Shown here: in pieces, positions 1 to 64,000 of the stretch
How positions within the stretch are numbered: position 1 is the stretch's first letter
Layout of the letters: every line of letters begins with the position of its first letter
Program-made: the position numbers and the translations under genes
Source: Phoronis australis
Lineage: Eukaryota; Animalia; Phoronida
Direction of reading: 5' to 3'
Assembly: GCA_002633005.1 (NCBI GenBank)
Contig: NMRA01000357.1
Span: 386,341-450,340, forward strand
DNA: 64,000 nucleotides
Notes under the pieces: model-generated
What the model was told of the DNA's origin: nothing
Databases searched by the model: none
What the model saw: only the letters and a program-made list of their open reading frames with translations

Positions 1-936
1 TGGTCGTATTTACTTTTCATGTTTCGAACCTAGTTTTCCTGACAAAACTATATCCTTTCGTCAGACAACTCTTTGGTGCATTGACTTGTTCTTTAATTGT
101 ATTTTTCTACGTCTCTGTGGTTAATTATTGACACATTTTTTTAAGATTTAAAATTCATGTTGGACTCCAAAGTAAGTTTCCGCTTTGTTTATCGCAGTGA
201 GCCTCGCTTTGGATTTTAATGTCCGCCGCGTGAATTGGGTCTATAGACCAGTAAAGCCTTGCTGGAAGTGCCCAGTGTCCAGACGTGTCGTCCTGTGGCT
301 TTCGTTTGCGGCGAACGATTATGCATGTAAGCAACAGAGGACAGCAAAATAAAATAACAAGAAGTCTTATTACTGACTTATGCTGTACTTTGTTGCTGCA
401 ACCGTTTGCCGCTGCAGACGTCCCTAAAAGTGACTTGTCGTGGCCTTTCTAAAACGTGTTTCTGTTTAACTATCCTTTTATTAACATAATGACGTCATTT
501 TAATATAGTGTATTACAGAGATTACCCACTTCGAAAGCAGATTTAGATGCCGAGACTGCGTTTTGTGCACAGGTGTACCGCACACATTTGTTCAATTATT
601 AAAGGCGATGGCAACCTTTTTCCATGTCATTTTGAGCTAAAATAAGGTTGGTTGGTTATCCTAGACATATTTTCCACTTAATTACAGCTATTCGTAATTT
701 TATAAATTAATCGTCCGCTACTCCGGAAGTGACGTTTTAAGAGGCAAGCGTTTCCCGCCACTTGGTTTTCCGTTGACTTTACCGTGCGAATCTGTTCTAT
801 TCTACCTTTGTTTTGTGCTGTTTTTCAACAATTGTCGCCACCACATTCCATCGGCGTGTATTCTGCGGCAAGATAGGTTAGTAGAGAACTCAACTACGAT
901 GGATTTGAGGATTGTTTAGTGTGTTGTAAGCTGAAA

Positions 937-1332
937 ATGGCTGGAGCCGGTGACCGGTATCACAATGACAGTAGTGTGAGTGACGGAGACCTTGTTCACA
1001 GAAGTGGTGACGAGCAATTTTTTCACGAACATTCAGTGGGTGGGTACATGTTTGAGCCCGAGTATAACGAGGCAGAGTACGCACAGGCACAGGCAGCTGT
1101 TGAGAGAAACGAGGCGGCTACTGAGGACAGACGTGGTGACACATCTTGGTGCAAATGCACTGTGTGCGTTGTTATGCCTACCTCAATGGAATGCTTGTGC
1201 TGTTCAGAGTTCGACGAGGCCAAGCCACTACTGGATATGGTTAAGTGGACCTCCGGCATACCACGGACAGAGGAACAACTGTCCCACTTGCCAGAGTGTC
1301 CCGCGACACACTCCCACTGGATGGTGACCTGA
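937..1332 (+). CDS. KolX-like accessory protein N-terminal fragment (P2X7 C-terminal ballast / Zn-cysteine domain-like)
   Basis: ATG at 937. GYMFEPE...WCKCTVCVVMPTSMECLCCSE matches the WCxCxxC...ExxCC motif of KolX/nanor/P2X7 C-terminal domain. Truncated at the internal deletion (~1230). Confidence 0.75.
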   Translation: MAGAGDRYHNDSSVSDGDLVHRSGDEQFFHEHSVGGYMFEPEYNEAEYAQAQAAVERNEAATEDRRGDTSWCKCTVCVVMPTSMECLCCSEFDEAKPLLDMVKWTSGIPRTEEQLSHLPECPATHSHWMVT

Positions 1333-2030
1333 GCACCCAAACTGCTTACATCGTGTCGTGTGACTCCCTCGCCACACACCTGGCACCTTCTAAATAGCTC
1401 CAACACTTTAGACAAGTCCACAATAAACTTATCAAAGTTTGGCTCACCGATCTGTTCACTGGACGACGAACTGTCCTCTTCACTGGGTGTCGAACTGGGC
1501 CTGTAATCACTCCCACTACTCAATATCGCTGCAGGGCTGCTTAGAGGCTCTGGGCTGGAGAAAACAGCACAGGGCGAATCACTACTGGTTCCAGGAATTG
1601 CACGCTCTGGGGTACGTTCGGAGGCACGGGTGACAGTAGATGAAGTGCCTCCACTGGCTCCAGTCACTGTACTGGCCACAGCTCGCGAGGCTTCTCGCTT
1701 CAAAAACGCACTTCTCGGGGGTGGCGACGGGGCACTGCCGGGAATCAACACAGACGGAATGGCATCCTTCTTCAAGCGTTGTTTCGCGGGGACCTTCATC
1801 AGTTCAGCGTACAAATCCCTTTCGTAATCGGACGGCAGAAAGTGCTTGCCACACACACGGTAATTCTCCACTGCTTTGTACGTTGCGTGGACGGGTAACG
1901 CTGCGTTCTTCACACGAACGAGCCAAGTACGGCGAAGTGTGTCATCCATCGGAAAGCGATGCAAAGGCACTCCCAAAGCGCGCGTGAGCCGATAATTACT
2001 ACATCCCGGTACGCAGCAACAGTGTGGCAT
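1023..2030 (-). CDS. Kolobok transposase N-terminal fragment (THAP zinc finger + CxxC region; DDE core deleted)
   Basis: MPHCCCVPGCSN...LHRFP...W...RVCGKHF...LKKDAIPSV is the THAP C2CH signature with an AVPT-like box. It is followed by a Ser-rich linker and RCQVC...WECVAGH..W. The frame then runs into antisense KolX sequence near ~1230. Confidence 0.85.
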   Translation of the reverse strand: MPHCCCVPGCSNYRLTRALGVPLHRFPMDDTLRRTWLVRVKNAALPVHATYKAVENYRVCGKHFLPSDYERDLYAELMKVPAKQRLKKDAIPSVLIPGSAPSPPPRSAFLKREASRAVASTVTGASGGTSSTVTRASERTPERAIPGTSSDSPCAVFSSPEPLSSPAAILSSGSDYRPSSTPSEEDSSSSSEQIGEPNFDKFIVDLSKVLELFRRCQVCGEGVTRHDVSSLGAQVTIQWECVAGHSGKWDSCSSVRGMPEVHLTISSSGLASSNSEQHKHSIEVGITTHTVHLHQDVSPRLSSVAASFLSTAACACAYSASLYSGSNMYPPTECS

Positions 2031-2684
2031 GTTGACTGACTAGTAAATGAAAGCGAACGACGACGGAACTTAACACAACCGAGGTAGAACAATGACTGAC
2101 TCGGCAGCTCTCACAGTCAGACTATATGAAAAGAAATTGGCGCGAAATGCTTGCCTCCTAAAACGTCACTTCCGGAGTAGCGAACGAGTAATCAATAAAA
2201 TTACGAAAAGCTGTAATTAAGTGGAAAATATGTCTAAGATAACTAACCAACCTTATTTTAGCTCAAAATGACGTGGAAAAAGGTTGCCTTCGCCTTTAAC
2301 CTAAAACATGTTTGTGTCTTCTCCGAATCCGCGGTAGACCCATTAGCCCTCAAAGCACAGCAGGTGCATTTAGTTGGTCAACAGTTGAACACAAATTATT
2401 GTTTTGCCTTGGGATTGATTTTTCATTTTCCTTCCTGGTGGCAGTTAAGTTTTAATTTGAATTGTGAATTGTTATGAAGACATCCAAAACTTTGAAAAGC
2501 TGAGTGTGACGTCATAAATTATCCTCGTCACACATGGCTCAGAAATGTGAACTGTCTCATTTTTCGAAAACTTACTCAATCATACAAAGGGTTTTCCGGC
2601 CAGCGTTGCATTTGTACCGATATATTGATTCCATAATAGTTTCACATTGAGAACAGGATTGAGCGAATCCTTTGTCTGTTCCAG

Positions 2685-5600
2685 TACCAAGGAAAGTGGT
2701 ACATTCAGAACGATGTTCTCAACGAGGGCGTGTGGAAAAATGCATACCTGACACTTCACAACGGAACTATTCTGTACTACAACTCAGAAGACGTTCAGTA
2801 AGTTATATTCTATACTATAGCAGAAGGCTATCTCTTAAAGATGGAGACCTCTCCTTACTTTCTTTAGCAGCGCCACCTTAGCAGGGAAACAAAGAAGTAC
2901 TCGTTATGTCTACGACAGCGATGAAAATTTTCAGACATCCAGTTGAGTAATAATATGTAGAAAAATAAATCAATCACTGGACTTGCGGTTTATTGAGTTG
3001 GCTACGTTGCGTCCTCCTTGGGGACTTCAGCGGGCCACTGAGGTGTCACGTGGTTTGTCATATGATCCACATCACAGTTTGCGCGGGATACTCTTTAGTA
3101 CCTTATGCCACGTCCTTGGCAACAGAAACCTCAGCCCCCCTTGTCCGTTTAGGCTAAGATTCTCAACTCTAGTCGTATCAATCAACATCGTGGGCCCACT
3201 TATGGGGACTGCTATGATTCTGCGGTTTTCAGTCATATAGCCGCAACAGACCATTCTTTCTCCCTGGATTATGTCACGATTCTGGATAGAAAGGAAAATT
3301 GGTTCAGGGGAGATGGCAAGGAAGCAATTTATGAAAGAATTGAGGATCCTAGCCTAAACAGACAAGGGGGCCTCAGGTTTCTGTTGCCAAGGAAGTGGGA
3401 TAGGGCACTAAAGAGTATCCCGCGCAAACTGTGCTGTGGATCACATGACGAGTCACGACGAGTCACGAGACGCAAAGTATCCAACTCAATAAGTCCAGTA
3501 ATTGATTTATTTTCTACATATGTCTACTACTAGTCTTTTTCCGTGTCCACTAGCATGATTGGGGTTTGATAATGGCGGACACAATGTAACAGAATGCTAG
3601 ACCGTGTTGATGCTAGATTTTTAATGCGCAGCTATTAACCAACTACGTGGATCAAGATTTTGCTTTCCGCTAATGAATTTACAAAATCAGTACCGAGGTA
3701 TGTGATGTTCTTCCTTGAGAGGGTAGTCGAATGACGTGACTGAAAATGCTTGTACATGTAACAGCAAAACACACTAAAGCAAATAAAACTTATCATTTAT
3801 TCAACATCGTTTTTAGGTGAGGGATTTGTAAGAGAAGTCATATGAAGTAGTAAGAAGTTTGAAAAGAGAATAAACCAGCCTCCTAAATCGGGCGTTCAAA
3901 ATGGCTTCCTGTCTAACGTGTTAATTTGAATATTTAGCATTAATATTCGAAATGTCAAATCATGGCCAATCACGTGCGACCGCCTTCGGCAAATAGGGCT
4001 TAATAAGCAACGTCATTGGAATTAGGGCTGAACTTTACAAGAAAACAATCAAACGTCTGGTTTGGAGGCCGTCAGTACACTGTAAGAGGGTGTATCCAGC
4101 GTCTCTTTTTTCAGATGTCGTGATGTAGCCGTTCTTATGGCATACGACCGCTTTATGGGTAGAACAGTAGAACAGTAGGTTGACTATGAGAACACTGATT
4201 TTCTGTTTTATTTCAGCGACGCCAAAAAATACTCAATGACTTTACTTGATTCACTCTGCCTGTCATCTTTTCAACCGACCTAGGACCAATATCAAAATTA
4301 CTCCCACAATCGACTAAGACCCGGCCCTGAAAAGCTAGTTCTCGCGAGATATCGCTGCGCATATGGAGTGAAGGACGTGGTATTAGCTTTTATCACGCAT
4401 TTGCAGATTTGATTGGAGAGTGATTGATTATTAATCCGCCTGAGTAAGCTGAACCTGCGGAAAGAATCGTCTGCAGACAATGATGTCTCCCACTGTAATT
4501 GCTGGTGTTTTTCAGGACTACCTCCGGAACTTTAGAACCTCATAGAGACGCTTCCTTTTTATTTAAAGGAGAAACTTATACTAGTAAGTAATTTTAACCA
4601 GTAAAACACCGGGTACGTTCATTTATTATATTTCGTTGGAGAACCACCCTTATGCATTATTTAGGCATTAACTGTGTCACGTCGCAAACTGTCACCGCTC
4701 AAGATAATTGGCATTGTAAGGACGCTTGCATACCTAAGAAGAAACGGTTACGGCGCGAAGGCTTGAGGCAACAGTGTGGAGTTCCCATAAGCGGGGGCTT
4801 CAATTAAGCTCGACAAAATGGAAATTAGGAAAGTATTTGCGTACTAATATAATTGACCATTTTCCTTGTGCCTGGTTGATCACGTGACTATTGAATTTTA
4901 AAAGTAATTAGGCACTCTATTGTTCGTCTTTGTGCAGTTAAAAATGTCCTCTCATGGTACTTTACTGGGACATTAACTTTGTTTAAATTACCTGTGTTTC
5001 CGTTGTTTCAAAAACAGTTTAAGATGTCGATAATTAGTATAAAAATAATATCGCACCGTAGGTTTGTCCCATGCCTATTATTTTCATGATTTGGCCTACG
5101 AAATATCAAGTGTTATTTAAGGAAAATGACATGTGATTACAGGACTCACGAATACATTTGTGGCATGTTTTACCTTCCCACAGGTGTGAGGGGAGTGGTT
5201 TACGAAGACCCCGGCAATGACTTCCTAGTTATCTACGAGCGCAATATAGCACAGACAGACAACCCAGATAACGTTGTAGAGGCTAGAACATACTTACTGA
5301 CCAGGAAACAGGAGGTCGATCCGAAAACGAGAAACACAGCACTCGATGCAATTCACAGTGTTGCTTCAAAGTTGTGTTTGAAAGATCCTTACGGTAAACA
5401 GTGTATCTCTTTTTGAAATCGAATTGTTTTAATCATTTTAAAAGCGTTTAACGTGCTTGTCCTGCATGCTGGACGTTTCCGTAGGTCGGCGTCCTTAGAG
5501 TTATAAAGATTGCTATGTAGGGAAACTTTTTTAGTTTGCAGAGGTTCGAGTAATGTATAATGTCTCAAAGTTATAGATTCAGTCACTATATTCATAAAGA

Positions 5601-8600
5601 AATGCTGCACAATTTGGACACTGATGACTTAAATATACTTTGTCTCACCAATTCAAACAAAGTCAGCTACGAAACTTCATAAGTTACAGTCAAAACAATT
5701 AGGTGATGTGTCAGAAATAAGACGGTGTAGAATTAGGTTAAGAGGTAGCCATGTTTTGTAATGGTGGGTGGGACAGGTTTGATTAAATGCATTACCTAAC
5801 AACCTCTAATTACACATCAGAGACCTGACGTTATTTAGTACTAGGACAATGATCACGCAAAACTACGATAGCACCTTCTTTAGGGATAACTTTAGGTAAA
5901 ATTTGATTAATTATCTAGAGTCTTGTTGGGCACTTTCCAAACCAACTGTTCACAATATGGCTGCGTTTCGCATAGTGGTCCCGTTGGTCACTCGTTGATT
6001 CAATAAATTTCGCCAAGTATGTTGGTCTTCCATCAAGTTTTTTTGTTCGCACGATACAGGTCGCAATTTTCGTCAGATCATCACGAAATTTACACATAAC
6101 ACGTAGACCGGTAGTGCTGGAAGCCTATTGTTTTTCGTCATACTCAGATCTAAGATGGCGGCTGTGGCGGCCATTTTGTTTTCATTTTAAGATTCAATGG
6201 CTTCTGGAGGCTACAATTTTTTACGTACAGGGCTGCAAATCGGCACAATTATTGGATCGGATGTGCACTACGTGTACTCCGGAACTTGTTCACTTCCGTT
6301 CAAAGATGGCGGAAATATTGGCACACGCGCATGCGCACCATGATTTCGGGAAAAAAACATTTTCTCCTGTAGAGGGCGCATTATAGGCCAATTCCTTCGA
6401 ATTTTTTCAGATATTGGTTTTTATGACATGCTATTACATAAAGCCATAAAACCAGAAGTTGCTTTCAAGATAGCGGATCTGGCTCAAGTTGACCTATTTT
6501 TAGTCGTTCTGAGGGGCCATTAAAACGGGATAAGGAAATGACGCGAAATTTTGCATGTGGATTCTCTGAAGTATACTCTTTCAAATGAACAATTTTTTTC
6601 TCAGACTTAGCGTTTTCGAGTTATTTGACTTTCAATTTCCTAAGAAAAAACGCAAAATTACATTATTTTCGAAAAATTTACGGAAGTGCGTGATAATATA
6701 ACATTAGATAGAGTTTTGAACGGGCTTTCATATGATATCTTTCATTTTTCTCTAGAACGTCAACTTATTGAATTATTGGAAATTTTCTGATAGCGTTGCT
6801 CCTTTGTAGAGCGCTCTTACTGCATTGATGTTGGCTTAGCTTTTATCGAACAAGACTGTAACCTATTTCTTACTGATTTATGACACCTAAGTGCGTCATA
6901 TGAATGTTATGGTGTTGTGCAGCATCATCATCATCGTCATCATCTCCGTCGTCGTCTTTTCAGTTAATTTCGCCAAGTGTCGCTCAAGACTGTAGCCTAT
7001 ACTTACTGATGTCTGGCCTCTACGTTCGTCTTGTGATTGTTATCATTAATTGAATTGTTCATCATCGCCACCATCGTCGTCATATTCGTCATCTTCGTCA
7101 CCATCTCTATCGTCGTCTTTTCTGTTAATTTCGCCAAGTGTCGCTCCTCGGAGCGCTTTCATCTTTAATGTTGATTTGTTCCAGCTTGGCTTACTGAAAT
7201 TTTACATAGGTATCGACACTGCAATGATTATTTAAGTCCAAGGTGACGTTACAAATTTTGTTTGGAATAGTGTTTGCTGGTAATTGGCTTGAAGATGTTA
7301 GACCTGCTGAGGTAGTCCGTACCACGTCACTGAAATCTCACCACATGCCAAGAATTGTAGGATGACCCTTGGGTTACCTTAGTCTTCACCTGCTTCCTGG
7401 TGGTTTGGTAATTGAACAAATTATGTTGCAAACACAGCAGAAATATCGATGGTCATAATATGACGACATCTAACAAAGGTTTTATTTGTAATTGTCACTG
7501 ACATTTCTTTCCAATTTTCAAAATTCAAAACCTGCTCACGTGTACTCCTCAAATATGCTATTAAAAACTTTCAAAACAAATTATTTGAAAATACTATTTT
7601 CATCCTCAGTGTGTTTACAAATAGGTCTCATCATCTAGAGAACCATAACATCAGCAGCCTGGGGTAATTAATAGCATGGTGTCTTTCATCAATGCATGCA
7701 AATTTTGAGGTACGCAAACCGCTCGATATTGGTGTCAACGCTGGATTCTTTTCATGAAGAGACCTGCGTTTGTTTTCAGCAACTGAGCAAACCACTGAAT
7801 TAAGCGATGATGCACAGGCTGAAATCGAACATAGTGGTGAAGTTAACAGTGGTGAAGAAGTAGGAGGCAGTGGTCACGTGGACGGAAGTGGTCAAGTTGA
7901 CGGGAGCGGTCACGTGGACGGAAGTGGGCAAGTCGAACCCAGTGGTCACGTGGACGGAAGCGGTCACGTAGAAGGCAGTGGTGAAATAGGTGATCTACTT
8001 ATTTTTTAAAACTTCATTCGTCGATCTCAATAACGTTGTAAAGATTTTCATAAAATGGAAATTTTGACTGAAAAGGGTGTTAACGTAATAATAACATAAC
8101 ATGTTATAATCCCTTATATTTTTTATTTCAGAAAATATTTACTTTTACTGTTTGACAAACCCTGTTTTTGATATACGAGATAACCTTAAACAGGACCGTT
8201 CACGTGATTTGTTTTAGTTGGAAGTCTGCAAAATTCAGCGCGCCTTTATTAGCGCAGTGTGGTACTTAAGGCGTAATTCATCACAAACACCAAAAAACTT
8301 CACGGTTTTAAGTCAAGTTTCAGTTTGTATTACCGCTAAAACGTTTCTTTTTAGCCTCATATCCACACAATTATCTTCAAAAATTAGGTTTTGATCAAAA
8401 CACGTCTAACACTGCATTTTTCACTTTCTTGATATCAGAAGGCTCTGGAGAACACATTTGTCCCAATGTGCTTTGTGCCAGCTACTGCCCTTATGGATAC
8501 AAGACGGATGATAATGGCTGCAACAACTGCGAATGCGTAGAGGAGACATGCGAACTGTTGAGAGATTCTGTCAATGAAAACATCAAGAAAGGCCTGGAGT

Positions 8601-10879
8601 CAGGTTCACCGCTGCTCGGAGCAGAACCTCCGATTTGCGAGAAGGATGGAAGTTACAGCGCCAAGCAATGCTCGGGTTCAGTGTAAGTCAAAGTGTCAGT
8701 TGTGTAATAATCAGTGTGTAGCGTAGTGTCATCTTTTACTCTATAATAGAATGGAAGGTGCAACACTAAAGAATTGATGAGGCTATAGCTCCCCAGTCTC
8801 CCCGTGGTGCACCGCCCATAGACCATGGGCGGCGGTGCACTGAAAAAATAGTAGGCTGTACCCTACATGTAGCTCCCTATGGTGCGCCGCTCATGAGTAG
8901 GGAATATTATTCCATCTGCTGTAAAATCACGTTTGTACATGCAGTTTCCAGATCACTCAGGATAATAATTGAAAGTGACAAAGGCATTGAAACTGTCGGG
9001 GGAAAATGTTCACCATCCATGGTGTTAGAATTCTTGAGTTTTAAAAGTATCCGTATCCTGAATGAAATCCTGTGCAATCCTTTTAAATTGAATTATTAGT
9101 AATGGCAAGGGGACGTTGCAAAGGAGTAGGCACATAACACAAAGACCTGATAAGAAATACCAACTCAACTATTGATTTGCGCACCCCAAGCACTTACTGT
9201 AGCAAAATGCCTCGGTTTCAGTTGCTACTGTGTCACTCCCAATGGCAAGGCCATTGCAGAATTCATAGAGCTCGATAGATGGGCAGCCGACCATCTCGTA
9301 TGCGGTAAGTCTTTTTCTCTTGCTTTGACAATCAGCCGGTCTAAACACCGTAATTGATGCAGTGGAATCTTTTATCAGAACGTGTCCAGAAACTGCTTAT
9401 TGCGTCTCCACCTCTTGTCAAGTGTGTGAAATATTTTGCTTAACTTATGAGGGAGTACGAGCTCTATGTACGTGACTCTGTTTCGTTTAAACCTGGTTGC
9501 TTTCTACCGCCACACAGAAGTTGAAACACCATCGCTCATGCAACGGAAGCAGTGAGTACTGGGTGCAGTACTTGCAAACTTTCATCATGCAAACTTTGGA
9601 ATGAAACTTTTTTTTCAATGTGGCCATTTTTTGGTTATTGTTGATAATGACAGAAGTTTTGTAATCGCAAAACACTAAGGAGACATTTTGTAATAGTGTA
9701 TGATCTTTACTAACTCGAAAGAGTTTCGCCAAATGGTTAGATGCCAAGCAGTGAACTACATGTATATTTTCACTCACGTGTTCAAAAGCATGACTTCAAA
9801 AAAACACACTCCAATGCATTGTATTGGATTCTTTCAAACATGTAGGATGCGCTAGGGAATTCTATACACAGAAAACTCTCGAGGAAGACGGATCCAGCGT
9901 TCGTTGCGACCCTATAGGCAACTATTACCCAGTGCAGTGTAACAAGGGGATGTGTTATTGTGTGGACCAGAGCAGTGGAGCGCCAATCGAGGGAACTCAG
10001 CTACCATTGGCAGAAAAGAAAAGTTTGGAAGGAAAGTGTCCAATTAAAGGTTAGTTAAAGTCCCACCTGATATATTAGTACTACCACTAAAGTAATGGTT
10101 GGAGTTCATCATCTCTCGAGCCTCGCTAAAAAGCAAGAGTTTGCGAGATTACATGAGATACTGTCGTGTAAATGAGAACACGTGATTTTGGCTAGATTTT
10201 AGCGAGGTGGTATCGTTGTAGAACTCTGACCTGCTTGTTTTGACAATACGCCGACACGAAGATAATTAATGTTTTGTAAAGTCCCGACATATTCCGCTTA
10301 CTTTAAATACGATAGCGGACCTGAGATAGGTGTTACTACTACAATTGTTCCGAGCCAAATCTTTATTTAATTACTGCCCAATGACTTTAAATGTATGCTT
10401 TTGTGACATAAAAAATCATGTGCACAGCTGTACTGAGTGTAGGGCTCGCGCGAGATGTGAGCATGACGTCGGCATGGAGATCAAAACGTTTAACCCGCGC
10501 TCAGTTAAAGTCATAGAATCAATTTTGGAAATTCAACTGTTATAATTGAGCAGGTTAACGGGCTAATCAAGAGCCATATCTTACATATCTACAGTAGTAT
10601 CAAATGCTAATATAATCTGTGTTCAAGACTTTTCGTCTGGTTACAAGCTCTAATACACTGTGCATATATACGTCTTGGTGACTTTTAGATTATTTATCCA
10701 TTCTGTAATCGCACACCTTTTTCATTTTAACACATCCACTTATTTCAGAAGTCAGCGACAAGGAGACTGCAGTGGCCGTTACCGGAGCACTGAAAGTTAT
10801 CGAAGTACCGAAAGCCCCAGAAGTACCGAAAGCTCCCAAAATACCGGTGGTTCCCAAAGTGGCTGAAGTTCCAAAATAA
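2685..10879 (+). CDS. Gene 1: lipocalin + Ser-Gly proteoglycan repeat + antistasin-like + 2x thyroglobulin type-1 domain protein (5' end unresolved)
   Basis: Phase-compatible GT-AG exons: 2685-2797 (YQGKWYIQND..), 4516-4583, 5184-5393 (..FLVIYER..TYLLTR..LCLKD), 7780-7989 (VDGSGH repeats), 8439-8682, 9222-9304, 9846-10049, 10749-10879 (stop TAA 10877-10879). Possible extra upstream exon ending at 2363. Confidence 0.85.
2957..3517. mobile_element. MITE / foldback element with ~200-bp inverted repeats, in a gene 1 intron
   Basis: Left arm GTAGAAAAATAAATCAAT...GCGCGGGATACTCTTTAGT...GGCAACAGAAACC is mirrored by right arm GGTTTCTGTTGCC...ACTAAAGAGTATCCCGCGC...ATTGATTTATTTTTCTAC. ATAT on both flanks (2953-2956, 3518-3521). 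Confidence 0.8.
5184..5393 (+). CDS. Gene 1 exon: C-terminal half of lipocalin domain
   Basis: cag|GT acceptor and G|gtaaac donor. SVRGVVYEDPGNDFLVIYER...TYLLTRK...KLCLKDPY has an SCR3-like LTR motif and terminal Cys, and aligns with the last exon of each gene 2 domain. Confidence 0.8.
5910..6840. repeat. Interspersed repeat of unknown class
   Basis: Recurrent AAGATGGCGG / GGCCATTTTG and GAAATTT(T)ACAC/GCATG motifs typical of non-autonomous invertebrate repeats. No meaningful ORF. Boundaries are approximate. Confidence 0.4.
6850..7160 (+). repeat. Degenerate tandem duplication (~140-160 bp unit) with (TCA/TCG)n microsatellite
   Basis: CAAGACTGTA(A/G)CCTAT at ~6851 and ~6986. TTAATTTCGCCAAGTGTCGCTC at ~6964 and ~7125. 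CATCATCATCGTC runs between them. Confidence 0.65.
7780..7989 (+). CDS. Gene 1 exon: acidic Ser-Gly hexapeptide repeat (putative glycosaminoglycan attachment region)
   Basis: 18-nt tandem unit encoding (H/Q)V(D/E)GSG. Nine SG dipeptides in acidic context. Phase 1-1 exon. Confidence 0.85.
8439..8682 (+). CDS. Gene 1 exon: antistasin-like domain + first half of thyroglobulin type-1 domain
   Basis: CPNVLCASYCPYGYKTDDNGCNNCEC fits the antistasin C..C...CPxG...DxxGCxxCxC pattern. It is followed by TC...PICEKDGSYSAKQC, the Tg-1 PxCxxxGxYxxxQC motif. Confidence 0.85.
9222..10049 (+). CDS. Gene 1 exons 9222-9304 and 9846-10049: end of Tg-1 domain 1 and Tg-1 domain 2
   Basis: CYCVTPNG...C, then CAR...VRCDPIGNYYPVQCNKGMCYCVDQSSGAPIEGT...C, with CWCV-like Tg-1 motifs. 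Confidence 0.85.
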
Positions 10880-10916
10880 TCATCACAACCAGAGGACGAG
10901 AAAGTTCATAAGGTTA

Positions 10917-10922
10917 AATAAA
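10917..10922 (+). terminator. Candidate polyadenylation signal of gene 1
   Basis: AATAAA ~38 nt after the TAA stop. An alternative AATAAA lies at 12311-12316. Confidence 0.4.
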
Positions 10923-13900
10923 AACTCATTACTAATTCAGATTTAGAAGTTTTTATTTAGAAATTTTTATAATGTTATGGCGAAATTCAAAAGGGTGCTA
11001 CCTCCTAACCCCTGGCCCCCGTCGTAGCAAATGACTTTTACCAGAAAAACGAATAATTTGGCATTCATTGAACGGCTGGCCATCGGTGTCCAATTTTGTA
11101 ACATTCTGGTGTATTTCACTTGCCAATGCCTATAGTGGTTTAAGTCATAAAGAATATCACTTTCTATCACTTAATGGCTTGAGCTTGCTTGAGTCATAGT
11201 TTGTGTAGACCCTGGTGTGATCGTTTACCTCAGACTCAGGCTCAGGCTCAGCTTCTACATTTGACCAATAATGTCGCGTGATCTTGGTGCATTACCTGAA
11301 CTCTGCCATACATGGGATAATTATGACTGGTGTTTAGAGCCCTAGTCAATAATTGGAAAGTAAGGGGGGCACGTCTCATTAACTTGGTATTCTATTTATT
11401 CACTGGAACGTACTCTGTCAACTAGGCGTTACTGCCCTGTCTTCGTGATCTTATGCAACAGATTGAACGTGCGACTGACATTGTAAAGATTTCCCATACA
11501 ACGGTTTGGATTATAATACAAGAATTGATTTACACATAGATTATAGACAACAGATTATCAACTCTGAAATTTTCTTGCGTACTGTCCTAGAGGAGCCGCC
11601 ACTCTCCTAATGTTTTTATTTCCGTTTCCGGTTAGTGTATTGTGACGACTCAACACCGACTATGATTAGCAGACGACGCAAGTGTCAGAAATAAAACCAG
11701 ATAATTTGGCCAGGTGCCGGTAGTGAAACATGACGTCATTGCTCCTGTTATACCACAGATTTTGTCCATTGAAAGTATACGGAGTTGACCGTCCATGTAC
11801 TATAGCCTATGTTTGATCCCAATCTGTTGACTAACTGCATCTGATGCGTCTAGACCATGGGTGGATCAGCACTGAAAAAAGTGGTTGCTATAGACCCCTC
11901 CCCCCTGCTAGCCTGTCCATGTAGACGTAAATGGTTGCATAGTAGAGATGTTTGAGAAATACCTGTACTGTGTAGACACCCATCTGGGAAGTAAACCTCC
12001 CTCGATTTAGATGCTTGATTACCAAACTTTGTATTAAAACAAGGTGCCACGCATGTCTACCCGAGAGTGAAACACTGCGACATCTGCAACGTTGGTCATA
12101 TTAGAGACGAGCTTCATTTGACTCCTGTTTGATGTTTGCCGAAGTTTGATGACAAAAATGTTAGACAATGCAAGAATACTTAGTTAAAATTTCAGTCACA
12201 GTCCTTGAGACATAAGAGGCGTAGAGATCTATAATTTAAAGTTACATTGTAAAGAGCTGAGCTTACATCATTGTGAAGTTACATTGTAAATTGTATTATT
12301 GTCTTCATGCAATAAACATGTCTGATCCTTATTCTAAAGTTGTTTTATTAGGCAATAAGATGGACTGAAAAAGGTACACAATTTTTTTCACATCTTTTTA
12401 CGCACCTGGTGTTGCCATGCTGAGCTATCAGCCTGGGGCCTGTTCCAAGAAACTGACTTAAGTTCATTTTTGACTCAAGTCTGATATTTTTCTTGACTTT
12501 CAAACTTGGAACCTTACGGTAAGAAAACTAGGACAAAACTCATACCAAAAACGTTATCCAAACTAAAGATTTCTTTCTTGAAACGGTCTCAGACAAATTA
12601 AATTTTAATCTTAAAATTTACAAAAACTTAAGGTTTGTCTTAGCTAAGGTTCGTTATAGCGAGCCCAGAACAACTTAACAAGTAAGTTTGAGACTCTCTT
12701 GACACACATAACATTCACGTCATATGTGGCCCAATCTTTGAAAACTAGTTTGGTCCGAGATTTGGGTGGAACCCTTTGTTTTGATTCTTAAATACAGTGA
12801 ATTAGTTTTTTCGCATTACACGCGATAATACGATGGCTTGCCTGCAGGCCATTCATTGCTAACCAGAAGAGTAACTGACACAAACTTAAATTATTCCCGT
12901 CCGAAAATCGCAATTTCGGCCTAACTTAATTCAGTCACGCTGGGTGGAATTCCAACAAAATATATCTTTTGTCATTGGTTTCCTGTAATCGCCAGTTTAT
13001 CAGTGAGCAGATATTTAAGCAATGGAAGTTGCTTTATGCTAAGTAACCTGGACAGAACCAGTAACTTTTTATCCCACGATATGACGCCCGCAGCCAGGTA
13101 AAAGCCATTGGAGTTGACGATATTCTAAAACTTGTCACGTTTTGTATTCATTTGCAACCCGTTTGCTTCATTCCATTATTGTGGGGCCTTAAAATGGCCC
13201 CAATGAATGTGTAAACGCACTTTCATGCAGATCATATGGACAACACGGCACAAAACATTTGTTCGTTACACTGTAGAAGAGAGTGCACATGAATTCTGAA
13301 GAGCTGGCTATTATTAAGTTTGTCTAATCAATACACTTCATTGAAAAAAATGGCTGGTAATCAAAGTATCTATGAGATCTGTTATTACCTTGAAAAATGT
13401 ACTTCGTGAGTAGAACTCAAATAGATATATCTAAGCACTATGATTTATTTTTCACCTCCAGTATAGATTTCAGGAACCATCGAGATAGGAGAACAATTTT
13501 GTGGCGATTAAAATGTCCGTAATATGAACAGCCGCAAACTGTCCTGACAGAATGTGTGGCTGAACCTGACGAAGCCACGGTAGTGTGGACCAAGCCATTG
13601 CAATGTTGCTACGTTAGGTACACACTGTGCCATCCCAATAGTAATGTCACAATTGACCAACCGCCTGCATTTTGAGTGACGGCTTAACTGACAATTTAGA
13701 ACGAAGTATTATTGACACACCTTCGTTTCCAAGCCGCCATTTTACCCGACAAACAATACGTTGCCGGGTAGAACTTATTATTTGTTAGTCGACATTACGT
13801 AAGAGGACGGAGCTTGCGATAGGTCAATTGACTCGAATCTCAATGGATGCCGCTAAAGTTGGTTTGCTCTTCAACCAATCTAGAACCAGAGCCACTTGTG

Positions 13901-14510
13901 CTGTCGCGATGGTCGAGCTTTGGAATGCACTTCAGATTCAATTTCGCCGTGGACTTGCAAGTTGTACGTTCATTTTCGTGACCCATGGCTTCTACCTGCG
14001 GTCAACCAAGGCATTGTGGTAACGTAGTGTAAGATGTAGCTTCCGAAAATGTACAACTGTTGCACAATCGCAGAAATGACACTCGCATTACATCAAGGGC
14101 TATTTCACTGATTTTCTTACACCCTTTCCTAGTGGAACAAGCGGTATCATAGGAAATAGATCTTGTATCATGATTTCACGTTGGTTACTGGAGCGGAGTA
14201 ACTTTTGGACAATCTGCGTGATTGGGCAATAACATTCAAACATTCCGTTCCGGTTGGCTGATGATGGAAAACGGAGTGGTATTCTGCTTCGTATATTGAT
14301 AAATGCCTCGTAGTTACTGTAGCTACAAGAACAAACCAATGTATGTTCACTAAAAGTCGTGATTTTGACTCACGTCATTTTAATAGGCGTCAAAAAACAG
14401 TCCCTCCACATACCACACGTTTGTGCCAATATGATGAAGCCAGGACACAGGATGTAGCTTCTGAACTCAGACTTGACACAGTCTCCACCTAGAAACTTGA
14501 CGCTATACAA

Positions 14511-14758
14511 CAGGGCCGGATCCAGGATTTTGAGTTAGAGGAGGGGGACAGGTCACAGGAATAACCTGAATTTCGGCACATGCGCGCGCCCAGCCTAAAA
14601 TGTAGCTATGCAAGGGTCTCGAATTTTTGGGTTTGTTGACCTTATTACTAAAAAAACGGTAAACGGGCATTGTTCGAGGTCAATGCATTGCACTACCAGA
14701 TGGTATGTAGGAGAATTTTAGGGGGTCAAGGCCCCCTTGCCCCCCAAATCCGCCACTG
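14511..14758 (+). mobile_element. hAT-like MITE copy
   Basis: Starts CAGGGCCGGATCCAGGATTTTGAGTTAG and ends CCCCAAATCCGCCACTG. A related copy in opposite orientation lies at 15342-15500. Confidence 0.55.
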
Positions 14759-15341
14759 CAGAGTTAGAAAACAAAATTTTAAGTTAACTCAAAACGAGAC
14801 AAGTAACTGGTCAATGCCCGAGTCTACAACAGGAAGTAGACTCTGGGCCCGGGTCCCATAAAGTGGACTCGCCTAACAACCGTGTCGGTTTCAAAACGAT
14901 TCCTCTTACGCTGGCACTCAATTGAGCCACGGTTGAATTTACCTCCACCAAAATTTCATTAAAGATTGGTGTCTACTGGTTTGGCTGGATATTTGTAGTA
15001 TCGTCTTCTATCTGAAGGCTGTGAATGTCATTTAGTTGATTTTTAAGTCTGTTCTGCGTGAAGGATTGACAATTGTTGACCACTTGACTCACTGATTGCC
15101 CTGCTGTGATTTTTCTGAAACCTTCCACCGCTTGCGAACATGAAATTTAGTTACCTTTCAAACACTTTAGGTTTTGGAAACAATTGGCTGGTCGGCCTCC
15201 ACTTTTCACCTGATTTCTGTAATATGGAGAATTTTGGCAATCTGATGTCGTTGTCTCTCATTTCGTAGTAATGGCTTGCGAATGATGTCTTTGGGGTGAA
15301 TTTAAGGTCGTTTTCATGTAGCCGGCTGCCCTTTTGGTAGT

Positions 15342-15500
15342 CAGTGGCAGATTTAAGGGGGACCAACGGGTCCTGGCCCTCACTAAAGCTATCCCAGATC
15401 CCATTTGGCATTTCGGGGGAGCGAATGTGTGACAGACAAAATACTGGCTAATATTATGTCCTGGCACCACTCCCGCTAACTCAAAATCCTGGATCCTCCC
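15342..15500 (-). mobile_element. hAT-like MITE copy (inverted relative to 14511-14758)
   Basis: CAGTGGCAGATTTAAGGGGG...CTAACTCAAAATCCTGGATCC is the reverse complement of the ends of the 14511 copy. Confidence 0.55.
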
Positions 15501-17946
15501 TTAGTATTCGCCAATTATCAGTGGGAAAGTGGACTTTGAAGTCATTTTCAATAGACTATTTGCAAGGTTCCTAAAGTCTTTGTTCCAGTATACTGTTCAT
15601 ATATCCCGGTCATTGCACTGCGGACCAGAGTGCTGTAGCTTCCAAAACCTGGGTGGTTTTCAAGCCCAAAATCAGCAAAAAGTGTTGAGTGTCACCTATG
15701 CCTCCACTGTCTTAAAGCATGTATTTCATTTTTAAACTTGAACTAACGACCTCCAATTTTCTTATGAATCCATCCGGCCAAATCCGGATGCTGTAGAATT
15801 CTTGAAGACTTTACTTCCTCTGGCCACTTTAAGACTGGTCTGTAACTACTTGATAGCACAGTGTAATAGTCGAGTAGCCACTCCGATGACATGGGAGCCT
15901 GTCGTGATTATATACATGTATATCTAAGACCATTGTGCAAAAGCTAGAAGCATACTATGTAATAATTCCAGAAGCAGTTTGGATGCGATGATACTAAAGT
16001 AAAATTACTCACATCACTTACATCACTACACTGGGTCACTTCGTTCACACAGTAGCAAGTATCGTTCGTTATGTTTTAACTTAGTGATCGAAGTACCACA
16101 AACAATCTAGACCCGGGGGCACGTCTTTTACTACAAATTGAACTCGAAATATGTTTGACATACATGCATTCTATTCTACTTTTGTGTGAACTCAACATCA
16201 GTGGCTGTTGGTCTGTGTCGAGTTAATACATGTACAAACACGTTTGCTGTCCGAGTTTGAAGTGTACTTGAACACTCCCATACTTAAACTACGAAACTGA
16301 GATCTCGAATTATGATTATAAAGTTACATGTATCTACGAAGGCCATCGTGACTTGGTTGTGCATCCACTGTAGATACATGTACCTGGAACTCATACTGAA
16401 TTTGCATAAAAGTGGAACAGATAATTCCAAAAAGAATTTCGAGTTAAGCAATAGTGGGATGTAACGTGTCCGTATTTTTATAACCAGTTTGATGCCCGTT
16501 ATTCAGCGGATAAAACTGGTTCTCAAAAATCGGCACGTTATATCAGACCAGTGGCCGAGTTCGATTTTAAGTAAAAGGATTAGACGTAGGTCATAGTTGT
16601 GAAATGAAGAAATTTGATTTTTGGTTCGCCACGGTATTGACTTAGCAAACCCCTTCGTTCTTATTTACCTTATACATGTACATGTATGTGTACTTCGATG
16701 TGAAATATCCCTGAACCCCAAGCAGCGCTCATTTCCGTTAATGCACAAAACCTTAAATTCAGTCACCTTACACTGAACCGAGTTTTAGTCTCTTTTCTCG
16801 AACAATGCTGTATCAGAGTTGCACTGACCACTGTTCAGAGAAAATGCTTCAAAGTCATTAGGAACTCAAAATATTTTAAGCTTTTGACCAAGTTATACAT
16901 GTAATTTCTCAGCTAATATTTTGATGAAGTGGAATAACTTATGCATGAAGAAATGTGTTCAAGCTTTTGGCCATAATTCTTTTTGTACATCTATATGGGA
17001 TCCCTTTCATGAAACCTGTCTGTCTTAACTTCGGCTGCCTTAAGACCAATTTGCCCTGGTCCCGTATCATGATCATTCTTGAGGGCAAAATTAAGACAGA
17101 AAACGGTCTAGATTAGGTCCGAAACCAGCGTGCCAAGGATAAGAGTTAAGATTGAACTGTTGATGCAAATAAAAATATGGCATTATTATTGCTGTTAATT
17201 GCTGAGGAGGATTTGTTGTTGATATTCTTCAAAATCTGGTGTCCCTGAGCAACGTCAAATTGAAGATTGTGTGGCTTCGATTCCAGAACTGGCAAACGCC
17301 TTAGAGAAAATGCAACGCAACTAACCGGCACAAGTGGTATATTTTTCAGCCATATAAGGGTGCCCTTAAGCAAACAAGATCCCAATTTTAGGAAGAATGA
17401 AACTAAAGCCCATCTGAAATTCTAAGACCAGATTTATTCTTGAAACCGTATTTCACACACCTCCTCATTAGTTTTGCTAATTTGCAATAGGTGGAGAGAG
17501 AGTATTTTGTTTGCTCACCTACTGTATGTCAGACACGGATTCACATTTGCATTATACAGCGACGACTGAACTACACGCTCAGGTTCTCAAAAGAACTGCA
17601 TGGCCTTCAATGTGAAAGAACTAAACGGAGCAACAAAAAATCTCTAAGAATCAAAATTTAATAAGAAAATCATCTAAACCATCCAAAATGGAATCGCTTA
17701 TCCATTATGATTAATACAATAAAATCCTTCAGTTGACATTGTAATACTTTCTAATTTTTTAAAAAAAGTTTTTACTACAAGCAAATACGTGTCGTGAAGT
17801 GGGAAGCAGACGGATTTTAAAGAAAAAAACAGGGCACTCGATTGAACGACGGGTCACAGCCAGGTCGAGTTTGCAAGGTATCGCCAACATCTCTTTTTTT
17901 AATATCCTACGGCACTTGAAAATGATTTATATCCCAGTGGCGACAG

Positions 17947-17953
17947 TATAAAA
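17947..17953 (+). promoter_or_regulatory. TATA box of gene 2
   Basis: TATAAAA 75 nt upstream of the signal-peptide ATG at 18022. Confidence 0.55.
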
Positions 17954-18021
17954 CATTCGGCGTTGAACAGTTTTTCATCCTTGTTTTTGTGCTGTTGTGC
18001 CGAGCTGTGCAGCGCATAGTC

Positions 18022-20739
18022 ATGGATTCCGTGCTTGTTGCCATTGTTTGGGCGTTGATCATTCACTGTGTCGGATCAATGCCAGTAAAGAGCCCATCAT
18101 GTGTTGTCGATGAATCAGTTTTTCAGCTGGAATTCGAAAGGGAGAAGGTATAGTTTATTATTGTTGGAATCATGGATGGTTCTTTGATAACATTGTTACG
18201 AAAAGACTTTTGTTGAAGGCCAGTGTTCCGTGCCAGTACCATTAGAGAATTTCTTAGAAACAGTTCTTTCTTTGAAGGTTTGCCTAAATGTTCATTGTGC
18301 TGGGTATGACGAGGAATTTGTAATTTCTTGAACTCAATTTGTTCAATAATGAAAAGACCAATACAAGTTTATGATAACTTTGGCTCTTGACCATCTATTA
18401 ACACTGCGAACGTAAGCATTTTTGAATTAGGTAAAAGTTTATTCTCACTTTTTGCGTTGTCCCAATTAATAAGGAGCACGACAATATTTTACAACGTTTC
18501 AGAATCCGAATTGCTTGTATATTCACAAGCATTTTGAGACAAAAGTCAAGTAGTAGATTAATTCCATTCGTTGTAAAATTGGCCTGCTCGTTTTCTTACA
18601 GTTCATAAAATTCTCTAATGAGTCTGTTCCGGATTAACACTAGGAACTCCTTGCCTTGAAAATTTACAGTACAGTGTTATCATTCGATCATAGCGAGACA
18701 AATTAGTTTACGCTTTGCACGTACATCAACCAAAATTTAGAACCCCATACATAAGGGAAAACTTAGTTAATACTGCTCTTCATTAAATTATTGCCATGTA
18801 GTCCCATTGCTGCCCTGATGAACAACTCAGCCACGTGCAATCAATTACCCTTTTATTACAGAAGGTTAAATAAGAAATTGCATTTCCCCTCATGTTGGTT
18901 ATGTTGTTCGTACGTTATTGAATTTTATTTGGTCTTAAGTTACGCAATACTTTGGTCTGCCCTAACTCACTCATCAGTTGGCGCCAAGTAAAGTACCTGA
19001 CATAGTGATTTCTTAACATGTGTCTCTGTTTGTTTTTTTACCACTTGACGAGAACAAAATCGATTGTTGCTCCAATGCGTTTTTCCAGATCAATGGCAGA
19101 TGGTTCATCGACCATGGGGCGAACATGACTAGTGCGGGGAAGTGGAGAGCGGAGTCCTTCGTTCTTGACGCCAACGGAACGGTTCATTTCTTCAACCGTG
19201 AAGGACACCTGTAATTTAACTTCTTATCGTTCTTTAACATTTCCACGTGATTATGCAAAATATCCGAGACTAACTTCGGGCGTTTTGACAAGTTTAAATT
19301 GATCAAACATTTATAAATCAAAGTAAGCAATAGACCAGTGATACATTTGCGTGACGGTCTATACCGCCCATGTTTATCGAATATTCAAACTATAGTCATT
19401 TTATTGGGCCACAAGATGTCTGTGTGTATTTTATCACATGCCTTTACAGCAGGACTATGCGCTTGTACATTTACAAACGAAACAATAGATTTTCACAGCT
19501 GCATTTTGCCCTGTTTAGCTAGCTGTAGAACAAGAATAGAATTAGGCTTTCTCACATATTCTTCTTCATCGTGATAGGATTATATTTCCGTTACCAAAAA
19601 CTACATCGAAACATCCGAATTCAAAAATGTCGCATCTACACATTGTCTGTGACTTGATTTACCAGCTCATTCGAAAACAACGCAACAACGGAGGAGCGCG
19701 GTGACGTTTTTCAACGCCAAGCGGTTTGGTTATGAACTAAACATTGTCAGCTAAATAGCTGTGAAATGCAGCATTTCTCTCAAGTATTTGCCCGCATCTT
19801 TGCATGTGTCTCGTCATTTGTTAGAATTTTTCAGTTCAAATGATAACTTTAATTTTAGTACACTTCAAATGTTCCACTTTACAACGAACAAGTTAAGCCT
19901 TGCTCCCATGTGTTTATGTTTTTTCCTGGGTTTCTCTGCATGTTTCGAACAGAGGGCCAATCACGTAATTCAGGATGTAGGATTTACGTTCATGTATAGG
20001 GGCACATGCTTAAATATGCACTTATTTATTTACAGTATACGGAATTTTCTCCTCACTATCTTTTATGGTATCTAATTATGAGTCTTTTTAATTTAGTTAA
20101 GTCGCATTTCGCTAGTATTACGTGCGAGACAAATCGATTTGCTTTACAGTGACGTAGAAGGGACTTTGGATCATCATAACGACAGACCGCCGTCCGAGTT
20201 CGTCTACCACGATGATACACATTCAAGTACGCTCTTACTATAAAAAGAATTGAATTAAAATGCCAACTTATTGTTGTTCTTAATTTAAAATTATGTACGG
20301 CAGGAAGAACTACTTTTTATACGCGTGATGAATTGTTCAGTGTATCCTGTTTCAAAGCCGCAGTAAGTGACTGTCGGACATACTGTAGATGGGAATATAA
20401 TTCAATTAGTTGGGATCGAATTTCTATTCTCAGCCTGGTCATATACATTTATCCGTCCTGCAGTCCAAGTCACCCACCAGCTGAAGGATCACAAAAATCC
20501 ACATAATTATACTGAATATAATTGCTAAAAATGCGTTACCGTTTCAGCCGTAATCCGCGTAGTTGTCACGGACTATAACACCGCCATAATTTACGAAAAG
20601 CTCATCTCAGAGACTGACGACTTGGGCACTGTCGGCGACTCGCAGATTTATTATCTGAGCAGGAGGCGACATCTTACGGATGAACAAAGGCGCAAACTGT
20701 ATGACAACGATTTACAAACGGCCTTATGTCTTCACCAAG
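18022..20739 (+). CDS. Gene 2 signal peptide + lipocalin domain 1
   Basis: Exons 18022-18147, 19089-19210 (INGRWF..GKWRAE), 20150-20226 (..YHDDTHS), 20548-20739 (VVTDYNTAIIYE..YYLSR..LCLHQ). Confidence 0.88.
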
Positions 20740-23700
20740 GTATCCATTGGACTAATTTAGCCACGTGCGCATAATAGTTTAAAGCAAGACCATTTACACT
20801 GAAGTTCAGCGCCTACACAAATCAATATTTGAATAAGAGCGAGGTGCTGCCGCAAAAATTCTGCTCATGGGATCAAAACCGACACCCTATACTCTGGCGT
20901 ATCGTAAGTTCATACTTTTCAAAAAATACGACTCTGGTGGTGCGACCTGCGTTCATATTAGACCCTTCGAAAAACAGCCCCCATGGTTGCACATTACTGT
21001 ATGGATATAGAAAATGTGAATCTTTGAATATTTCAGCTTTCTGTTAGAACCATAAGTGAGTCCAGCAAAATCTTTAACAAGAGAAAGTAGTAAGCAGACG
21101 TGATAGTTGTGAAAGCACTGTGGTAAGATAAATATATTTGGGGCCAGTTTTACTGAAAATATGCAGCACCGGGTTTGCACCAATTTGTTGTCGACCGTCT
21201 TTAATACAACTGCAATTCCGACCAATGGTAAAACTGGCCCCATGCACATTGGCAGCATATTACATGGAATTTAAGACTGGCCTACTACATAACGCGTGAA
21301 TTAGTGATGTAATTTTTGTTTTCAGAAAAATCGTGCGATGTGCAGTCTTTTCCTGTCCAAGAAAATTTTGATATGACAAAGGTAATGCTTCAAACTTGAA
21401 AATTCGGGGGTTTACATGGATGAACCTAAGTAAATTACAGGTTCATACTAGAAAAATATGTCTTTAAATAGTATCGACAGACATGAAGCAAAAGGGCGAA
21501 AGCTTATGGCACACACTTTCGCTTAAAATTTTCAAAACATCAAGATTGGTTGTTGCCACCCTGTGAAGCGTACATGTACTTGCAGATAAATCTATCGAAA
21601 ACCAATCAGATGTCTTAGCCGGTTGACCCAGCGGAACCAGAAGTCAGCTAAGTGAACCAAATGTGAAGCACCGACCATTTCTCTAATCTTCCCCTCTGAC
21701 TCTGGAGATGCAAAAGGCTTAGATTCGCGTTTTTTGTGGTGATGGCTTTCACCTTTTTGTGGACGCTTTTGTTGTGGCCTGCGACAGAGATAAAAAAGGA
21801 CCCCCGCCACTAGACCTTTTGCAGATTTCCATAGCAGACAAATTGGAGAAAATCACCATCTTGTTACATGATCTCGCACATGATCCATAGCCCTCGAAGT
21901 GGAAAACCAGCATGAAATCTTACAAATCTTAGGCAAATTCCCTGCCTGTGCAGTAGCAGGTTAGCACCATGACACCACGAGATGTGAGGCAAAAGTGCAC
22001 CTTGTTTCTTATCTCTCCAAAGGTATATCTAAGACTCGGGTCCTTCAACGTAAGAGTTAAACAATGTTATTTGTGGAGGATGGCTTATCCAAAAACCCGG
22101 TGTCAAAGACATGAAGTCTCAGGTCACAGTTATTATTTGAGGACCGAGCAAGGTTATCCGCTCTCGCGTCCAACCGGACGCCAGCAAATCAAAAACATCT
22201 ACCTATCTTTTCAATGAACGTGAAATCTGATAATTTTATTACTTTAGATTACAGATGTTGGCAAGTGGTTCATAGTCCAGGAGGGAAATGTGACTGGGAA
22301 ATGGAGGGCTGATCACGTTGTTTTCACCCCTGATGAAAATGGAGAGATTCAGGTGTCATTCCACGATGGGGGAATAACAAACACAAAGCACGCTGTGAAA
22401 ATATCAAGAGACAAACATAGGTAGATACTGCATGAAGCTAAACAGAAACATGTGGACTTGTATTATCTATGCAAAGTGCGTCATCGATTTATCAAGTACA
22501 CAATTCATCAATTGCTTAAACGATGACTTGGTTTAAGACGGTTTCCGACTTTAACATGATACTAAACTATGTTTTGTTCAAGTTTACCCTCAACATATTG
22601 CCACTTGTTATTGTGCAATCTCTACGACACTTTTTCGTTGTGTCTTGCAGAGTGATCTCGCATGTCGTTCGAGGTAGTTGTTTTCAACAGCCCTCTATTC
22701 GTTTGGCCATATAAAGCAATAGCCAAGCTTGGACATTACATAGTCTGTATGCAGTTTCTATTGTCATCGAACCTTTTGAAAGTTTTTTATCGTACGTAAC
22801 AGAGCAGTGTTTTGTTTCAAAGGGTCAAATAATCGTACTAATCTTTCTAAAAACACTACAGTCTGCAAATCCAGTATTCCGAAGTGGTTCATGTCATGAA
22901 ATTAAATGTGCAAATGTGAGATGTGTGTATGTGCAATGATGTAGGGTGATAGTGAAGTACAACGTGCATGAGAGGCAATAATGTTTAACATGAGAGGAGG
23001 GCTCTCTGGAAGTGGCATCTACGTGTAGTGGTACTAATGGAGGGATACAAAATGGTATTGGGAATGGCGATGGTGTGATGGACAATTTTATAGAATATAG
23101 AAAGTTTGCAAAAGTAGCGGCGGATTTCGAGGGGTTTGCCAGTTTAATGATTCGGTCATTTCAGTGAGGAGGTATAGTGTTATCTATTGATGGTCAATCT
23201 TGCAACTTGTCGTTGCACCATTTCAATCCTACGAGTCAGTGCTTTTGTGTGAGGTGACCATACTCTTGAACAGTAACCTAGTTTTGGTCGGACTAGAACG
23301 GCATAAGCTATTTCCTTGAGTAGTGTAACGAATGTGTCTTCTACGACAGTCAATGTCTTTACTGGCCGAACCAGCGATTATAACAATAAGTGAATTCCAG
23401 AGGAGATTGTTGGAAATAGTAATGCCAACATTTTAAGCCTCAGACAGAGGTGACAGGTGTGGGCAATGGAGAAAATGGTCTTGGAGGATGGGTTTCTTTT
23501 CCGATGCACGTGACGCATATTTCACTTTGATGCATTGAACTACAAACCGAACACTGATTCTCAATCATCAAATTTGTTAAAAAACGGTTGGAGTGAGAAG
23601 CAGGGTCGTCTTGGGTCTGGATGAAGCGATAAAGTGTACAGTCTTCTGCAATGAGGGGATAATGTACATGTAAGATATCTTTTGAGGCAGGTCATTGATA

Positions 23701-26700
23701 AAGAGGAGGAAGATGACTGGTCCATAGTTAGATCCCTGAGCAGCCCCACAGGGCACAGGGGGGGTTGTCAGATGAGTTGTCCTCTAACAAAAGACACTGA
23801 ATTACATTGTTGAGAAAGGAGGCATCCCAGTTCTTTGTGAGGACGCCAACCACAAAGAAACCATTTGTGTTAACAAGTCCAGAGCGAGATATTTTGTAGA
23901 AAGCTTTACTATCATACTTAGTGACGTCATCGAACTGCATGCCTGAGTTTATATTGAGAAGGAGGTCGTTTGCGAAAGTGAGGAGTTGTGACTTACATGA
24001 AATGTTTGGTTTCAAGATGTTTCATACATGGTGACTCACTGTGACGTGTTCAAGAATCTTGCAGCATGTACATGTAAGGAATATTGGGCTGTAACTTTTG
24101 CTTTGCGTTTTTTTTTCCTTTTTTGAAGACTGGGGCGAGGTTGGCGTGGTGCCAATCCGCTAGAACCACACCAGATAATAGTTAGGCATTAAAGATATCA
24201 GTCAGTAAGGGAGCTATTGGGTTTGATTGTTCCCGGAGAACAAAGTGTTTGGACTTCGGGGTTTGTGTGGGTTCTGAATGGGAAGTTGTTTTTCAACTTC
24301 ATTGATATCATGTGCGCACCCAGGAGGCAAAAAGGTCCACCCCAGAGAAACAAAAAGTCCCAGGGAAACGAGACGAAAGTCTACAAAAAGGCGCAGACAC
24401 ACAGTTCACAGTACTGAAGATGGTACCCCGTTTTTTGTTTAGTCATCCAACTTTTGTGTTAACAAAATGTCCACTTGGTCAGAATTCGACTCCCCCCAAA
24501 CTAAAAGCTGGCTGCGCGCATGGATATCAATGGAGTGGTTTTATAAGGACTTTCATGTAGGTCTGGAGTTATAGAGCTGTCTTCAGTAGTGAAGACTGAG
24601 CAAGATTGATTATTGGAAATTTTTGCTCTGTCGGATGGCTAGGTGGAAAGTCGGCCGTTGTTTTGCAACGGGGCCAACTGAGAAGGCTCTCGCCTGGGAC
24701 TCTTAAAAAATGTAAAAAGACACTTGGGATCGCTCTTATCTTAAGGGTTGATAATGCTATTGGCGTATTTTCATTTGCTGCTAAGGTTTTGTACTTAATG
24801 GGATACTATGTGAGTACCATTGTTTGGGTTGTAATTTATTTTGTTTTGGCTCCAGTTACATGTTCATACATACACGTAGGTCTGCATAATACGACGAATA
24901 GACAATTAGCTTACCAAGGGGTAAGTCGCCGGAAGATCTCTTTGGTCACTATTTTAGGCACATCGATGGAAACATTAAAGAAGATTCTCAGCCAGGGGAT
25001 TATGTGTACATGGACAAGTATCACTCTAGTAAGTTGACGCGTGTAGACTCGCAGCTAGCACAGGCCTTAACGGCATAATGAACGATCCTGAGCGTCGCAA
25101 GGGGGCGCCAGGGGTACAATCATGATTCCAGAAAAAGAAGTGCATGCGGCAAGCCCCTGTATTAACACTTTAGGGTAACACGAGAGGAAGCCCGGTTTCA
25201 TTATTCTGACCCTGAATAACCTTACGCCGTGTTATGAAACTGGTCGAAACTCGCGTTAGGTTATTTTGAACAATTTTCATGCTCACTACGTAGCAAATTC
25301 CAATCCTATACATTCGCTTATGCATTACCATCAATACGTAAACTAGGTCATCCGTCAGGTTCTCTGCATAAACTAGGTCGGCGCTTCAAACAGTCCGCCT
25401 GCATCAAGCTCAAGGAAGATTTTAGTAGCCCAAAAATACCACAAGTTCAAAGATATTCAATTAAAAAGGAAAGACGAAACATAACTCTGAAGATACCTGG
25501 CCAATATCAAGGGTCACCGCTTGTAAGCAAGTCAAGGCGATCCTTATCTCGCACTACCAGTCGACTAGTTTTCCCTAATGCAACAGAAAATTCTCATACA
25601 CTTACTTAACTTGTGATGACTCCTTTCAATTTGAAACCACCCACAATGCACTAAAACAAACTAATATTAAGTGCAAAACCTTTTTATACTCTCAAATGAT
25701 TATTCTGAAAATAGTTGCATTGGTTTCCTTACTTTTAAAGTGTATGCCTTCGACACCGATAGGCTCAAGCGTTAATTTACAGCTGAACGCCGTAGGCCGT
25801 GCTCAGTAATCAAAATGGTACATATAAGATAAACAGTTAGAATTATGCTGGTGTGAAATTTGTCAGTGATTTAACCAAAAACTTCGAATTAGCTCGACCC
25901 ACTGATGATAGTATGTGGAATTCAAATACACACACAACTGAATGTTAGTCATTTTTCAACCCTTTTTGGTCACCACTTTTCTCAATGGATTTCAAAGAAT
26001 ATATGCGTATAATGTTGATTATACTCCCATCTATAGGCGCTATCGGAAATCCCGTCAACCTCTTCGAAGCATTGGCCGTTCAAAGTACGGCACTTCCCGG
26101 ACCTCAGAGGGCTTTGATTGGATGTTTTGCGTGCAAAAGCGATTGAACTTTGACCATCACATTGACACCATACAATTCCGCTCAGTGTTCATAAAGTTTT
26201 GATGCGAATTTGGTTAAGGCCTTGTGAATGACATTTTGCTATCGGCAAATGAGGTCGGGTCAACAAGCAACACGTACATAAGGTCATTTTCTGTGAAGGG
26301 AGGAATTTTCACGCATGCGCAAATAGCTGGTTTATGGATTTCTGGCAATTGTTTAATTTACAGAAAATGGTGATGATAATACATTAATGCAGTTTTAAGC
26401 AAACGGGTGACGTCTGTGTTTGTTTCGATGAAGATGCAAAAATAAATACGATAATTATTTCGCATTACATGAAAGCTGTACTCATATTTAGTTAAATGTT
26501 TTCATCTAAATCAAATATTTGGGTGCGTCCACCAAAAGAATGCACACATTACAAACAGTGAACGGAGTATTGTACAGACGGTCATGATCTGGTAGTTAAG
26601 AAGTGGGTCCTTTTGTTTTCAAACACATGAATGCACCCAAGTCAGAAACCACTTTTCCTAACATATTTTCTTTTATTTTTGCAGCGCAAATGCGATTCAT

Positions 26701-29700
26701 CTGGACGGACTACGAAACAGCGTTGGTGTACGAGAAATTGTTGTCGGAAAAGTCAGGCGAACACAAGATCGGTAGTGCGGCCGTTTATTGGATAAGCAAG
26801 ATTACGGAACTGTCAAACGGAAGCATTCATGCAATTGAAGGGCCCACGGAAGAATTGTACAAATTCCTTTGCATTGACGACAAAGGTATGGAAAACACAA
26901 TAAGAGGACCCAATATATATGCTATCTGACGCACGATACCACCGAATGAAAGCTAGTTTGATCACGTTAGACATGCTCCACAAGGTTGTTAAACCGTGGA
27001 ACACAATTTTGCCAAAATATTAATCTCGTACCTGTGGTGATTGCGAGGACTGAATGAAGCAAAATACAGCACCAGTTCCTAACCAAGTTATTTAATAAAA
27101 GAAATCGGCAGCATATGCAAAAATGACAACATTTTCCACTCATTTCGTACTCTCGACGCCATATTGTCGCTGAGTTATACTACCGTAAAATGATGTCGTG
27201 ATTTGTGAAAAGATATAAACGACCTAATTTGTACTTGAATGCCATAGGTTGATTTAGAAACGGAACCGACCCACGAGATCTTCATCTGACAGAACCGGAA
27301 ACAAGCGCTTTGTAGCCAAAAATGGCATTCTTGTCGAAATTAAGTCAAGATTGTAAAGTAATGCTATTGCAACTTACCCAACTAACTGTTTATTTTAAAA
27401 TGCATTGGATTTTTCGGGCAAGTTGTCACAATCTCTACGAAAGGCGTGGAGCAATACCTGTTGAGAATTTGTTTAACTGGAAGTGAAACGTGTTCTAGTC
27501 GAAAAGCAAGAAACAATCGTACACTGTATGTCGTTGTTGCGTCAACGTGAGGACTAGTTAAATGTGCTGATTTATAGGTAGCAATTGGTTACCCATTGCC
27601 TATATTGGGTTGAATGCATGCATTAGTTGTCCTCATGTCGACGACACACGTGTTACCAATAAATCATAACGTAATCTGTAGCAGTATATGATACCAAATT
27701 TTCTATGTGTTTATTGAGACTCACCAGTGTCCTCCTTTACATTTGATCAGACACAGAATGCAACCCCAACGTGACGATGATACAAGAAAACTTTGACATC
27801 GAAAAGGTACGAGAGTTCTCGGGAGAGTGTCTTTGTTTTTAACGTATTAAGGTTTCATTCATACATGTACACATGGTAACATTTCGGAATCAGTGCTGCC
27901 TGCTCTCCCTGAAAAAGATGTTTTGACTAAAAACTCCACAATGTGTTTAACAATTGGCTAAAACATATATCACTTCTACAGGGTGCGACCAGAAAGCAGG
28001 CCCTAAGTTAGAAAAAAATTCACTAAAAATTTCGTTGGATGTCTGCGTTGACTTCTTATGAGCTCCCAAATCAACCAGCACATCTTACAGTGCGCCTACA
28101 GCCAAATGACGTCACCGATGGTGATGGCACCTGATGGCCATTTTGCGCACTTTAAGTACCTCGTAAGACGGCACATAGAATGCTCTTGTGGACTTTGGTT
28201 TATACTGCTAATACACTTTTTGATCACACTTCCTATGTGATGTTTCATAGCAAACCCACATGTGAACCTGGTAGTACTCTGAAACATTGTAGCAGCAAAA
28301 ATAGCCAACAATTCGGAAAATTACAGTATTTTGTTACATAAACCTGGAAGATCTCCACAAAGGATTTGTGATAAGTGTGAAGTACGATGTAGCAGCCAGA
28401 GAAAAAAGTCTTTCTTTAAATGGCGCTTTTCTAATGCATCCATTTCTGTAAAAAAGGAGTTTGGAATTCCATACAAGTCGGAATATTGGATTTGGTTAAA
28501 GATGAATGTTTAACCTATCGATACCAATGTTTTAGTTTATGACGGGTGAAAACTGGTACATTGTCAAAGAAGAAGGCGTACATCGGGTGGGAAAATGGAA
28601 AGCTGACCATGTCTTATTTACCAGGAACGACGAAGGTCTGATAGGCATGTCCTTCCATGACGGCGGTCTTCTGTCAGACGATGACGTTGAGGAAAAGGAA
28701 CACAGGTAAATAAGTAAACTCGACCTTGTACAGTTTTTTTTTCAATTCACTCTGATGAAGTACGTCATATCAGACAACCATGATTAAACAGCGAAATCTG
28801 GCAAGTAAGTTGGAGGCCAGGCTAAACAGCGTATAGACGCAACAAACGCGTAAAACGCAAGATCACGAAATTACTCCAGACACAATGGTACGCATTAGAG
28901 CTGACCAAAATGGTCAAACTAGCGATTTTCACGAGTGACCAGCGTTTAAGGATTAGGTGCCAGTTGCCTTCGATGGCTTACTGTGCGCATGCCCAGAGAA
29001 AGAGAAAGAATACCAGAAAATGTGTCTCATGATTGATTCGTCTGAGTCGGATTGCGTCGTTGTAAAAGGACTGCATATTGCATGTATATAATCGAACCTA
29101 ACTTCTAGACCTTCGCTGAATAATGGGTCCGTATGTTGGCATTCAAAACACCTAGCATGGACATTGACCCTGACAGAAGGTCTTTGCCACGACAAGGGGA
29201 CAGTGAATGAAGACCAGTCGTTCACTCGGTTGTTCTGAGCGACTAATTATGTACCTTTGAGTTAATCAGAGTGGAGTCCAGGGCATCTGTGGCTGGTTGC
29301 ATGAAACAGTCCTAAGTAGGGACTAAACTAAGTTCCCTAAATCTACTGCGTATTTGTGGACTTGGGAAAACACTGTCTGATTGTCCTTTACTATGCTGTT
29401 TTAATTTCATCACTATAAAAATTTTTGGCTTTGATGCAAATCGAGAGTGAACCTCGACCTTGAATTCTCAATATTATTGAAAATGCATAGGGATCTTTAC
29501 GTGCAACATTCTTAACTCGTACGTACAAACATCGTCACCATTTTCCTGTTTCCAGACATATAGATGGACATTTTGCTGTCGGGCAACAGCCAGGAGACTA
29601 CCACTACGTTGACAGTACACACTCAAGTAAGGTTTCATTGCTGTTGCACAACCTAACTTGTTCGTTTCTTCCAACACTCGTGCATGAAGTTGTGTTACCC

Positions 29701-32700
29701 TTTAACAGCCTTTGGTACTACATTCAGAAATGAACCTACTACCAACCGCCTTCTTCAAAAGTCAACCTGAGAGTCTGAGATTATTCCTTATCGGTATTAA
29801 TACGCTTGTTTAGCAGGGTCTACGCACATGTCCGTGTAGAATTTCATTTCAAACGCTTATATTCTGGTTCCTCTTGGAATATTCTCAGTACTTCGTTTCT
29901 CTGCCGTGCCGTAGCGACTAAACTGAATGCCGCTTTGTACTGTTTTTCAGCTCACATGCGATTCGTCTGGACCGATTACTCGAGCGCTTTAGTTTACGAG
30001 CAGCTCTTGTCTGAGGCAAATGGAAGTCGTCTATCGGCTAACGTTGGAGACAGCGCCGTCTATCATCTGAGTAAGACGTTGCGGGTACCCGAGGAGGAAA
30101 GTAAAACTGTCGGGGAGGTCAAAGATCAACTGTACCCTCAACTTTGCTTGAAGCGTCCTCGTACGTTATTTTTTAGATCATTCGCGTGCGTTACTCGTTT
30201 TGATTATTTATTGGAATACGCATAACAACTGTGGGAATTATGAAGGCACCATTTCAAAGCAATTGTTCATAATTTCTCTTACTTGCAAGCTTTCACTTCA
30301 TTTTCACATCGTTCTTTAAAAAAGCAATTGAAGCTTCTCTTAACTTTGATACCATTTTGATCTGCTCTAATGGCTTCTGTCGAATTTTTAATAACACACC
30401 CCTAAAATACTTTAATTGACGCTGGAATGGATTATGTCTCTTGATCACAAAATACCATTAAGCCAAACATAAATTAGATTTTTTTTCAGAAAAGAGCAAC
30501 GGGCATCAGGTACCCACCCTTGAGACGTCCAACACAGGTAAGGTAGTGTTCAATACTGTCTTTTTTCATTAGATATGTACACGTAAATGCACGCATAAAA
30601 TTAGTCTTTAAAATGTTTTGGCAACAAGAGATGCTTCGCATGCATATATCAAAAGCACTTCGGAAGGGACTAAAGCCTTACCAGGTGCAATTTTCGGTAC
30701 AACTTGTGTATTTGAATTTTAGGAAAATGCAATGCGTCGAATCAGGTAGCGGGCAATTTCACCATGCATAAGGTAAGTTACCTGCGTACAATTGAACTGT
30801 GAACATTTCAGAGCTGAGATTGATTGCGTCAAAGCAGTGTAATCGGTTTTACGATCGACGCAATTTTGGGACTATTGCAGATGTGATAAACTCTTTGAAG
30901 TTTGAGTTATATTTGACCAGAGCTAATAGCTACAGAATACTTTGTGTTTGAGCGATTTTAAACAAATCCCCATTTTACGCCATTTTCTGCCAGCCATTCA
31001 CTGAAATCGAGGCACCTGACCTTTGCTAGTTGAGTACACTTCAAGTACTCTTTCATTTTTCTAGAAGGGTTTACTGTGTTTATCCGCCTGCATAGTGTTG
31101 AACTGGAACCGCTGGTTTTATGAATTTGATTCCGTGTTAGGGCTGATCTCAAACAAATGCTTTTCTCGCCGATAAAACCACTATAAGCAGGGGTTGCCTG
31201 CTGTATGATGTGACATGGTAATGCTACGAATAAAGAAGTCATTGACACAATCCACTGTTATTGCTTGTAACAAGGATTGGCCCAAGGAAAACATGTATGC
31301 AGTAGTTGAGACCGTTGGACGAATTTCCGTTCTAGTGATACAGGGCTCCATTTCATGAAAGTTTAATCACAAATTTCATTGTTGGCGTGATGACAGCAGT
31401 TTTGTTATGGTGTTAGTTAAGACTAAAATAGTTTTGTGAAATGGGGACCAGGTTGCACAGTACGTAAGATCTTACTGAAAAGACGGTCTATTTAGTCATG
31501 TATCTAATAAGCTATAAATTTTAGTTCAATAAGGTACATGTACGTATTTGCTGAAGGTTGAGATAAATATAATTTTGAATTTTATCTATATGCTCTAAAC
31601 CGGGTCTCTTGCCAATGTCTATTACAAACATTTAGCAGTGATAACAAAACAACGGCATCAACAACATGGCCTGATGTTGTTGATATAAATGTTTAACGTG
31701 AAACCTCAAAAAATCTTACAATTTTCTAAATTACCATTTCCTCTTTTTGTGAGTTTTTGAATAGTTTTTGATAACCCTTCACACAAAAGTAGAATAATTT
31801 ACAAACAATTACTAGCTTTGAAGACGCTGCATAATTTTCTGAAAGTTCCATATAGTCTAGACGCATTTCCTGAAAAGAGCCCTATATAAGATTCTAGAAG
31901 CACTTTTAGTAAAAGTTGGGAACAAGACTTTTTCACACAATCAAGGTATGGCGAACTCAACTAACCCTGTTCCCAAGCCGAATTTTGCATTTTTTTGACC
32001 ATCTAATTTGCATAAACAAAATGGCGGCCAAATTGTCAAGTTCAGATGTATTTTTGTAATAGAAATCACCAGATACCATTTAAAATGGTGAAATGTCTCA
32101 CCTGTACACTTCTTATAAGCACTTCTTGAGCAATACATCACTTATGAATACTGAAAATGCAACTCTGAAAACTAATTATGCAAATTAGGTGCCGCCATTA
32201 CCATACAATGTAATTTGCGTCTTAAGTTTGTGTTCCTGCAGGCTAACTTGAAAAATGAGTTGTTTATACTTATATTTTCATGGTCAAAAAACATGCTAAA
32301 GACATTTTTGGAGCAATTTATTTCATATTTATTGGGTTATAGATGTATACTTACAGAATGGGGAAAAAATAGTCATTAATCTGCAATGCTCGTCAAGCAA
32401 GGTGTCACTAGTTTGATGGAATATAAGGACAAATGTTCACACTATCCCGTTATCTTCCATTCATAAAAAATCAATATAGTTATTGTTATTGAAGACATTA
32501 AATTCTCAGTTGCATGAATCATTTTCAGGCCTGCTGAACACAATTTTAGCATTCACTTTTTGGTACTTTTTAACATGCCTAAAGCCAGGCAAATCAAACT
32601 GTTTGCATACAAGGAACATGCTGGTGGCATGAGCATAATGATATGCATTGTCTGCTGTTGCGCTGTTTCTGGCATGCACACAATACCATCTCCAGGCAGC

Positions 32701-35700
32701 TGTCTGGGATAGAACTCTGTGTCATCAGTATGGGCTGCAAGCATAAGTTTGTGTGTCCCTCCCATATCAGAGGGTGCTGGGAGCTTAGGTATGGAGGACT
32801 TCTGGGTTCACGGGGTTGGAGAATAGTAAATGGCGTGCTACATCTACAGGCCGTGTTGTATATTCTGCAGACAAATACTTCTGAAGCCATCGTAATTTGT
32901 TCAGTGATTTCACCTATGCAGGGGTTCTTAAGCAATCTGTGATGCTCTAGGAACACCTTCCATGATGATTGTTTCATGTGATTGGCAAAGTACGAGTTGG
33001 TGCCAAATCCGGTCACGGCATGAAAAGCAAACAAGGATGTTGCTGAGTCTCTTAGTAGTTTGTTGAAAAGTGCTTCAATAGGTATATATCGTCATTTCTT
33101 TGATGTGCTTGACATCATGTAGATATGCTCACTTTGCATTTGTTGGAAGTGAGATACCAGAAGCAATAGAACATCGGGTGTCCCTGGAAATACGACTGAC
33201 GGTGGACAGCATGCAGTACCAGTCTTGCATCTGCTTCTTCATGTGTAGATTTCAGAGTCCTCAAATCAGTCATAACCTTAGATGATTTAATTTACTTGCA
33301 GCTCATCGTTGAACCCTCCTGCAACCATAAACTCTTTATCTTCAGGCATCTTCAAACACAATTCCTCTGACAGGAAATGTGCTAGGTCTTCTTTATTCTC
33401 AGTCAGTGCCCGAAAATTTGACCAGTTTTGAGGAAGAGGTACACCACGGCCTTCCAAAAATCACCTGATTTTCTGTATTCCTTTACTACGCTGTTTTCCT
33501 GTTGTGTATTTCATAGCTTCTTGTCTGTATCTGTCAAATACAATGTCGATTTTATGATATCGAAATCCTGTGTTTAGCACTGTTTTCATGAATGAATCAG
33601 CCAGGTTCTCGAAGGTCACATCACCATCAACCTTCCCAAGGGCTACCAGCAATGCCATCAAAAATGAGGAAAGCGGGCGAGCCATGAAGTTGAATTCTTT
33701 TAGGACAGTCGATGTGTTAACTATTAAGAGACAGTCCATATAAAAACCAGTAGATTTTCAAAAATCAGTCTATACGTCAAAATTTAAAACAACTTCATTT
33801 TTTGTACATGGGTAGGTATCCTAACATAAACCCAAATGCCAAATTTTGTGCACTCAATGACCCCTAATTTCGCCGCTGGAGCATAACACAAATTGGCACA
33901 ATTGGGCATATTAGCCGTCTCAAAAATCGCATGTTTTCAGCAACAAAAATGAGTAACATACAAAATAGATCAAAAGCTATATTTTGGTGGCTGAAATAAC
34001 CAACGTATATTGTACATAATTCTGTGCCATTTATTAAAATCTGACAGTTTTGTGCTAGACAGGGGAGATAATCCACAGACCACTTTTTGGGGCTAATTTT
34101 AGTGGCCATTTTTGTGACCTTCTTACTGCCATAAAACACCTTGTAGCCTTATGTGACGTTTTGAACATACAGTTACAGAGTTAGTCTTGATGACTGAGCA
34201 ATAAAAAATCTTGCCTCAACTTTGCAACTTAGTGAAAATTGTCTTGCAAAACTGTCTATTTTCATAGTTTGGAAATGACGAGCAGAATTTACAGACCATT
34301 TGAACAAACTTTTAGGCAGTAAGTCTGCTTTAAATAAAATAGTTATAGAAACCAAGTCTAAACTCTTTCAAATGAAAACAAGATGTTTTCCGGGTTTATT
34401 ACGCGGCTAGTATCAAAACTCAACCCGATGACCTTTGCCCACTGAGAGAGTCAGTTGAGGTTAAGCTTGAGGATATATAAAAAATGTACGTGTAACCCTC
34501 TTGTATTCTTTCATTTCTTTTACATTATCAGGTTAATTTAAAAACTCTGTAGAAATTTTAAATGGAAATAAATGCCTTTAAGATTAAACGAGTAAGAATT
34601 GATATTTGTAATGACTGGTTTTGAAAGAAGCAAGTGCATTTTAAAATGACAAAATGGCGGACGATGTCGATGGGTCTTCATGTTCCTTTAGAGTTTATTC
34701 AGCAAAAAGCCGATCACAAAAGCTTTGTGCTTTAGTGTGTTATGTCAAAGACACCACTGAACATTTGAGATACAGGAAACTACCTCACAAAGCAAGGCCT
34801 GTGCCAGAGTACGGACTCGTACTACCCAGAGTCGGTGAATTTCTGACTGAACAGGACCAGTCATGGATGAGTCAGGTAATGCTGGATGTTACCACTCTGC
34901 TCCTCTCCTCCTGAACGTAGCAGCCTTGTCAAATTCTACCGGCATTTCTGTTTCGAGATATGACTTTAGTGAAAGTCAGAATGGAAAGGATCTCTGTGAT
35001 CGCAAGATCGCTCCACTAAAACAACATGCAAAATGCTTTGTAGCCGAAGGTAACAATATCATAAACTTTCTGGATTTGAAAGAAGCATTACTTTCCAGTG
35101 GCCGTGTGAAGGGATGTTATTTGTATGCATGTTCAGTCAATGCAACAAAGTCTTTTCCAAAATACCCAGTTCCTGGTATAAGCACATTCCCAAATTCCCA
35201 CTATTCCACCCAAGGAATTCGCGTGTGAAATCATTCCATGTAGGTGACGGTAAGTTATTACAAATACTGAGAAAATGGGAAACCTATTTCTCTAAAATAC
35301 ACTAACATCTCTCTGAGACATGGCGGATTTTCAACACCAAGAGTTAAGGTTGGCATTGTATCTAGTGAAGAGCCTCAACAAAAGTTCCCTTGTACCCAGC
35401 AAGGTTACTCGAAATGTTTTGCTACAGACGCAGAACTAGGTGAGCATTTGGATGTGGGTAACCACACTGAACATTTACAGAGGGAAACCACGTATGACCA
35501 CATCGCACGAAAGTGGTCAGAAATGCTTTCAGATGCAAGAACCGGAGCGTCATTTGAGATAGCCTCAGAGTACTATTTGGATGAGACGAATGCTGAAGCA
35601 ATAGGTTAGGCATTGAAAAAAGGTAAAAGGTAAACAATTTTTTCAGCAAAGGTTAAGAACTTTCTGACGAACATATTCGATGAAGGAGATAAGTCAGGTA

Positions 35701-38700
35701 AAAACGTTCACCCTCGGAAGTGCCAAAATGGAGAAAATATTACGAGAACCTACTGGTAAAGTGTTTACCTGTGATATTAAGTGAATCGCAGATTGGTGGA
35801 TTTTTTGGAGGTTGTCTGCAGCAATGTTTATGACGATGCAATTTCTGCTGAAGATGCTGTTATGTCGTCAGAATTACTGAATGAAGTGGTAAATGAGCTC
35901 AACGTTTAGCCTAGTTTTGTAGCATACCAATCAAAGATGTGTGATATATGAAGACGAGACCGTTACTTCTGTTTACTTCATGTCTGTCATGAATGAGTCA
36001 TTAATAAAATTGTCTCTCGTGAATTATTTTCTATTGACTGTGAATGTGTATCTTTTTATACCACTGTTCACACTGGCAGCGTTAGGGTGCCCGGTGTGTG
36101 GGGGGAACACCAGATTTCTGGCGACTGGTGGCGACTAAAATTTTTAGCAACCGGCAGGGACATTACAATATGAACCCGAAGTTACAATGACTATCGACAA
36201 GTTGAAGGATTTTTTGCACTGAACACTAGGGAGGCATATCCACCTTGGGTGCCTTCCTTTGCCTGTGGCACGAACAAGGCAGATAGACAACAAGGCAGGG
36301 GTGAGTTCAGTAACTCTAGAACCTCTCTAAAATTTATCCAAAACCACGTGTTCTTATTTAAAATGCAGGGCAATATCTCGCGAAGTCTTGAATTATAACA
36401 AGGTCCTCGTGTTACTGCTCTTATTCTAGATGCGTCTTCGGTCTCTACGTAAACAAAAGCAGCGCCATCTATCATTTAGAACCACGCATGCCAGTTGATG
36501 TACGTTACATATTTTTTGTAATAAGCATTAATCATCAATCCCGTTTTCAGAGAATGGTAATTAATAATGCTGTCTGCCTTTTCTCCAAAATACAAGGTTT
36601 TTATGTCTTGTTTTGCAAGCTAATTGTATGTTCCAAGAGCCCCCTATTGGCAGCAGAGGCAACTGAGAACATGCAAAAGGACGAAGTGCAGTTCGTGTAA
36701 TGCCTCGTATGCAAAAACTACATCAGAGGCAAGATTTTTTATTTTGATTATGAACAGGTTAGGAATGACTAAACAAATTATTATAAAGTCAATTTCAGGA
36801 AAGGTGCGTTATGGGTGCTACAGAATGCCGAATTTGGCCGAAAATGGCTTCAGTGAAAAACTGAAAAATAACCGTTTTTGCCTCACAAATTCAAAACGTA
36901 CAAATTTAAAAATGGATTTTGAAAGTTATGCCATTAAATTATTCAGCCACTGCCCTTTCGATTCGTATTATTAATTTGTTTTGACCTTACCACACATGCT
37001 AGTAAAATGCATTCAAACATGCCTACTTCGACGCCCAATTTTGTTGCAAAATGGAGGTACAGGTCATAAAAAGAAAAATGATGATTGAAAATTCTTAAAA
37101 AGTGAGGTTTTTCTACATTTCAACAAACCAAACTCATGTGCTAAGTTTAAAAAAAATCGGTGATTTTGGGTATAGACTCTACCTGTTGGTTTTTATATGG
37201 AGTCACTTTTAATACTTCGGCAAGTGAAGATTTATCTCCAGTGCGCTATGTGCCACTCGTTTCTGTAAGAAAACATGGACGGGAAGAAGCTCGCGTTTGA
37301 GCACAGACGGCAAATCAATTGACCGACCCCCCTCATAAGCCGTAGCTAGGCAGTGAAGTATATCTCTCTCTGCCTTAAGAACTATTTTCTTGTCTTTGTC
37401 TTTGGATTGCTTCTTCACATCATGTAAGTTGGCAAATGTTGGGGCATTATTTTTGCGCATAACAAACTTTGCGAACAATTTTTTTAGTATGCTCGTGTCC
37501 AAGTTCCTTGGCATGTAAAAGTGACCCTTGGATTAGTGCTGTTACTAGGTCTTTTGTTGCAAGGCTTTGTAGCAGCTAAGGCCTTGCGGACGAGAAGACC
37601 TTCAATCCATGGAATGCGTAAAGAAGGGAACTCTCGACAGCTGCCACGTGGCTTCGTTATGAAACTATGTACTCCCACAGCAGCAAGTTTGTTCAGCTAT
37701 ATGAGATTTGAGATTAAATGAGAGTGTCCACCTCCATAGAGCTGACGAGGTTTTGGTATTACCAATGATACAACCTCCTTTTTGCGTGCCCCATTTACCC
37801 ACTGGTCAGAATCTACATGGAAGAGCATATGGGGAGATCACTTGACTACAAAATTTCCTGCTTGAAACTCTGACCAAACAGACTGTAGAAACTGATGTAT
37901 CTCCGCTAAAAAGACCGCACCCTACCCGGGCATAATTCGGCGAGGCAGCACGAGAGTAAATGAATAGAGATACAGTTCCAAAACACCATCCCGTTGAGAG
38001 CATGTGTACTTTAACAATATTGGAACCATGTACATGTAACTCCACCAGAAGCTGAAATTCACATCATCAGAACTACTGTTGACAAAATGCCCAGGAGTTT
38101 CCTGAACTTATCCTAATTGAGAAATGTTAAAAAATCCGTAATTTTCTGTGGATCATCATCTGCAGACATACTGGTAATACAAGCATGACAGTCGCTTCTG
38201 CAATAAACGAGAGAAGGCGTGACACTTGCTGGAGATGCCACAGAGCTTGCAAAGACAGTTTGTGTGCCCTCATACTGAAGCTTTGCTGTACGACTTTCCA
38301 CTGAGGACCAGTTCCATAGGTCTGGACCAAGTACTGCACTCTCTATACACACCTCAGCTATTCCGGAATCACTCATGTGATCTTCCATGGCCTTGATAAA
38401 GTTCATTGGTAGTGAAGAACCACTAATGAGGTACTGTATTAACATATTTTGGTATTCTGGGACCGACCACGTAAGCTCCATTAATCTGCAGCAGAGTGCT
38501 TGGTCGACTGTGAGGACGGTATGTTCCTGTCCAAAATGGGACGATATGGCCATGCATCTCTTTACAACAGTATTTAAAAGTCATGTTGTTATGTTTACAA
38601 TACTTTTATGTCTTATCTAAATAGTGAGATGTTAACAAAAAGCATTGATAACTATGATTTCTAATTTAATTTTCAGACTTTATTAATGAGCATTTGTAAC

Positions 38701-41700
38701 TTAGTGAAGATGAAATAAAAAGCTTCACATGTGTCATAATGATTTTTCTAGACCTTCAAATCATAGGTATAGACACCTTAGTTGTCATGTTTGCCTGCAA
38801 ATTGATAAAGTTACACCGAAATTTGAATTTTTTGGTAATGGCGGAAGCTAATTAGCATAATTGGGGAATTTAATGACGTTCATTAATATGCTCTTAAATT
38901 CAAGTGATCTAAACACATTTATATTATGTTTTTGAAGCAAAAATTTTCCTAATTATTCGTCACATATTGTACTCCTGGTCTTACGAATGGTTCTTATCTT
39001 GTTGGTTTGGCGGCCATTTTGTTTATGCAAATTAGATGGTCAAAAACTCAAAATCCAGCTTGGGAACAGACATAATCGAAATCAGCATACCATAATTATG
39101 CTGAAAAGATAGGTTCTCCACTTTTACTAAAAAATGCCTCTAACATGCACATTTTCCGGAAATGCGTCTAGATTAATAAGTTGGCCTATTCGACTACCCA
39201 CCTGGGAGATATGATGATTCAAATTTGACCACATTTTGACGTTATCCTAGGGTCATACATAACCCCGAACGTGATCGAACGACAGATTATTGTTGTTGCT
39301 ACAGTACATGGTTGTGTTGCAAGATCACGTGCTTTGCTTGTAATACATGGCGATATCTCGCAAAAGCTTGTTAGATTTGGCGTCTATCAACACATCACAG
39401 TTCCTGACGTTCATTGAATTTATCTTCATGGCGTATATGGTTCATTTTCTACCTAGTTTGTTGGGCGGTGGTATATTGCTCATGACAATCAAGTAACACC
39501 AGGGAAATGGCGAGCTGATCACATAATGATTGCAGAAAAACAAGACGGGATACACATTCATTTTCGCGACGGACCTTTTGACACGGAACAGTAAGTATGC
39601 AAATGCTACTCTGATGAAGTTCCTAATTCCATAAATAGTCCGAAAGTACAACATACATTTGCAGTCCAATGTATACATGTAAATTGTGTCATACTTCTCT
39701 CATTGATTTTTGTCACAAGTTACTCCTTAAAATGGGATTTTTAATAATTTTCAATAATTTTAAAAGGTAATTGCGTTCCTAATTGCAAAGCATGCAACAT
39801 TCTCCGTCATCATTGATTCTGTTCTCCATCTAGTTACATCACGGGTAGGTTGACTGAAGAGTCCAGTGGAAAATACATGTACTCGGATGACACTCACTCA
39901 AGTAAGTAAAGATCCTGCACACTTTGCAGGAAACTTTCCTGGGCTGTGACAAAGCAAAGTCTGGAATGATCTTGGAAATAGAGGAATATGCACGTGCACT
40001 GCAAATCCTCAATTTAGTAATTCTACAGGATTGAAATACATAAGTTCTGTTCTATGCAATAAGTGCTTACAACCATCATTCACCTTCTAATCACAAGTCA
40101 CTACATTCCAAGCATCGTTAAATGTTCGTTATAAGCTCTGGATATCACAACTACGGATTCACTATCCCACAAACGAGACAAAGGAAAAGAGGCAACTTTA
40201 ATTAAAAGTTTATTAACTCCTCCGAAATGAGTGTGACGCGTGAACTAATCCTGCGCCCGTTTGTCTTATCTGTGAACACAGGACATTTTTGAACAAACTT
40301 GTGCCACATGTGATGTCCCACTGACAAGAAAAAAGGTCCTAAGTGTGCTCAAATGCAACCTCTCGCTATTCATTATTACGCCATATCCCATGGGAAAGCG
40401 AATAGCAACAGGTGGCTGCTTTTCACATTAAACTCAATAGAGAATGAATAATGATGTGATTGGTTGTCTCTATTCTATGTATTACGTAATGACCAATAAA
40501 CGCTGGTGAATCGAGATCACTGCTAATTAACATATCGCCATTTACTGCTAATCAATGAGTGGTGTTGTTTTGGTGTTTTGGTATGAAAATGGTGTTTTAA
40601 GCACTTTTAGGTGAAGTATATTGTATACATGTATAATGGCAGGCTGTCTTGTTCACGTTGTACCAGACGTGCGCAGGCCGCGCATGTGGGTCCATTGCTC
40701 TGATCACCTGGAAATATGTTTGTACTTTACAATTAAAACCAAGCTGAGGAGCGAGAATTCTGACTCAAGGGTCTAGTAGTGTGACCCAGTGGGACTCGAA
40801 CCCACGACCTCGAGCAAAGAAGGCGGGCACCATCACACTAGGCCACACTGCCTCATCCTTTAGGTGAAGTTGAAACCAACAAAAATTTTCAACCTTCGGA
40901 AAGTCAAATCTCGTTCCTAGACTCAAAAGAAACTTTCAGATACCGAGCCTTACGCATTGGTTTCCAAAAATATTTTAGGGTTTATACCAACTGACATTTT
41001 TGCATGAGGGTCTAGTACAAATAGGACTTAAGATGTTTATGAAAAATCGTAAAACATGACGTTAAAAGAGCGTTTACTGACTTTGCTACTGTACATCAAA
41101 GCGTAGGCTGGCTAGGTGGTTTAGCCCTACGCGGCTTCTTCGGATATCAAAGGAATTCTGGCGACTAGGTACATGTACACCCCAGCCTAGGAGCAAATGA
41201 AGCCTATGCAAAAAACATGCTCTAGTAAACTGAGCCTGTAAATCTCTGTTAGACAGTATTGTGCCTGTAATTATTTCCACTAGATAACGGTTATTGCGTT
41301 GGAAACACAGAGTGTACATGGTAATGCGTTGTCTTCCTGGAATCGGGCTGAGTGAGGTGTACTTCGTTTAACGCAAGTTATGTCATGGGTTCAAAAACAC
41401 TAAAACAAAACAATAAATAAGAAAGCTGTACAATTTTTGAAATTCTACCTTGAATAATTACAGCAAGGAATTATAAGCCGCGTTATCCATACCATTATTT
41501 TAGTATAAAAGTACTTTTCCTTTATTTACTTACAATTTAGCACTAACTACTAAAAATGAGACGAGACCCTTAAAAAGTCTTAAAATCCTACATTTATTTT
41601 ATAATGGTAGCTATGTACAAAATGTAGTTAAAATCCCTGATACGGCATTACAGCTCATTTACGCGTGGTATGGACAGACTACAATACGGCCCTGGTTTAC

Positions 41701-44700
41701 GAACAACTGGTCAGCAATTCCGACGGCATTGGGCAGCCAGGGAACAGCAATGCTTATTTTATCCATAGAGAGCGTGAGTTGTCGAACGACGAACAGCAAA
41801 AAAGGAAGGAATTGTGGTCCAATTTAGCACCTCATCTCTGCCTCACAAGTGACATACATGCACCACCGAAAGGTGATCAATTTTAAAAGGCTTATAATGA
41901 GTTCTGCTGTCTAGTCTTCTAGCTTAAAAGACACATCTGAATGCGTGCTCGAATTCTTCATATCCAATAAAGAAACCCTACAAACCATTGGCTTACCAGT
42001 AAGTTCGTTAAGTGTAGCACACAAAGATGTACACTGTGTGCCCATCTCGTTTGAACTTCCGTCGGTGCATTAAGGTCATCTTGTATACTTTTTAGAAACA
42101 TGTGAGCCGTCAGACAGAAAACAGGATGATTTTGAAATGGAGAAGGTAAGGAAACGTCTAGTTGGGTAGACTGAATAGACTTTCGAGTTTAGGGGAGCAC
42201 ATAACTGTTAAGTTTGTGGCAGAATCTCAGCATAGAAAACTAATTTTAAGCAACTTAATTTACTTCTGGAATGCGACAACGTGGGCAATTTTGACGACTG
42301 CTGATGTTCTAACAGAAGTAACTGCTCTCTTGTCGTGACTGGGTAATAGGAATGCTCGAAGCGAAAACATAAGAATGTTATTAAAGTCATTGTCGGTTAT
42401 CTTTTGTAGTTCACTGGTAAATGGTACATCTACCACGGAAACTTTGTCCACGTGGGGAAATGGCGAGCTGATCACCTCTTGGTTGAGCAAGAAGAGAACG
42501 GCACTTATATCGAGTTTCAGGACGGTCTTCTTGACAAAGCGCAGTAAGGTTTCAAATCTACTTTGACTAATTTCTGATGAAAGTGAGTCACATTTCCAGT
42601 GAAAAGAATACTAAACACGGTGTTGGCATATTGAGAGATATTAACAAGTAGTTTCACATCTAGTTCTCTAAAATAGAATAATGTTCTTCAACACACTTCA
42701 ATCCCGGAACGTTTGGAAAGTTCTTTAAAACAAGCATCTCACTAAACAGGCGGCCGTGACTAACTATGTAGGCCAGCTACTGCAGGGCAAGAGAAAGAGC
42801 ACACATTAAAAACCTCAGGACATATATTTGACACAATGAGCACTTGTTGTTAGTTGAATACTACTTGTATCACTTCACTGAGACACCAACGGAACATCAG
42901 CAGTGGACAAATTGAGTGTGGAGGGTATTCACCTAGACGCAGGGTTTAGTACCCTTCTTTGTTCATAACTATGACGTCATACACAACTGGAAATACGAAC
43001 AAAGACAGCTACACGTGTGGTAAACGCGGAAAGGTTAACGTCGTAAAGCCACCTGAATTGATAACACTGTCTCTTCACTCCGGCTGCCCGTCTACATTAT
43101 AAACGAACTGTTTGTGTGTACAATAAGCCAAATTGGGTTACATTGTTTTCATTCGTGGCATCACTTAGTTAAAGACATCAGTTACGCCTCCCGTCCACAC
43201 GCATACATTAGTCGAATCCCAAATCCCCAACTGAATTATTTGCGGTAACTTCAAAAGTCTAAAGCGTCAACTGTGCTACTGTCCGGAGTCACAACACCCA
43301 GCGTCAGGATATACCTAACTGGTGAATCTACAAATAATGCCCCAATTTAATAGTTTAAGACTTCAACCCAGTTATTGACACTATACAATGGCGTAATTAA
43401 CTTAAACTGGAGGAACTTTGGTTGTGAAATAAGAGATTATTTAACAAAGTCTTTATTTCCAGTTACGTAAAGGGTACTCTGACGCTGAAATCGGCAGCAG
43501 AATATATTTACAGCGACAGCACTCACACATGTAAGTTCTGCTTCATGTTTCTCGAAGAGTAACACTACAAGCAATTATTAATGGTAAATTCGTTCAGGGA
43601 ACTTTCTGCTTTTGTTCAAAAAGCATTTCTTGAACGTAAGGGTGCAGTATTCTACTATGTAATCAGTGACTTGCAGTGTACAAGTCCAATGGACAGGATA
43701 TGTCTTACAAAGTCTGAATTAATTGTTTAGATTTAAGCGCATGTCACTTTAATAAACAAATATACCACTACTACTACTAGCACCACCACCACCACCAAGC
43801 ATCGCCAACCCTACTTTTGTTTCCTAAAATAAAGTACGTCCAGTGCAGCAGTATGCAAGCTATAGGACAATATACGCATCATGCGCGCACCCAGCCTTCA
43901 ATATGGAATGATCGAATTGCCGACATTCTGAACCTTTCGCTAACAAAAGAGCGGGCGGACTAAAAAAAAAACGGGTGAGCACCACTGTGAATTGCGCGTT
44001 TGCCCTTATTTAGTGGGACCCCGGTCCCATTTTTCAGACTTTTTGTTACTCGTGGGCGGTCCTTTTTGACCACTTCGCCAAATGGGGGACTCGTTTGAGC
44101 CCCCCGAGCTCCCTCCCCTCTGGGTGCGCCCATTCGCATTATTTCTATTTAACTAGGTTTATCGTTCTGTTTTCTTACCCCTGAGCGAACAATGAGAATG
44201 CAAGTATCCTTATTAAGTATTAATGTTAAATGACTACTTGAAACAGTGACGTTTCGTCATTAAAACGCAAACACTGCCAACAGGCGTTAGTATTTTAGAA
44301 ATTGGGTGTTTCTTGTGCCATTCATCTTGTTCACAATGTTGAATTACTTTGACACATGACTCATTTTTCGTGTTCTTTCAGCTCACATCCGCATTTTATG
44401 GACCAACTACAACTTTGGCCTTTTATACGAACGTTTGGTAAACGCCCACGACGGGCTTGGTAGTTACGGCGATTCAGACGCCTACCTCATTCACAGAAAG
44501 CGTGACTTGTCGGCGGAAGAAATTGCGAAGATAAAGTCGTCATGGACTAAGATAGTTCCTACCATGTGTTTAACACATCATGAGGAAACAATGGAACACA
44601 GTTAGTTCAATTGTTTCGTAAAGTTTGCGGAGCTTTTCTTAAGAAGTAACATAAAAAACCCTAGTAAAGTTTCTCGAGAACTGTTTCGGTAATATGCTAA

Positions 44701-47700
44701 TTTGCATGAGAAATCATGTTTTAGTAACTCAACGGCAGGTGTCAAATATTTTGCATTATTTTTGTCATTTTCGGAAACAAATGAGTCGTTAAGTGAAGCA
44801 AGGAGGAATGACGCTCATAGGTGTCGCTTTTGGATTGATAAACCTCTACTATTATCTAAGGTGCCCTTTTAGCCCACCGTTGTACCGCTCAATATAACTT
44901 ATGAAGACTATGGGATATATCATCTGTACCTAGTAAATCACAATTTATTGCTTAAGTATAACTTAAGTAGTGTAATTGAGCTTTTCACCACTTACACTTT
45001 ATGAAAATATCTCCGACGGGTCCATAGTAGGTATTAGAGCTTTGTGAAAGCTCATGGTTTAAACTATAACCTGTAAACAGTTTTAGGTATTCCATATGAC
45101 CCAAATGGGAGTCTAAGATAAAACGCCTTTAGTCTACTTATATTTTCAAACAAATCACCTTGGAACGGCACGTGGCCGTTACGAACCTGTGAAATATAGA
45201 GGTAAAAAGTACGTCGTAACGTAGATATACTATTGCGGATGAGATACACGTGTGGTTGTCTATTGTCCGATATTTTGCGGGTCTGTCTCGCTTTTTGAGG
45301 CTTTTTCTTAACTCCCACACAAAGTCAGAATGCCCTTTTTGCTGACACAAGTGACGATAATTAGGTAGTGACGTCGTTGCAGTTCGTGCTAATCCATACT
45401 AAGTGGCCATTACTGCCATGTGCAAAAAGACGACTAAAAGGCCGACGTCACTCCTGGGTATTCCGGCGGATATCCCGTCATGTTAGTGTTCAGAAATGCT
45501 GGGACGCCGCTAGGACTTCGCTAAGAAAGCGTGACTTTGCAGGATTACGCGAAATATTGCCTTGTATTTTAAATGAGAAAAATCGTGATTTTGTCTAGAC
45601 TGTTCTAGCCGCGAGACAGGCACTGAACTCTACCCAGATGGCCAGATTCTTTTCTTTTTCTTAACGATGTTCGCAAGTTTTATGGTTCTTGACAAAGATG
45701 AGTGTATTTATGCATTTATTTTGACACTCAGTCTTGTCTTTTTCTTTAGAAACGTGCAAACCAAATACAGTTGCTGTAAATATTCAAAGCCCAAACCTTG
45801 CTTTATTTCCTTTGAAATTTGTTGACCTTGAACATGACAAGAAATAAGCGTTGAGAGACCATGGTACATGTACATTCATATCAAAGGGTAAACTACGCGA
45901 AGTGGTTTGCATCCATGCGATCTCTCAGGACATAAAGGAAAACGCGATCTCTTAGTCCATCAGACTGCAAGGTACTCCTCAGCCAGCAGTAGGTCAAATA
46001 CATATTCGAGTAAAATGAGTGTGTAAATCTATGTCAAAGTGTAGTCTCCCTGCATTATTTACACTAGATTCGTTGACTTAGTGCGCTGGAAACACTAAGA
46101 GTATCGTAATGCGCCGTCTGCCGGTGAAGGGGGTGAATGACTTGTACATGTAAATCGCAAGTCGTGATGCTCAGTGGTAACTTTAAACCAGGAAATATTT
46201 CGTACGATTGATATGATAGCTTGAGTTGGAAATTAGACTGTTTTGTTGGCTTTGAAATTAAATGCAAAGTAATGATGGACACTTGTCTTGTATTTTAGAA
46301 ATATGCAAACCAAGTGACCGTGCGCAAGAGGGTTTTAATATTGCCAAGGTTTGTATTTATTTTAATGGAATCAGTCCAATTCTTTAGATGTAAGCCGTTG
46401 CTAGTCTACTTTCACTGCCTTTTGACATAAAGGGCAGCCTGTCTAACGCAACACTGTGTTTATTTCCACAGTTCACTGGTAAGTGGTACATCCATCAAGG
46501 CACCCACCTCCACGTTGGTAAATGGCGGGCTGAATATCTCATAATAGATCATGGAAAAAACGGAACTCACATCGAATTTCACGATGGACATCTCGACAAA
46601 GCAAAGTAAGATATGTTGGAAAAAGTACTTTATTTCCTGTTTAACCTAGAAGAACCGTACCGCCATTTGGCTATTTGGTGAGTTAGGCTACAACAGCATT
46701 TGTTCACACAGAGTCACGAGGTGGAACAGAGCACCAATCCTTTGATTCCTGCTTCTATAGAAACGTGCATGCAGACGTACACAGTGGCAACAAACCTTCA
46801 AACTCCATGTTTTTACTTTTTAGGTACGTGAAAGGTGTCTTAACGCCAAAGTCGACGGCGAAATATGAGTACAGTGACGAATCACACTCGAGTAAGTAGT
46901 AGAATTATACCGAGGGCCAACTCCAAGCTAAAGTAAAGTAAGAATCAAGCGGCTGTAAACCCTCCTTCTAACACTTCTGATTTAGATCACTATCCATTAT
47001 CGAAAAGCTATCAAAATGTTCCTTTTCCAAATTGAGGATAAGTTCCGGGTATCGAAAGAACTAGTAACCGTTGACTGCTGCTTGAAACCGTTCTATGTAA
47101 GTTGTCTTGTACCGTGTGTAATGTTATGCGTCAAGCTTGCTTTCAACGATGAACAAACTCCCAGTTCTCTTTTCTTATCTGAGTAAGGAGATAGCATGCC
47201 CGCACCGGGGGGGGGGGCTCGGAGGGGCTCCAAGGAGCTCCCTTCATTTGGCGAAGTGGGCGAAAATTTCCGCCTCAGAGAAACAAAAAGACCGAGAAAA
47301 CGAGACAAAAGCCAACTAAAAAGGCAGTAACTACAAAAATTCGGCGTTCACACATTTTACAGCTCTCAACGTATCTCGTTTTTTTAGTAAAATGTCGACA
47401 TTCCCCAAAAATCCAAGCCCCCCCCCATTTTAGGCTGAGGGCGCCCATGGGATGTTGAAACCGATTTTATCGCAGGACGGGGTTCTCGAGCAAGAATGTG
47501 CTACTCTGACGGACGCGATTTTATAACTGGTTCAAGGAATAACAATTAAATGCGTCATCATGACTGTATTACAACTATAGAGAACAAATCAACTTTTCCT
47601 CCTGGTGTATTTTACCTTTCAGTTTTGTAGATGCGACGCCAACTTAAATGAAAACATTTGAGACTCGTCATTTTGTGAACAAGATGTCCTTTGTCAATAG

Positions 47701-50700
47701 TCGAGCAGAAATGTTGGCTCACAATATGCCGCTGACACCCGTGTCTCTAGTTTAACTGATGTCGAAAATATTCAAACACTTTCGGCTTCCAAAGATCATT
47801 AGCTATAGAGTTCAGGTACTGTTTAATTTTGCGAGGTGAACAATTTTAGACAATAAAGGACTGCGTCACTTGAGTTGTTCAAAAAACGTCGGTCGTTGAA
47901 ATACTCCGGAAGCGCTATTTACCCTTTAAGACAAGTAAGGGACTGCTGAGAGAAAGATCCAGCGTTTAAATCCACGGTCGAGGTCTACTTCGTTATACAA
48001 ACCGAAGTGTTTTATCTGATGATCTATGGAGTTTTTACTAATAGTGTAACAACTTGTGACGTAATTGGTTGTTATTGAAATCGTCAAATCAGGGTTAACT
48101 AGCCATTTAAACTAACCAACGTCACTTATTCGATTTCAGCACATTTCCGCATTGTATGGACTGACTACAACTTTGCACTGATTTATGAGCGTTTGAGAGT
48201 TGCCCACGACGGACTGGGCAACTACGGCGATTCGGACGCTTATTTCATCCACAGACACCGTAACCTGTCGGCAGACGAAAGTGCCCGGATGATGTCGTCC
48301 TGGGACAGACTAGTGCCCGGTCTTTGTCTAACTCGTCATCAAGAGACCGACTCGCCCAGTGAGTACTAACGGATGCAGTTGGCTGTAAAAGTGTGGGGCC
48401 TAAAGTACACATTTCAAAATAAAACTGTTCACTTCATTGTTGCCATTCGTAAACATAGTCTCTGTATGTAAGATCTGTAACATTTTTGTTTTGCCTCAAA
48501 ACTTGAAATTTGGTCATTGTTTAACTACAACCTAAATTCCTCTTGTTTTTTTCTGAATTTAAATTCAATCTGTTTTCAATCTTACAAATACATTCTAACT
48601 ACATTTTGACACACGGATTTTTGTAACAGTAAGTTATTGGTTTACATCAGATTTACGGCCAAAAGAGGGTACAAATTCTTTAGTCGATGCCAGTGGCCCC
48701 TGTTCTAGTTCTATTAAAGTTCGTATGTGTGATTGAAGCCAAGATGGCTGTAGGTCCATAAAGTGCGCACACGGCGTTGCATTCATGGAAGAGAGGAACC
48801 ATCTTTCACATAAAAGTGAGGGCATAGTCTTCGGTCACGTTGAACGAACACCTTCCCAAACTACGTGTAAAGATATCAATACAGTACCGTCTTATCTAAG
48901 ACTAGTCGTAAGACCTCTGATAAATCAGGTTACTGAAATATTTCAGCTCTGAATTCGGTGTGCGTCTTCGATTCCTATTTTTGGAGACAGTAACGCTGCA
49001 TTTTACTTCTGTTGTTAAGCGTATGGAACACAAAACACGAACAGAAATAAAAGGTGTAGTTGGGAGGAATTGTAGCAAACGACATGTTTGACTACATGTA
49101 CTTGTGTAATACACGTACAATAGTTTACATGATGTATAGTGCCGTCCTGGATTACACAGCGACATTCAAATCTTGCTGTATTAACCCACAATGCCGTAAA
49201 CATCCGGCAGATTATTTGTTTTCTCGTTTTCGTGCTATTGAATTCTTACATGTTATTGTTGTTGTCTGATACTTCGCAAGTTTTTCCTCGGTTACATTAC
49301 TCTATTCGGTCCTTCCAATGTCAACGAAAATTACTGTTGTGGTGTGGGCTGCAACACCGAGGTTAGAATGTTTGATAAACTGGACAATTACCCGTGGGTG
49401 AGCCTAGTGATGTGAAATTCTTCGCCTTCCCGACATCAATGAGAGACACGAAAAGCTGCCTCGTTTCCAAAGCGAGGTCACTCACTTTCTAATTTCCGGG
49501 GCAAAGGAGAGTTCTAGTGCCGTGTAATTCGGAACGACCTTATTGTTTCCTTTGTCTATTCAAATTTTGGCTTAGAGGTTTAACTAAAGAATCTGATCAA
49601 TTTTCTCTTTCACTTTCAGAAATGTGCAAGCCCAGTGATAAAGTACAGGAGGGTTTCGAAATGGGAAAGGTTTATTGTTTGTGTTCATTGTATTCTAAAT
49701 TTACGAAAGCATTGCTCGCTACTCAGTGCTACATAAAACGCCACGTTACTGCAATTATATTCTAACTGCATATTTTGGTAGGATACGGCTGCCGGCTTTC
49801 GAATTGACCTACAACCCAAGGTATAAATGTAATAATGGTCATTCATTCATAATTCGTTCCCCAAAACAAAGAGTTGCTTATAGTTGAGGTTAAAAAAACA
49901 ATCACTTCTGTGCCCCTTGATTTACCGCTGAAGTGTCTAATCAGCACTGTTTGGTACATCAGTTTACAGGTAAATGGTACATCACCCACGAGAAACATGT
50001 CCATGTAGGCAAATGGCGCTCTGATCATCTCCTGATCCAACAGCGTGAGGACGGTATTCACATCGAGTTTCACAAAGGACCCATTGACAGTGAACAGTGA
50101 GTGAAACTGCAATATTAAATATGTGATATAATAACTAATAATCTGTTAAAAGTAGTTAAGATATCCTTCTTTCACGATTATTACAATCATACATTAGGTT
50201 CACCAAGTTCTTGATATCCTGTCTACTTTCAGAAAATATATGCTTTTGCCAAGTTAAATCTACAGCTTTTGGTTACTGAGCTAAGTACCCGACAAGTCAG
50301 TTAGGTCCAACGGAACCTAAAACAAGTTCTGATTCCCTTTTTTCATCCTAGTAGTGTGTCTTAGGAGAGGGCTTCGTAATTGTTTACCGCTCTTGCTTTG
50401 GGAAATTCCTTTTATCCCCTACGCGTTGAATATTGTTTTCCCAACTACAGTCCTTGGAAATTTCAAAGTGTAGGTCAAGGTCGACTCGACGTCGTTAGAC
50501 GGTTTGATCGTCAAAGTTTCGCAAATTAGTTTAAAATAATAAATTTGCAACAGTGTAAATAACACTCAACATGCAATCAGGTACCTAACATAATATTTGA
50601 TAACAACTGTTAGTTAAAAGGGGGGGGTCCTGGATTTTTAGTTAGGGAGCGAGGGTAGAGTATTAGCCAGGATTTTGCTAGTCAGGCATTCTCACCCCCG

Positions 50701-53700
50701 AACTGCCAAATGGAATGTGGGAGAATTTCTACGCTGTGTGGGTACGATTACACCTTTTATTTCCAGTGATGTCAAGGGTATGTTGACCCAAGAGTCACCC
50801 GGGATCTTCGTATACTCAGATGGGACTCACTCAAGTAAGTCATGCGTGTTCCAAGGTGAACTTATGACGACATGTTTGAAATAATCTCGGGTCTACGTGA
50901 CCTAATGTATTAGCAGCCCCTTCCCCCATCCATCCTACAAACACGACCAACAAAATAACACAGCCGGCATGTCCTTTTAAAGTGCCCGCTGTGAACAATA
51001 AAAAAAATTGTGGAAGTCCCTTTAGCATATCGTAGACCCGCCAGTGTCACAGTAGAGATCTGCTATACTGTATGTAGTCTACTATTACAAAACTCAAGTC
51101 TGAAGACTGGTAAGACGATTTCGGATGTTACGAATGTTACACTGCAGGCTATTCAAGTCGATACGTCGCGGTGCTATTTACTGTCCTGAGCATAGTCTCG
51201 AGGACAATTGAACTGCAAATACTTTGAAAATTTAGAAAGCACCGCTCGTCTGAGTAAAGACTAGGTTTAGACCAATTTTTTCCGCTAAGAGGTCTGGTCT
51301 GCACGCCACCTTTTGGCCACATCACGTGACCTAATCAACATATTCATGTAAGGGGTCTGGTCTACACTGTAGCTGTGGCCACATCACATGACCTAATTAA
51401 CACATTCAGGCACGAGCTCTAAATCAAAATTTATTTTTTTTATTCGACACCGATTCATTGCCGTTTTAACTACCAAACTGGCGCCAACAGTGATGCGTGA
51501 ATGTTGCCACAGATTAATAGATAGTTTCACCGAATTCCCTGACAATTATTGCAGCACATTTCCGCGTTGTGTGGACTGACTACAACATAGCGTTGGTGTA
51601 TGAGCGCCTGATCAGCTCACAGGATGGAATAGGACGTCCTGGCGACTCAAATGCTTACTTCATTCACAAGCATCGCGAGTTATCGGAAGAAGAAAACGTC
51701 AATATGGAAGTCGTGTGGTCCAGCATTGTGAGCAATCTCTGCCTTACTAGCCAAAAATATAAGGCTCCTAAAGGTATAAAATACATTATGTCAGTCTAGG
51801 TGTCCTGGGGAAATTTTGGTGTTACGCTCCCACTGGTCGAAAAGGGTTTAGTCAAACAAGTCAATGACAGACTAGAAATAATTTACTTCAAAAACTAGAA
51901 GTAATGTATACATTCTTAGTGGCTAGGCTATCCACTTTCGTTCAAAAGGTATTCAATAATATTTTTGTCTGAAATAGTGGTGTGGAGCGCAAGACCAACT
52001 TTGTTAAGTAACTTGCCATAAACAGATCCCTGGGCTCAGTTGTTGATTGATACAGTACTTGAATACTGCACACGCCAGTCCCCAAGAACTGTTAATAATA
52101 TGACTCAAATTACAGTTGATCAAGAATTCGAGTAGTCTTGATGAAAAGCGCAGCTGGGTTATTTTAGTGGGGGCCAGGAGGGGTGCAGAAAACGAAAGTC
52201 GCGAAGTTTTCTGCCTTTTGGTCAATCTTTAATTGCAAACCAGTATAAAGACATAAGACGGTTGTATGAATTACATTGTCCAAGTTCCACAAATCAAAAA
52301 TGTTAACAAAGACGACATGCGTAGCAGCGCAAACATGAATAGTGGTTATTTTACTATTCAGAAAGCTCCGAAATTTCAAAGTCGCATATCGCAAGGTTCT
52401 TGCACCTGTGACGTGTACACAAGGATTGGTGAATTCAATAATCACCACACTGTGTCTGCGATTCAATAACAGGCCAGAGCTGCTACAATTTTGGTTGCTG
52501 GAACTGAAACACCTGTTGACATACAGCTTTTCCAAGGGGACCGTTCCTGCCTCGATGACGAATCATCAAAATGTCAGACCGAAATCACGTTTCTCAGGGC
52601 CCTAATATGCTAGAAGACAAGGCCTCGGGGTCTTTGGGCTTCCACTTTAGTCGCATTTTTTTCACCGCGTAGTCCCATTAATTGACTTTAGAAACTTGTT
52701 CATGACTGTACATGTACATGTATGTAACCCTAATTCCGTATGCACGTAACACTTTGAACTGTCATGTTGCAATCTAAGCAGGACTATTGCCAGGTTTACG
52801 TATAATTCTGACGCTTTTTAGCTTGAGAAAATATGGTTACAAGGGATAAAACAAGCATTAGGTCCAGCCAAGGGAAATAAAATCAGCATTTATAACGATC
52901 TTTGAGAGAACAAAATGTTGAAGTCTAACAACTTGAAAACGAGGCTACTTTAAAGAATGTGTTTCTTGACAGTTCCATGTTTGTTTATCATGAATTTATT
53001 AACATCACGAACACAAAAACGCAACTGTAAAATTTTGAATTTTGAATTAAAATCTAAATAAATTAGTGCTGGAAAATTGTGCTCGTCAAATTCTCTAGGG
53101 CATTCTAGAAGAAAAGGAAACGTTCCTGTTTCCAAGTACGTGCTTCAAAAAATAATTGGACGCCTCCAACAAAAATGACCCGAGCTTCCAAAGCGTGTGT
53201 GCGACAATGAGACTCCTGTACACAATAGGTGTGCGAAGATATTTTCATTGCTATTTGTGCCTTTCGTTTCATCTCGGATTTTGTTTGAAAGGGCCTAAAA
53301 CGTCATGTCTGAAATTCTAAAACTTAAATGGCGTTAAGTAACAACTCAGAAACATTAGAGTGTCCCGTTCATGTAACGTCTTGCCTAACCACACCTTTCC
53401 CCTTCTCAACGCTCCCTCTTGAGGTAAAGAGTCTGGGGCCCTCACTACAGGTCTGTCACAATTCTCACTTCCTATTCGCCACATTTGAAAGGAACGCCGA
53501 AAGAGTTATAGAGTGGTTACAATTTCAGTAGGCAACACCACGTGGGTCCGATATTTTAGTTTAATTCCATCTATTCAGTCAGGGTAAATTCTTGCTGTTT
53601 TTAATATTGTTTCCGTAATACATATAAATTATTACATGTTCTTAGTCGGTATCCCCCGCAATCTAAAGCCCGAGTGTATGTTGGAGAATTATCGCCCGAG

Positions 53701-56700
53701 GGGCTAGTATATAGCTTACTACACATTCTATCACCCTAAGCTTCGACCGTGAAAATATCGTCTGCTAAAGTAGGTTACCCCACTGCAGAATGCTGAATGT
53801 TAACCAAATCCCCTTTTGTCCACTGACGTCATATGCATGCTGGCACCCTCCAAGGGAGGTTGGGAGACTTTGCACTGGTAGCCTGCCCTTGTAGAATCTG
53901 CAGTTTATTTACACAACTGGTAACTGGACTCTTGAGGGTGATGACTGACATCATTTGTATCAAACAAAGATACTTAGTCCGGTCCCTTAGCAGCCAAAAA
54001 CCCCAAAACATTTACACCCCGGATTAAAGCACCAAATTTGGTACACAGATACTTTGGGACACGCTGAATCTCATGGGGGTCGGTTGCCCGAAATTTGAGG
54101 TCAAGGTCAAGGTCAAATCAAGGTCAAAGGTCATGTGGGTAATTTTTTTGAAATGGCTTCAGACGAAGTATCTGTTTCATTACTGTTTCAGGTGATAAGC
54201 AGGAGGCTTTATTTTTGGTTAAAATTAATGTTAATAACTTGTAAAAATAAGTTGAAAGTAAAAAAGTAATTTTCCAGACACTTAAGATGGTAATTATCCT
54301 AATTAATAGAGCATATACATTTTCAATGAAAAATAAGTCTATTTGTTTTCTCTGGCTGAGAAAAACTGTCAAACTAGTATGAATATGCATTAAATCAACT
54401 CTAAAATGGTTTACCTTTAACAGAAGTTCATTTTTAAATGTTTTTGTTACAATATTTATGGTTAATTATGTAACAAATCGTCTCCGTAATTAAAGGAAAT
54501 CGGACATCTTGCTAAATTTTCAAATAACAATTGCTGAAACTTTTATCATCATTTTTAATTTGATCATAGCTGAAGGTAACTTTGTTAATTAATGTGTTTA
54601 CATTTTAGTTTGAACTTGATTGTCACATAAACTAAACCAATTAAAGTAATTTAGGTCATTGATGGTTTCCAGTAGAATGAAATAAAAAAGTCAGGTTTTA
54701 CTTGGTGTATCACAATAAGGTGAAGCCCTTGTTGCACTATACTTTAAAACAGGTCCAGGCATAATGATTGTCTTGAGGAACATGTCCATTTTTAAGGTTT
54801 GTGTCCATCCAGTTAGTTGTGTTGACAAATTATGTAACAAGTGAAGCTGACCCTTGCTCATCCAGACAACAGTACCCAAGCAGGTGACCTCAGGTCTGAG
54901 ACTCGCATGATGTTGACCTCCAGTTCATTGCTCTTGTACTATTATATTTTGATTGAGGTTTACTAATTTAGGTATGTACTTTTTTGAGTAACTATGTACA
55001 TAAAAATATCCTAAATTGATTTAACTTATTGGAGATAATCATATCGCGTTTGGTGGTGATAGACCGACCCAAAAAACCTCGCCTCATTTTCGAATAGGTG
55101 GAAATTCCTGAGAAAACCACAAACCTTTGAGTAAAATGCGATTTCACGCCTATACACATTAACTCTATTCCGATACATTTGCTTGTATGCCAGGCCACGG
55201 ACAGTGCTGTTCTTGAATGGAATTATTTACGGATTTTTAGGCAAACCTTTGGCAAATGCGACTCGACTTAGAATGAACAAAAACATACCGTTTTAGTCGA
55301 CATAACTTTCAATATTTTAATATGAAAAACAAAATAACCGAATGCTCGGCCGCATTCAACTCACAGGCAGCAGACGTCTTATCACTGCCGTAAATCATGA
55401 GAAGCTCAAAAGTAAGTTTTACACAACCTCTGCATACTAAGTATCGTGGCCATTCGCAGTAGGCCCCATTACCCGCGGACGCAGGACTCAGTTCAGACAC
55501 TCAACTGAGCAAAAATTATTTATCATGCCGCAACCTCAGAATTCACTTTGTAACATACCACAAAAGCATTTTTCTTAATTCTTAGATTTTGAGGATTGAC
55601 GAAAGTCACGATACATAGAATTATCCAAGTCTATATGTGACTCGTCTGATGTTACTTGGTCCGTACTGATAGGCTAAATCAGTGGTTAACTCGGTTTACG
55701 AGTTCTCATGACCTCCACTGGGGGCGCCAGCATGCGTGTGACGTCAGTGGACAAAAGGGAATTTGGCCAACATTCACCATTCTGCACTGCTTACTGAGTA
55801 CAGTGCCCAAGTCAAAGGATCCCGCCGACACGATACCCGCAAGTGAGAGAAAAGGAGAGACAAATTGGATTGAATTAATGTATGGTTTTTATAGCGTATA
55901 CATGTAAGTGTCGGTACAATGCCCTTTGTTGAACATGTGATTATTGCGTGTGCTCAATTATAACTATTCTATTTTCGCGTTAGATGACGTCAGCGGCTGA
56001 GTGGTGCAGTTAAGTCTTGGGAAGCAGGTTCGAAACCGGCCGCGGTTTCCCGCCAAAATGTTTTCTACTGTAACGCCGTTTAATAACTGAGTGGGTCATT
56101 ACACTGTTGTATTGGCCATTCGAGGCTGGTATTGTGGTATAAAAACGTTTTTATACTCCGCTACACAAATCTCGTAATGTAAGAAGCCACATTAAAAAAT
56201 CGACCTACCGTAATCGTCAGACCAGGTCGACTGGTCGGCCACAAGTTTTTACATTTCAACACCGAAGAGTCGCTAGGACTATGAGACAGTTTCCCTATCC
56301 TGTGCAGGTCCCTAAGCTGTACTTGTAGCCCTGATCAATCGATAAACCGGGATCTGTTTACCACAAGATTACCCGAGGTGTTCCAGGTGCCTCAATGTTG
56401 TTAAATTGGGAGAAATGACAGAGCGATACATCATTGCTTACGCCTTGTTACGTGGGGATAGTCATCTAGAACCTCATAGCATTAGGGTTGAGGAGATTGA
56501 CAACGGCAAACTCTCCAGAAGAGGCGTAACTTTGCTTCGTGCTCAGTTCTTTTGAATAATATATTGTTTGAAGTAGGCGTCACCAGATGCCAAGTACTGC
56601 GCGTGTTGACTGTGACACGTGATACGGATAACTCAACTCCTTGCTATATATACCATGTATGGTTCACTTTCAGAAAAATGTGTTGTTAATCAGCGAGTGG

Positions 56701-59700
56701 CCCCAAACTTTGACATTCACAAGGTAAGACGTAGTGTATTCATTTCCCGGCCGCCCATGTTGGACATAAGACTATTAGATCCCAAAAATCATTATTGGTT
56801 ATGGTCTCTCTCCCGACTAATGGTGACACCTGCGCTCACCAACTAAAAATAAAAAACGCCCGTCCGCCTCAGATTTGTTTGTTTTTTGTTCATAAAGCTG
56901 CAAAAACGTATTTAAGGAAGGATACGCAATGTTTGAAAAATCAAGAATTTGCTAAGCGATGAGTCAAGAAAGCAGAACCCGCATCATCTTTGTTGGTCTC
57001 AGTTGGATTTTCGTGTTTGAAAAAGGGCGCCTAAATATTCCACCGCCTCGATTTTTAAAAATAGCAAGGACAAGAATCAACTATTTTTTGCTCTCCGACC
57101 ACTAGAAACATTCTTCTATTCGTCGATATTTGAGTGTAAAACATTTTGATCTCAGCCCCATTTCCAAGGAATGACTGTGAAAACAATAAGTCACACATCT
57201 TGATCAACTTTGCAGAATATGTGCGCAATTGTCCGGCAAGAACTTTGTTGTTTTTTTGTGAAATCAGCACACAACAGGCTTAGACTGTTGATTTTGTTTA
57301 CGATTATTGAAATTCTTATATGTCTGACATTAATTCTAAATTTGAACTTCTAAACAACACTAAATATACATGTATCCAACACAGATTTCCAAATAGGGAT
57401 CACTCAGTTTTTGTGCAGTGACACCCAGACAAGAAAACGTGAAACAATCATTGGACATTAATAGTATGGGAGTCTTCCCATTATTACTGAACTACGTACG
57501 ACTATTTTTTTTGGTTTGATCACACTAAACTTTTTATTGCGGTGCCTAAATAAGTGAAGAAAGTTGGTTTTTTTATTTCACCCATATCTGTGTAAGAAAT
57601 CTTCTTGTACAAGACTTTCGGCGACAGAAATCGCTGTCTATGACAGCCTTGTTTGAAATATAAATTGTTAACTTTCCTTTCGCGCGACAGAACGTAAAAT
57701 TAATGTGTGTGCACGACCCAGAATTTTTAATTTGCAACTTAATAAATTTAGATGTTACGTTAATTTTAAAAACGAAGAAGACATGTCGTCAACAACAAAT
57801 AATAAAAAAGAATTATATCTTGCGAACCCCAGCTCATGGGTGAGTAAGGTGCATTTGCATTTGCATTTGCTTTTGCAACTGCTTTTGCTTTTGCATACAT
57901 TTACATTTAGGGCAAAGGAAACCCAAAAACATTTAAAGGATGGCGTAGGGTTGCACATATAATCCGCTTCTTCATTTTTCCTTAAGCTTTAAATCAAGAT
58001 TTTGCACGTCTCACTTAAAGCTAATGGGCTCTGCTAGAAGAATTGTGCGTACGCTATTTCACAAACAGCTTATATGGGAAGATTTAAATAAAGCAAATGA
58101 GTTTTTGAATGTTCTAGTTCGTAGGGAAGTGGTACATTGAACAAGAAACGCGCGTGCATGTAGGGAAATGGCGCGCAGATTACCTCGTCATCAAAGAAAC
58201 AGAGCAAGGCGTTGGCATTGAATTTCACGGTGGACCTTTTGATCAGGGACAGTAAGTATTTTGCTGATCGAATCCCAAAGTTAACCAAGATAGTTTTAGT
58301 AAATGATCACGTGAATTTACAAGTACGTTTCAATATTTCTGTTTGTGGTGTACACTGTACGTCCTCGGATTTGGGATGCGAGCAAAATGTGAATTCATTT
58401 AGATTGGTGCACATTTGTAATATTAGTTTTATGCATTGGTTGTTCACACGTGACCAGAAACGAAGATTTGAATGTGTTCCCATAACTCAACATTACAACC
58501 TCTCCAAAACATCATTTTAGCTATGAACATTTTGACAGCCATATACTCGCTCAGCCCTTATCTCACTCGCGTGATTTTGAGCAGTCTTGCGTGATATCCA
58601 TTTTCTTGCAAGAAATCCGAACGCAGCCCAGCACACTCACACAGTCGGCTTTCACATGGTCAAGGCCCAATTTATACCCTAAACCATTTTCCCTGTAGCA
58701 CTCCTCAGTCCCTGACTCCGGCATACTGTCACCCTTACCTTGGTAACAATCAATTGTTACCATGCATACATGTTAAAACTCACGGAGTCCAACTGGTAGC
58801 TAGTACTCTAAGTTTCGTGTCCATCAGGCAGTTGTAACCCTACCATGCGATTAATGTTCGAATCTTCAGTCCGACGCATTTTGAGTCTTGCGCTAGCGGA
58901 CAAAATAATAAAATCTGGCCGGAATTAATTTAACAACCGACACGTCAGCAAGGTTTGAAACGCCATGATTTGCAGAATGATGAATGAAAAAGTCACGTGC
59001 TCTCCTCTCGGGTATGTGTTCGTTTTTTGAAAAGAGCGAACAACGAATATATCCTGCACATATTCGATTTTCAAAAATGCAGACCAGTGTGCTTCTTAAA
59101 CTACTAATTGAAAATTATTTGCAGTTATGTGAAAGGCAATTTAACTGAGCAGTCACAAGCAGTTTTCAAGTACTCAGACGCCTTGCATACAAGTAAGTAA
59201 CATTACGAAGTACAAGCGACATTATGTGCAATGGCTGCTGGGTTTGTACCATATTAGGACTCGCTCCGTAAAACAATCCGTTTATTACCTCTTACAGGAA
59301 CACTGTCGCTTCTTCGGGTGAAAACGCATCTTTGTGATCATTGTTGGCAAGGATAGACTTCTTGAGGTTATGAGCATTGAGCAGAACTATAACTCAACAA
59401 CATTGTGTTTCGTGATTATACTACAAATCTCACATTCTCGCCACCTACATGTATTCGTTGAAATCAAGCCCGGAGTTTTTACCAACTGAACACACTTTTA
59501 CTGTTTGTTAAACATGATAAAACATGCCTTTGGCGGCATTTACAGTTCATGTTTGGATTGGGGCTAAGATCTGCCTGCAGAGCTATAGTCTGCCACCATG
59601 TGGATACCTTGTTCGATTCCTCGCTGAGTGATATCTCAGAAATGTATTTTTCTTGCCCATAATGTCCCTTTGAAGGTACACGTTTGTTAAATTATATTTT

Positions 59701-62700
59701 CACTATTTCCAGCTCATTTCCGCGTCGTGTGGACTACCAGTAACCTGACATTGATCTACGAAAGCCTCATAAGCTCTCATGATAGACTTGGTAGCCATGG
59801 GAATTCGGACGCCTACTTCCTTCATAGGCACCCGAAACTGTCGGCAAAAGAGCTTCAGTTGATGAACGAGTCATGGGTGGACATCATATCAATGTTTTGT
59901 TTAACTAAATACCAACACATTCCTAAGGAAGGTGAGCCAGGTGAAGGTCCCTGGACCTGTGCTACGATCAATTAATATAGTTAGCTTTTAAGTTTGAACT
60001 CAAACATTAACCTTGTCACCTCTGACAAGGCATAACGAGAACTTTTGGAATGTATTGGAATTAACGTACCCCTGGGTGGAAAGTTCTAAAAAAATTTAAA
60101 ATTTCCTGTACAGTCCACCGTATCATCACCATCATTATGTCTGCATACAGCACCAGAATTACAGAAAGTGCATCATTCTAAATCACAGGGAGCGGTGAGT
60201 CAGCAAGCAGCGGTGATGGCAGCGGTGAAACCGGACCCAGCTTTAGTAGTGGTGACGTCAGCAGTGGCGAGCTGGACAGTAGCGCATCTGTTGAAGGAAG
60301 TGGCGTCGGTAGCGGTGATGTGGGCAGTGGTAGCGTTCATAGACTGACAGGTAGGAATTTAAAATAGAACTTAGCAAAATTGGTTCTTATTCTGGTTCTT
60401 CCTCCCCACTTATTTGGATACCTGCGCTTACGGACTAAAATCCTCCAATTCATCAATTTCTGATAAAGTCTTGTTTTTTGTCTGAAAATATGCAAAAAAT
60501 CACGAAAACAGGGATCAGCTAGGTTTGCAACTCCATGATTTGTCAATTAATAATTTAAAAATATCGAATACCGCGTGGGTCTTTTTACTATTAAAATATC
60601 ACACCAATCGATTTTCCGAAAAGAAGAGAACAAAACCACTTCTGCACCTTTCGGACTAACCCTGTGTTTTGCATAAAAACGGTTTCATCAGAATTAGCGC
60701 AACCTAACACTAGTTACAGTGTAACTAAAACGCTACCTCACCATATTAAACAAGAGCAACACGGAGCGTTGAAATGCACCCACGAATGCACCGCTAACGC
60801 TGTGCTTCTAGAGGTGTTTATTTGGAACATAAAAATGGCAACTGGAGGGCGCAAAATATGTCGAATCCATTCAAGAACTTGTATGTGTCATCAAAGCTAT
60901 TAATCAATTTTCATGAAAATCCGTCAAGGAACTTTTGAGGAAACAGAGGAAAATGAAAAAATGAAATTGTCACCAAGAGGCACCAAAGTAGATAAAGCAG
61001 GAAAATAATCGACAGACTTCCTCTTGCCATTAGGAACATAAATGTCTCTTTCCACAACCATCCTTCGAGTAGTTTGATTGACAGAGGGGCAGACGGCAAA
61101 TAACAAGACTCCAGAACAGTAAAAATGGCCACAACATGGCGCAAAATGCCCCGAATTTTACCGAAAACCGGATGATAGCGTCACCTCATTAATAGATGCC
61201 TAACTGCCAAATTTTATCAAAATCTATTGGCGACCCTTTAAGATAGAGAGGTAAACGTAAAAAATTAAATTGCTACTATGGGGCACACGGGTAGCCCGAT
61301 CTGTCCGAAAGTCGCCATCCTCTGTTGTCAACTACATATAAATACATTAGCAAAATTCAATAAAGATTCTATAGAGCATTTAGGAGATACAAACAAAACT
61401 GCCACCAGGAGGCGCCAAAGTATTCCAAGTCATCGGAAAAGCATCGTCAGCCGCCCTCTTCACAGTAAGAACATATATGCCAATTTTCAAATCATCCCTA
61501 GAGCGAAAACAGTAAAAATGGCCACTAGGTGGCGTAAAGTACCCCGAATACGTCCGAAAACGGGAGGATGGCATCATCTCGCTAATAGATGTGTAACTGC
61601 CAAGTTTTATGAAAATCCGTTGAGGACCTCCAAATCTACAGAGGTAAGCGTAAAAATTAAAATTGCCACTAAGGGACACACCAGTTGTCGGAGAGGTTTG
61701 TTGTCATCAATTGCCACCTTCATGGGAACACATCTGCCAAATCTCATTACGATCTTGTGAGGGGTTTAGGAGATAAAGCCATGGGCTCAAAAACAAACAA
61801 AACTGCCACTAGGAGCCAACACAGTTGTCGAAGTCGACGGAAAATCACCTCAGTCGCCCTCTTCACCTTAAGAACATATATGCCCATTTTCAAATCATCC
61901 CTAGAGCGGTTTGCTTGATATAACGATAAACGCCAAAAACAGACTCGAAAACAGCAAAAATTGCCACTACGTGACGCAAAGTACCTCGAATCCGTCAGAA
62001 AACGGGAGGATGGAATCATCTCACTAATAGATACCTATCTGCCAAAATTTATGAAAATCCGTTGAGGACATCCGAAGATACAGAGGTAAGCGTAAAAAGT
62101 TAAAATTGCCCCTGCGGGCTACACCGATTGTCCGAGAGGTCCGAAATCCGTCGTCGTCAGTCGTCAGCTTCACAGGAACACATCTGCCAAATCTCATCAA
62201 CACCCTGTGAGGGGTTTAGGAGATACAGCTGCGGACGCCGGACCACGGACGCCGGACGACGGACGCCCAGACAGAGATGGCGGAAACATGCAACCACATA
62301 TAAATATGTGGGCGCATAAAAATAAATTATTTCAGTGGTTCGAAGTGTTCGTTATAGTGTTCATGAACTGGCGTCAAGCGATATAGTAACGCATGCCGAC
62401 TTGCCAAATTTGTGAGAATTCTACACTTTCAGAGAATTCAGGAGACGACTCTACAATGGAGACGTGCACGACGCGACGAGACAGGATAAAAGAGAGAATC
62501 CAGAAGGGCTCTGAATCTGACACTGATGCGCTGGACCAGAACGTCCCTGTCTGTGAACAGGACGGTAGTTACAGTGCCAAGCAGTGTAGAGGTTCTAGGT
62601 AAGAATCTTCAGCCGGTTCATGTTCGACAAATGTGACCACGCGTCCGCAAAGCTCCTTTATTGTGTTTGAAAGGAGAGTGGGGTTGGCGAAACAGATTAT

Positions 62701-64000
62701 TTAAATTTCACGACGTAACAATGGAAAGATAAACATGTATAAAGTATCTGGTAAAGCATTTATCTCAAATTGGCATAAACTGCTTCACTTAGATGACATA
62801 ACGAAGACAAAAGGGATCGCGTCACAATTGCTTCGGCTGACTAATGGTTTATTTTGGTTTGGTTATATAGTTCAGAGTGATAGAAACGGAAGTGCCAACG
62901 TTGCCTGGCTACCACGAAGGGCCTTATTTTGGACATGGCACAATTTGTGGTTTTCGTGTACAGTGTAGGAGACCTACATATTCGTTGCGACAGATCTGGA
63001 AATAAGTTTGTAGGGCAGCTTTCTCTCAGTCATTGACACTTCATATCACCATGAAGAATTTGCTGTATTCTCAGATTGTATGCTCATACTGTATTACACG
63101 TCGTGTATATTCAGGTGCTTCTGTGTGAGTCCAGATGGCAAAGAGATCGAGAACTTCCTTGGAGTCGATAGGCGGAGCTCTGACCATCTCACATGTGGTA
63201 TGGCCACTGCTTTATGTATTGTAAAATGAAAAAGTTTAGAAGCTTATCTGGGCTGCCACTCATGAACGGCTGGCATATAGCGCACATGTATGTTACAAGT
63301 GAATGTTGTGCACGATTTTCTTTTTGCAAAATCTCCCGCTTTGCACACGTGCAGAAAGCCAAGACATGCCGACCATTTTGCATAAACTGCGTTTACAACT
63401 TTAATATTTCGTGTCAGTGTTACTTAAACTTTCGCGGAAAAGCTTTACTCGACTTTCGCAATGCTTTGTATTCAATCCATCACTCTTGTCGTGTTTTCTG
63501 CAACAGGTTGTGCCAGGGAACACTACTCACAAATGACGGCTGGTAATGACCATCCAACCGTACACTGCGACAATGTAGGAAATTATCATCAGGTTCAGTG
63601 TAAGGAGGGGGCGTGCTTTTGTGCAGACCCGAGCAGTGGCGCGCCAGTCGAAGGCACTCAACTTCCAGAAGCGGAAAAGAAGAAACTGGAAGTAAAATGC
63701 GTTATGGAGAAAAAGCGTAAGTGAAAGAAAAATAATTAGTGTGATTAATCCGATCAAAGCAAAATAATTCAGAACTGTGTGCGATGAGATCTTTAATAAA
63801 GTTTAAAAAATTAAAAAATCGATTTCCCGAGTATACTTGTTCACTGCTGTTGCTGCTCTGCGTTGTAAAAAGCAATAAATTGGCATGACCGGAGAGACGG
63901 TAGAGGATTATCATTATTCTGTGAAATTACAAAATTGTAACTATTAAAATCATATTCCTAATCACTAGTTCCATCTTAATTTCAGAAACAATGATGCCCT
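18022..64000 (+). CDS. Gene 2: secreted protein with 8 tandem lipocalin domains + Ser-Gly GAG region + 2x thyroglobulin type-1 domains (3' end beyond window)
   Basis: 38 GT-AG exons join in one open frame (~4564 nt in window). Signal peptide MDSVLVAIVWALIIHCVGS. Eight 4-exon units carry GxW, WTDY-like and LSR/IHR lipocalin motifs. Then SG exon 60189-60350, Tg-1 exons 62433-62598, 63115-63197, 63507-63716, and a further exon starting at 63986. Confidence 0.9.
21326..26885 (+). CDS. Gene 2 lipocalin domain 2
   Basis: Exons 21326-21381 (KSCDVQSFPVQENFDMTK, ApoD/RBP-like N-terminus), 22248-22420 (VGKWF..GKWRADH), 24958-25028 (HIDG..YMDKYHS), 26685-26885 (FIWTDYETALVYE..LCIDDK). Confidence 0.88.
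22950..24200 (-). mobile_element. Degraded CR1/jockey-group LINE reverse-transcriptase fragment
   Basis: Minus-strand frameshifted motifs: LTCTCCKILEH, SCKSQLLTFANDL..DSKAF (cf. SCETQL..DFSKAFD) and GAAQGSNYGPVIFLLFINDLP (cf. [21 protein letters not shown]). Confidence 0.8.
27751..30160 (+). CDS. Gene 2 lipocalin domain 3
   Basis: Exons 27751-27806 (ECNPNVTMIQENFDIEK), 28536-28705 (GENWY..VGKWKADH), 29556-29626 (HIDG..YVDSTHS), 29951-30160 (FVWTDYSSALVYE..LCLKRP). Confidence 0.88.
30490..30537 (+). CDS. Gene 2 48-nt linker micro-exon between domains 3 and 4
   Basis: ttttttcag acceptor and G|gtaagg donor, phase 1-1. Encodes QKSNGHQVPTLETSNT. Confidence 0.65.
30723..41872 (+). CDS. Gene 2 lipocalin domain 4 (first intron contains nested transposons)
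   Basis: Exons 30723-30772 (KCNASNQVAGNFTMHK), 39457-39590 (FVGRWY..GKWRADH), 39834-39901 (..YSDDTHS), 41654-41872 (VVWTDYNTALVYE..FIHR..LCLT). Confidence 0.88.
31344..31448. mobile_element. Short PIF/Harbinger-like MITE
   Basis: Inverted ends GGCTCCATTTCATGAAA...TTGTGAAATGGGGAC, flanked by CAG on both sides. Similar ends occur near 12436 and 16998. Confidence 0.45.
33728..37208 (+). mobile_element. Sola3 DNA transposon, degraded, nested in the Academ ORF
   Basis: TTAA TSD (33724-33727, 37209-37212). TIR GAGACAGTCCATATAAAAACCA...TGGTTTTTATATGGAGTCACTT, with long arms. Transposase relic SGNAGCYHS...RYDFSESQNGKDLCDRKIAPLK (34863-35228). Confidence 0.85.
34863..35228 (+). pseudogene. Sola3 DDD transposase fragment
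   Basis: S(D>G)NAGCYH and RYDFS..QxGKxxCDR motifs. Flanking frameshifts and stops. Confidence 0.75.
40620..40854 (-). mobile_element. tRNA-derived SINE
   Basis: Minus strand reads GAGGCAGTGTGGCCTAGTGTG (A box)...GGTCGTGGGTTCGAGTCCCACTGGGTCAC (B box), followed by a non-tRNA body (ACCCTTGAGTCAG...). No clean cloverleaf. Confidence 0.7.
42096..44600 (+). CDS. Gene 2 lipocalin domain 5
   Basis: Exons 42096-42145, 42410-42543 (FTGKWYIYH..HVGKWRADH), 43463-43530 (..YSDSTHT), 44382-44600 (ILWTNYNFGLLYER..LIHR..MCLT). Confidence 0.88.
43880..44134. mobile_element. hAT-like MITE (CATGCGCGCACCCAG TIR family)
   Basis: Inverted ends CATGCGCGCACCCAG...CTGGGTGCGCCCAT. A relative lies at 47194-47448, and related ends occur near 14578 and 24515. 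Confidence 0.6.
45750..45770 (+). pseudogene. Truncated duplicate of a lipocalin N-terminal exon
   Basis: gacactcagtcttgtctttttctttag|AAACGTGCAAACCAA mirrors gacacttgtcttgtattttag|AAATATGCAAACCAA at 46299, but lacks the rest of the exon and its donor. Confidence 0.5.
46299..48358 (+). CDS. Gene 2 lipocalin domain 6
   Basis: Exons 46299-46348, 46472-46605 (FTGKWYIHQGTHLHVGKWRAE), 46824-46891 (..YSDESHS), 48140-48358 (IVWTDYNFALIYER..FIHR..LCLT). Confidence 0.88.
47194..47448. mobile_element. hAT-like MITE (same family as 43880-44134, opposite orientation)
   Basis: CATGCCCGCACCGGGGG...GGCTGAGGGCGCCCATG. Shares the GAGCCCCC/GGGGCTC and CATTTGGCGAAGTGG motifs with the 43880 copy. Confidence 0.55.
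49620..51773 (+). CDS. Gene 2 lipocalin domain 7
   Basis: Exons 49620-49669, 49963-50096 (FTGKWYITHEKHVHVGKWRSDH), 50767-50834 (..YSDGTHS), 51555-51773 (VVWTDYNIALVYER..FIHK..LCLT). Confidence 0.88.
53985..54937 (+). mobile_element. Helentron/HINE-like non-autonomous repeat (approximate)
   Basis: CACCAAATTTGGTACACAG and a (GGTCAA)n run at ~54099-54133. 3' end GACCTC...GCTCTTGT resembles the end of the 60750-62320 element. Confidence 0.4.
55985..56050 (+). mobile_element. tRNA-derived SINE head / tRNA-like relic
   Basis: A box GGCTGAGTGG and B box GGTTCGAAACC, but spacing too short for an intact tRNA. Confidence 0.45.
56674..59931 (+). CDS. Gene 2 lipocalin domain 8
   Basis: Exons 56674-56723 (KCVVNQRVAPNFDIHK), 58118-58251 (FVGKWY..HVGKWRAD), 59125-59192 (..YSDALHT), 59713-59931 (VVWTTSNLTLIYE..FLHR..FCLT). 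Confidence 0.88.
57850..57908 (+). repeat. Degenerate (TTTGCA)n microsatellite
   Basis: GCATTTGCATTTGCATTTGCTTTTGCAACTGCTTTTGCTTTTGCATACATTTACATTT. Confidence 0.75.
60189..60350 (+). CDS. Gene 2 exon: Ser-Gly-rich putative glycosaminoglycan attachment region
   Basis: Phase 1-1 exon GSGESASSGDGSGETGPSFSSGDVSSGELDSSASVEGSGVGSGDVGSGSVHRLT (8 SG). Not present in the ORF track. Confidence 0.8.
60750..62320 (-). mobile_element. Helentron-associated (HINE/DINE-1-like) element with internal tandem array
   Basis: Subterminal inverted repeat ATGCACCCAC (60774) / GTGGGCGCAT (62308), hairpin CCACATATAAATATGTGG, and (CGGA)-type microsatellite at 62231-62266. One end is ACAAGAG and both flanks are A-rich. 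Internal repeat units start at ~60831, 61121, 61515 and 61957. Confidence 0.75.
62433..63716 (+). CDS. Gene 2 exons for two thyroglobulin type-1 domains
   Basis: 62433-62598 (TC..PVCEQDGSYSAKQC), 63115-63197 (CFCVSPDG..C), 63507-63716 (CAR..HCDNVGNYHQVQCKEGACFCADPSSGAPVEGT..C). Exon-by-exon paralogous to gene 1. Confidence 0.88.

What the first reader, a model, noticed from the sequence alone, without database searches (positions are those of the whole stretch)
2685..10879. AMBP-like logic with different parts: lipocalin - EGSG GAG sites - protease-inhibitor modules
Seen: gene 1 order is lipocalin, 10 acidic SG sites (including EGSG), antistasin-like domain, 2 Tg-1 domains. Known: vertebrate AMBP is a lipocalin (alpha-1-microglobulin) followed by a chondroitin-sulfate site (EEEGSG) and two Kunitz inhibitors (bikunin). 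Antistasins inhibit serine proteases and thyropins inhibit cysteine cathepsins. Inference: convergent assembly of a lipocalin-proteoglycan-inhibitor precursor in an invertebrate, possibly processed into separate chains.
Basis: partly seen in the sequence, partly recalled or inferred. Interest (0 to 1): 0.8.

Follow-up and report, generated by a model that had tools for sequence, protein, structure and literature searches.

The report
Invertebrate lipocalin-inhibitor fusion gene family
This spliced, expressed invertebrate gene joins a likely small-molecule-carrying lipocalin barrel to a run of predicted sugar-chain sites and three protease-inhibitor-type modules; a neighbouring copy has eight such barrels and sea urchins have a six-barrel protein with a similar tail, so it is likely one of a little-studied family of one-piece secreted carriers rather than a parallel of the cut-in-two vertebrate protein AMBP.

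Summary
RNA reads support 7 of 7 introns of gene 1. Its order is lipocalin-like barrel, 10 acidic Ser-Gly sites, one antistasin and two Tg-1 domains. Its 5' end lies outside the window.

Next door, gene 2 (18022 to beyond 64000) encodes a signal peptide, eight tandem barrels of the same subfamily, an SG run and two Tg-1 domains; RNA supports 23 of its 37 introns. Also, a barrel-only profile searched against 1.84 billion proteins found as best hit a sea urchin protein with six lipocalins, antistasin and Tg-1, conserved in three urchins.

The AMBP parallel is only architectural. The barrels link to RBP4/ApoD-type lipocalins through the urchin protein, gene 2's barrels have no spare cysteine, and neither gene has a basic cleavage site before the SG run. 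The best reading is a single-chain secreted carrier-proteoglycan with a testican-like tail. Glycosylation, inhibition and ligand are all untested.

The parts
2685..2797 (+). Gene 1 barrel exon B (GKWY motif); begins at a splice acceptor, upstream exon(s) not in the window
4516..4583 (+). Gene 1 barrel exon C
   Evidence: joints on both sides in reads
5184..5393 (+). Gene 1 barrel exon D (three strands, helix, C-terminal Cys; the TDY motif is degenerate)
7780..7989 (+). Gene 1 acidic Ser-Gly exon (9 of the 10 SG sites, hexapeptide repeat); predicted glycosaminoglycan attachment region
8439..8682 (+). Gene 1 exon with the tenth SG (EGSG), the antistasin domain (about 8459-8536, P1 Ala) and the first half of Tg-1 domain 1 (G-x3-P loop motif)
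9222..9304 (+). Gene 1 second half of Tg-1 domain 1
9846..10049 (+). Gene 1 Tg-1 domain 2 (6 Cys, lacks the G-x3-P motif)
10749..10879 (+). Gene 1 last coding part, Pro/Lys/Val-rich tail and stop; the UTR continues to at least 11376
17994..18147 (+). Gene 2 first exon: likely transcript start at 17994, ATG 18022, hydrophobic signal peptide
19089..30537 (+). Gene 2 barrels 1-3 and a short linker exon (joints up to 22248 seen in reads; the later ones predicted)
30723..59931 (+). Gene 2 barrels 4-8, each on four exons of 50/134/68/219 nt (joints from 43530 onward seen in RNA)
60189..60350 (+). Gene 2 acidic Ser-Gly exon (8 SG here, a ninth at the start of the next exon)
62433..63716 (+). Gene 2 two Tg-1 domains (exons 62433-62598, 63115-63197, 63507-63716), no antistasin; 54% and 61% identical to those of gene 1
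63986..64000 (+). Gene 2 next exon, which runs off the window

Best explanation
Gene 1 is a spliced, expressed gene that likely encodes a secreted single-chain carrier-proteoglycan: a lipocalin-like barrel predicted to bind a small hydrophobic ligand, a Ser-Gly run predicted to carry several glycosaminoglycan chains, and antistasin and Tg-1 modules that would guard it against proteases. Shown: the transcript path, the module order, barrel homology, the eight-barrel paralogue next door and the urchin proteins with the same tail order. Inferred: a signal peptide for gene 1 (by analogy to gene 2); chain attachment in the Golgi, which would hold the protein in matrix, mucus or body fluid; no cleavage between barrel and tail; and weak or selective inhibition, most plausibly of cathepsin-L-type proteases by the first Tg-1 domain and of elastase-type rather than trypsin-type proteases by the antistasin (P1 Ala). 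Barrel number grew by repeated four-exon duplication within this lineage, which would raise ligand capacity per chain.
For: 7 of 7 joints at even depth in X2 and X3. Gene 2 has 38 exons and 1521 aa without a stop, with a signal peptide and 23 of 37 introns supported by RNA. The exon-D profile found 3 proteins at E<=0.001 among 1.84 billion; all are multi-repeat proteins, and the two scanned in Pfam are lipocalins. The best (E 2e-16) is S. purpuratus LOC584238. The query held no tail sequence, yet that protein ends in antistasin and Tg-1. HHalign of the 9 window barrels against 18 urchin barrels gave 98.4%, E 1e-14, and 9 of 9 barrels outscored all 200 of their shuffles. The SG run is kept in both paralogues with different repeat units. 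The linker has no basic site. Tg-1 domain 1 of gene 1 and 3 of 3 urchin Tg-1 domains keep Gly at -6 and Pro at -2 before the second Cys; a Gly-x3-Pro pair in this loop is proposed to matter for protease recognition (PMC10889554 passages). The nine window barrels form one clade, 100/99.
Against: No biochemical step was tested. Gene 1's barrel scores only 7.5 bits on the urchin profile and 1.9% in HHalign alone, and it lacks a clear TDY motif. Its fragment model matched a split-lipocalin chain at only Z 5.3 (rmsd 3.2, 56 aligned), with acetyltransferases filling most of the next rows. The urchin proteins have no SG run (0 [DE]GSG), so chains are not a family-wide feature. Only 1 of the 4 Tg-1 domains in the window keeps the full loop motif, and gene 2 lacks antistasin. 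The signal peptide of gene 1 was not seen. By best single-domain score the window barrels are closer to abalone proteins that lack Tg-1 (38-40 bits) than to urchin (18-21 bits).
Confidence: 0.5

Rival explanations
1. AMBP-like precursor: the protein is cut after the barrel and releases a free lipocalin and a glycosaminoglycan-bearing inhibitor chain.
For: Same order of module kinds as AMBP, with an exon boundary between barrel and SG run and EGSG motifs. The acidic linker is probably exposed (inference).
Against: No Arg, dibasic or RxxR site in gene 1 residues 120-240 and none in gene 2's linker. Gene 2's barrels each hold 2 Cys, so there is no free thiol like A1M C34 (PMC7965949 passages). 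There are ten sites rather than one, and no Kunitz domain.
Confidence: 0.12
2. Structural matrix proteoglycan: antistasin and Tg-1 serve as non-inhibitory binding modules and the barrels as spacers or adhesion units, possibly binding metal or heme through histidines in gene 2.
For: 3 of 4 window Tg-1 domains lack the full loop motif. The nearest solved Tg-1 matches are thyroglobulin repeats, ahead of saxiphilin and p41. The antistasin is a lone six-Cys unit with P1 Ala. Barrels have about 2 Cys against 6 in the relatives, and His is 6.2% against 2.5-3.5%, with one His invariant in 8 of 8 gene 2 barrels. An abalone relative carries VWA and Ig domains.
Against: The loop motif is kept in gene 1 and in 3 of 3 urchins, and the urchin antistasins have P1 Lys. 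The GxW motif is kept in 9 of 9 barrels.
Confidence: 0.28
3. The SG run is an unmodified or O-glycosylated flexible linker, and the protein is a plain soluble carrier-inhibitor fusion as in sea urchins.
For: The urchin proteins lack the run. The run is low-complexity and varies in length: one X1 contig has an extra in-frame 12-nt unit in gene 2.
Against: SG order exceeds shuffles in both genes (0 and 118 of 20,000), in an acidic context without basic residues. Reads show a substitution that creates a third EGSG in gene 1 (168 of 168 reads in X2).
Confidence: 0.1

Closest known systems
Sea urchin LOC584238 (S. purpuratus XP_030853515.1) and its relatives in Lytechinus variegatus and Diadema setosum; uncharacterised
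   Same: Likely signal peptide, tandem lipocalins, antistasin, then Tg-1; best hit of the barrel profile; Tg-1 loop motif shared with gene 1.
   Different: Six barrels with about 6 Cys each, no SG run, one Tg-1, P1 Lys, and antistasin missing from one isoform. Its barrels form their own clade; Tg-1 identity to the window is only 21-31%.
Vertebrate AMBP (alpha-1-microglobulin/bikunin precursor)
   Same: A lipocalin followed by a Ser-Gly glycosaminoglycan site and protease-inhibitor-type modules on one transcript.
   Different: AMBP has a VRR cleavage linker, a free Cys34, one chondroitin sulfate chain that takes heavy chains, and Kunitz domains (PMC7965949 passages). None of the sequence features is found here. 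AMBP is placed as a vertebrate fusion derived from PTGDS/C8G (PMC8420045 passages).
Testican-1 and other thyropins (MEROPS I31: p41, saxiphilin, equistatin, tick IrThy)
   Same: Tg-1 domains in a proteoglycan or carrier context; testican-1 inhibits cathepsin L, saxiphilin is a carrier with two Tg-1 domains, and glycosaminoglycans modulate IrThy (PMC10889554 passages).
   Different: None has a lipocalin or antistasin part (recalled); inhibition is not shown here.
Lepidopteran polycalin
   Same: One chain with many lipocalin-like domains (15 in Plutella; PMC10145054 passages).
   Different: Insect midgut protein; no SG run, antistasin or Tg-1 in the passages read; relationship to these barrels not tested.
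RBP4 / ApoD-type lipocalins
   Same: Top solved-structure matches of the urchin barrels (RBP4 E 6e-19, ApoD E 4e-12). The window barrels keep Cys near both ends and the GxW and TDY-type motifs.
   Different: The window barrels lack the inner Cys pairs seen in the urchin barrels, and have no direct Pfam or convincing PDB sequence hit.

Membership tests
Lipocalin (calycin) superfamily | Sequence homology to lipocalin profiles | tested here: met
   Transitive: window profile to urchin protein E 2e-16, urchin to Pfam Lipocalin_2 E 3e-53, HHalign 98.4%. Gene 1's barrel to gene 2's barrel 1: 44.7 bits. No direct Pfam hit on single exons.
Lipocalin (calycin) superfamily | Conserved motifs: GxW, TDY, and aromatic-x-x-x-R | tested here: inconclusive
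   GxW-type Trp in 9 of 9 barrels; TDY in 6 of 8 gene 2 barrels but degenerate in gene 1; the third motif is present in gene 1.
Lipocalin (calycin) superfamily | Eight-stranded barrel plus helix | tested here: inconclusive
   Only single-exon fragments could be folded: three strands plus helix, pLDDT 84.5 and 74.7. Best Z 5.4 (rmsd 2.6, 55 aligned) and 5.3 (rmsd 3.2, 56 aligned), to a chain I recall as a split Blc lipocalin; Z is below the tool's threshold of trust.
Lipocalin (calycin) superfamily | Binds a small hydrophobic ligand | not testable with these tools
   Needs biochemistry.
AMBP / alpha-1-microglobulin-bikunin | A1M-type lipocalin with a free Cys34 | tested here: not met
   No A1M among 39 hits of the urchin barrels at E<=0.01. 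Gene 2's barrels have exactly 2 Cys; gene 1's visible part has 1, at the C-terminal position, and none after the GxW motif.
AMBP / alpha-1-microglobulin-bikunin | Basic cleavage linker (VRR) between lipocalin and inhibitor chain | tested here: not met
   No Arg or dibasic site in residues 120-240 of gene 1; none in gene 2's linker.
AMBP / alpha-1-microglobulin-bikunin | Two Kunitz domains | tested here: not met
   Pfam finds antistasin and Tg-1, no Kunitz.
Chondroitin/heparan sulfate proteoglycan core proteins | Ser-Gly with nearby acidic residues | tested here: met
   10 sites in gene 1 and 9 in gene 2; criterion from PMC2063922 passages.
Chondroitin/heparan sulfate proteoglycan core proteins | Signal peptide | tested here: inconclusive
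   Present in gene 2; gene 1's 5' end is outside the window.
Chondroitin/heparan sulfate proteoglycan core proteins | Chains actually attached | not testable with these tools
   Needs glycoproteomics.
Thyropins (MEROPS I31) | Tg-1 domain, type 1A with six Cys | tested here: met
   Pfam above cut-off; six Cys in each of the 4 domains.
Thyropins (MEROPS I31) | L1-loop Gly-x3-Pro proposed for protease recognition | tested here: inconclusive
   Complete in 1 of 4 window domains (gene 1 domain 1), Pro only in 1, absent in 2.
Thyropins (MEROPS I31) | Inhibits papain-family proteases | not testable with these tools
   Needs an assay.
Antistasin-type serine protease inhibitors | Antistasin Cys pattern with a C-x3-C reactive loop | tested here: met
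   Pfam 34 bits against a cut-off of 21.2; aligns with hirustasin, guamerin, antistasin and bdellastasin. Only the six-Cys half is present.
Antistasin-type serine protease inhibitors | Basic P1 residue for trypsin-like targets | tested here: not met
   Ala at the position holding Arg, Arg, Lys or Met in the four solved inhibitors; that this position is P1 is recalled. An elastase-type target remains possible.

The most novel reading that the evidence does not exclude
These genes and the sea urchin LOC584238 proteins descend from one ancient bilaterian gene that fused an RBP-like lipocalin to an antistasin-Tg-1 inhibitor tail long before AMBP arose. The barrels were then multiplied separately in each lineage (1, 6, 8 or more), and this lineage added a glycosaminoglycan run. 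Lipocalin-proteoglycan-inhibitor fusion would thus have evolved at least twice from different parts, and gene 2 would be an eight-barrel, histidine-rich proteoglycan carrier of a kind I did not find described.
Probability: 0.3. Interest if true: 0.65.

Novelty: new variant of a known kind. Interest (0 to 1): 0.42.

Why it matters
A review calls the A1M gene unique among lipocalins in being joined to a non-lipocalin protein, and says the reason for the co-synthesis is largely unknown (PMC7965949, abstract and passages). These RNA-supported genes, and the annotated urchin and abalone proteins, show that invertebrate lipocalins are also fused to other modules, including inhibitor-type ones. A natural series (one barrel plus antistasin, eight barrels without it, six barrels without SG) allows a direct test of why carriers get joined to inhibitors and sugar chains. 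It also offers candidate proteoglycan core proteins in a likely mollusc, since such cores appear to arise independently in each lineage (PMC2063922 passages). The value is moderate: exon shuffling of these modules is ordinary, multi-lipocalin chains are known, and no function is shown.

Tried and rejected
No whole genome was held, so gene 1's 5' end and any upstream barrels could not be read; a scan of 1-2684 found no signal or A-type exon. Word-based protein searches with one exon and with the exon-D alignment found nothing; the tool calls this weak evidence. Two ESM Atlas searches gave no usable hit. PDB sequence searches with the barrel exon profiles gave nothing convincing: best E 0.25, and E 0.03 to odorant-binding protein in a shifted register. 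Fragment folds gave only Z about 5. The AU test neither rejects nor shows a window-plus-urchin clade (p 0.35), and the window clade sits on a long branch. Rejected: one giant gene spanning both loci. Gene 1's last exon runs through the stop into a UTR, and gene 2 has its own read-end pile at 17994 and its own signal peptide; 54 weaker joints were not shown. Rejected: barrel and Tg-1 exons on different transcripts, with the limit that short reads and one contig do not show full-length molecules. Variants typed from the displayed rows only (18 for gene 1, 21 for gene 2, out of many not shown) were 7 synonymous to 11 replacing and 10 to 11, with no stop and no Cys change; this is too selected a sample to measure selection. 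Literature: 0 papers held lipocalin + thyroglobulin type-1 + antistasin; 0 held two of four multi-lipocalin phrases; the urchin gene appears in 1 paper, as a table row; searches listed nothing on such a fusion by title and abstract start (20 of 30 listed). The library lacks most subscription journals. Earlier-finding look-ups by place, words and sequence returned nothing on these genes.

Full report
Observation. The window is eukaryotic DNA of about 40% GC, and no whole genome was held. Eight + strand exons between 2685 and 10879 join into a 420-aa open frame. Four RNA or likely-RNA runs (X1-X4) were laid on 2301-22300. All 7 of 7 introns have joints, with 68-124 reads in X2, 71-114 in X3 and 2-17 in X4, all with the first mate on the minus strand apart from 2 reads. 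One 1936-nt X1 contig carries the exons from 5184 to the 3' UTR, and X1 shows the two earlier joints at the same depth. Two joints are listed with shifted ends, but their skipped lengths (449, and 2389 with 3 letters between) equal the AG/GT introns. Pfam confirms antistasin and two Tg-1 domains. The SG count of 10 is right and exceeds 20,000 of 20,000 shuffles. Position 2685 is an acceptor. About 166 nt of the contig lie outside the laid stretch (my subtraction), and no signal exon was found in 1-2684. A few reads end near 2540, a possible minor start.

Surroundings. A six-frame search showed eight more copies of the barrel's first large exon downstream. They belong to gene 2: ATG 18022, a hydrophobic leader, 38 exons and 1521 aa without a stop up to the window's end, with every intron AG/GT and a repeating phase pattern 1/0/2/1. 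Its order is signal peptide, eight barrels (31-61% identical to each other), an SG run of 9 sites and two Tg-1 domains, without antistasin. RNA supports 23 of 37 introns: 5 and 18. Four of those 18 rest on X1 contigs alone among the rows shown. A 2393-nt contig spans barrel 6 to the second Tg-1 and runs past the window. Junction depth in X2 and X3 is of one order from the first to the last exon, which fits one long transcript. Gene 1's barrel is nearest gene 2's first barrel (27% identity, 44.7 bits), so a one-barrel gene 1 is likely but not shown.

What the barrel is. Single exons have no Pfam lipocalin hit. A profile of the nine last barrel exons, searched against 1.84 billion representatives, gave 3 proteins at E<=0.001: S. 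purpuratus LOC584238 (E 2e-16), an Owenia protein of 5687 aa and a Haliotis protein. The urchin protein has six Pfam lipocalin stretches and a Tg-1, and three of its four current isoforms also have an antistasin just before the Tg-1. A search with its last 355 residues found the same layout in Lytechinus and Diadema (3 hits among 565 candidates of 719-2291 aa). The abalone proteins carry Ig (and in one, VWA) domains and no Tg-1. The window and urchin barrel alignments match end to end (HHalign 98.4%), and 9 of 9 window barrels beat their 200 shuffles; gene 1's is weakest at 7.5 bits and 1.9% alone. The urchin barrels rank RBP4, sandercyanin and ApoD first among 39 solved sequences, with no alpha-1-microglobulin. 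Exon-fragment models show three strands and a helix. For gene 2's fragment, 7 of the top 9 structural rows are lipocalin C-terminal halves (names partly recalled; Z 4.2-5.4). For gene 1's fragment the same top chain appears but acetyltransferases follow. The fold test is therefore supportive but inconclusive.

History. In a tree of 58 barrels (9 window, 18 urchin, and 31 abalone and Owenia domains that passed a length and 25-bit filter, of 50 found) the window barrels form one clade (100/99) and the urchin barrels another (97/89), so the arrays expanded separately. The window clade sits weakly with abalone on a long branch, and a window-plus-urchin clade is not rejected (p-AU 0.35). Unchecked notes on this genome call it a likely mollusc, which agrees with the best single-domain scores going to abalone. 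If so, the lipocalin-antistasin-Tg-1 order is either ancient in bilaterians or arose twice. For common ancestry: a barrel-only query retrieved a protein with the same tail. Against: whole-protein scores favour many-repeat proteins, Tg-1 identity is only 21-31%, and the antistasin shares an exon with Tg-1 here but is skipped on its own in one urchin isoform. I put common ancestry at about even odds.

Mechanism. The SG sites fit the criterion of Ser-Gly with nearby acids used to find nematode chondroitin proteoglycans (PMC2063922, passages). Both paralogues keep such a run with different repeat units; the urchins have none. AMBP is cut at VRR, has a free Cys34 and bears one chain on bikunin (PMC7965949, passages). 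Gene 1 has no Arg or dibasic site from residue 120 to 240, and the gene 2 barrels hold two Cys each, so a single chain is the simpler reading. The antistasin has Ala where the solved leech inhibitors have Arg, Lys or Met, and the urchins have Lys. Trypsin inhibition is therefore unlikely for gene 1; antistasin-like domains of non-bloodfeeding invertebrates have unclear function (PMC7851590, passages). Gene 1's first Tg-1 and all three urchin Tg-1 domains keep a Gly-x3-Pro loop motif, while the other three window domains lack all or part of it. Thyropins include the proteoglycan testican-1 and the carrier saxiphilin, and glycosaminoglycans modulate a tick thyropin (PMC10889554, passages). I commit to a secreted single-chain carrier-proteoglycan with a protease shield (0.5). 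The rivals are a non-inhibitory matrix protein (0.28), an AMBP-like cleaved precursor (0.12) and an unmodified linker (0.10).

Comparison and novelty. The gene fails three AMBP membership tests and resembles AMBP only in module order; AMBP is placed as a vertebrate fusion (PMC8420045, passages). Chains of many lipocalins are known as insect polycalins (PMC10145054, passages). The urchin relative appears in print, within this library, only as a row in a gonad proteome table (PMC6669438, passage). My searches found no description of a lipocalin-antistasin-Tg-1 family. Subscription journals are mostly missing from the library and I read no supplements, so a mention there may exist. Verdict: a real, expressed gene pair and a new variant of known kinds, made of familiar modules, with untested function; interest 0.42.

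Noticed in passing
window 601-2299: A DNA transposon with long terminal inverted repeats lies just upstream of gene 1's first visible exon, probably in an intron. It holds a THAP-domain ORF (1023-2039, minus; E 5e-15) overlapped by a P2RX7_C-like ORF (937-1332, plus; E 6e-5).
   Followed up: partly
window 8478-8603, 62549 and 63655 (run X1): An X1 contig of depth about 272 matches parts of gene 1's antistasin/Tg-1 exon, and X1 loose ends at gene 2's Tg-1 exons differ from both genes. This suggests a third family member outside the window.
   Followed up: no
window 19089-59931: Gene 2's barrels are histidine-rich (8-13 His each). One His is invariant in 8 of 8, and several more columns are His in 5-6 barrels; possible heme or metal binding.
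   Followed up: partly
window 45750-45800: A degenerate extra copy of a barrel first exon without a usable donor, skipped in reads (44600 joins 46299); likely a relic of tandem duplication.
   Followed up: partly
window 2538-2684: A small pile of read ends at 2538-2540 (5-6 molecules, depth 8-11) suggests a minor start or retained intron that would lack a signal peptide.
   Followed up: no
window 30773-39456: The 8.7-kb intron inside gene 2's barrel 4 holds what looks by eye like decayed mobile-element coding sequence.
   Followed up: no
P0002, P0011 (Owenia fusiformis 5687 aa; Haliotis asinina 3267 aa): Very large uncharacterised multi-lipocalin proteins, with 29 and 15 matches to the urchin barrel profile; the abalone one also has VWA and Ig domains.
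   Followed up: partly
runs X2, X3 versus X4: Both genes are covered about ten times more deeply in X2 and X3 than in X4 over most exons (gene 2's last exons are nearer, about 40 reads in X4), which suggests shared tissue-restricted expression.
   Followed up: no

Follow-up and report, generated by a model that had tools for sequence, protein, structure and literature searches.

The 64,000-nucleotide stretch of Phoronis australis DNA analysed here (the window) contains one spliced, expressed gene whose predicted product carries eight lipocalin units in tandem, a Ser-Gly-rich segment and two thyroglobulin type 1 (Tg-1) domains. The gene encodes a multi-lipocalin of the polycalin type and does not constitute a new category, since sea urchins have proteins, as yet unstudied, with the same core architecture. 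What sets it apart, as judged from its sequence, are its own repeat expansion, the loss of two of three disulfides, a His content of 6%, acidic residues that are invariant and predicted to point into the pocket, and the Ser-Gly segment.

Exon structure and expression of the poly-lipocalin gene

Reading of positions 2000 to 64000 of the window for exons, which were placed by splice signals, gave 38 exons on the plus strand between 18022 and 64000, with introns that are all GT..AG. Joined, they amount to 4564 nt, i.e., 1521 codons with no stop in a frame that is open at the window edge, which bears out the initial annotation of 38 exons in a single frame for some 1520 residues. The predicted protein has a size of ~171 kDa or more. 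The features of the gene are as follows, with the bit scores of the units against a lipocalin profile.

17947-17953, + strand: TATA-like box (sequence)
17994, + strand: RNA 5'-end pile (11 and 16 molecules in RNA runs X1 and X2)
18022-18147, 19089-19210, 20150-20226, 20548-20739, + strand: start codon, likely signal peptide and lipocalin unit 1 (RNA joints; 30.5 bits)
21326-21381, 22248-22420, 24958-25028, 26685-26885, + strand: lipocalin unit 2 (RNA joints; 36.1 bits)
27751-27806, 28536-28705, 29556-29626, 29951-30160, + strand: lipocalin unit 3 (RNA joints; 20.7 bits)
30490-30537, + strand: 16-codon linker exon between units 3 and 4 (both joints in RNA)
30723-30772, 39457-39590, 39834-39901, 41654-41872, + strand: lipocalin unit 4 (loose-end reads over 30772>39457; 39.4 bits)
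42096-42145, 42410-42543, 43463-43530, 44382-44600, + strand: lipocalin unit 5 (last exon covered by RNA and joined to unit 6; 24.3 bits)
46299-46348, 46472-46605, 46824-46891, 48140-48358, + strand: lipocalin unit 6 (RNA joints; 38.7 bits)
49620-49669, 49963-50096, 50767-50834, 51555-51773, + strand: lipocalin unit 7 (RNA joints; 38.2 bits)
56674-56723, 58118-58251, 59125-59192, 59713-59931, + strand: lipocalin unit 8 (RNA joints; 26.0 bits)
60189-60350, + strand: Ser-Gly/acidic exon, predicted glycosaminoglycan (GAG) attachment segment (motif and RNA joints)
62433-62598, 63115-63197, + strand: Tg-1 domain 1, six Cys (PF00086, E 1.6e-6; RNA joints)
63507-63716, + strand: Tg-1 domain 2, six Cys (PF00086, E 5.1e-9; RNA joints)
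63986-64000, + strand: first 15 nt of exon 38, which the window edge truncates (AG acceptor, frame kept)

The RNA 5'-end pile lies 47 nt past the start of the TATA-like box. Strongly hydrophobic 19-aa windows occur only within residues 1 to 30 of the 1521, and a signal peptide is likely at about residues 1 to 19. Each of the eight four-exon units shows the intron phases 0,2,1,1; this eightfold repetition makes the unit a symmetric phase-1 cassette, and the phase-1 exon that links units 3 and 4 is additional to the pattern. The initial annotation described the unit as 157 residues long, a length that holds for units 4 to 8 (~156 to 157 aa) and not for units 1 to 3 (148 to 168 aa). Pairwise identity among the eight units ranges from 31 to 62%. 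A six-frame scan of the window with a unit profile detected no ninth unit inside the gene, its sole extra match being an upstream paralog; the idea that additional units hide in the long introns was rejected on the result of the same scan.

Expression was analyzed using four RNA runs of the same species label (X1 to X4), of which 18 to 19% of each raw run was read, over the stretches 17900-31000 and 44001-64000. In these stretches RNA supports 30 of the 37 exon joints, including 6 of the 7 between units. All 13 joints from exon 1 to exon 14 were found in reads or in a transcript-like contig, as were all 16 from exon 21 to exon 37 in the RNA data, with mostly 30 to 120 reads per joint per run in X1 and X2. 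Coverage of the joint between exons 10 and 11 is thin (2 reads in X3 and the X4 contig, plus 3 and 11 reads in a separate joint table). Among the joints listed, exons 27>28 and 34>35 are joined in the X4 contig only and 21>22 in the separate joint table only, and the joint of exon 37 to the 15-nt exon 38 is absent among those listed for 44001-64000. At the joint of exons 14 and 15, 90 and 84 reads have a loose end at 30772, with a 30-letter consensus identical to the start of exon 15, 8.7 kb downstream. First mates map to the minus strand, as most stranded libraries would show for an RNA of plus orientation, and the last exons are covered at a depth of ~105 to 166 in X1 and X2, with far fewer reads in X3.

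The presence of 6 of the 7 unit-to-unit joints in RNA, with tens of reads each, indicates that the units are not separate genes, and the RNA check of the joined exons thus upholds the single gene proposed earlier. A tandem cluster of separate single-domain lipocalin genes is exceedingly improbable, given also that a single X4 contig of 2393 nt spans unit 6 through both Tg-1 domains and that the protein has just one signal-like segment. What speaks for such a cluster is that the RNA-examined stretches stop short of the joint between units 4 and 5 and that no single record covers the whole gene. Exon 38 likely represents a short terminal tail, by analogy with the paralog. A stop directly after 63716, reached by read-through, was rejected, as the read depth in the last bin is that of exon 37 alone.

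The RNA also revealed variation. The X4 contig contains a joint leading back from 28704 to 24958, at a depth of 142, that corresponds to exactly one in-frame unit, and in X4 exons 7 to 10 have a depth of 323 versus 100 and 194 for their neighbors; this back-joint may stem from an allele with nine units, from back-splicing into a circle, or from faulty assembly. In the X4 contig the length of the Ser-Gly exon differs by 12 nt, in frame. At many exonic sites between 18022 and 51773, runs X1 and X2 are fixed for a letter other than that of the window; such sites are dense in exons 8, 10, 27, and 28 and may reflect either strongly diverged alleles or a separate population. In the sample of differences listed (40 of 909 and 40 of 138 rows), 51 exonic sites affect 44 codons, of which 19 are changed silently and 25 alter the residue; selection on the coding sequence is purifying but loose. 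A partial duplicate of the exon 22 acceptor and 5' end is found at 45751-45770, and the first five letters of exon 22 in the X1/X2 allele are those of this copy.

Lipocalin identity of the units and their relatives

The eight lipocalin domains of the initial annotation withstood profile comparison. Against a profile of sea urchin and acorn worm lipocalins, all eight units score 20.7 to 39.4 bits, versus a maximum of 7.8 for decoys (693 of 808 scored in the reverse profile test, in which the template lipocalins were Pfam PF00061/PF08212 proteins), and HHalign aligns the units with the lipocalin profile at 98.4% over 140 columns. In a search of 1.84 billion proteins with a profile of the fourth exon of the unit, four reached E<=0.001; each is a poly-lipocalin, and the whole-unit profile aligns with them along its entire length, at sequence E values as low as 3e-58. 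The sea urchin domains in turn match RBP4 (6e-19), sandercyanin, and ApoD. Pfam lipocalin families gave no match to 16 lipocalin-unit exons, each scanned singly, and the assignment is therefore based on profile homology, by which the units are divergent lipocalins.

Lipocalins share the motifs SCR1 (GxW), SCR2 (TDY), and SCR3 (Arg). The Trp of SCR1 is present in 8/8 units and its Gly in 7/8, SCR2 is exact in 6/8, and SCR3 is Arg in 5/8 and Lys in 3/8 (SCRs as named in PMC4532494). The lipocalin intron-phase pattern is 0,2,1,1,1 (PMC3184775), with which the unit phases 0,2,1 agree in 8/8 units. A 72-aa model of the last unit exon predicted three strands and a helix (pLDDT 81.5). Lipocalins, each aligned at its own C-terminal half, make up 11 of the 50 VIA rows listed for that model and include DiB2 and OmCI, which we take to be lipocalins; Foldseek returned no match to this model at E<=0.001. 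We infer a barrel fold for the whole unit. Further searches yielded no PDB sequence match with the fourth-exon profile, no usable ESM Atlas match for one exon or for the sea urchin protein, and nothing above threshold in word-index protein searches with the fourth-exon and Tg-1 exon alignments, the database apparently lacking close kin of the host. In metagenome contigs, none of 232 pattern matches was confirmed.

Thirty-four positions are kept in 7 or 8 of the 8 units. Each unit has two Cys, i.e., one disulfide versus three in the urchin domains, and the N-terminal Cys presumably pairs with the Cys after the helix, as in RBP4 and ApoD. The inner disulfide motif is found in 0/9 rows from the window, compared with 16/18 urchin rows. 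His accounts for 6.2% of the window units, the paralog unit included, versus 1.3 to 3.6% in homologous domains. RBP4 and ApoD, to which the sea urchin domains are most closely related among solved structures, resemble the units in their GxW and TDY motifs and intron phases 0,2,1. They differ in being single-domain proteins rather than an array of eight and in a pocket that is predicted to be more acidic in the window units, from which the other two disulfides of RBP4 are absent.

Lipocalins usually pass for carriers of one domain, and the moth polycalin counts as the exception; the pufferfish saxitoxin/tetrodotoxin-binding protein is another multi-domain example. The initial annotation considered the architecture possibly undescribed. 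This could not be maintained: lipocalins combined with Tg-1 are already on record, uncharacterised, in NCBI/UniRef, in proteins of three sea urchins, and the name polycalin exists for multi-lipocalin proteins (PMC10145054). The urchin proteins, LOC584238 (XP_030853515.1), Lytechinus variegatus LOC121428339, and a Diadema setosum counterpart, are ~1300 aa long and contain six tandem lipocalins, an antistasin domain (missing from isoform P0001 of the sea urchin protein), and one C-terminal Tg-1. They share with the phoronid gene the plan of several lipocalins followed by C-terminal Tg-1 but have six units rather than eight, one Tg-1 rather than two, three RBP4-like disulfides per unit rather than one, and at most 2 SG per 60 aa rather than 9. 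Their identity to the window units is ~19 to 23% in the best local alignments. The tails of the window genes and of the urchin proteins are 24 to 50% identical over short stretches, too little to establish a common ancestry of the fusion. When residues 590-1276 of the sea urchin protein served as query, five of 2310 candidates matched: the query itself, its counterparts from Lytechinus and Diadema, and two proteins of moths. According to a proteome table, protein of the sea urchin homolog was detected in gonad (PMC6669438); no other paper in our full-text literature search mentions LOC584238. Among the papers listed by such searches, which covered main texts mostly from outside the subscription journals, none describes marine poly-lipocalins, and a term search of the available text of a 2021 lipocalin review (PMC8420045) gave 0 occurrences of "domain," "echinoderm," or "mollus."

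Other arrays, with domains cut by profile, were found in Haliotis (XP_046567489.1 and XP_067662350.1, with 6 and 15 lipocalin domains, in proteins of up to 3267 aa with VWA/Ig and no Tg-1 match) and Owenia fusiformis (CAH1786129.1, 5687 aa, 22 domains). Saccoglossus kowalevskii LOC100368303 has four lipocalin domains and LDLa modules, with no Tg-1 match. Most domains of these three genera keep the inner disulfide that the window units have lost. The affinities of the phoronid gene are mixed, as its tail layout resembles that of sea urchins and its lipocalin domains score best on those of abalone (up to 37 bits per domain). The lepidopteran polycalin (chlorophyllide A-binding protein) likewise has several lipocalin domains per chain; it lacks the SG cluster, and the one such protein scanned had no Tg-1 match. 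In a quick tree of 94 domains (at least 110 aa and at least 25 bits; 9 rows from the window and 17 from moths), the eight units and the paralog unit form one group (SH-aLRT 99) on a branch of ~2 changes per column, five of the six urchin domains form their own group, and so do the moth domains. Membership in the lepidopteran polycalins was rejected on this separation into clades and on the weak profile match (E 0.54 and 21). By the sequence evidence, the units arose by tandem duplication of the phase-1 four-exon cassette within this lineage, and the poly-lipocalin arrays look to have expanded independently. Tandem arrays of 4 to 22 lipocalin domains occur in four marine phyla, apparently separately expanded and unnamed in databases.

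Ser-Gly segment, Tg-1 domains, and predicted function

The SG-rich segment noted initially was borne out by counting. The Ser-Gly exon contains 8 SG in 53 aa versus 4.1 in shuffles, 66 of 5000 of which reach 8, and an acidic residue (D/E) lies within -3 to +2 of every SG of the exon (8/8). SG density reaches 9 per 60 aa in this gene versus a maximum of 3 across 17 fetched proteins. Counting one across the 5' joint, the segment has three E/D-G-S-G sites; in nematodes, core proteins were reported to carry this motif (PMC8418075). Motifs alone do not prove GAG occupancy, as that paper cautions (see also PMC13405426), and the exon likely represents a GAG attachment segment. The Ser-Gly segment and the unusual acidic, His-rich unit make the protein a concrete candidate for an invertebrate proteoglycan core protein, of which few are known (PMC8418075).

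Both Tg-1 domains of the initial annotation exceed the PF00086 cut-off (27.9 and 35.9 bits versus 20.6), and each has the six Cys of a three-disulfide thyropin (MEROPS I31). In the L1 loop Gly-x3-Pro, the Gly is replaced in domain 1 and the Pro in domain 2. Inhibition of cysteine proteases, also put forward initially, is possible because cathepsins are targets of the Tg-1 domains in testican-1, saxiphilin, and equistatin (PMC10889554). It is doubtful because this motif, which the same paper proposes for protease recognition and which is not a proven requirement, is degenerate in both domains.

The inhibitor domains of bikunin are of the Kunitz type, and testican is not known to contain a lipocalin. 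AMBP combines a lipocalin with a chondroitin sulfate-bearing protease inhibitor (PMC8420045, PMC8418075), testican-1 is a proteoglycan with Tg-1, and saxiphilin, which is transferrin based, binds a small toxin and has two Tg-1 domains (PMC10889554); all three are analogues of the phoronid protein, with no whole-protein homology to it. The order of parts, i.e., lipocalin, GAG site, and inhibitor-type domains, is that of AMBP, and the protein might accordingly be a precursor whose cleavage releases lipocalins and a thyropin of two domains with a GAG chain, in a design that evolved convergently with alpha-1-microglobulin/bikunin. The two six-Cys Tg-1 domains, the cathepsin inhibition by the Tg-1 proteins cited above, and the antistasin domain added in the paralog agree with this reading. 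Yet no furin-type R-X-K/R-R site is present in the 1521 aa, the L1 motif kept in saxiphilin and the urchin homologs is degenerate here, and the gene itself has no antistasin, making such processing quite unlikely.

We consider it reasonably probable instead, in keeping with the multivalent extracellular carrier predicted initially, that the product is secreted, stays in matrix or mucus, and acts there as a multivalent sponge for a ligand. After secretion, the eight lipocalin-like units are predicted to form pockets in which a small extracellular molecule would likely be taken up or buffered, and the likely GAG-bearing segment and the two Tg-1 domains would hold the protein in mucus, matrix, or body fluid; GAG attachment, retention, and ligand binding are what we infer from the domain content. 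The product is a testable candidate for a natural multivalent binder.

Five residues, Tyr77, Asp79, His82, Glu100, and Tyr118 (unit-7 numbering), are invariant in the eight units. In a register running from the window through sea urchin to RBP4, Tyr77, Asp79, Glu100, and Tyr118 correspond to positions 88, 90, 119, and 135, which we take to be cavity-facing in RBP4, and Asp79 and Glu100 would lie on strands E and G, respectively. With invariant acids and aromatics predicted to point toward the cavity, a polar or cationic ligand appears more likely than a plain lipid. An invariant G-K-W motif, of unsure register, is probably near the pocket mouth and part of a lid.

Conservation at predicted pocket-lining and capping positions in 8/8 units, despite identities of 31 to 62%, argues against barrels that bind no ligand and serve as a structural or adhesive string of beads in mucus or matrix, spaced by the GAG segment. 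The extreme divergence and long branch, the two lost disulfides, the many amino acid differences between alleles, and the hint of unit-number variation would suit such a role, which we regard as unlikely. The invariant His82, Asp79, and Glu100, together with the elevated His content and the matches of sea urchin domains to bilin-binding lipocalins too, might point to a His-rich scavenger of metal, haem, or pigment that coordinates its ligand through His/Asp/Glu. However, only one His is invariant, many others occupy alternating positions that may be at the surface, and the paralog unit lacks both His82 and Asp79, so that scavenging of this kind seems improbable.

The ligand sponge could be specified further, in a speculative form that we hold unlikely as a whole. 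Eight acidic-pocket lipocalins would act as a GAG-tethered sponge for cationic small molecules such as biogenic amines or guanidinium-type algal toxins, in a design converging on saxiphilin and AMBP and with a unit number varying between individuals, and would stand for an overlooked poly-lipocalin class in echinoderms, hemichordates, molluscs, and annelids.

The upstream paralog and mobile elements

A tandem paralog lies upstream of the gene on the same strand.

2685-10879, + strand: upstream paralog (8 exons in one frame, matching phases)
2685-2797, 4516-4583, 5184-5393, + strand: at least one lipocalin unit (frame and phases)
7780-7989, + strand: SG exon (SG repeats with an 18-nt period)
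8442-8682, 9222-9304, + strand: antistasin and Tg-1 (PF02822, E 2.9e-8)
9846-10049, + strand: second Tg-1 (frame)
10749-10879, + strand: Pro/Lys/Val tail with stop (frame)

No 5' exons of the paralog were found in the window. The Tg-1 tails of the two genes are 57% identical, and SG enrichment is more pronounced in the paralog, where 0 of 5000 shuffles reach the observed count, versus 66 of 5000 in the main gene. The absence of Asp79 and His82 from the paralog unit suggests a different ligand. In the paralog, as in the urchin proteins and unlike the main gene, antistasin directly precedes Tg-1; this common order hints at shared ancestry, though it may also have arisen by convergence.

Several repeats accompany the two genes. 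An element at 599-2299 with 172-nt terminal inverted repeats (91%) contains a THAP-domain ORF (1023-2039, minus strand) and a P2RX7_C-like ORF (877-1332, plus strand) and is likely a non-autonomous DNA transposon. The first intron of unit 4, of 8.7 kb (30773-39456), holds broken ORFs on both strands that resemble nested decayed transposons; Pfam gave no match on six pieces of it. An intronic repeat at 60676-62330 comprises three copies spaced by roughly 400 nt and is covered by many opposite-strand loose-end reads, which probably come from other genomic copies. Finally, inverted-repeat pairs at 3049-3457 and 53781-55789, with arms of 122 nt and 68 nt, are likely small mobile elements.
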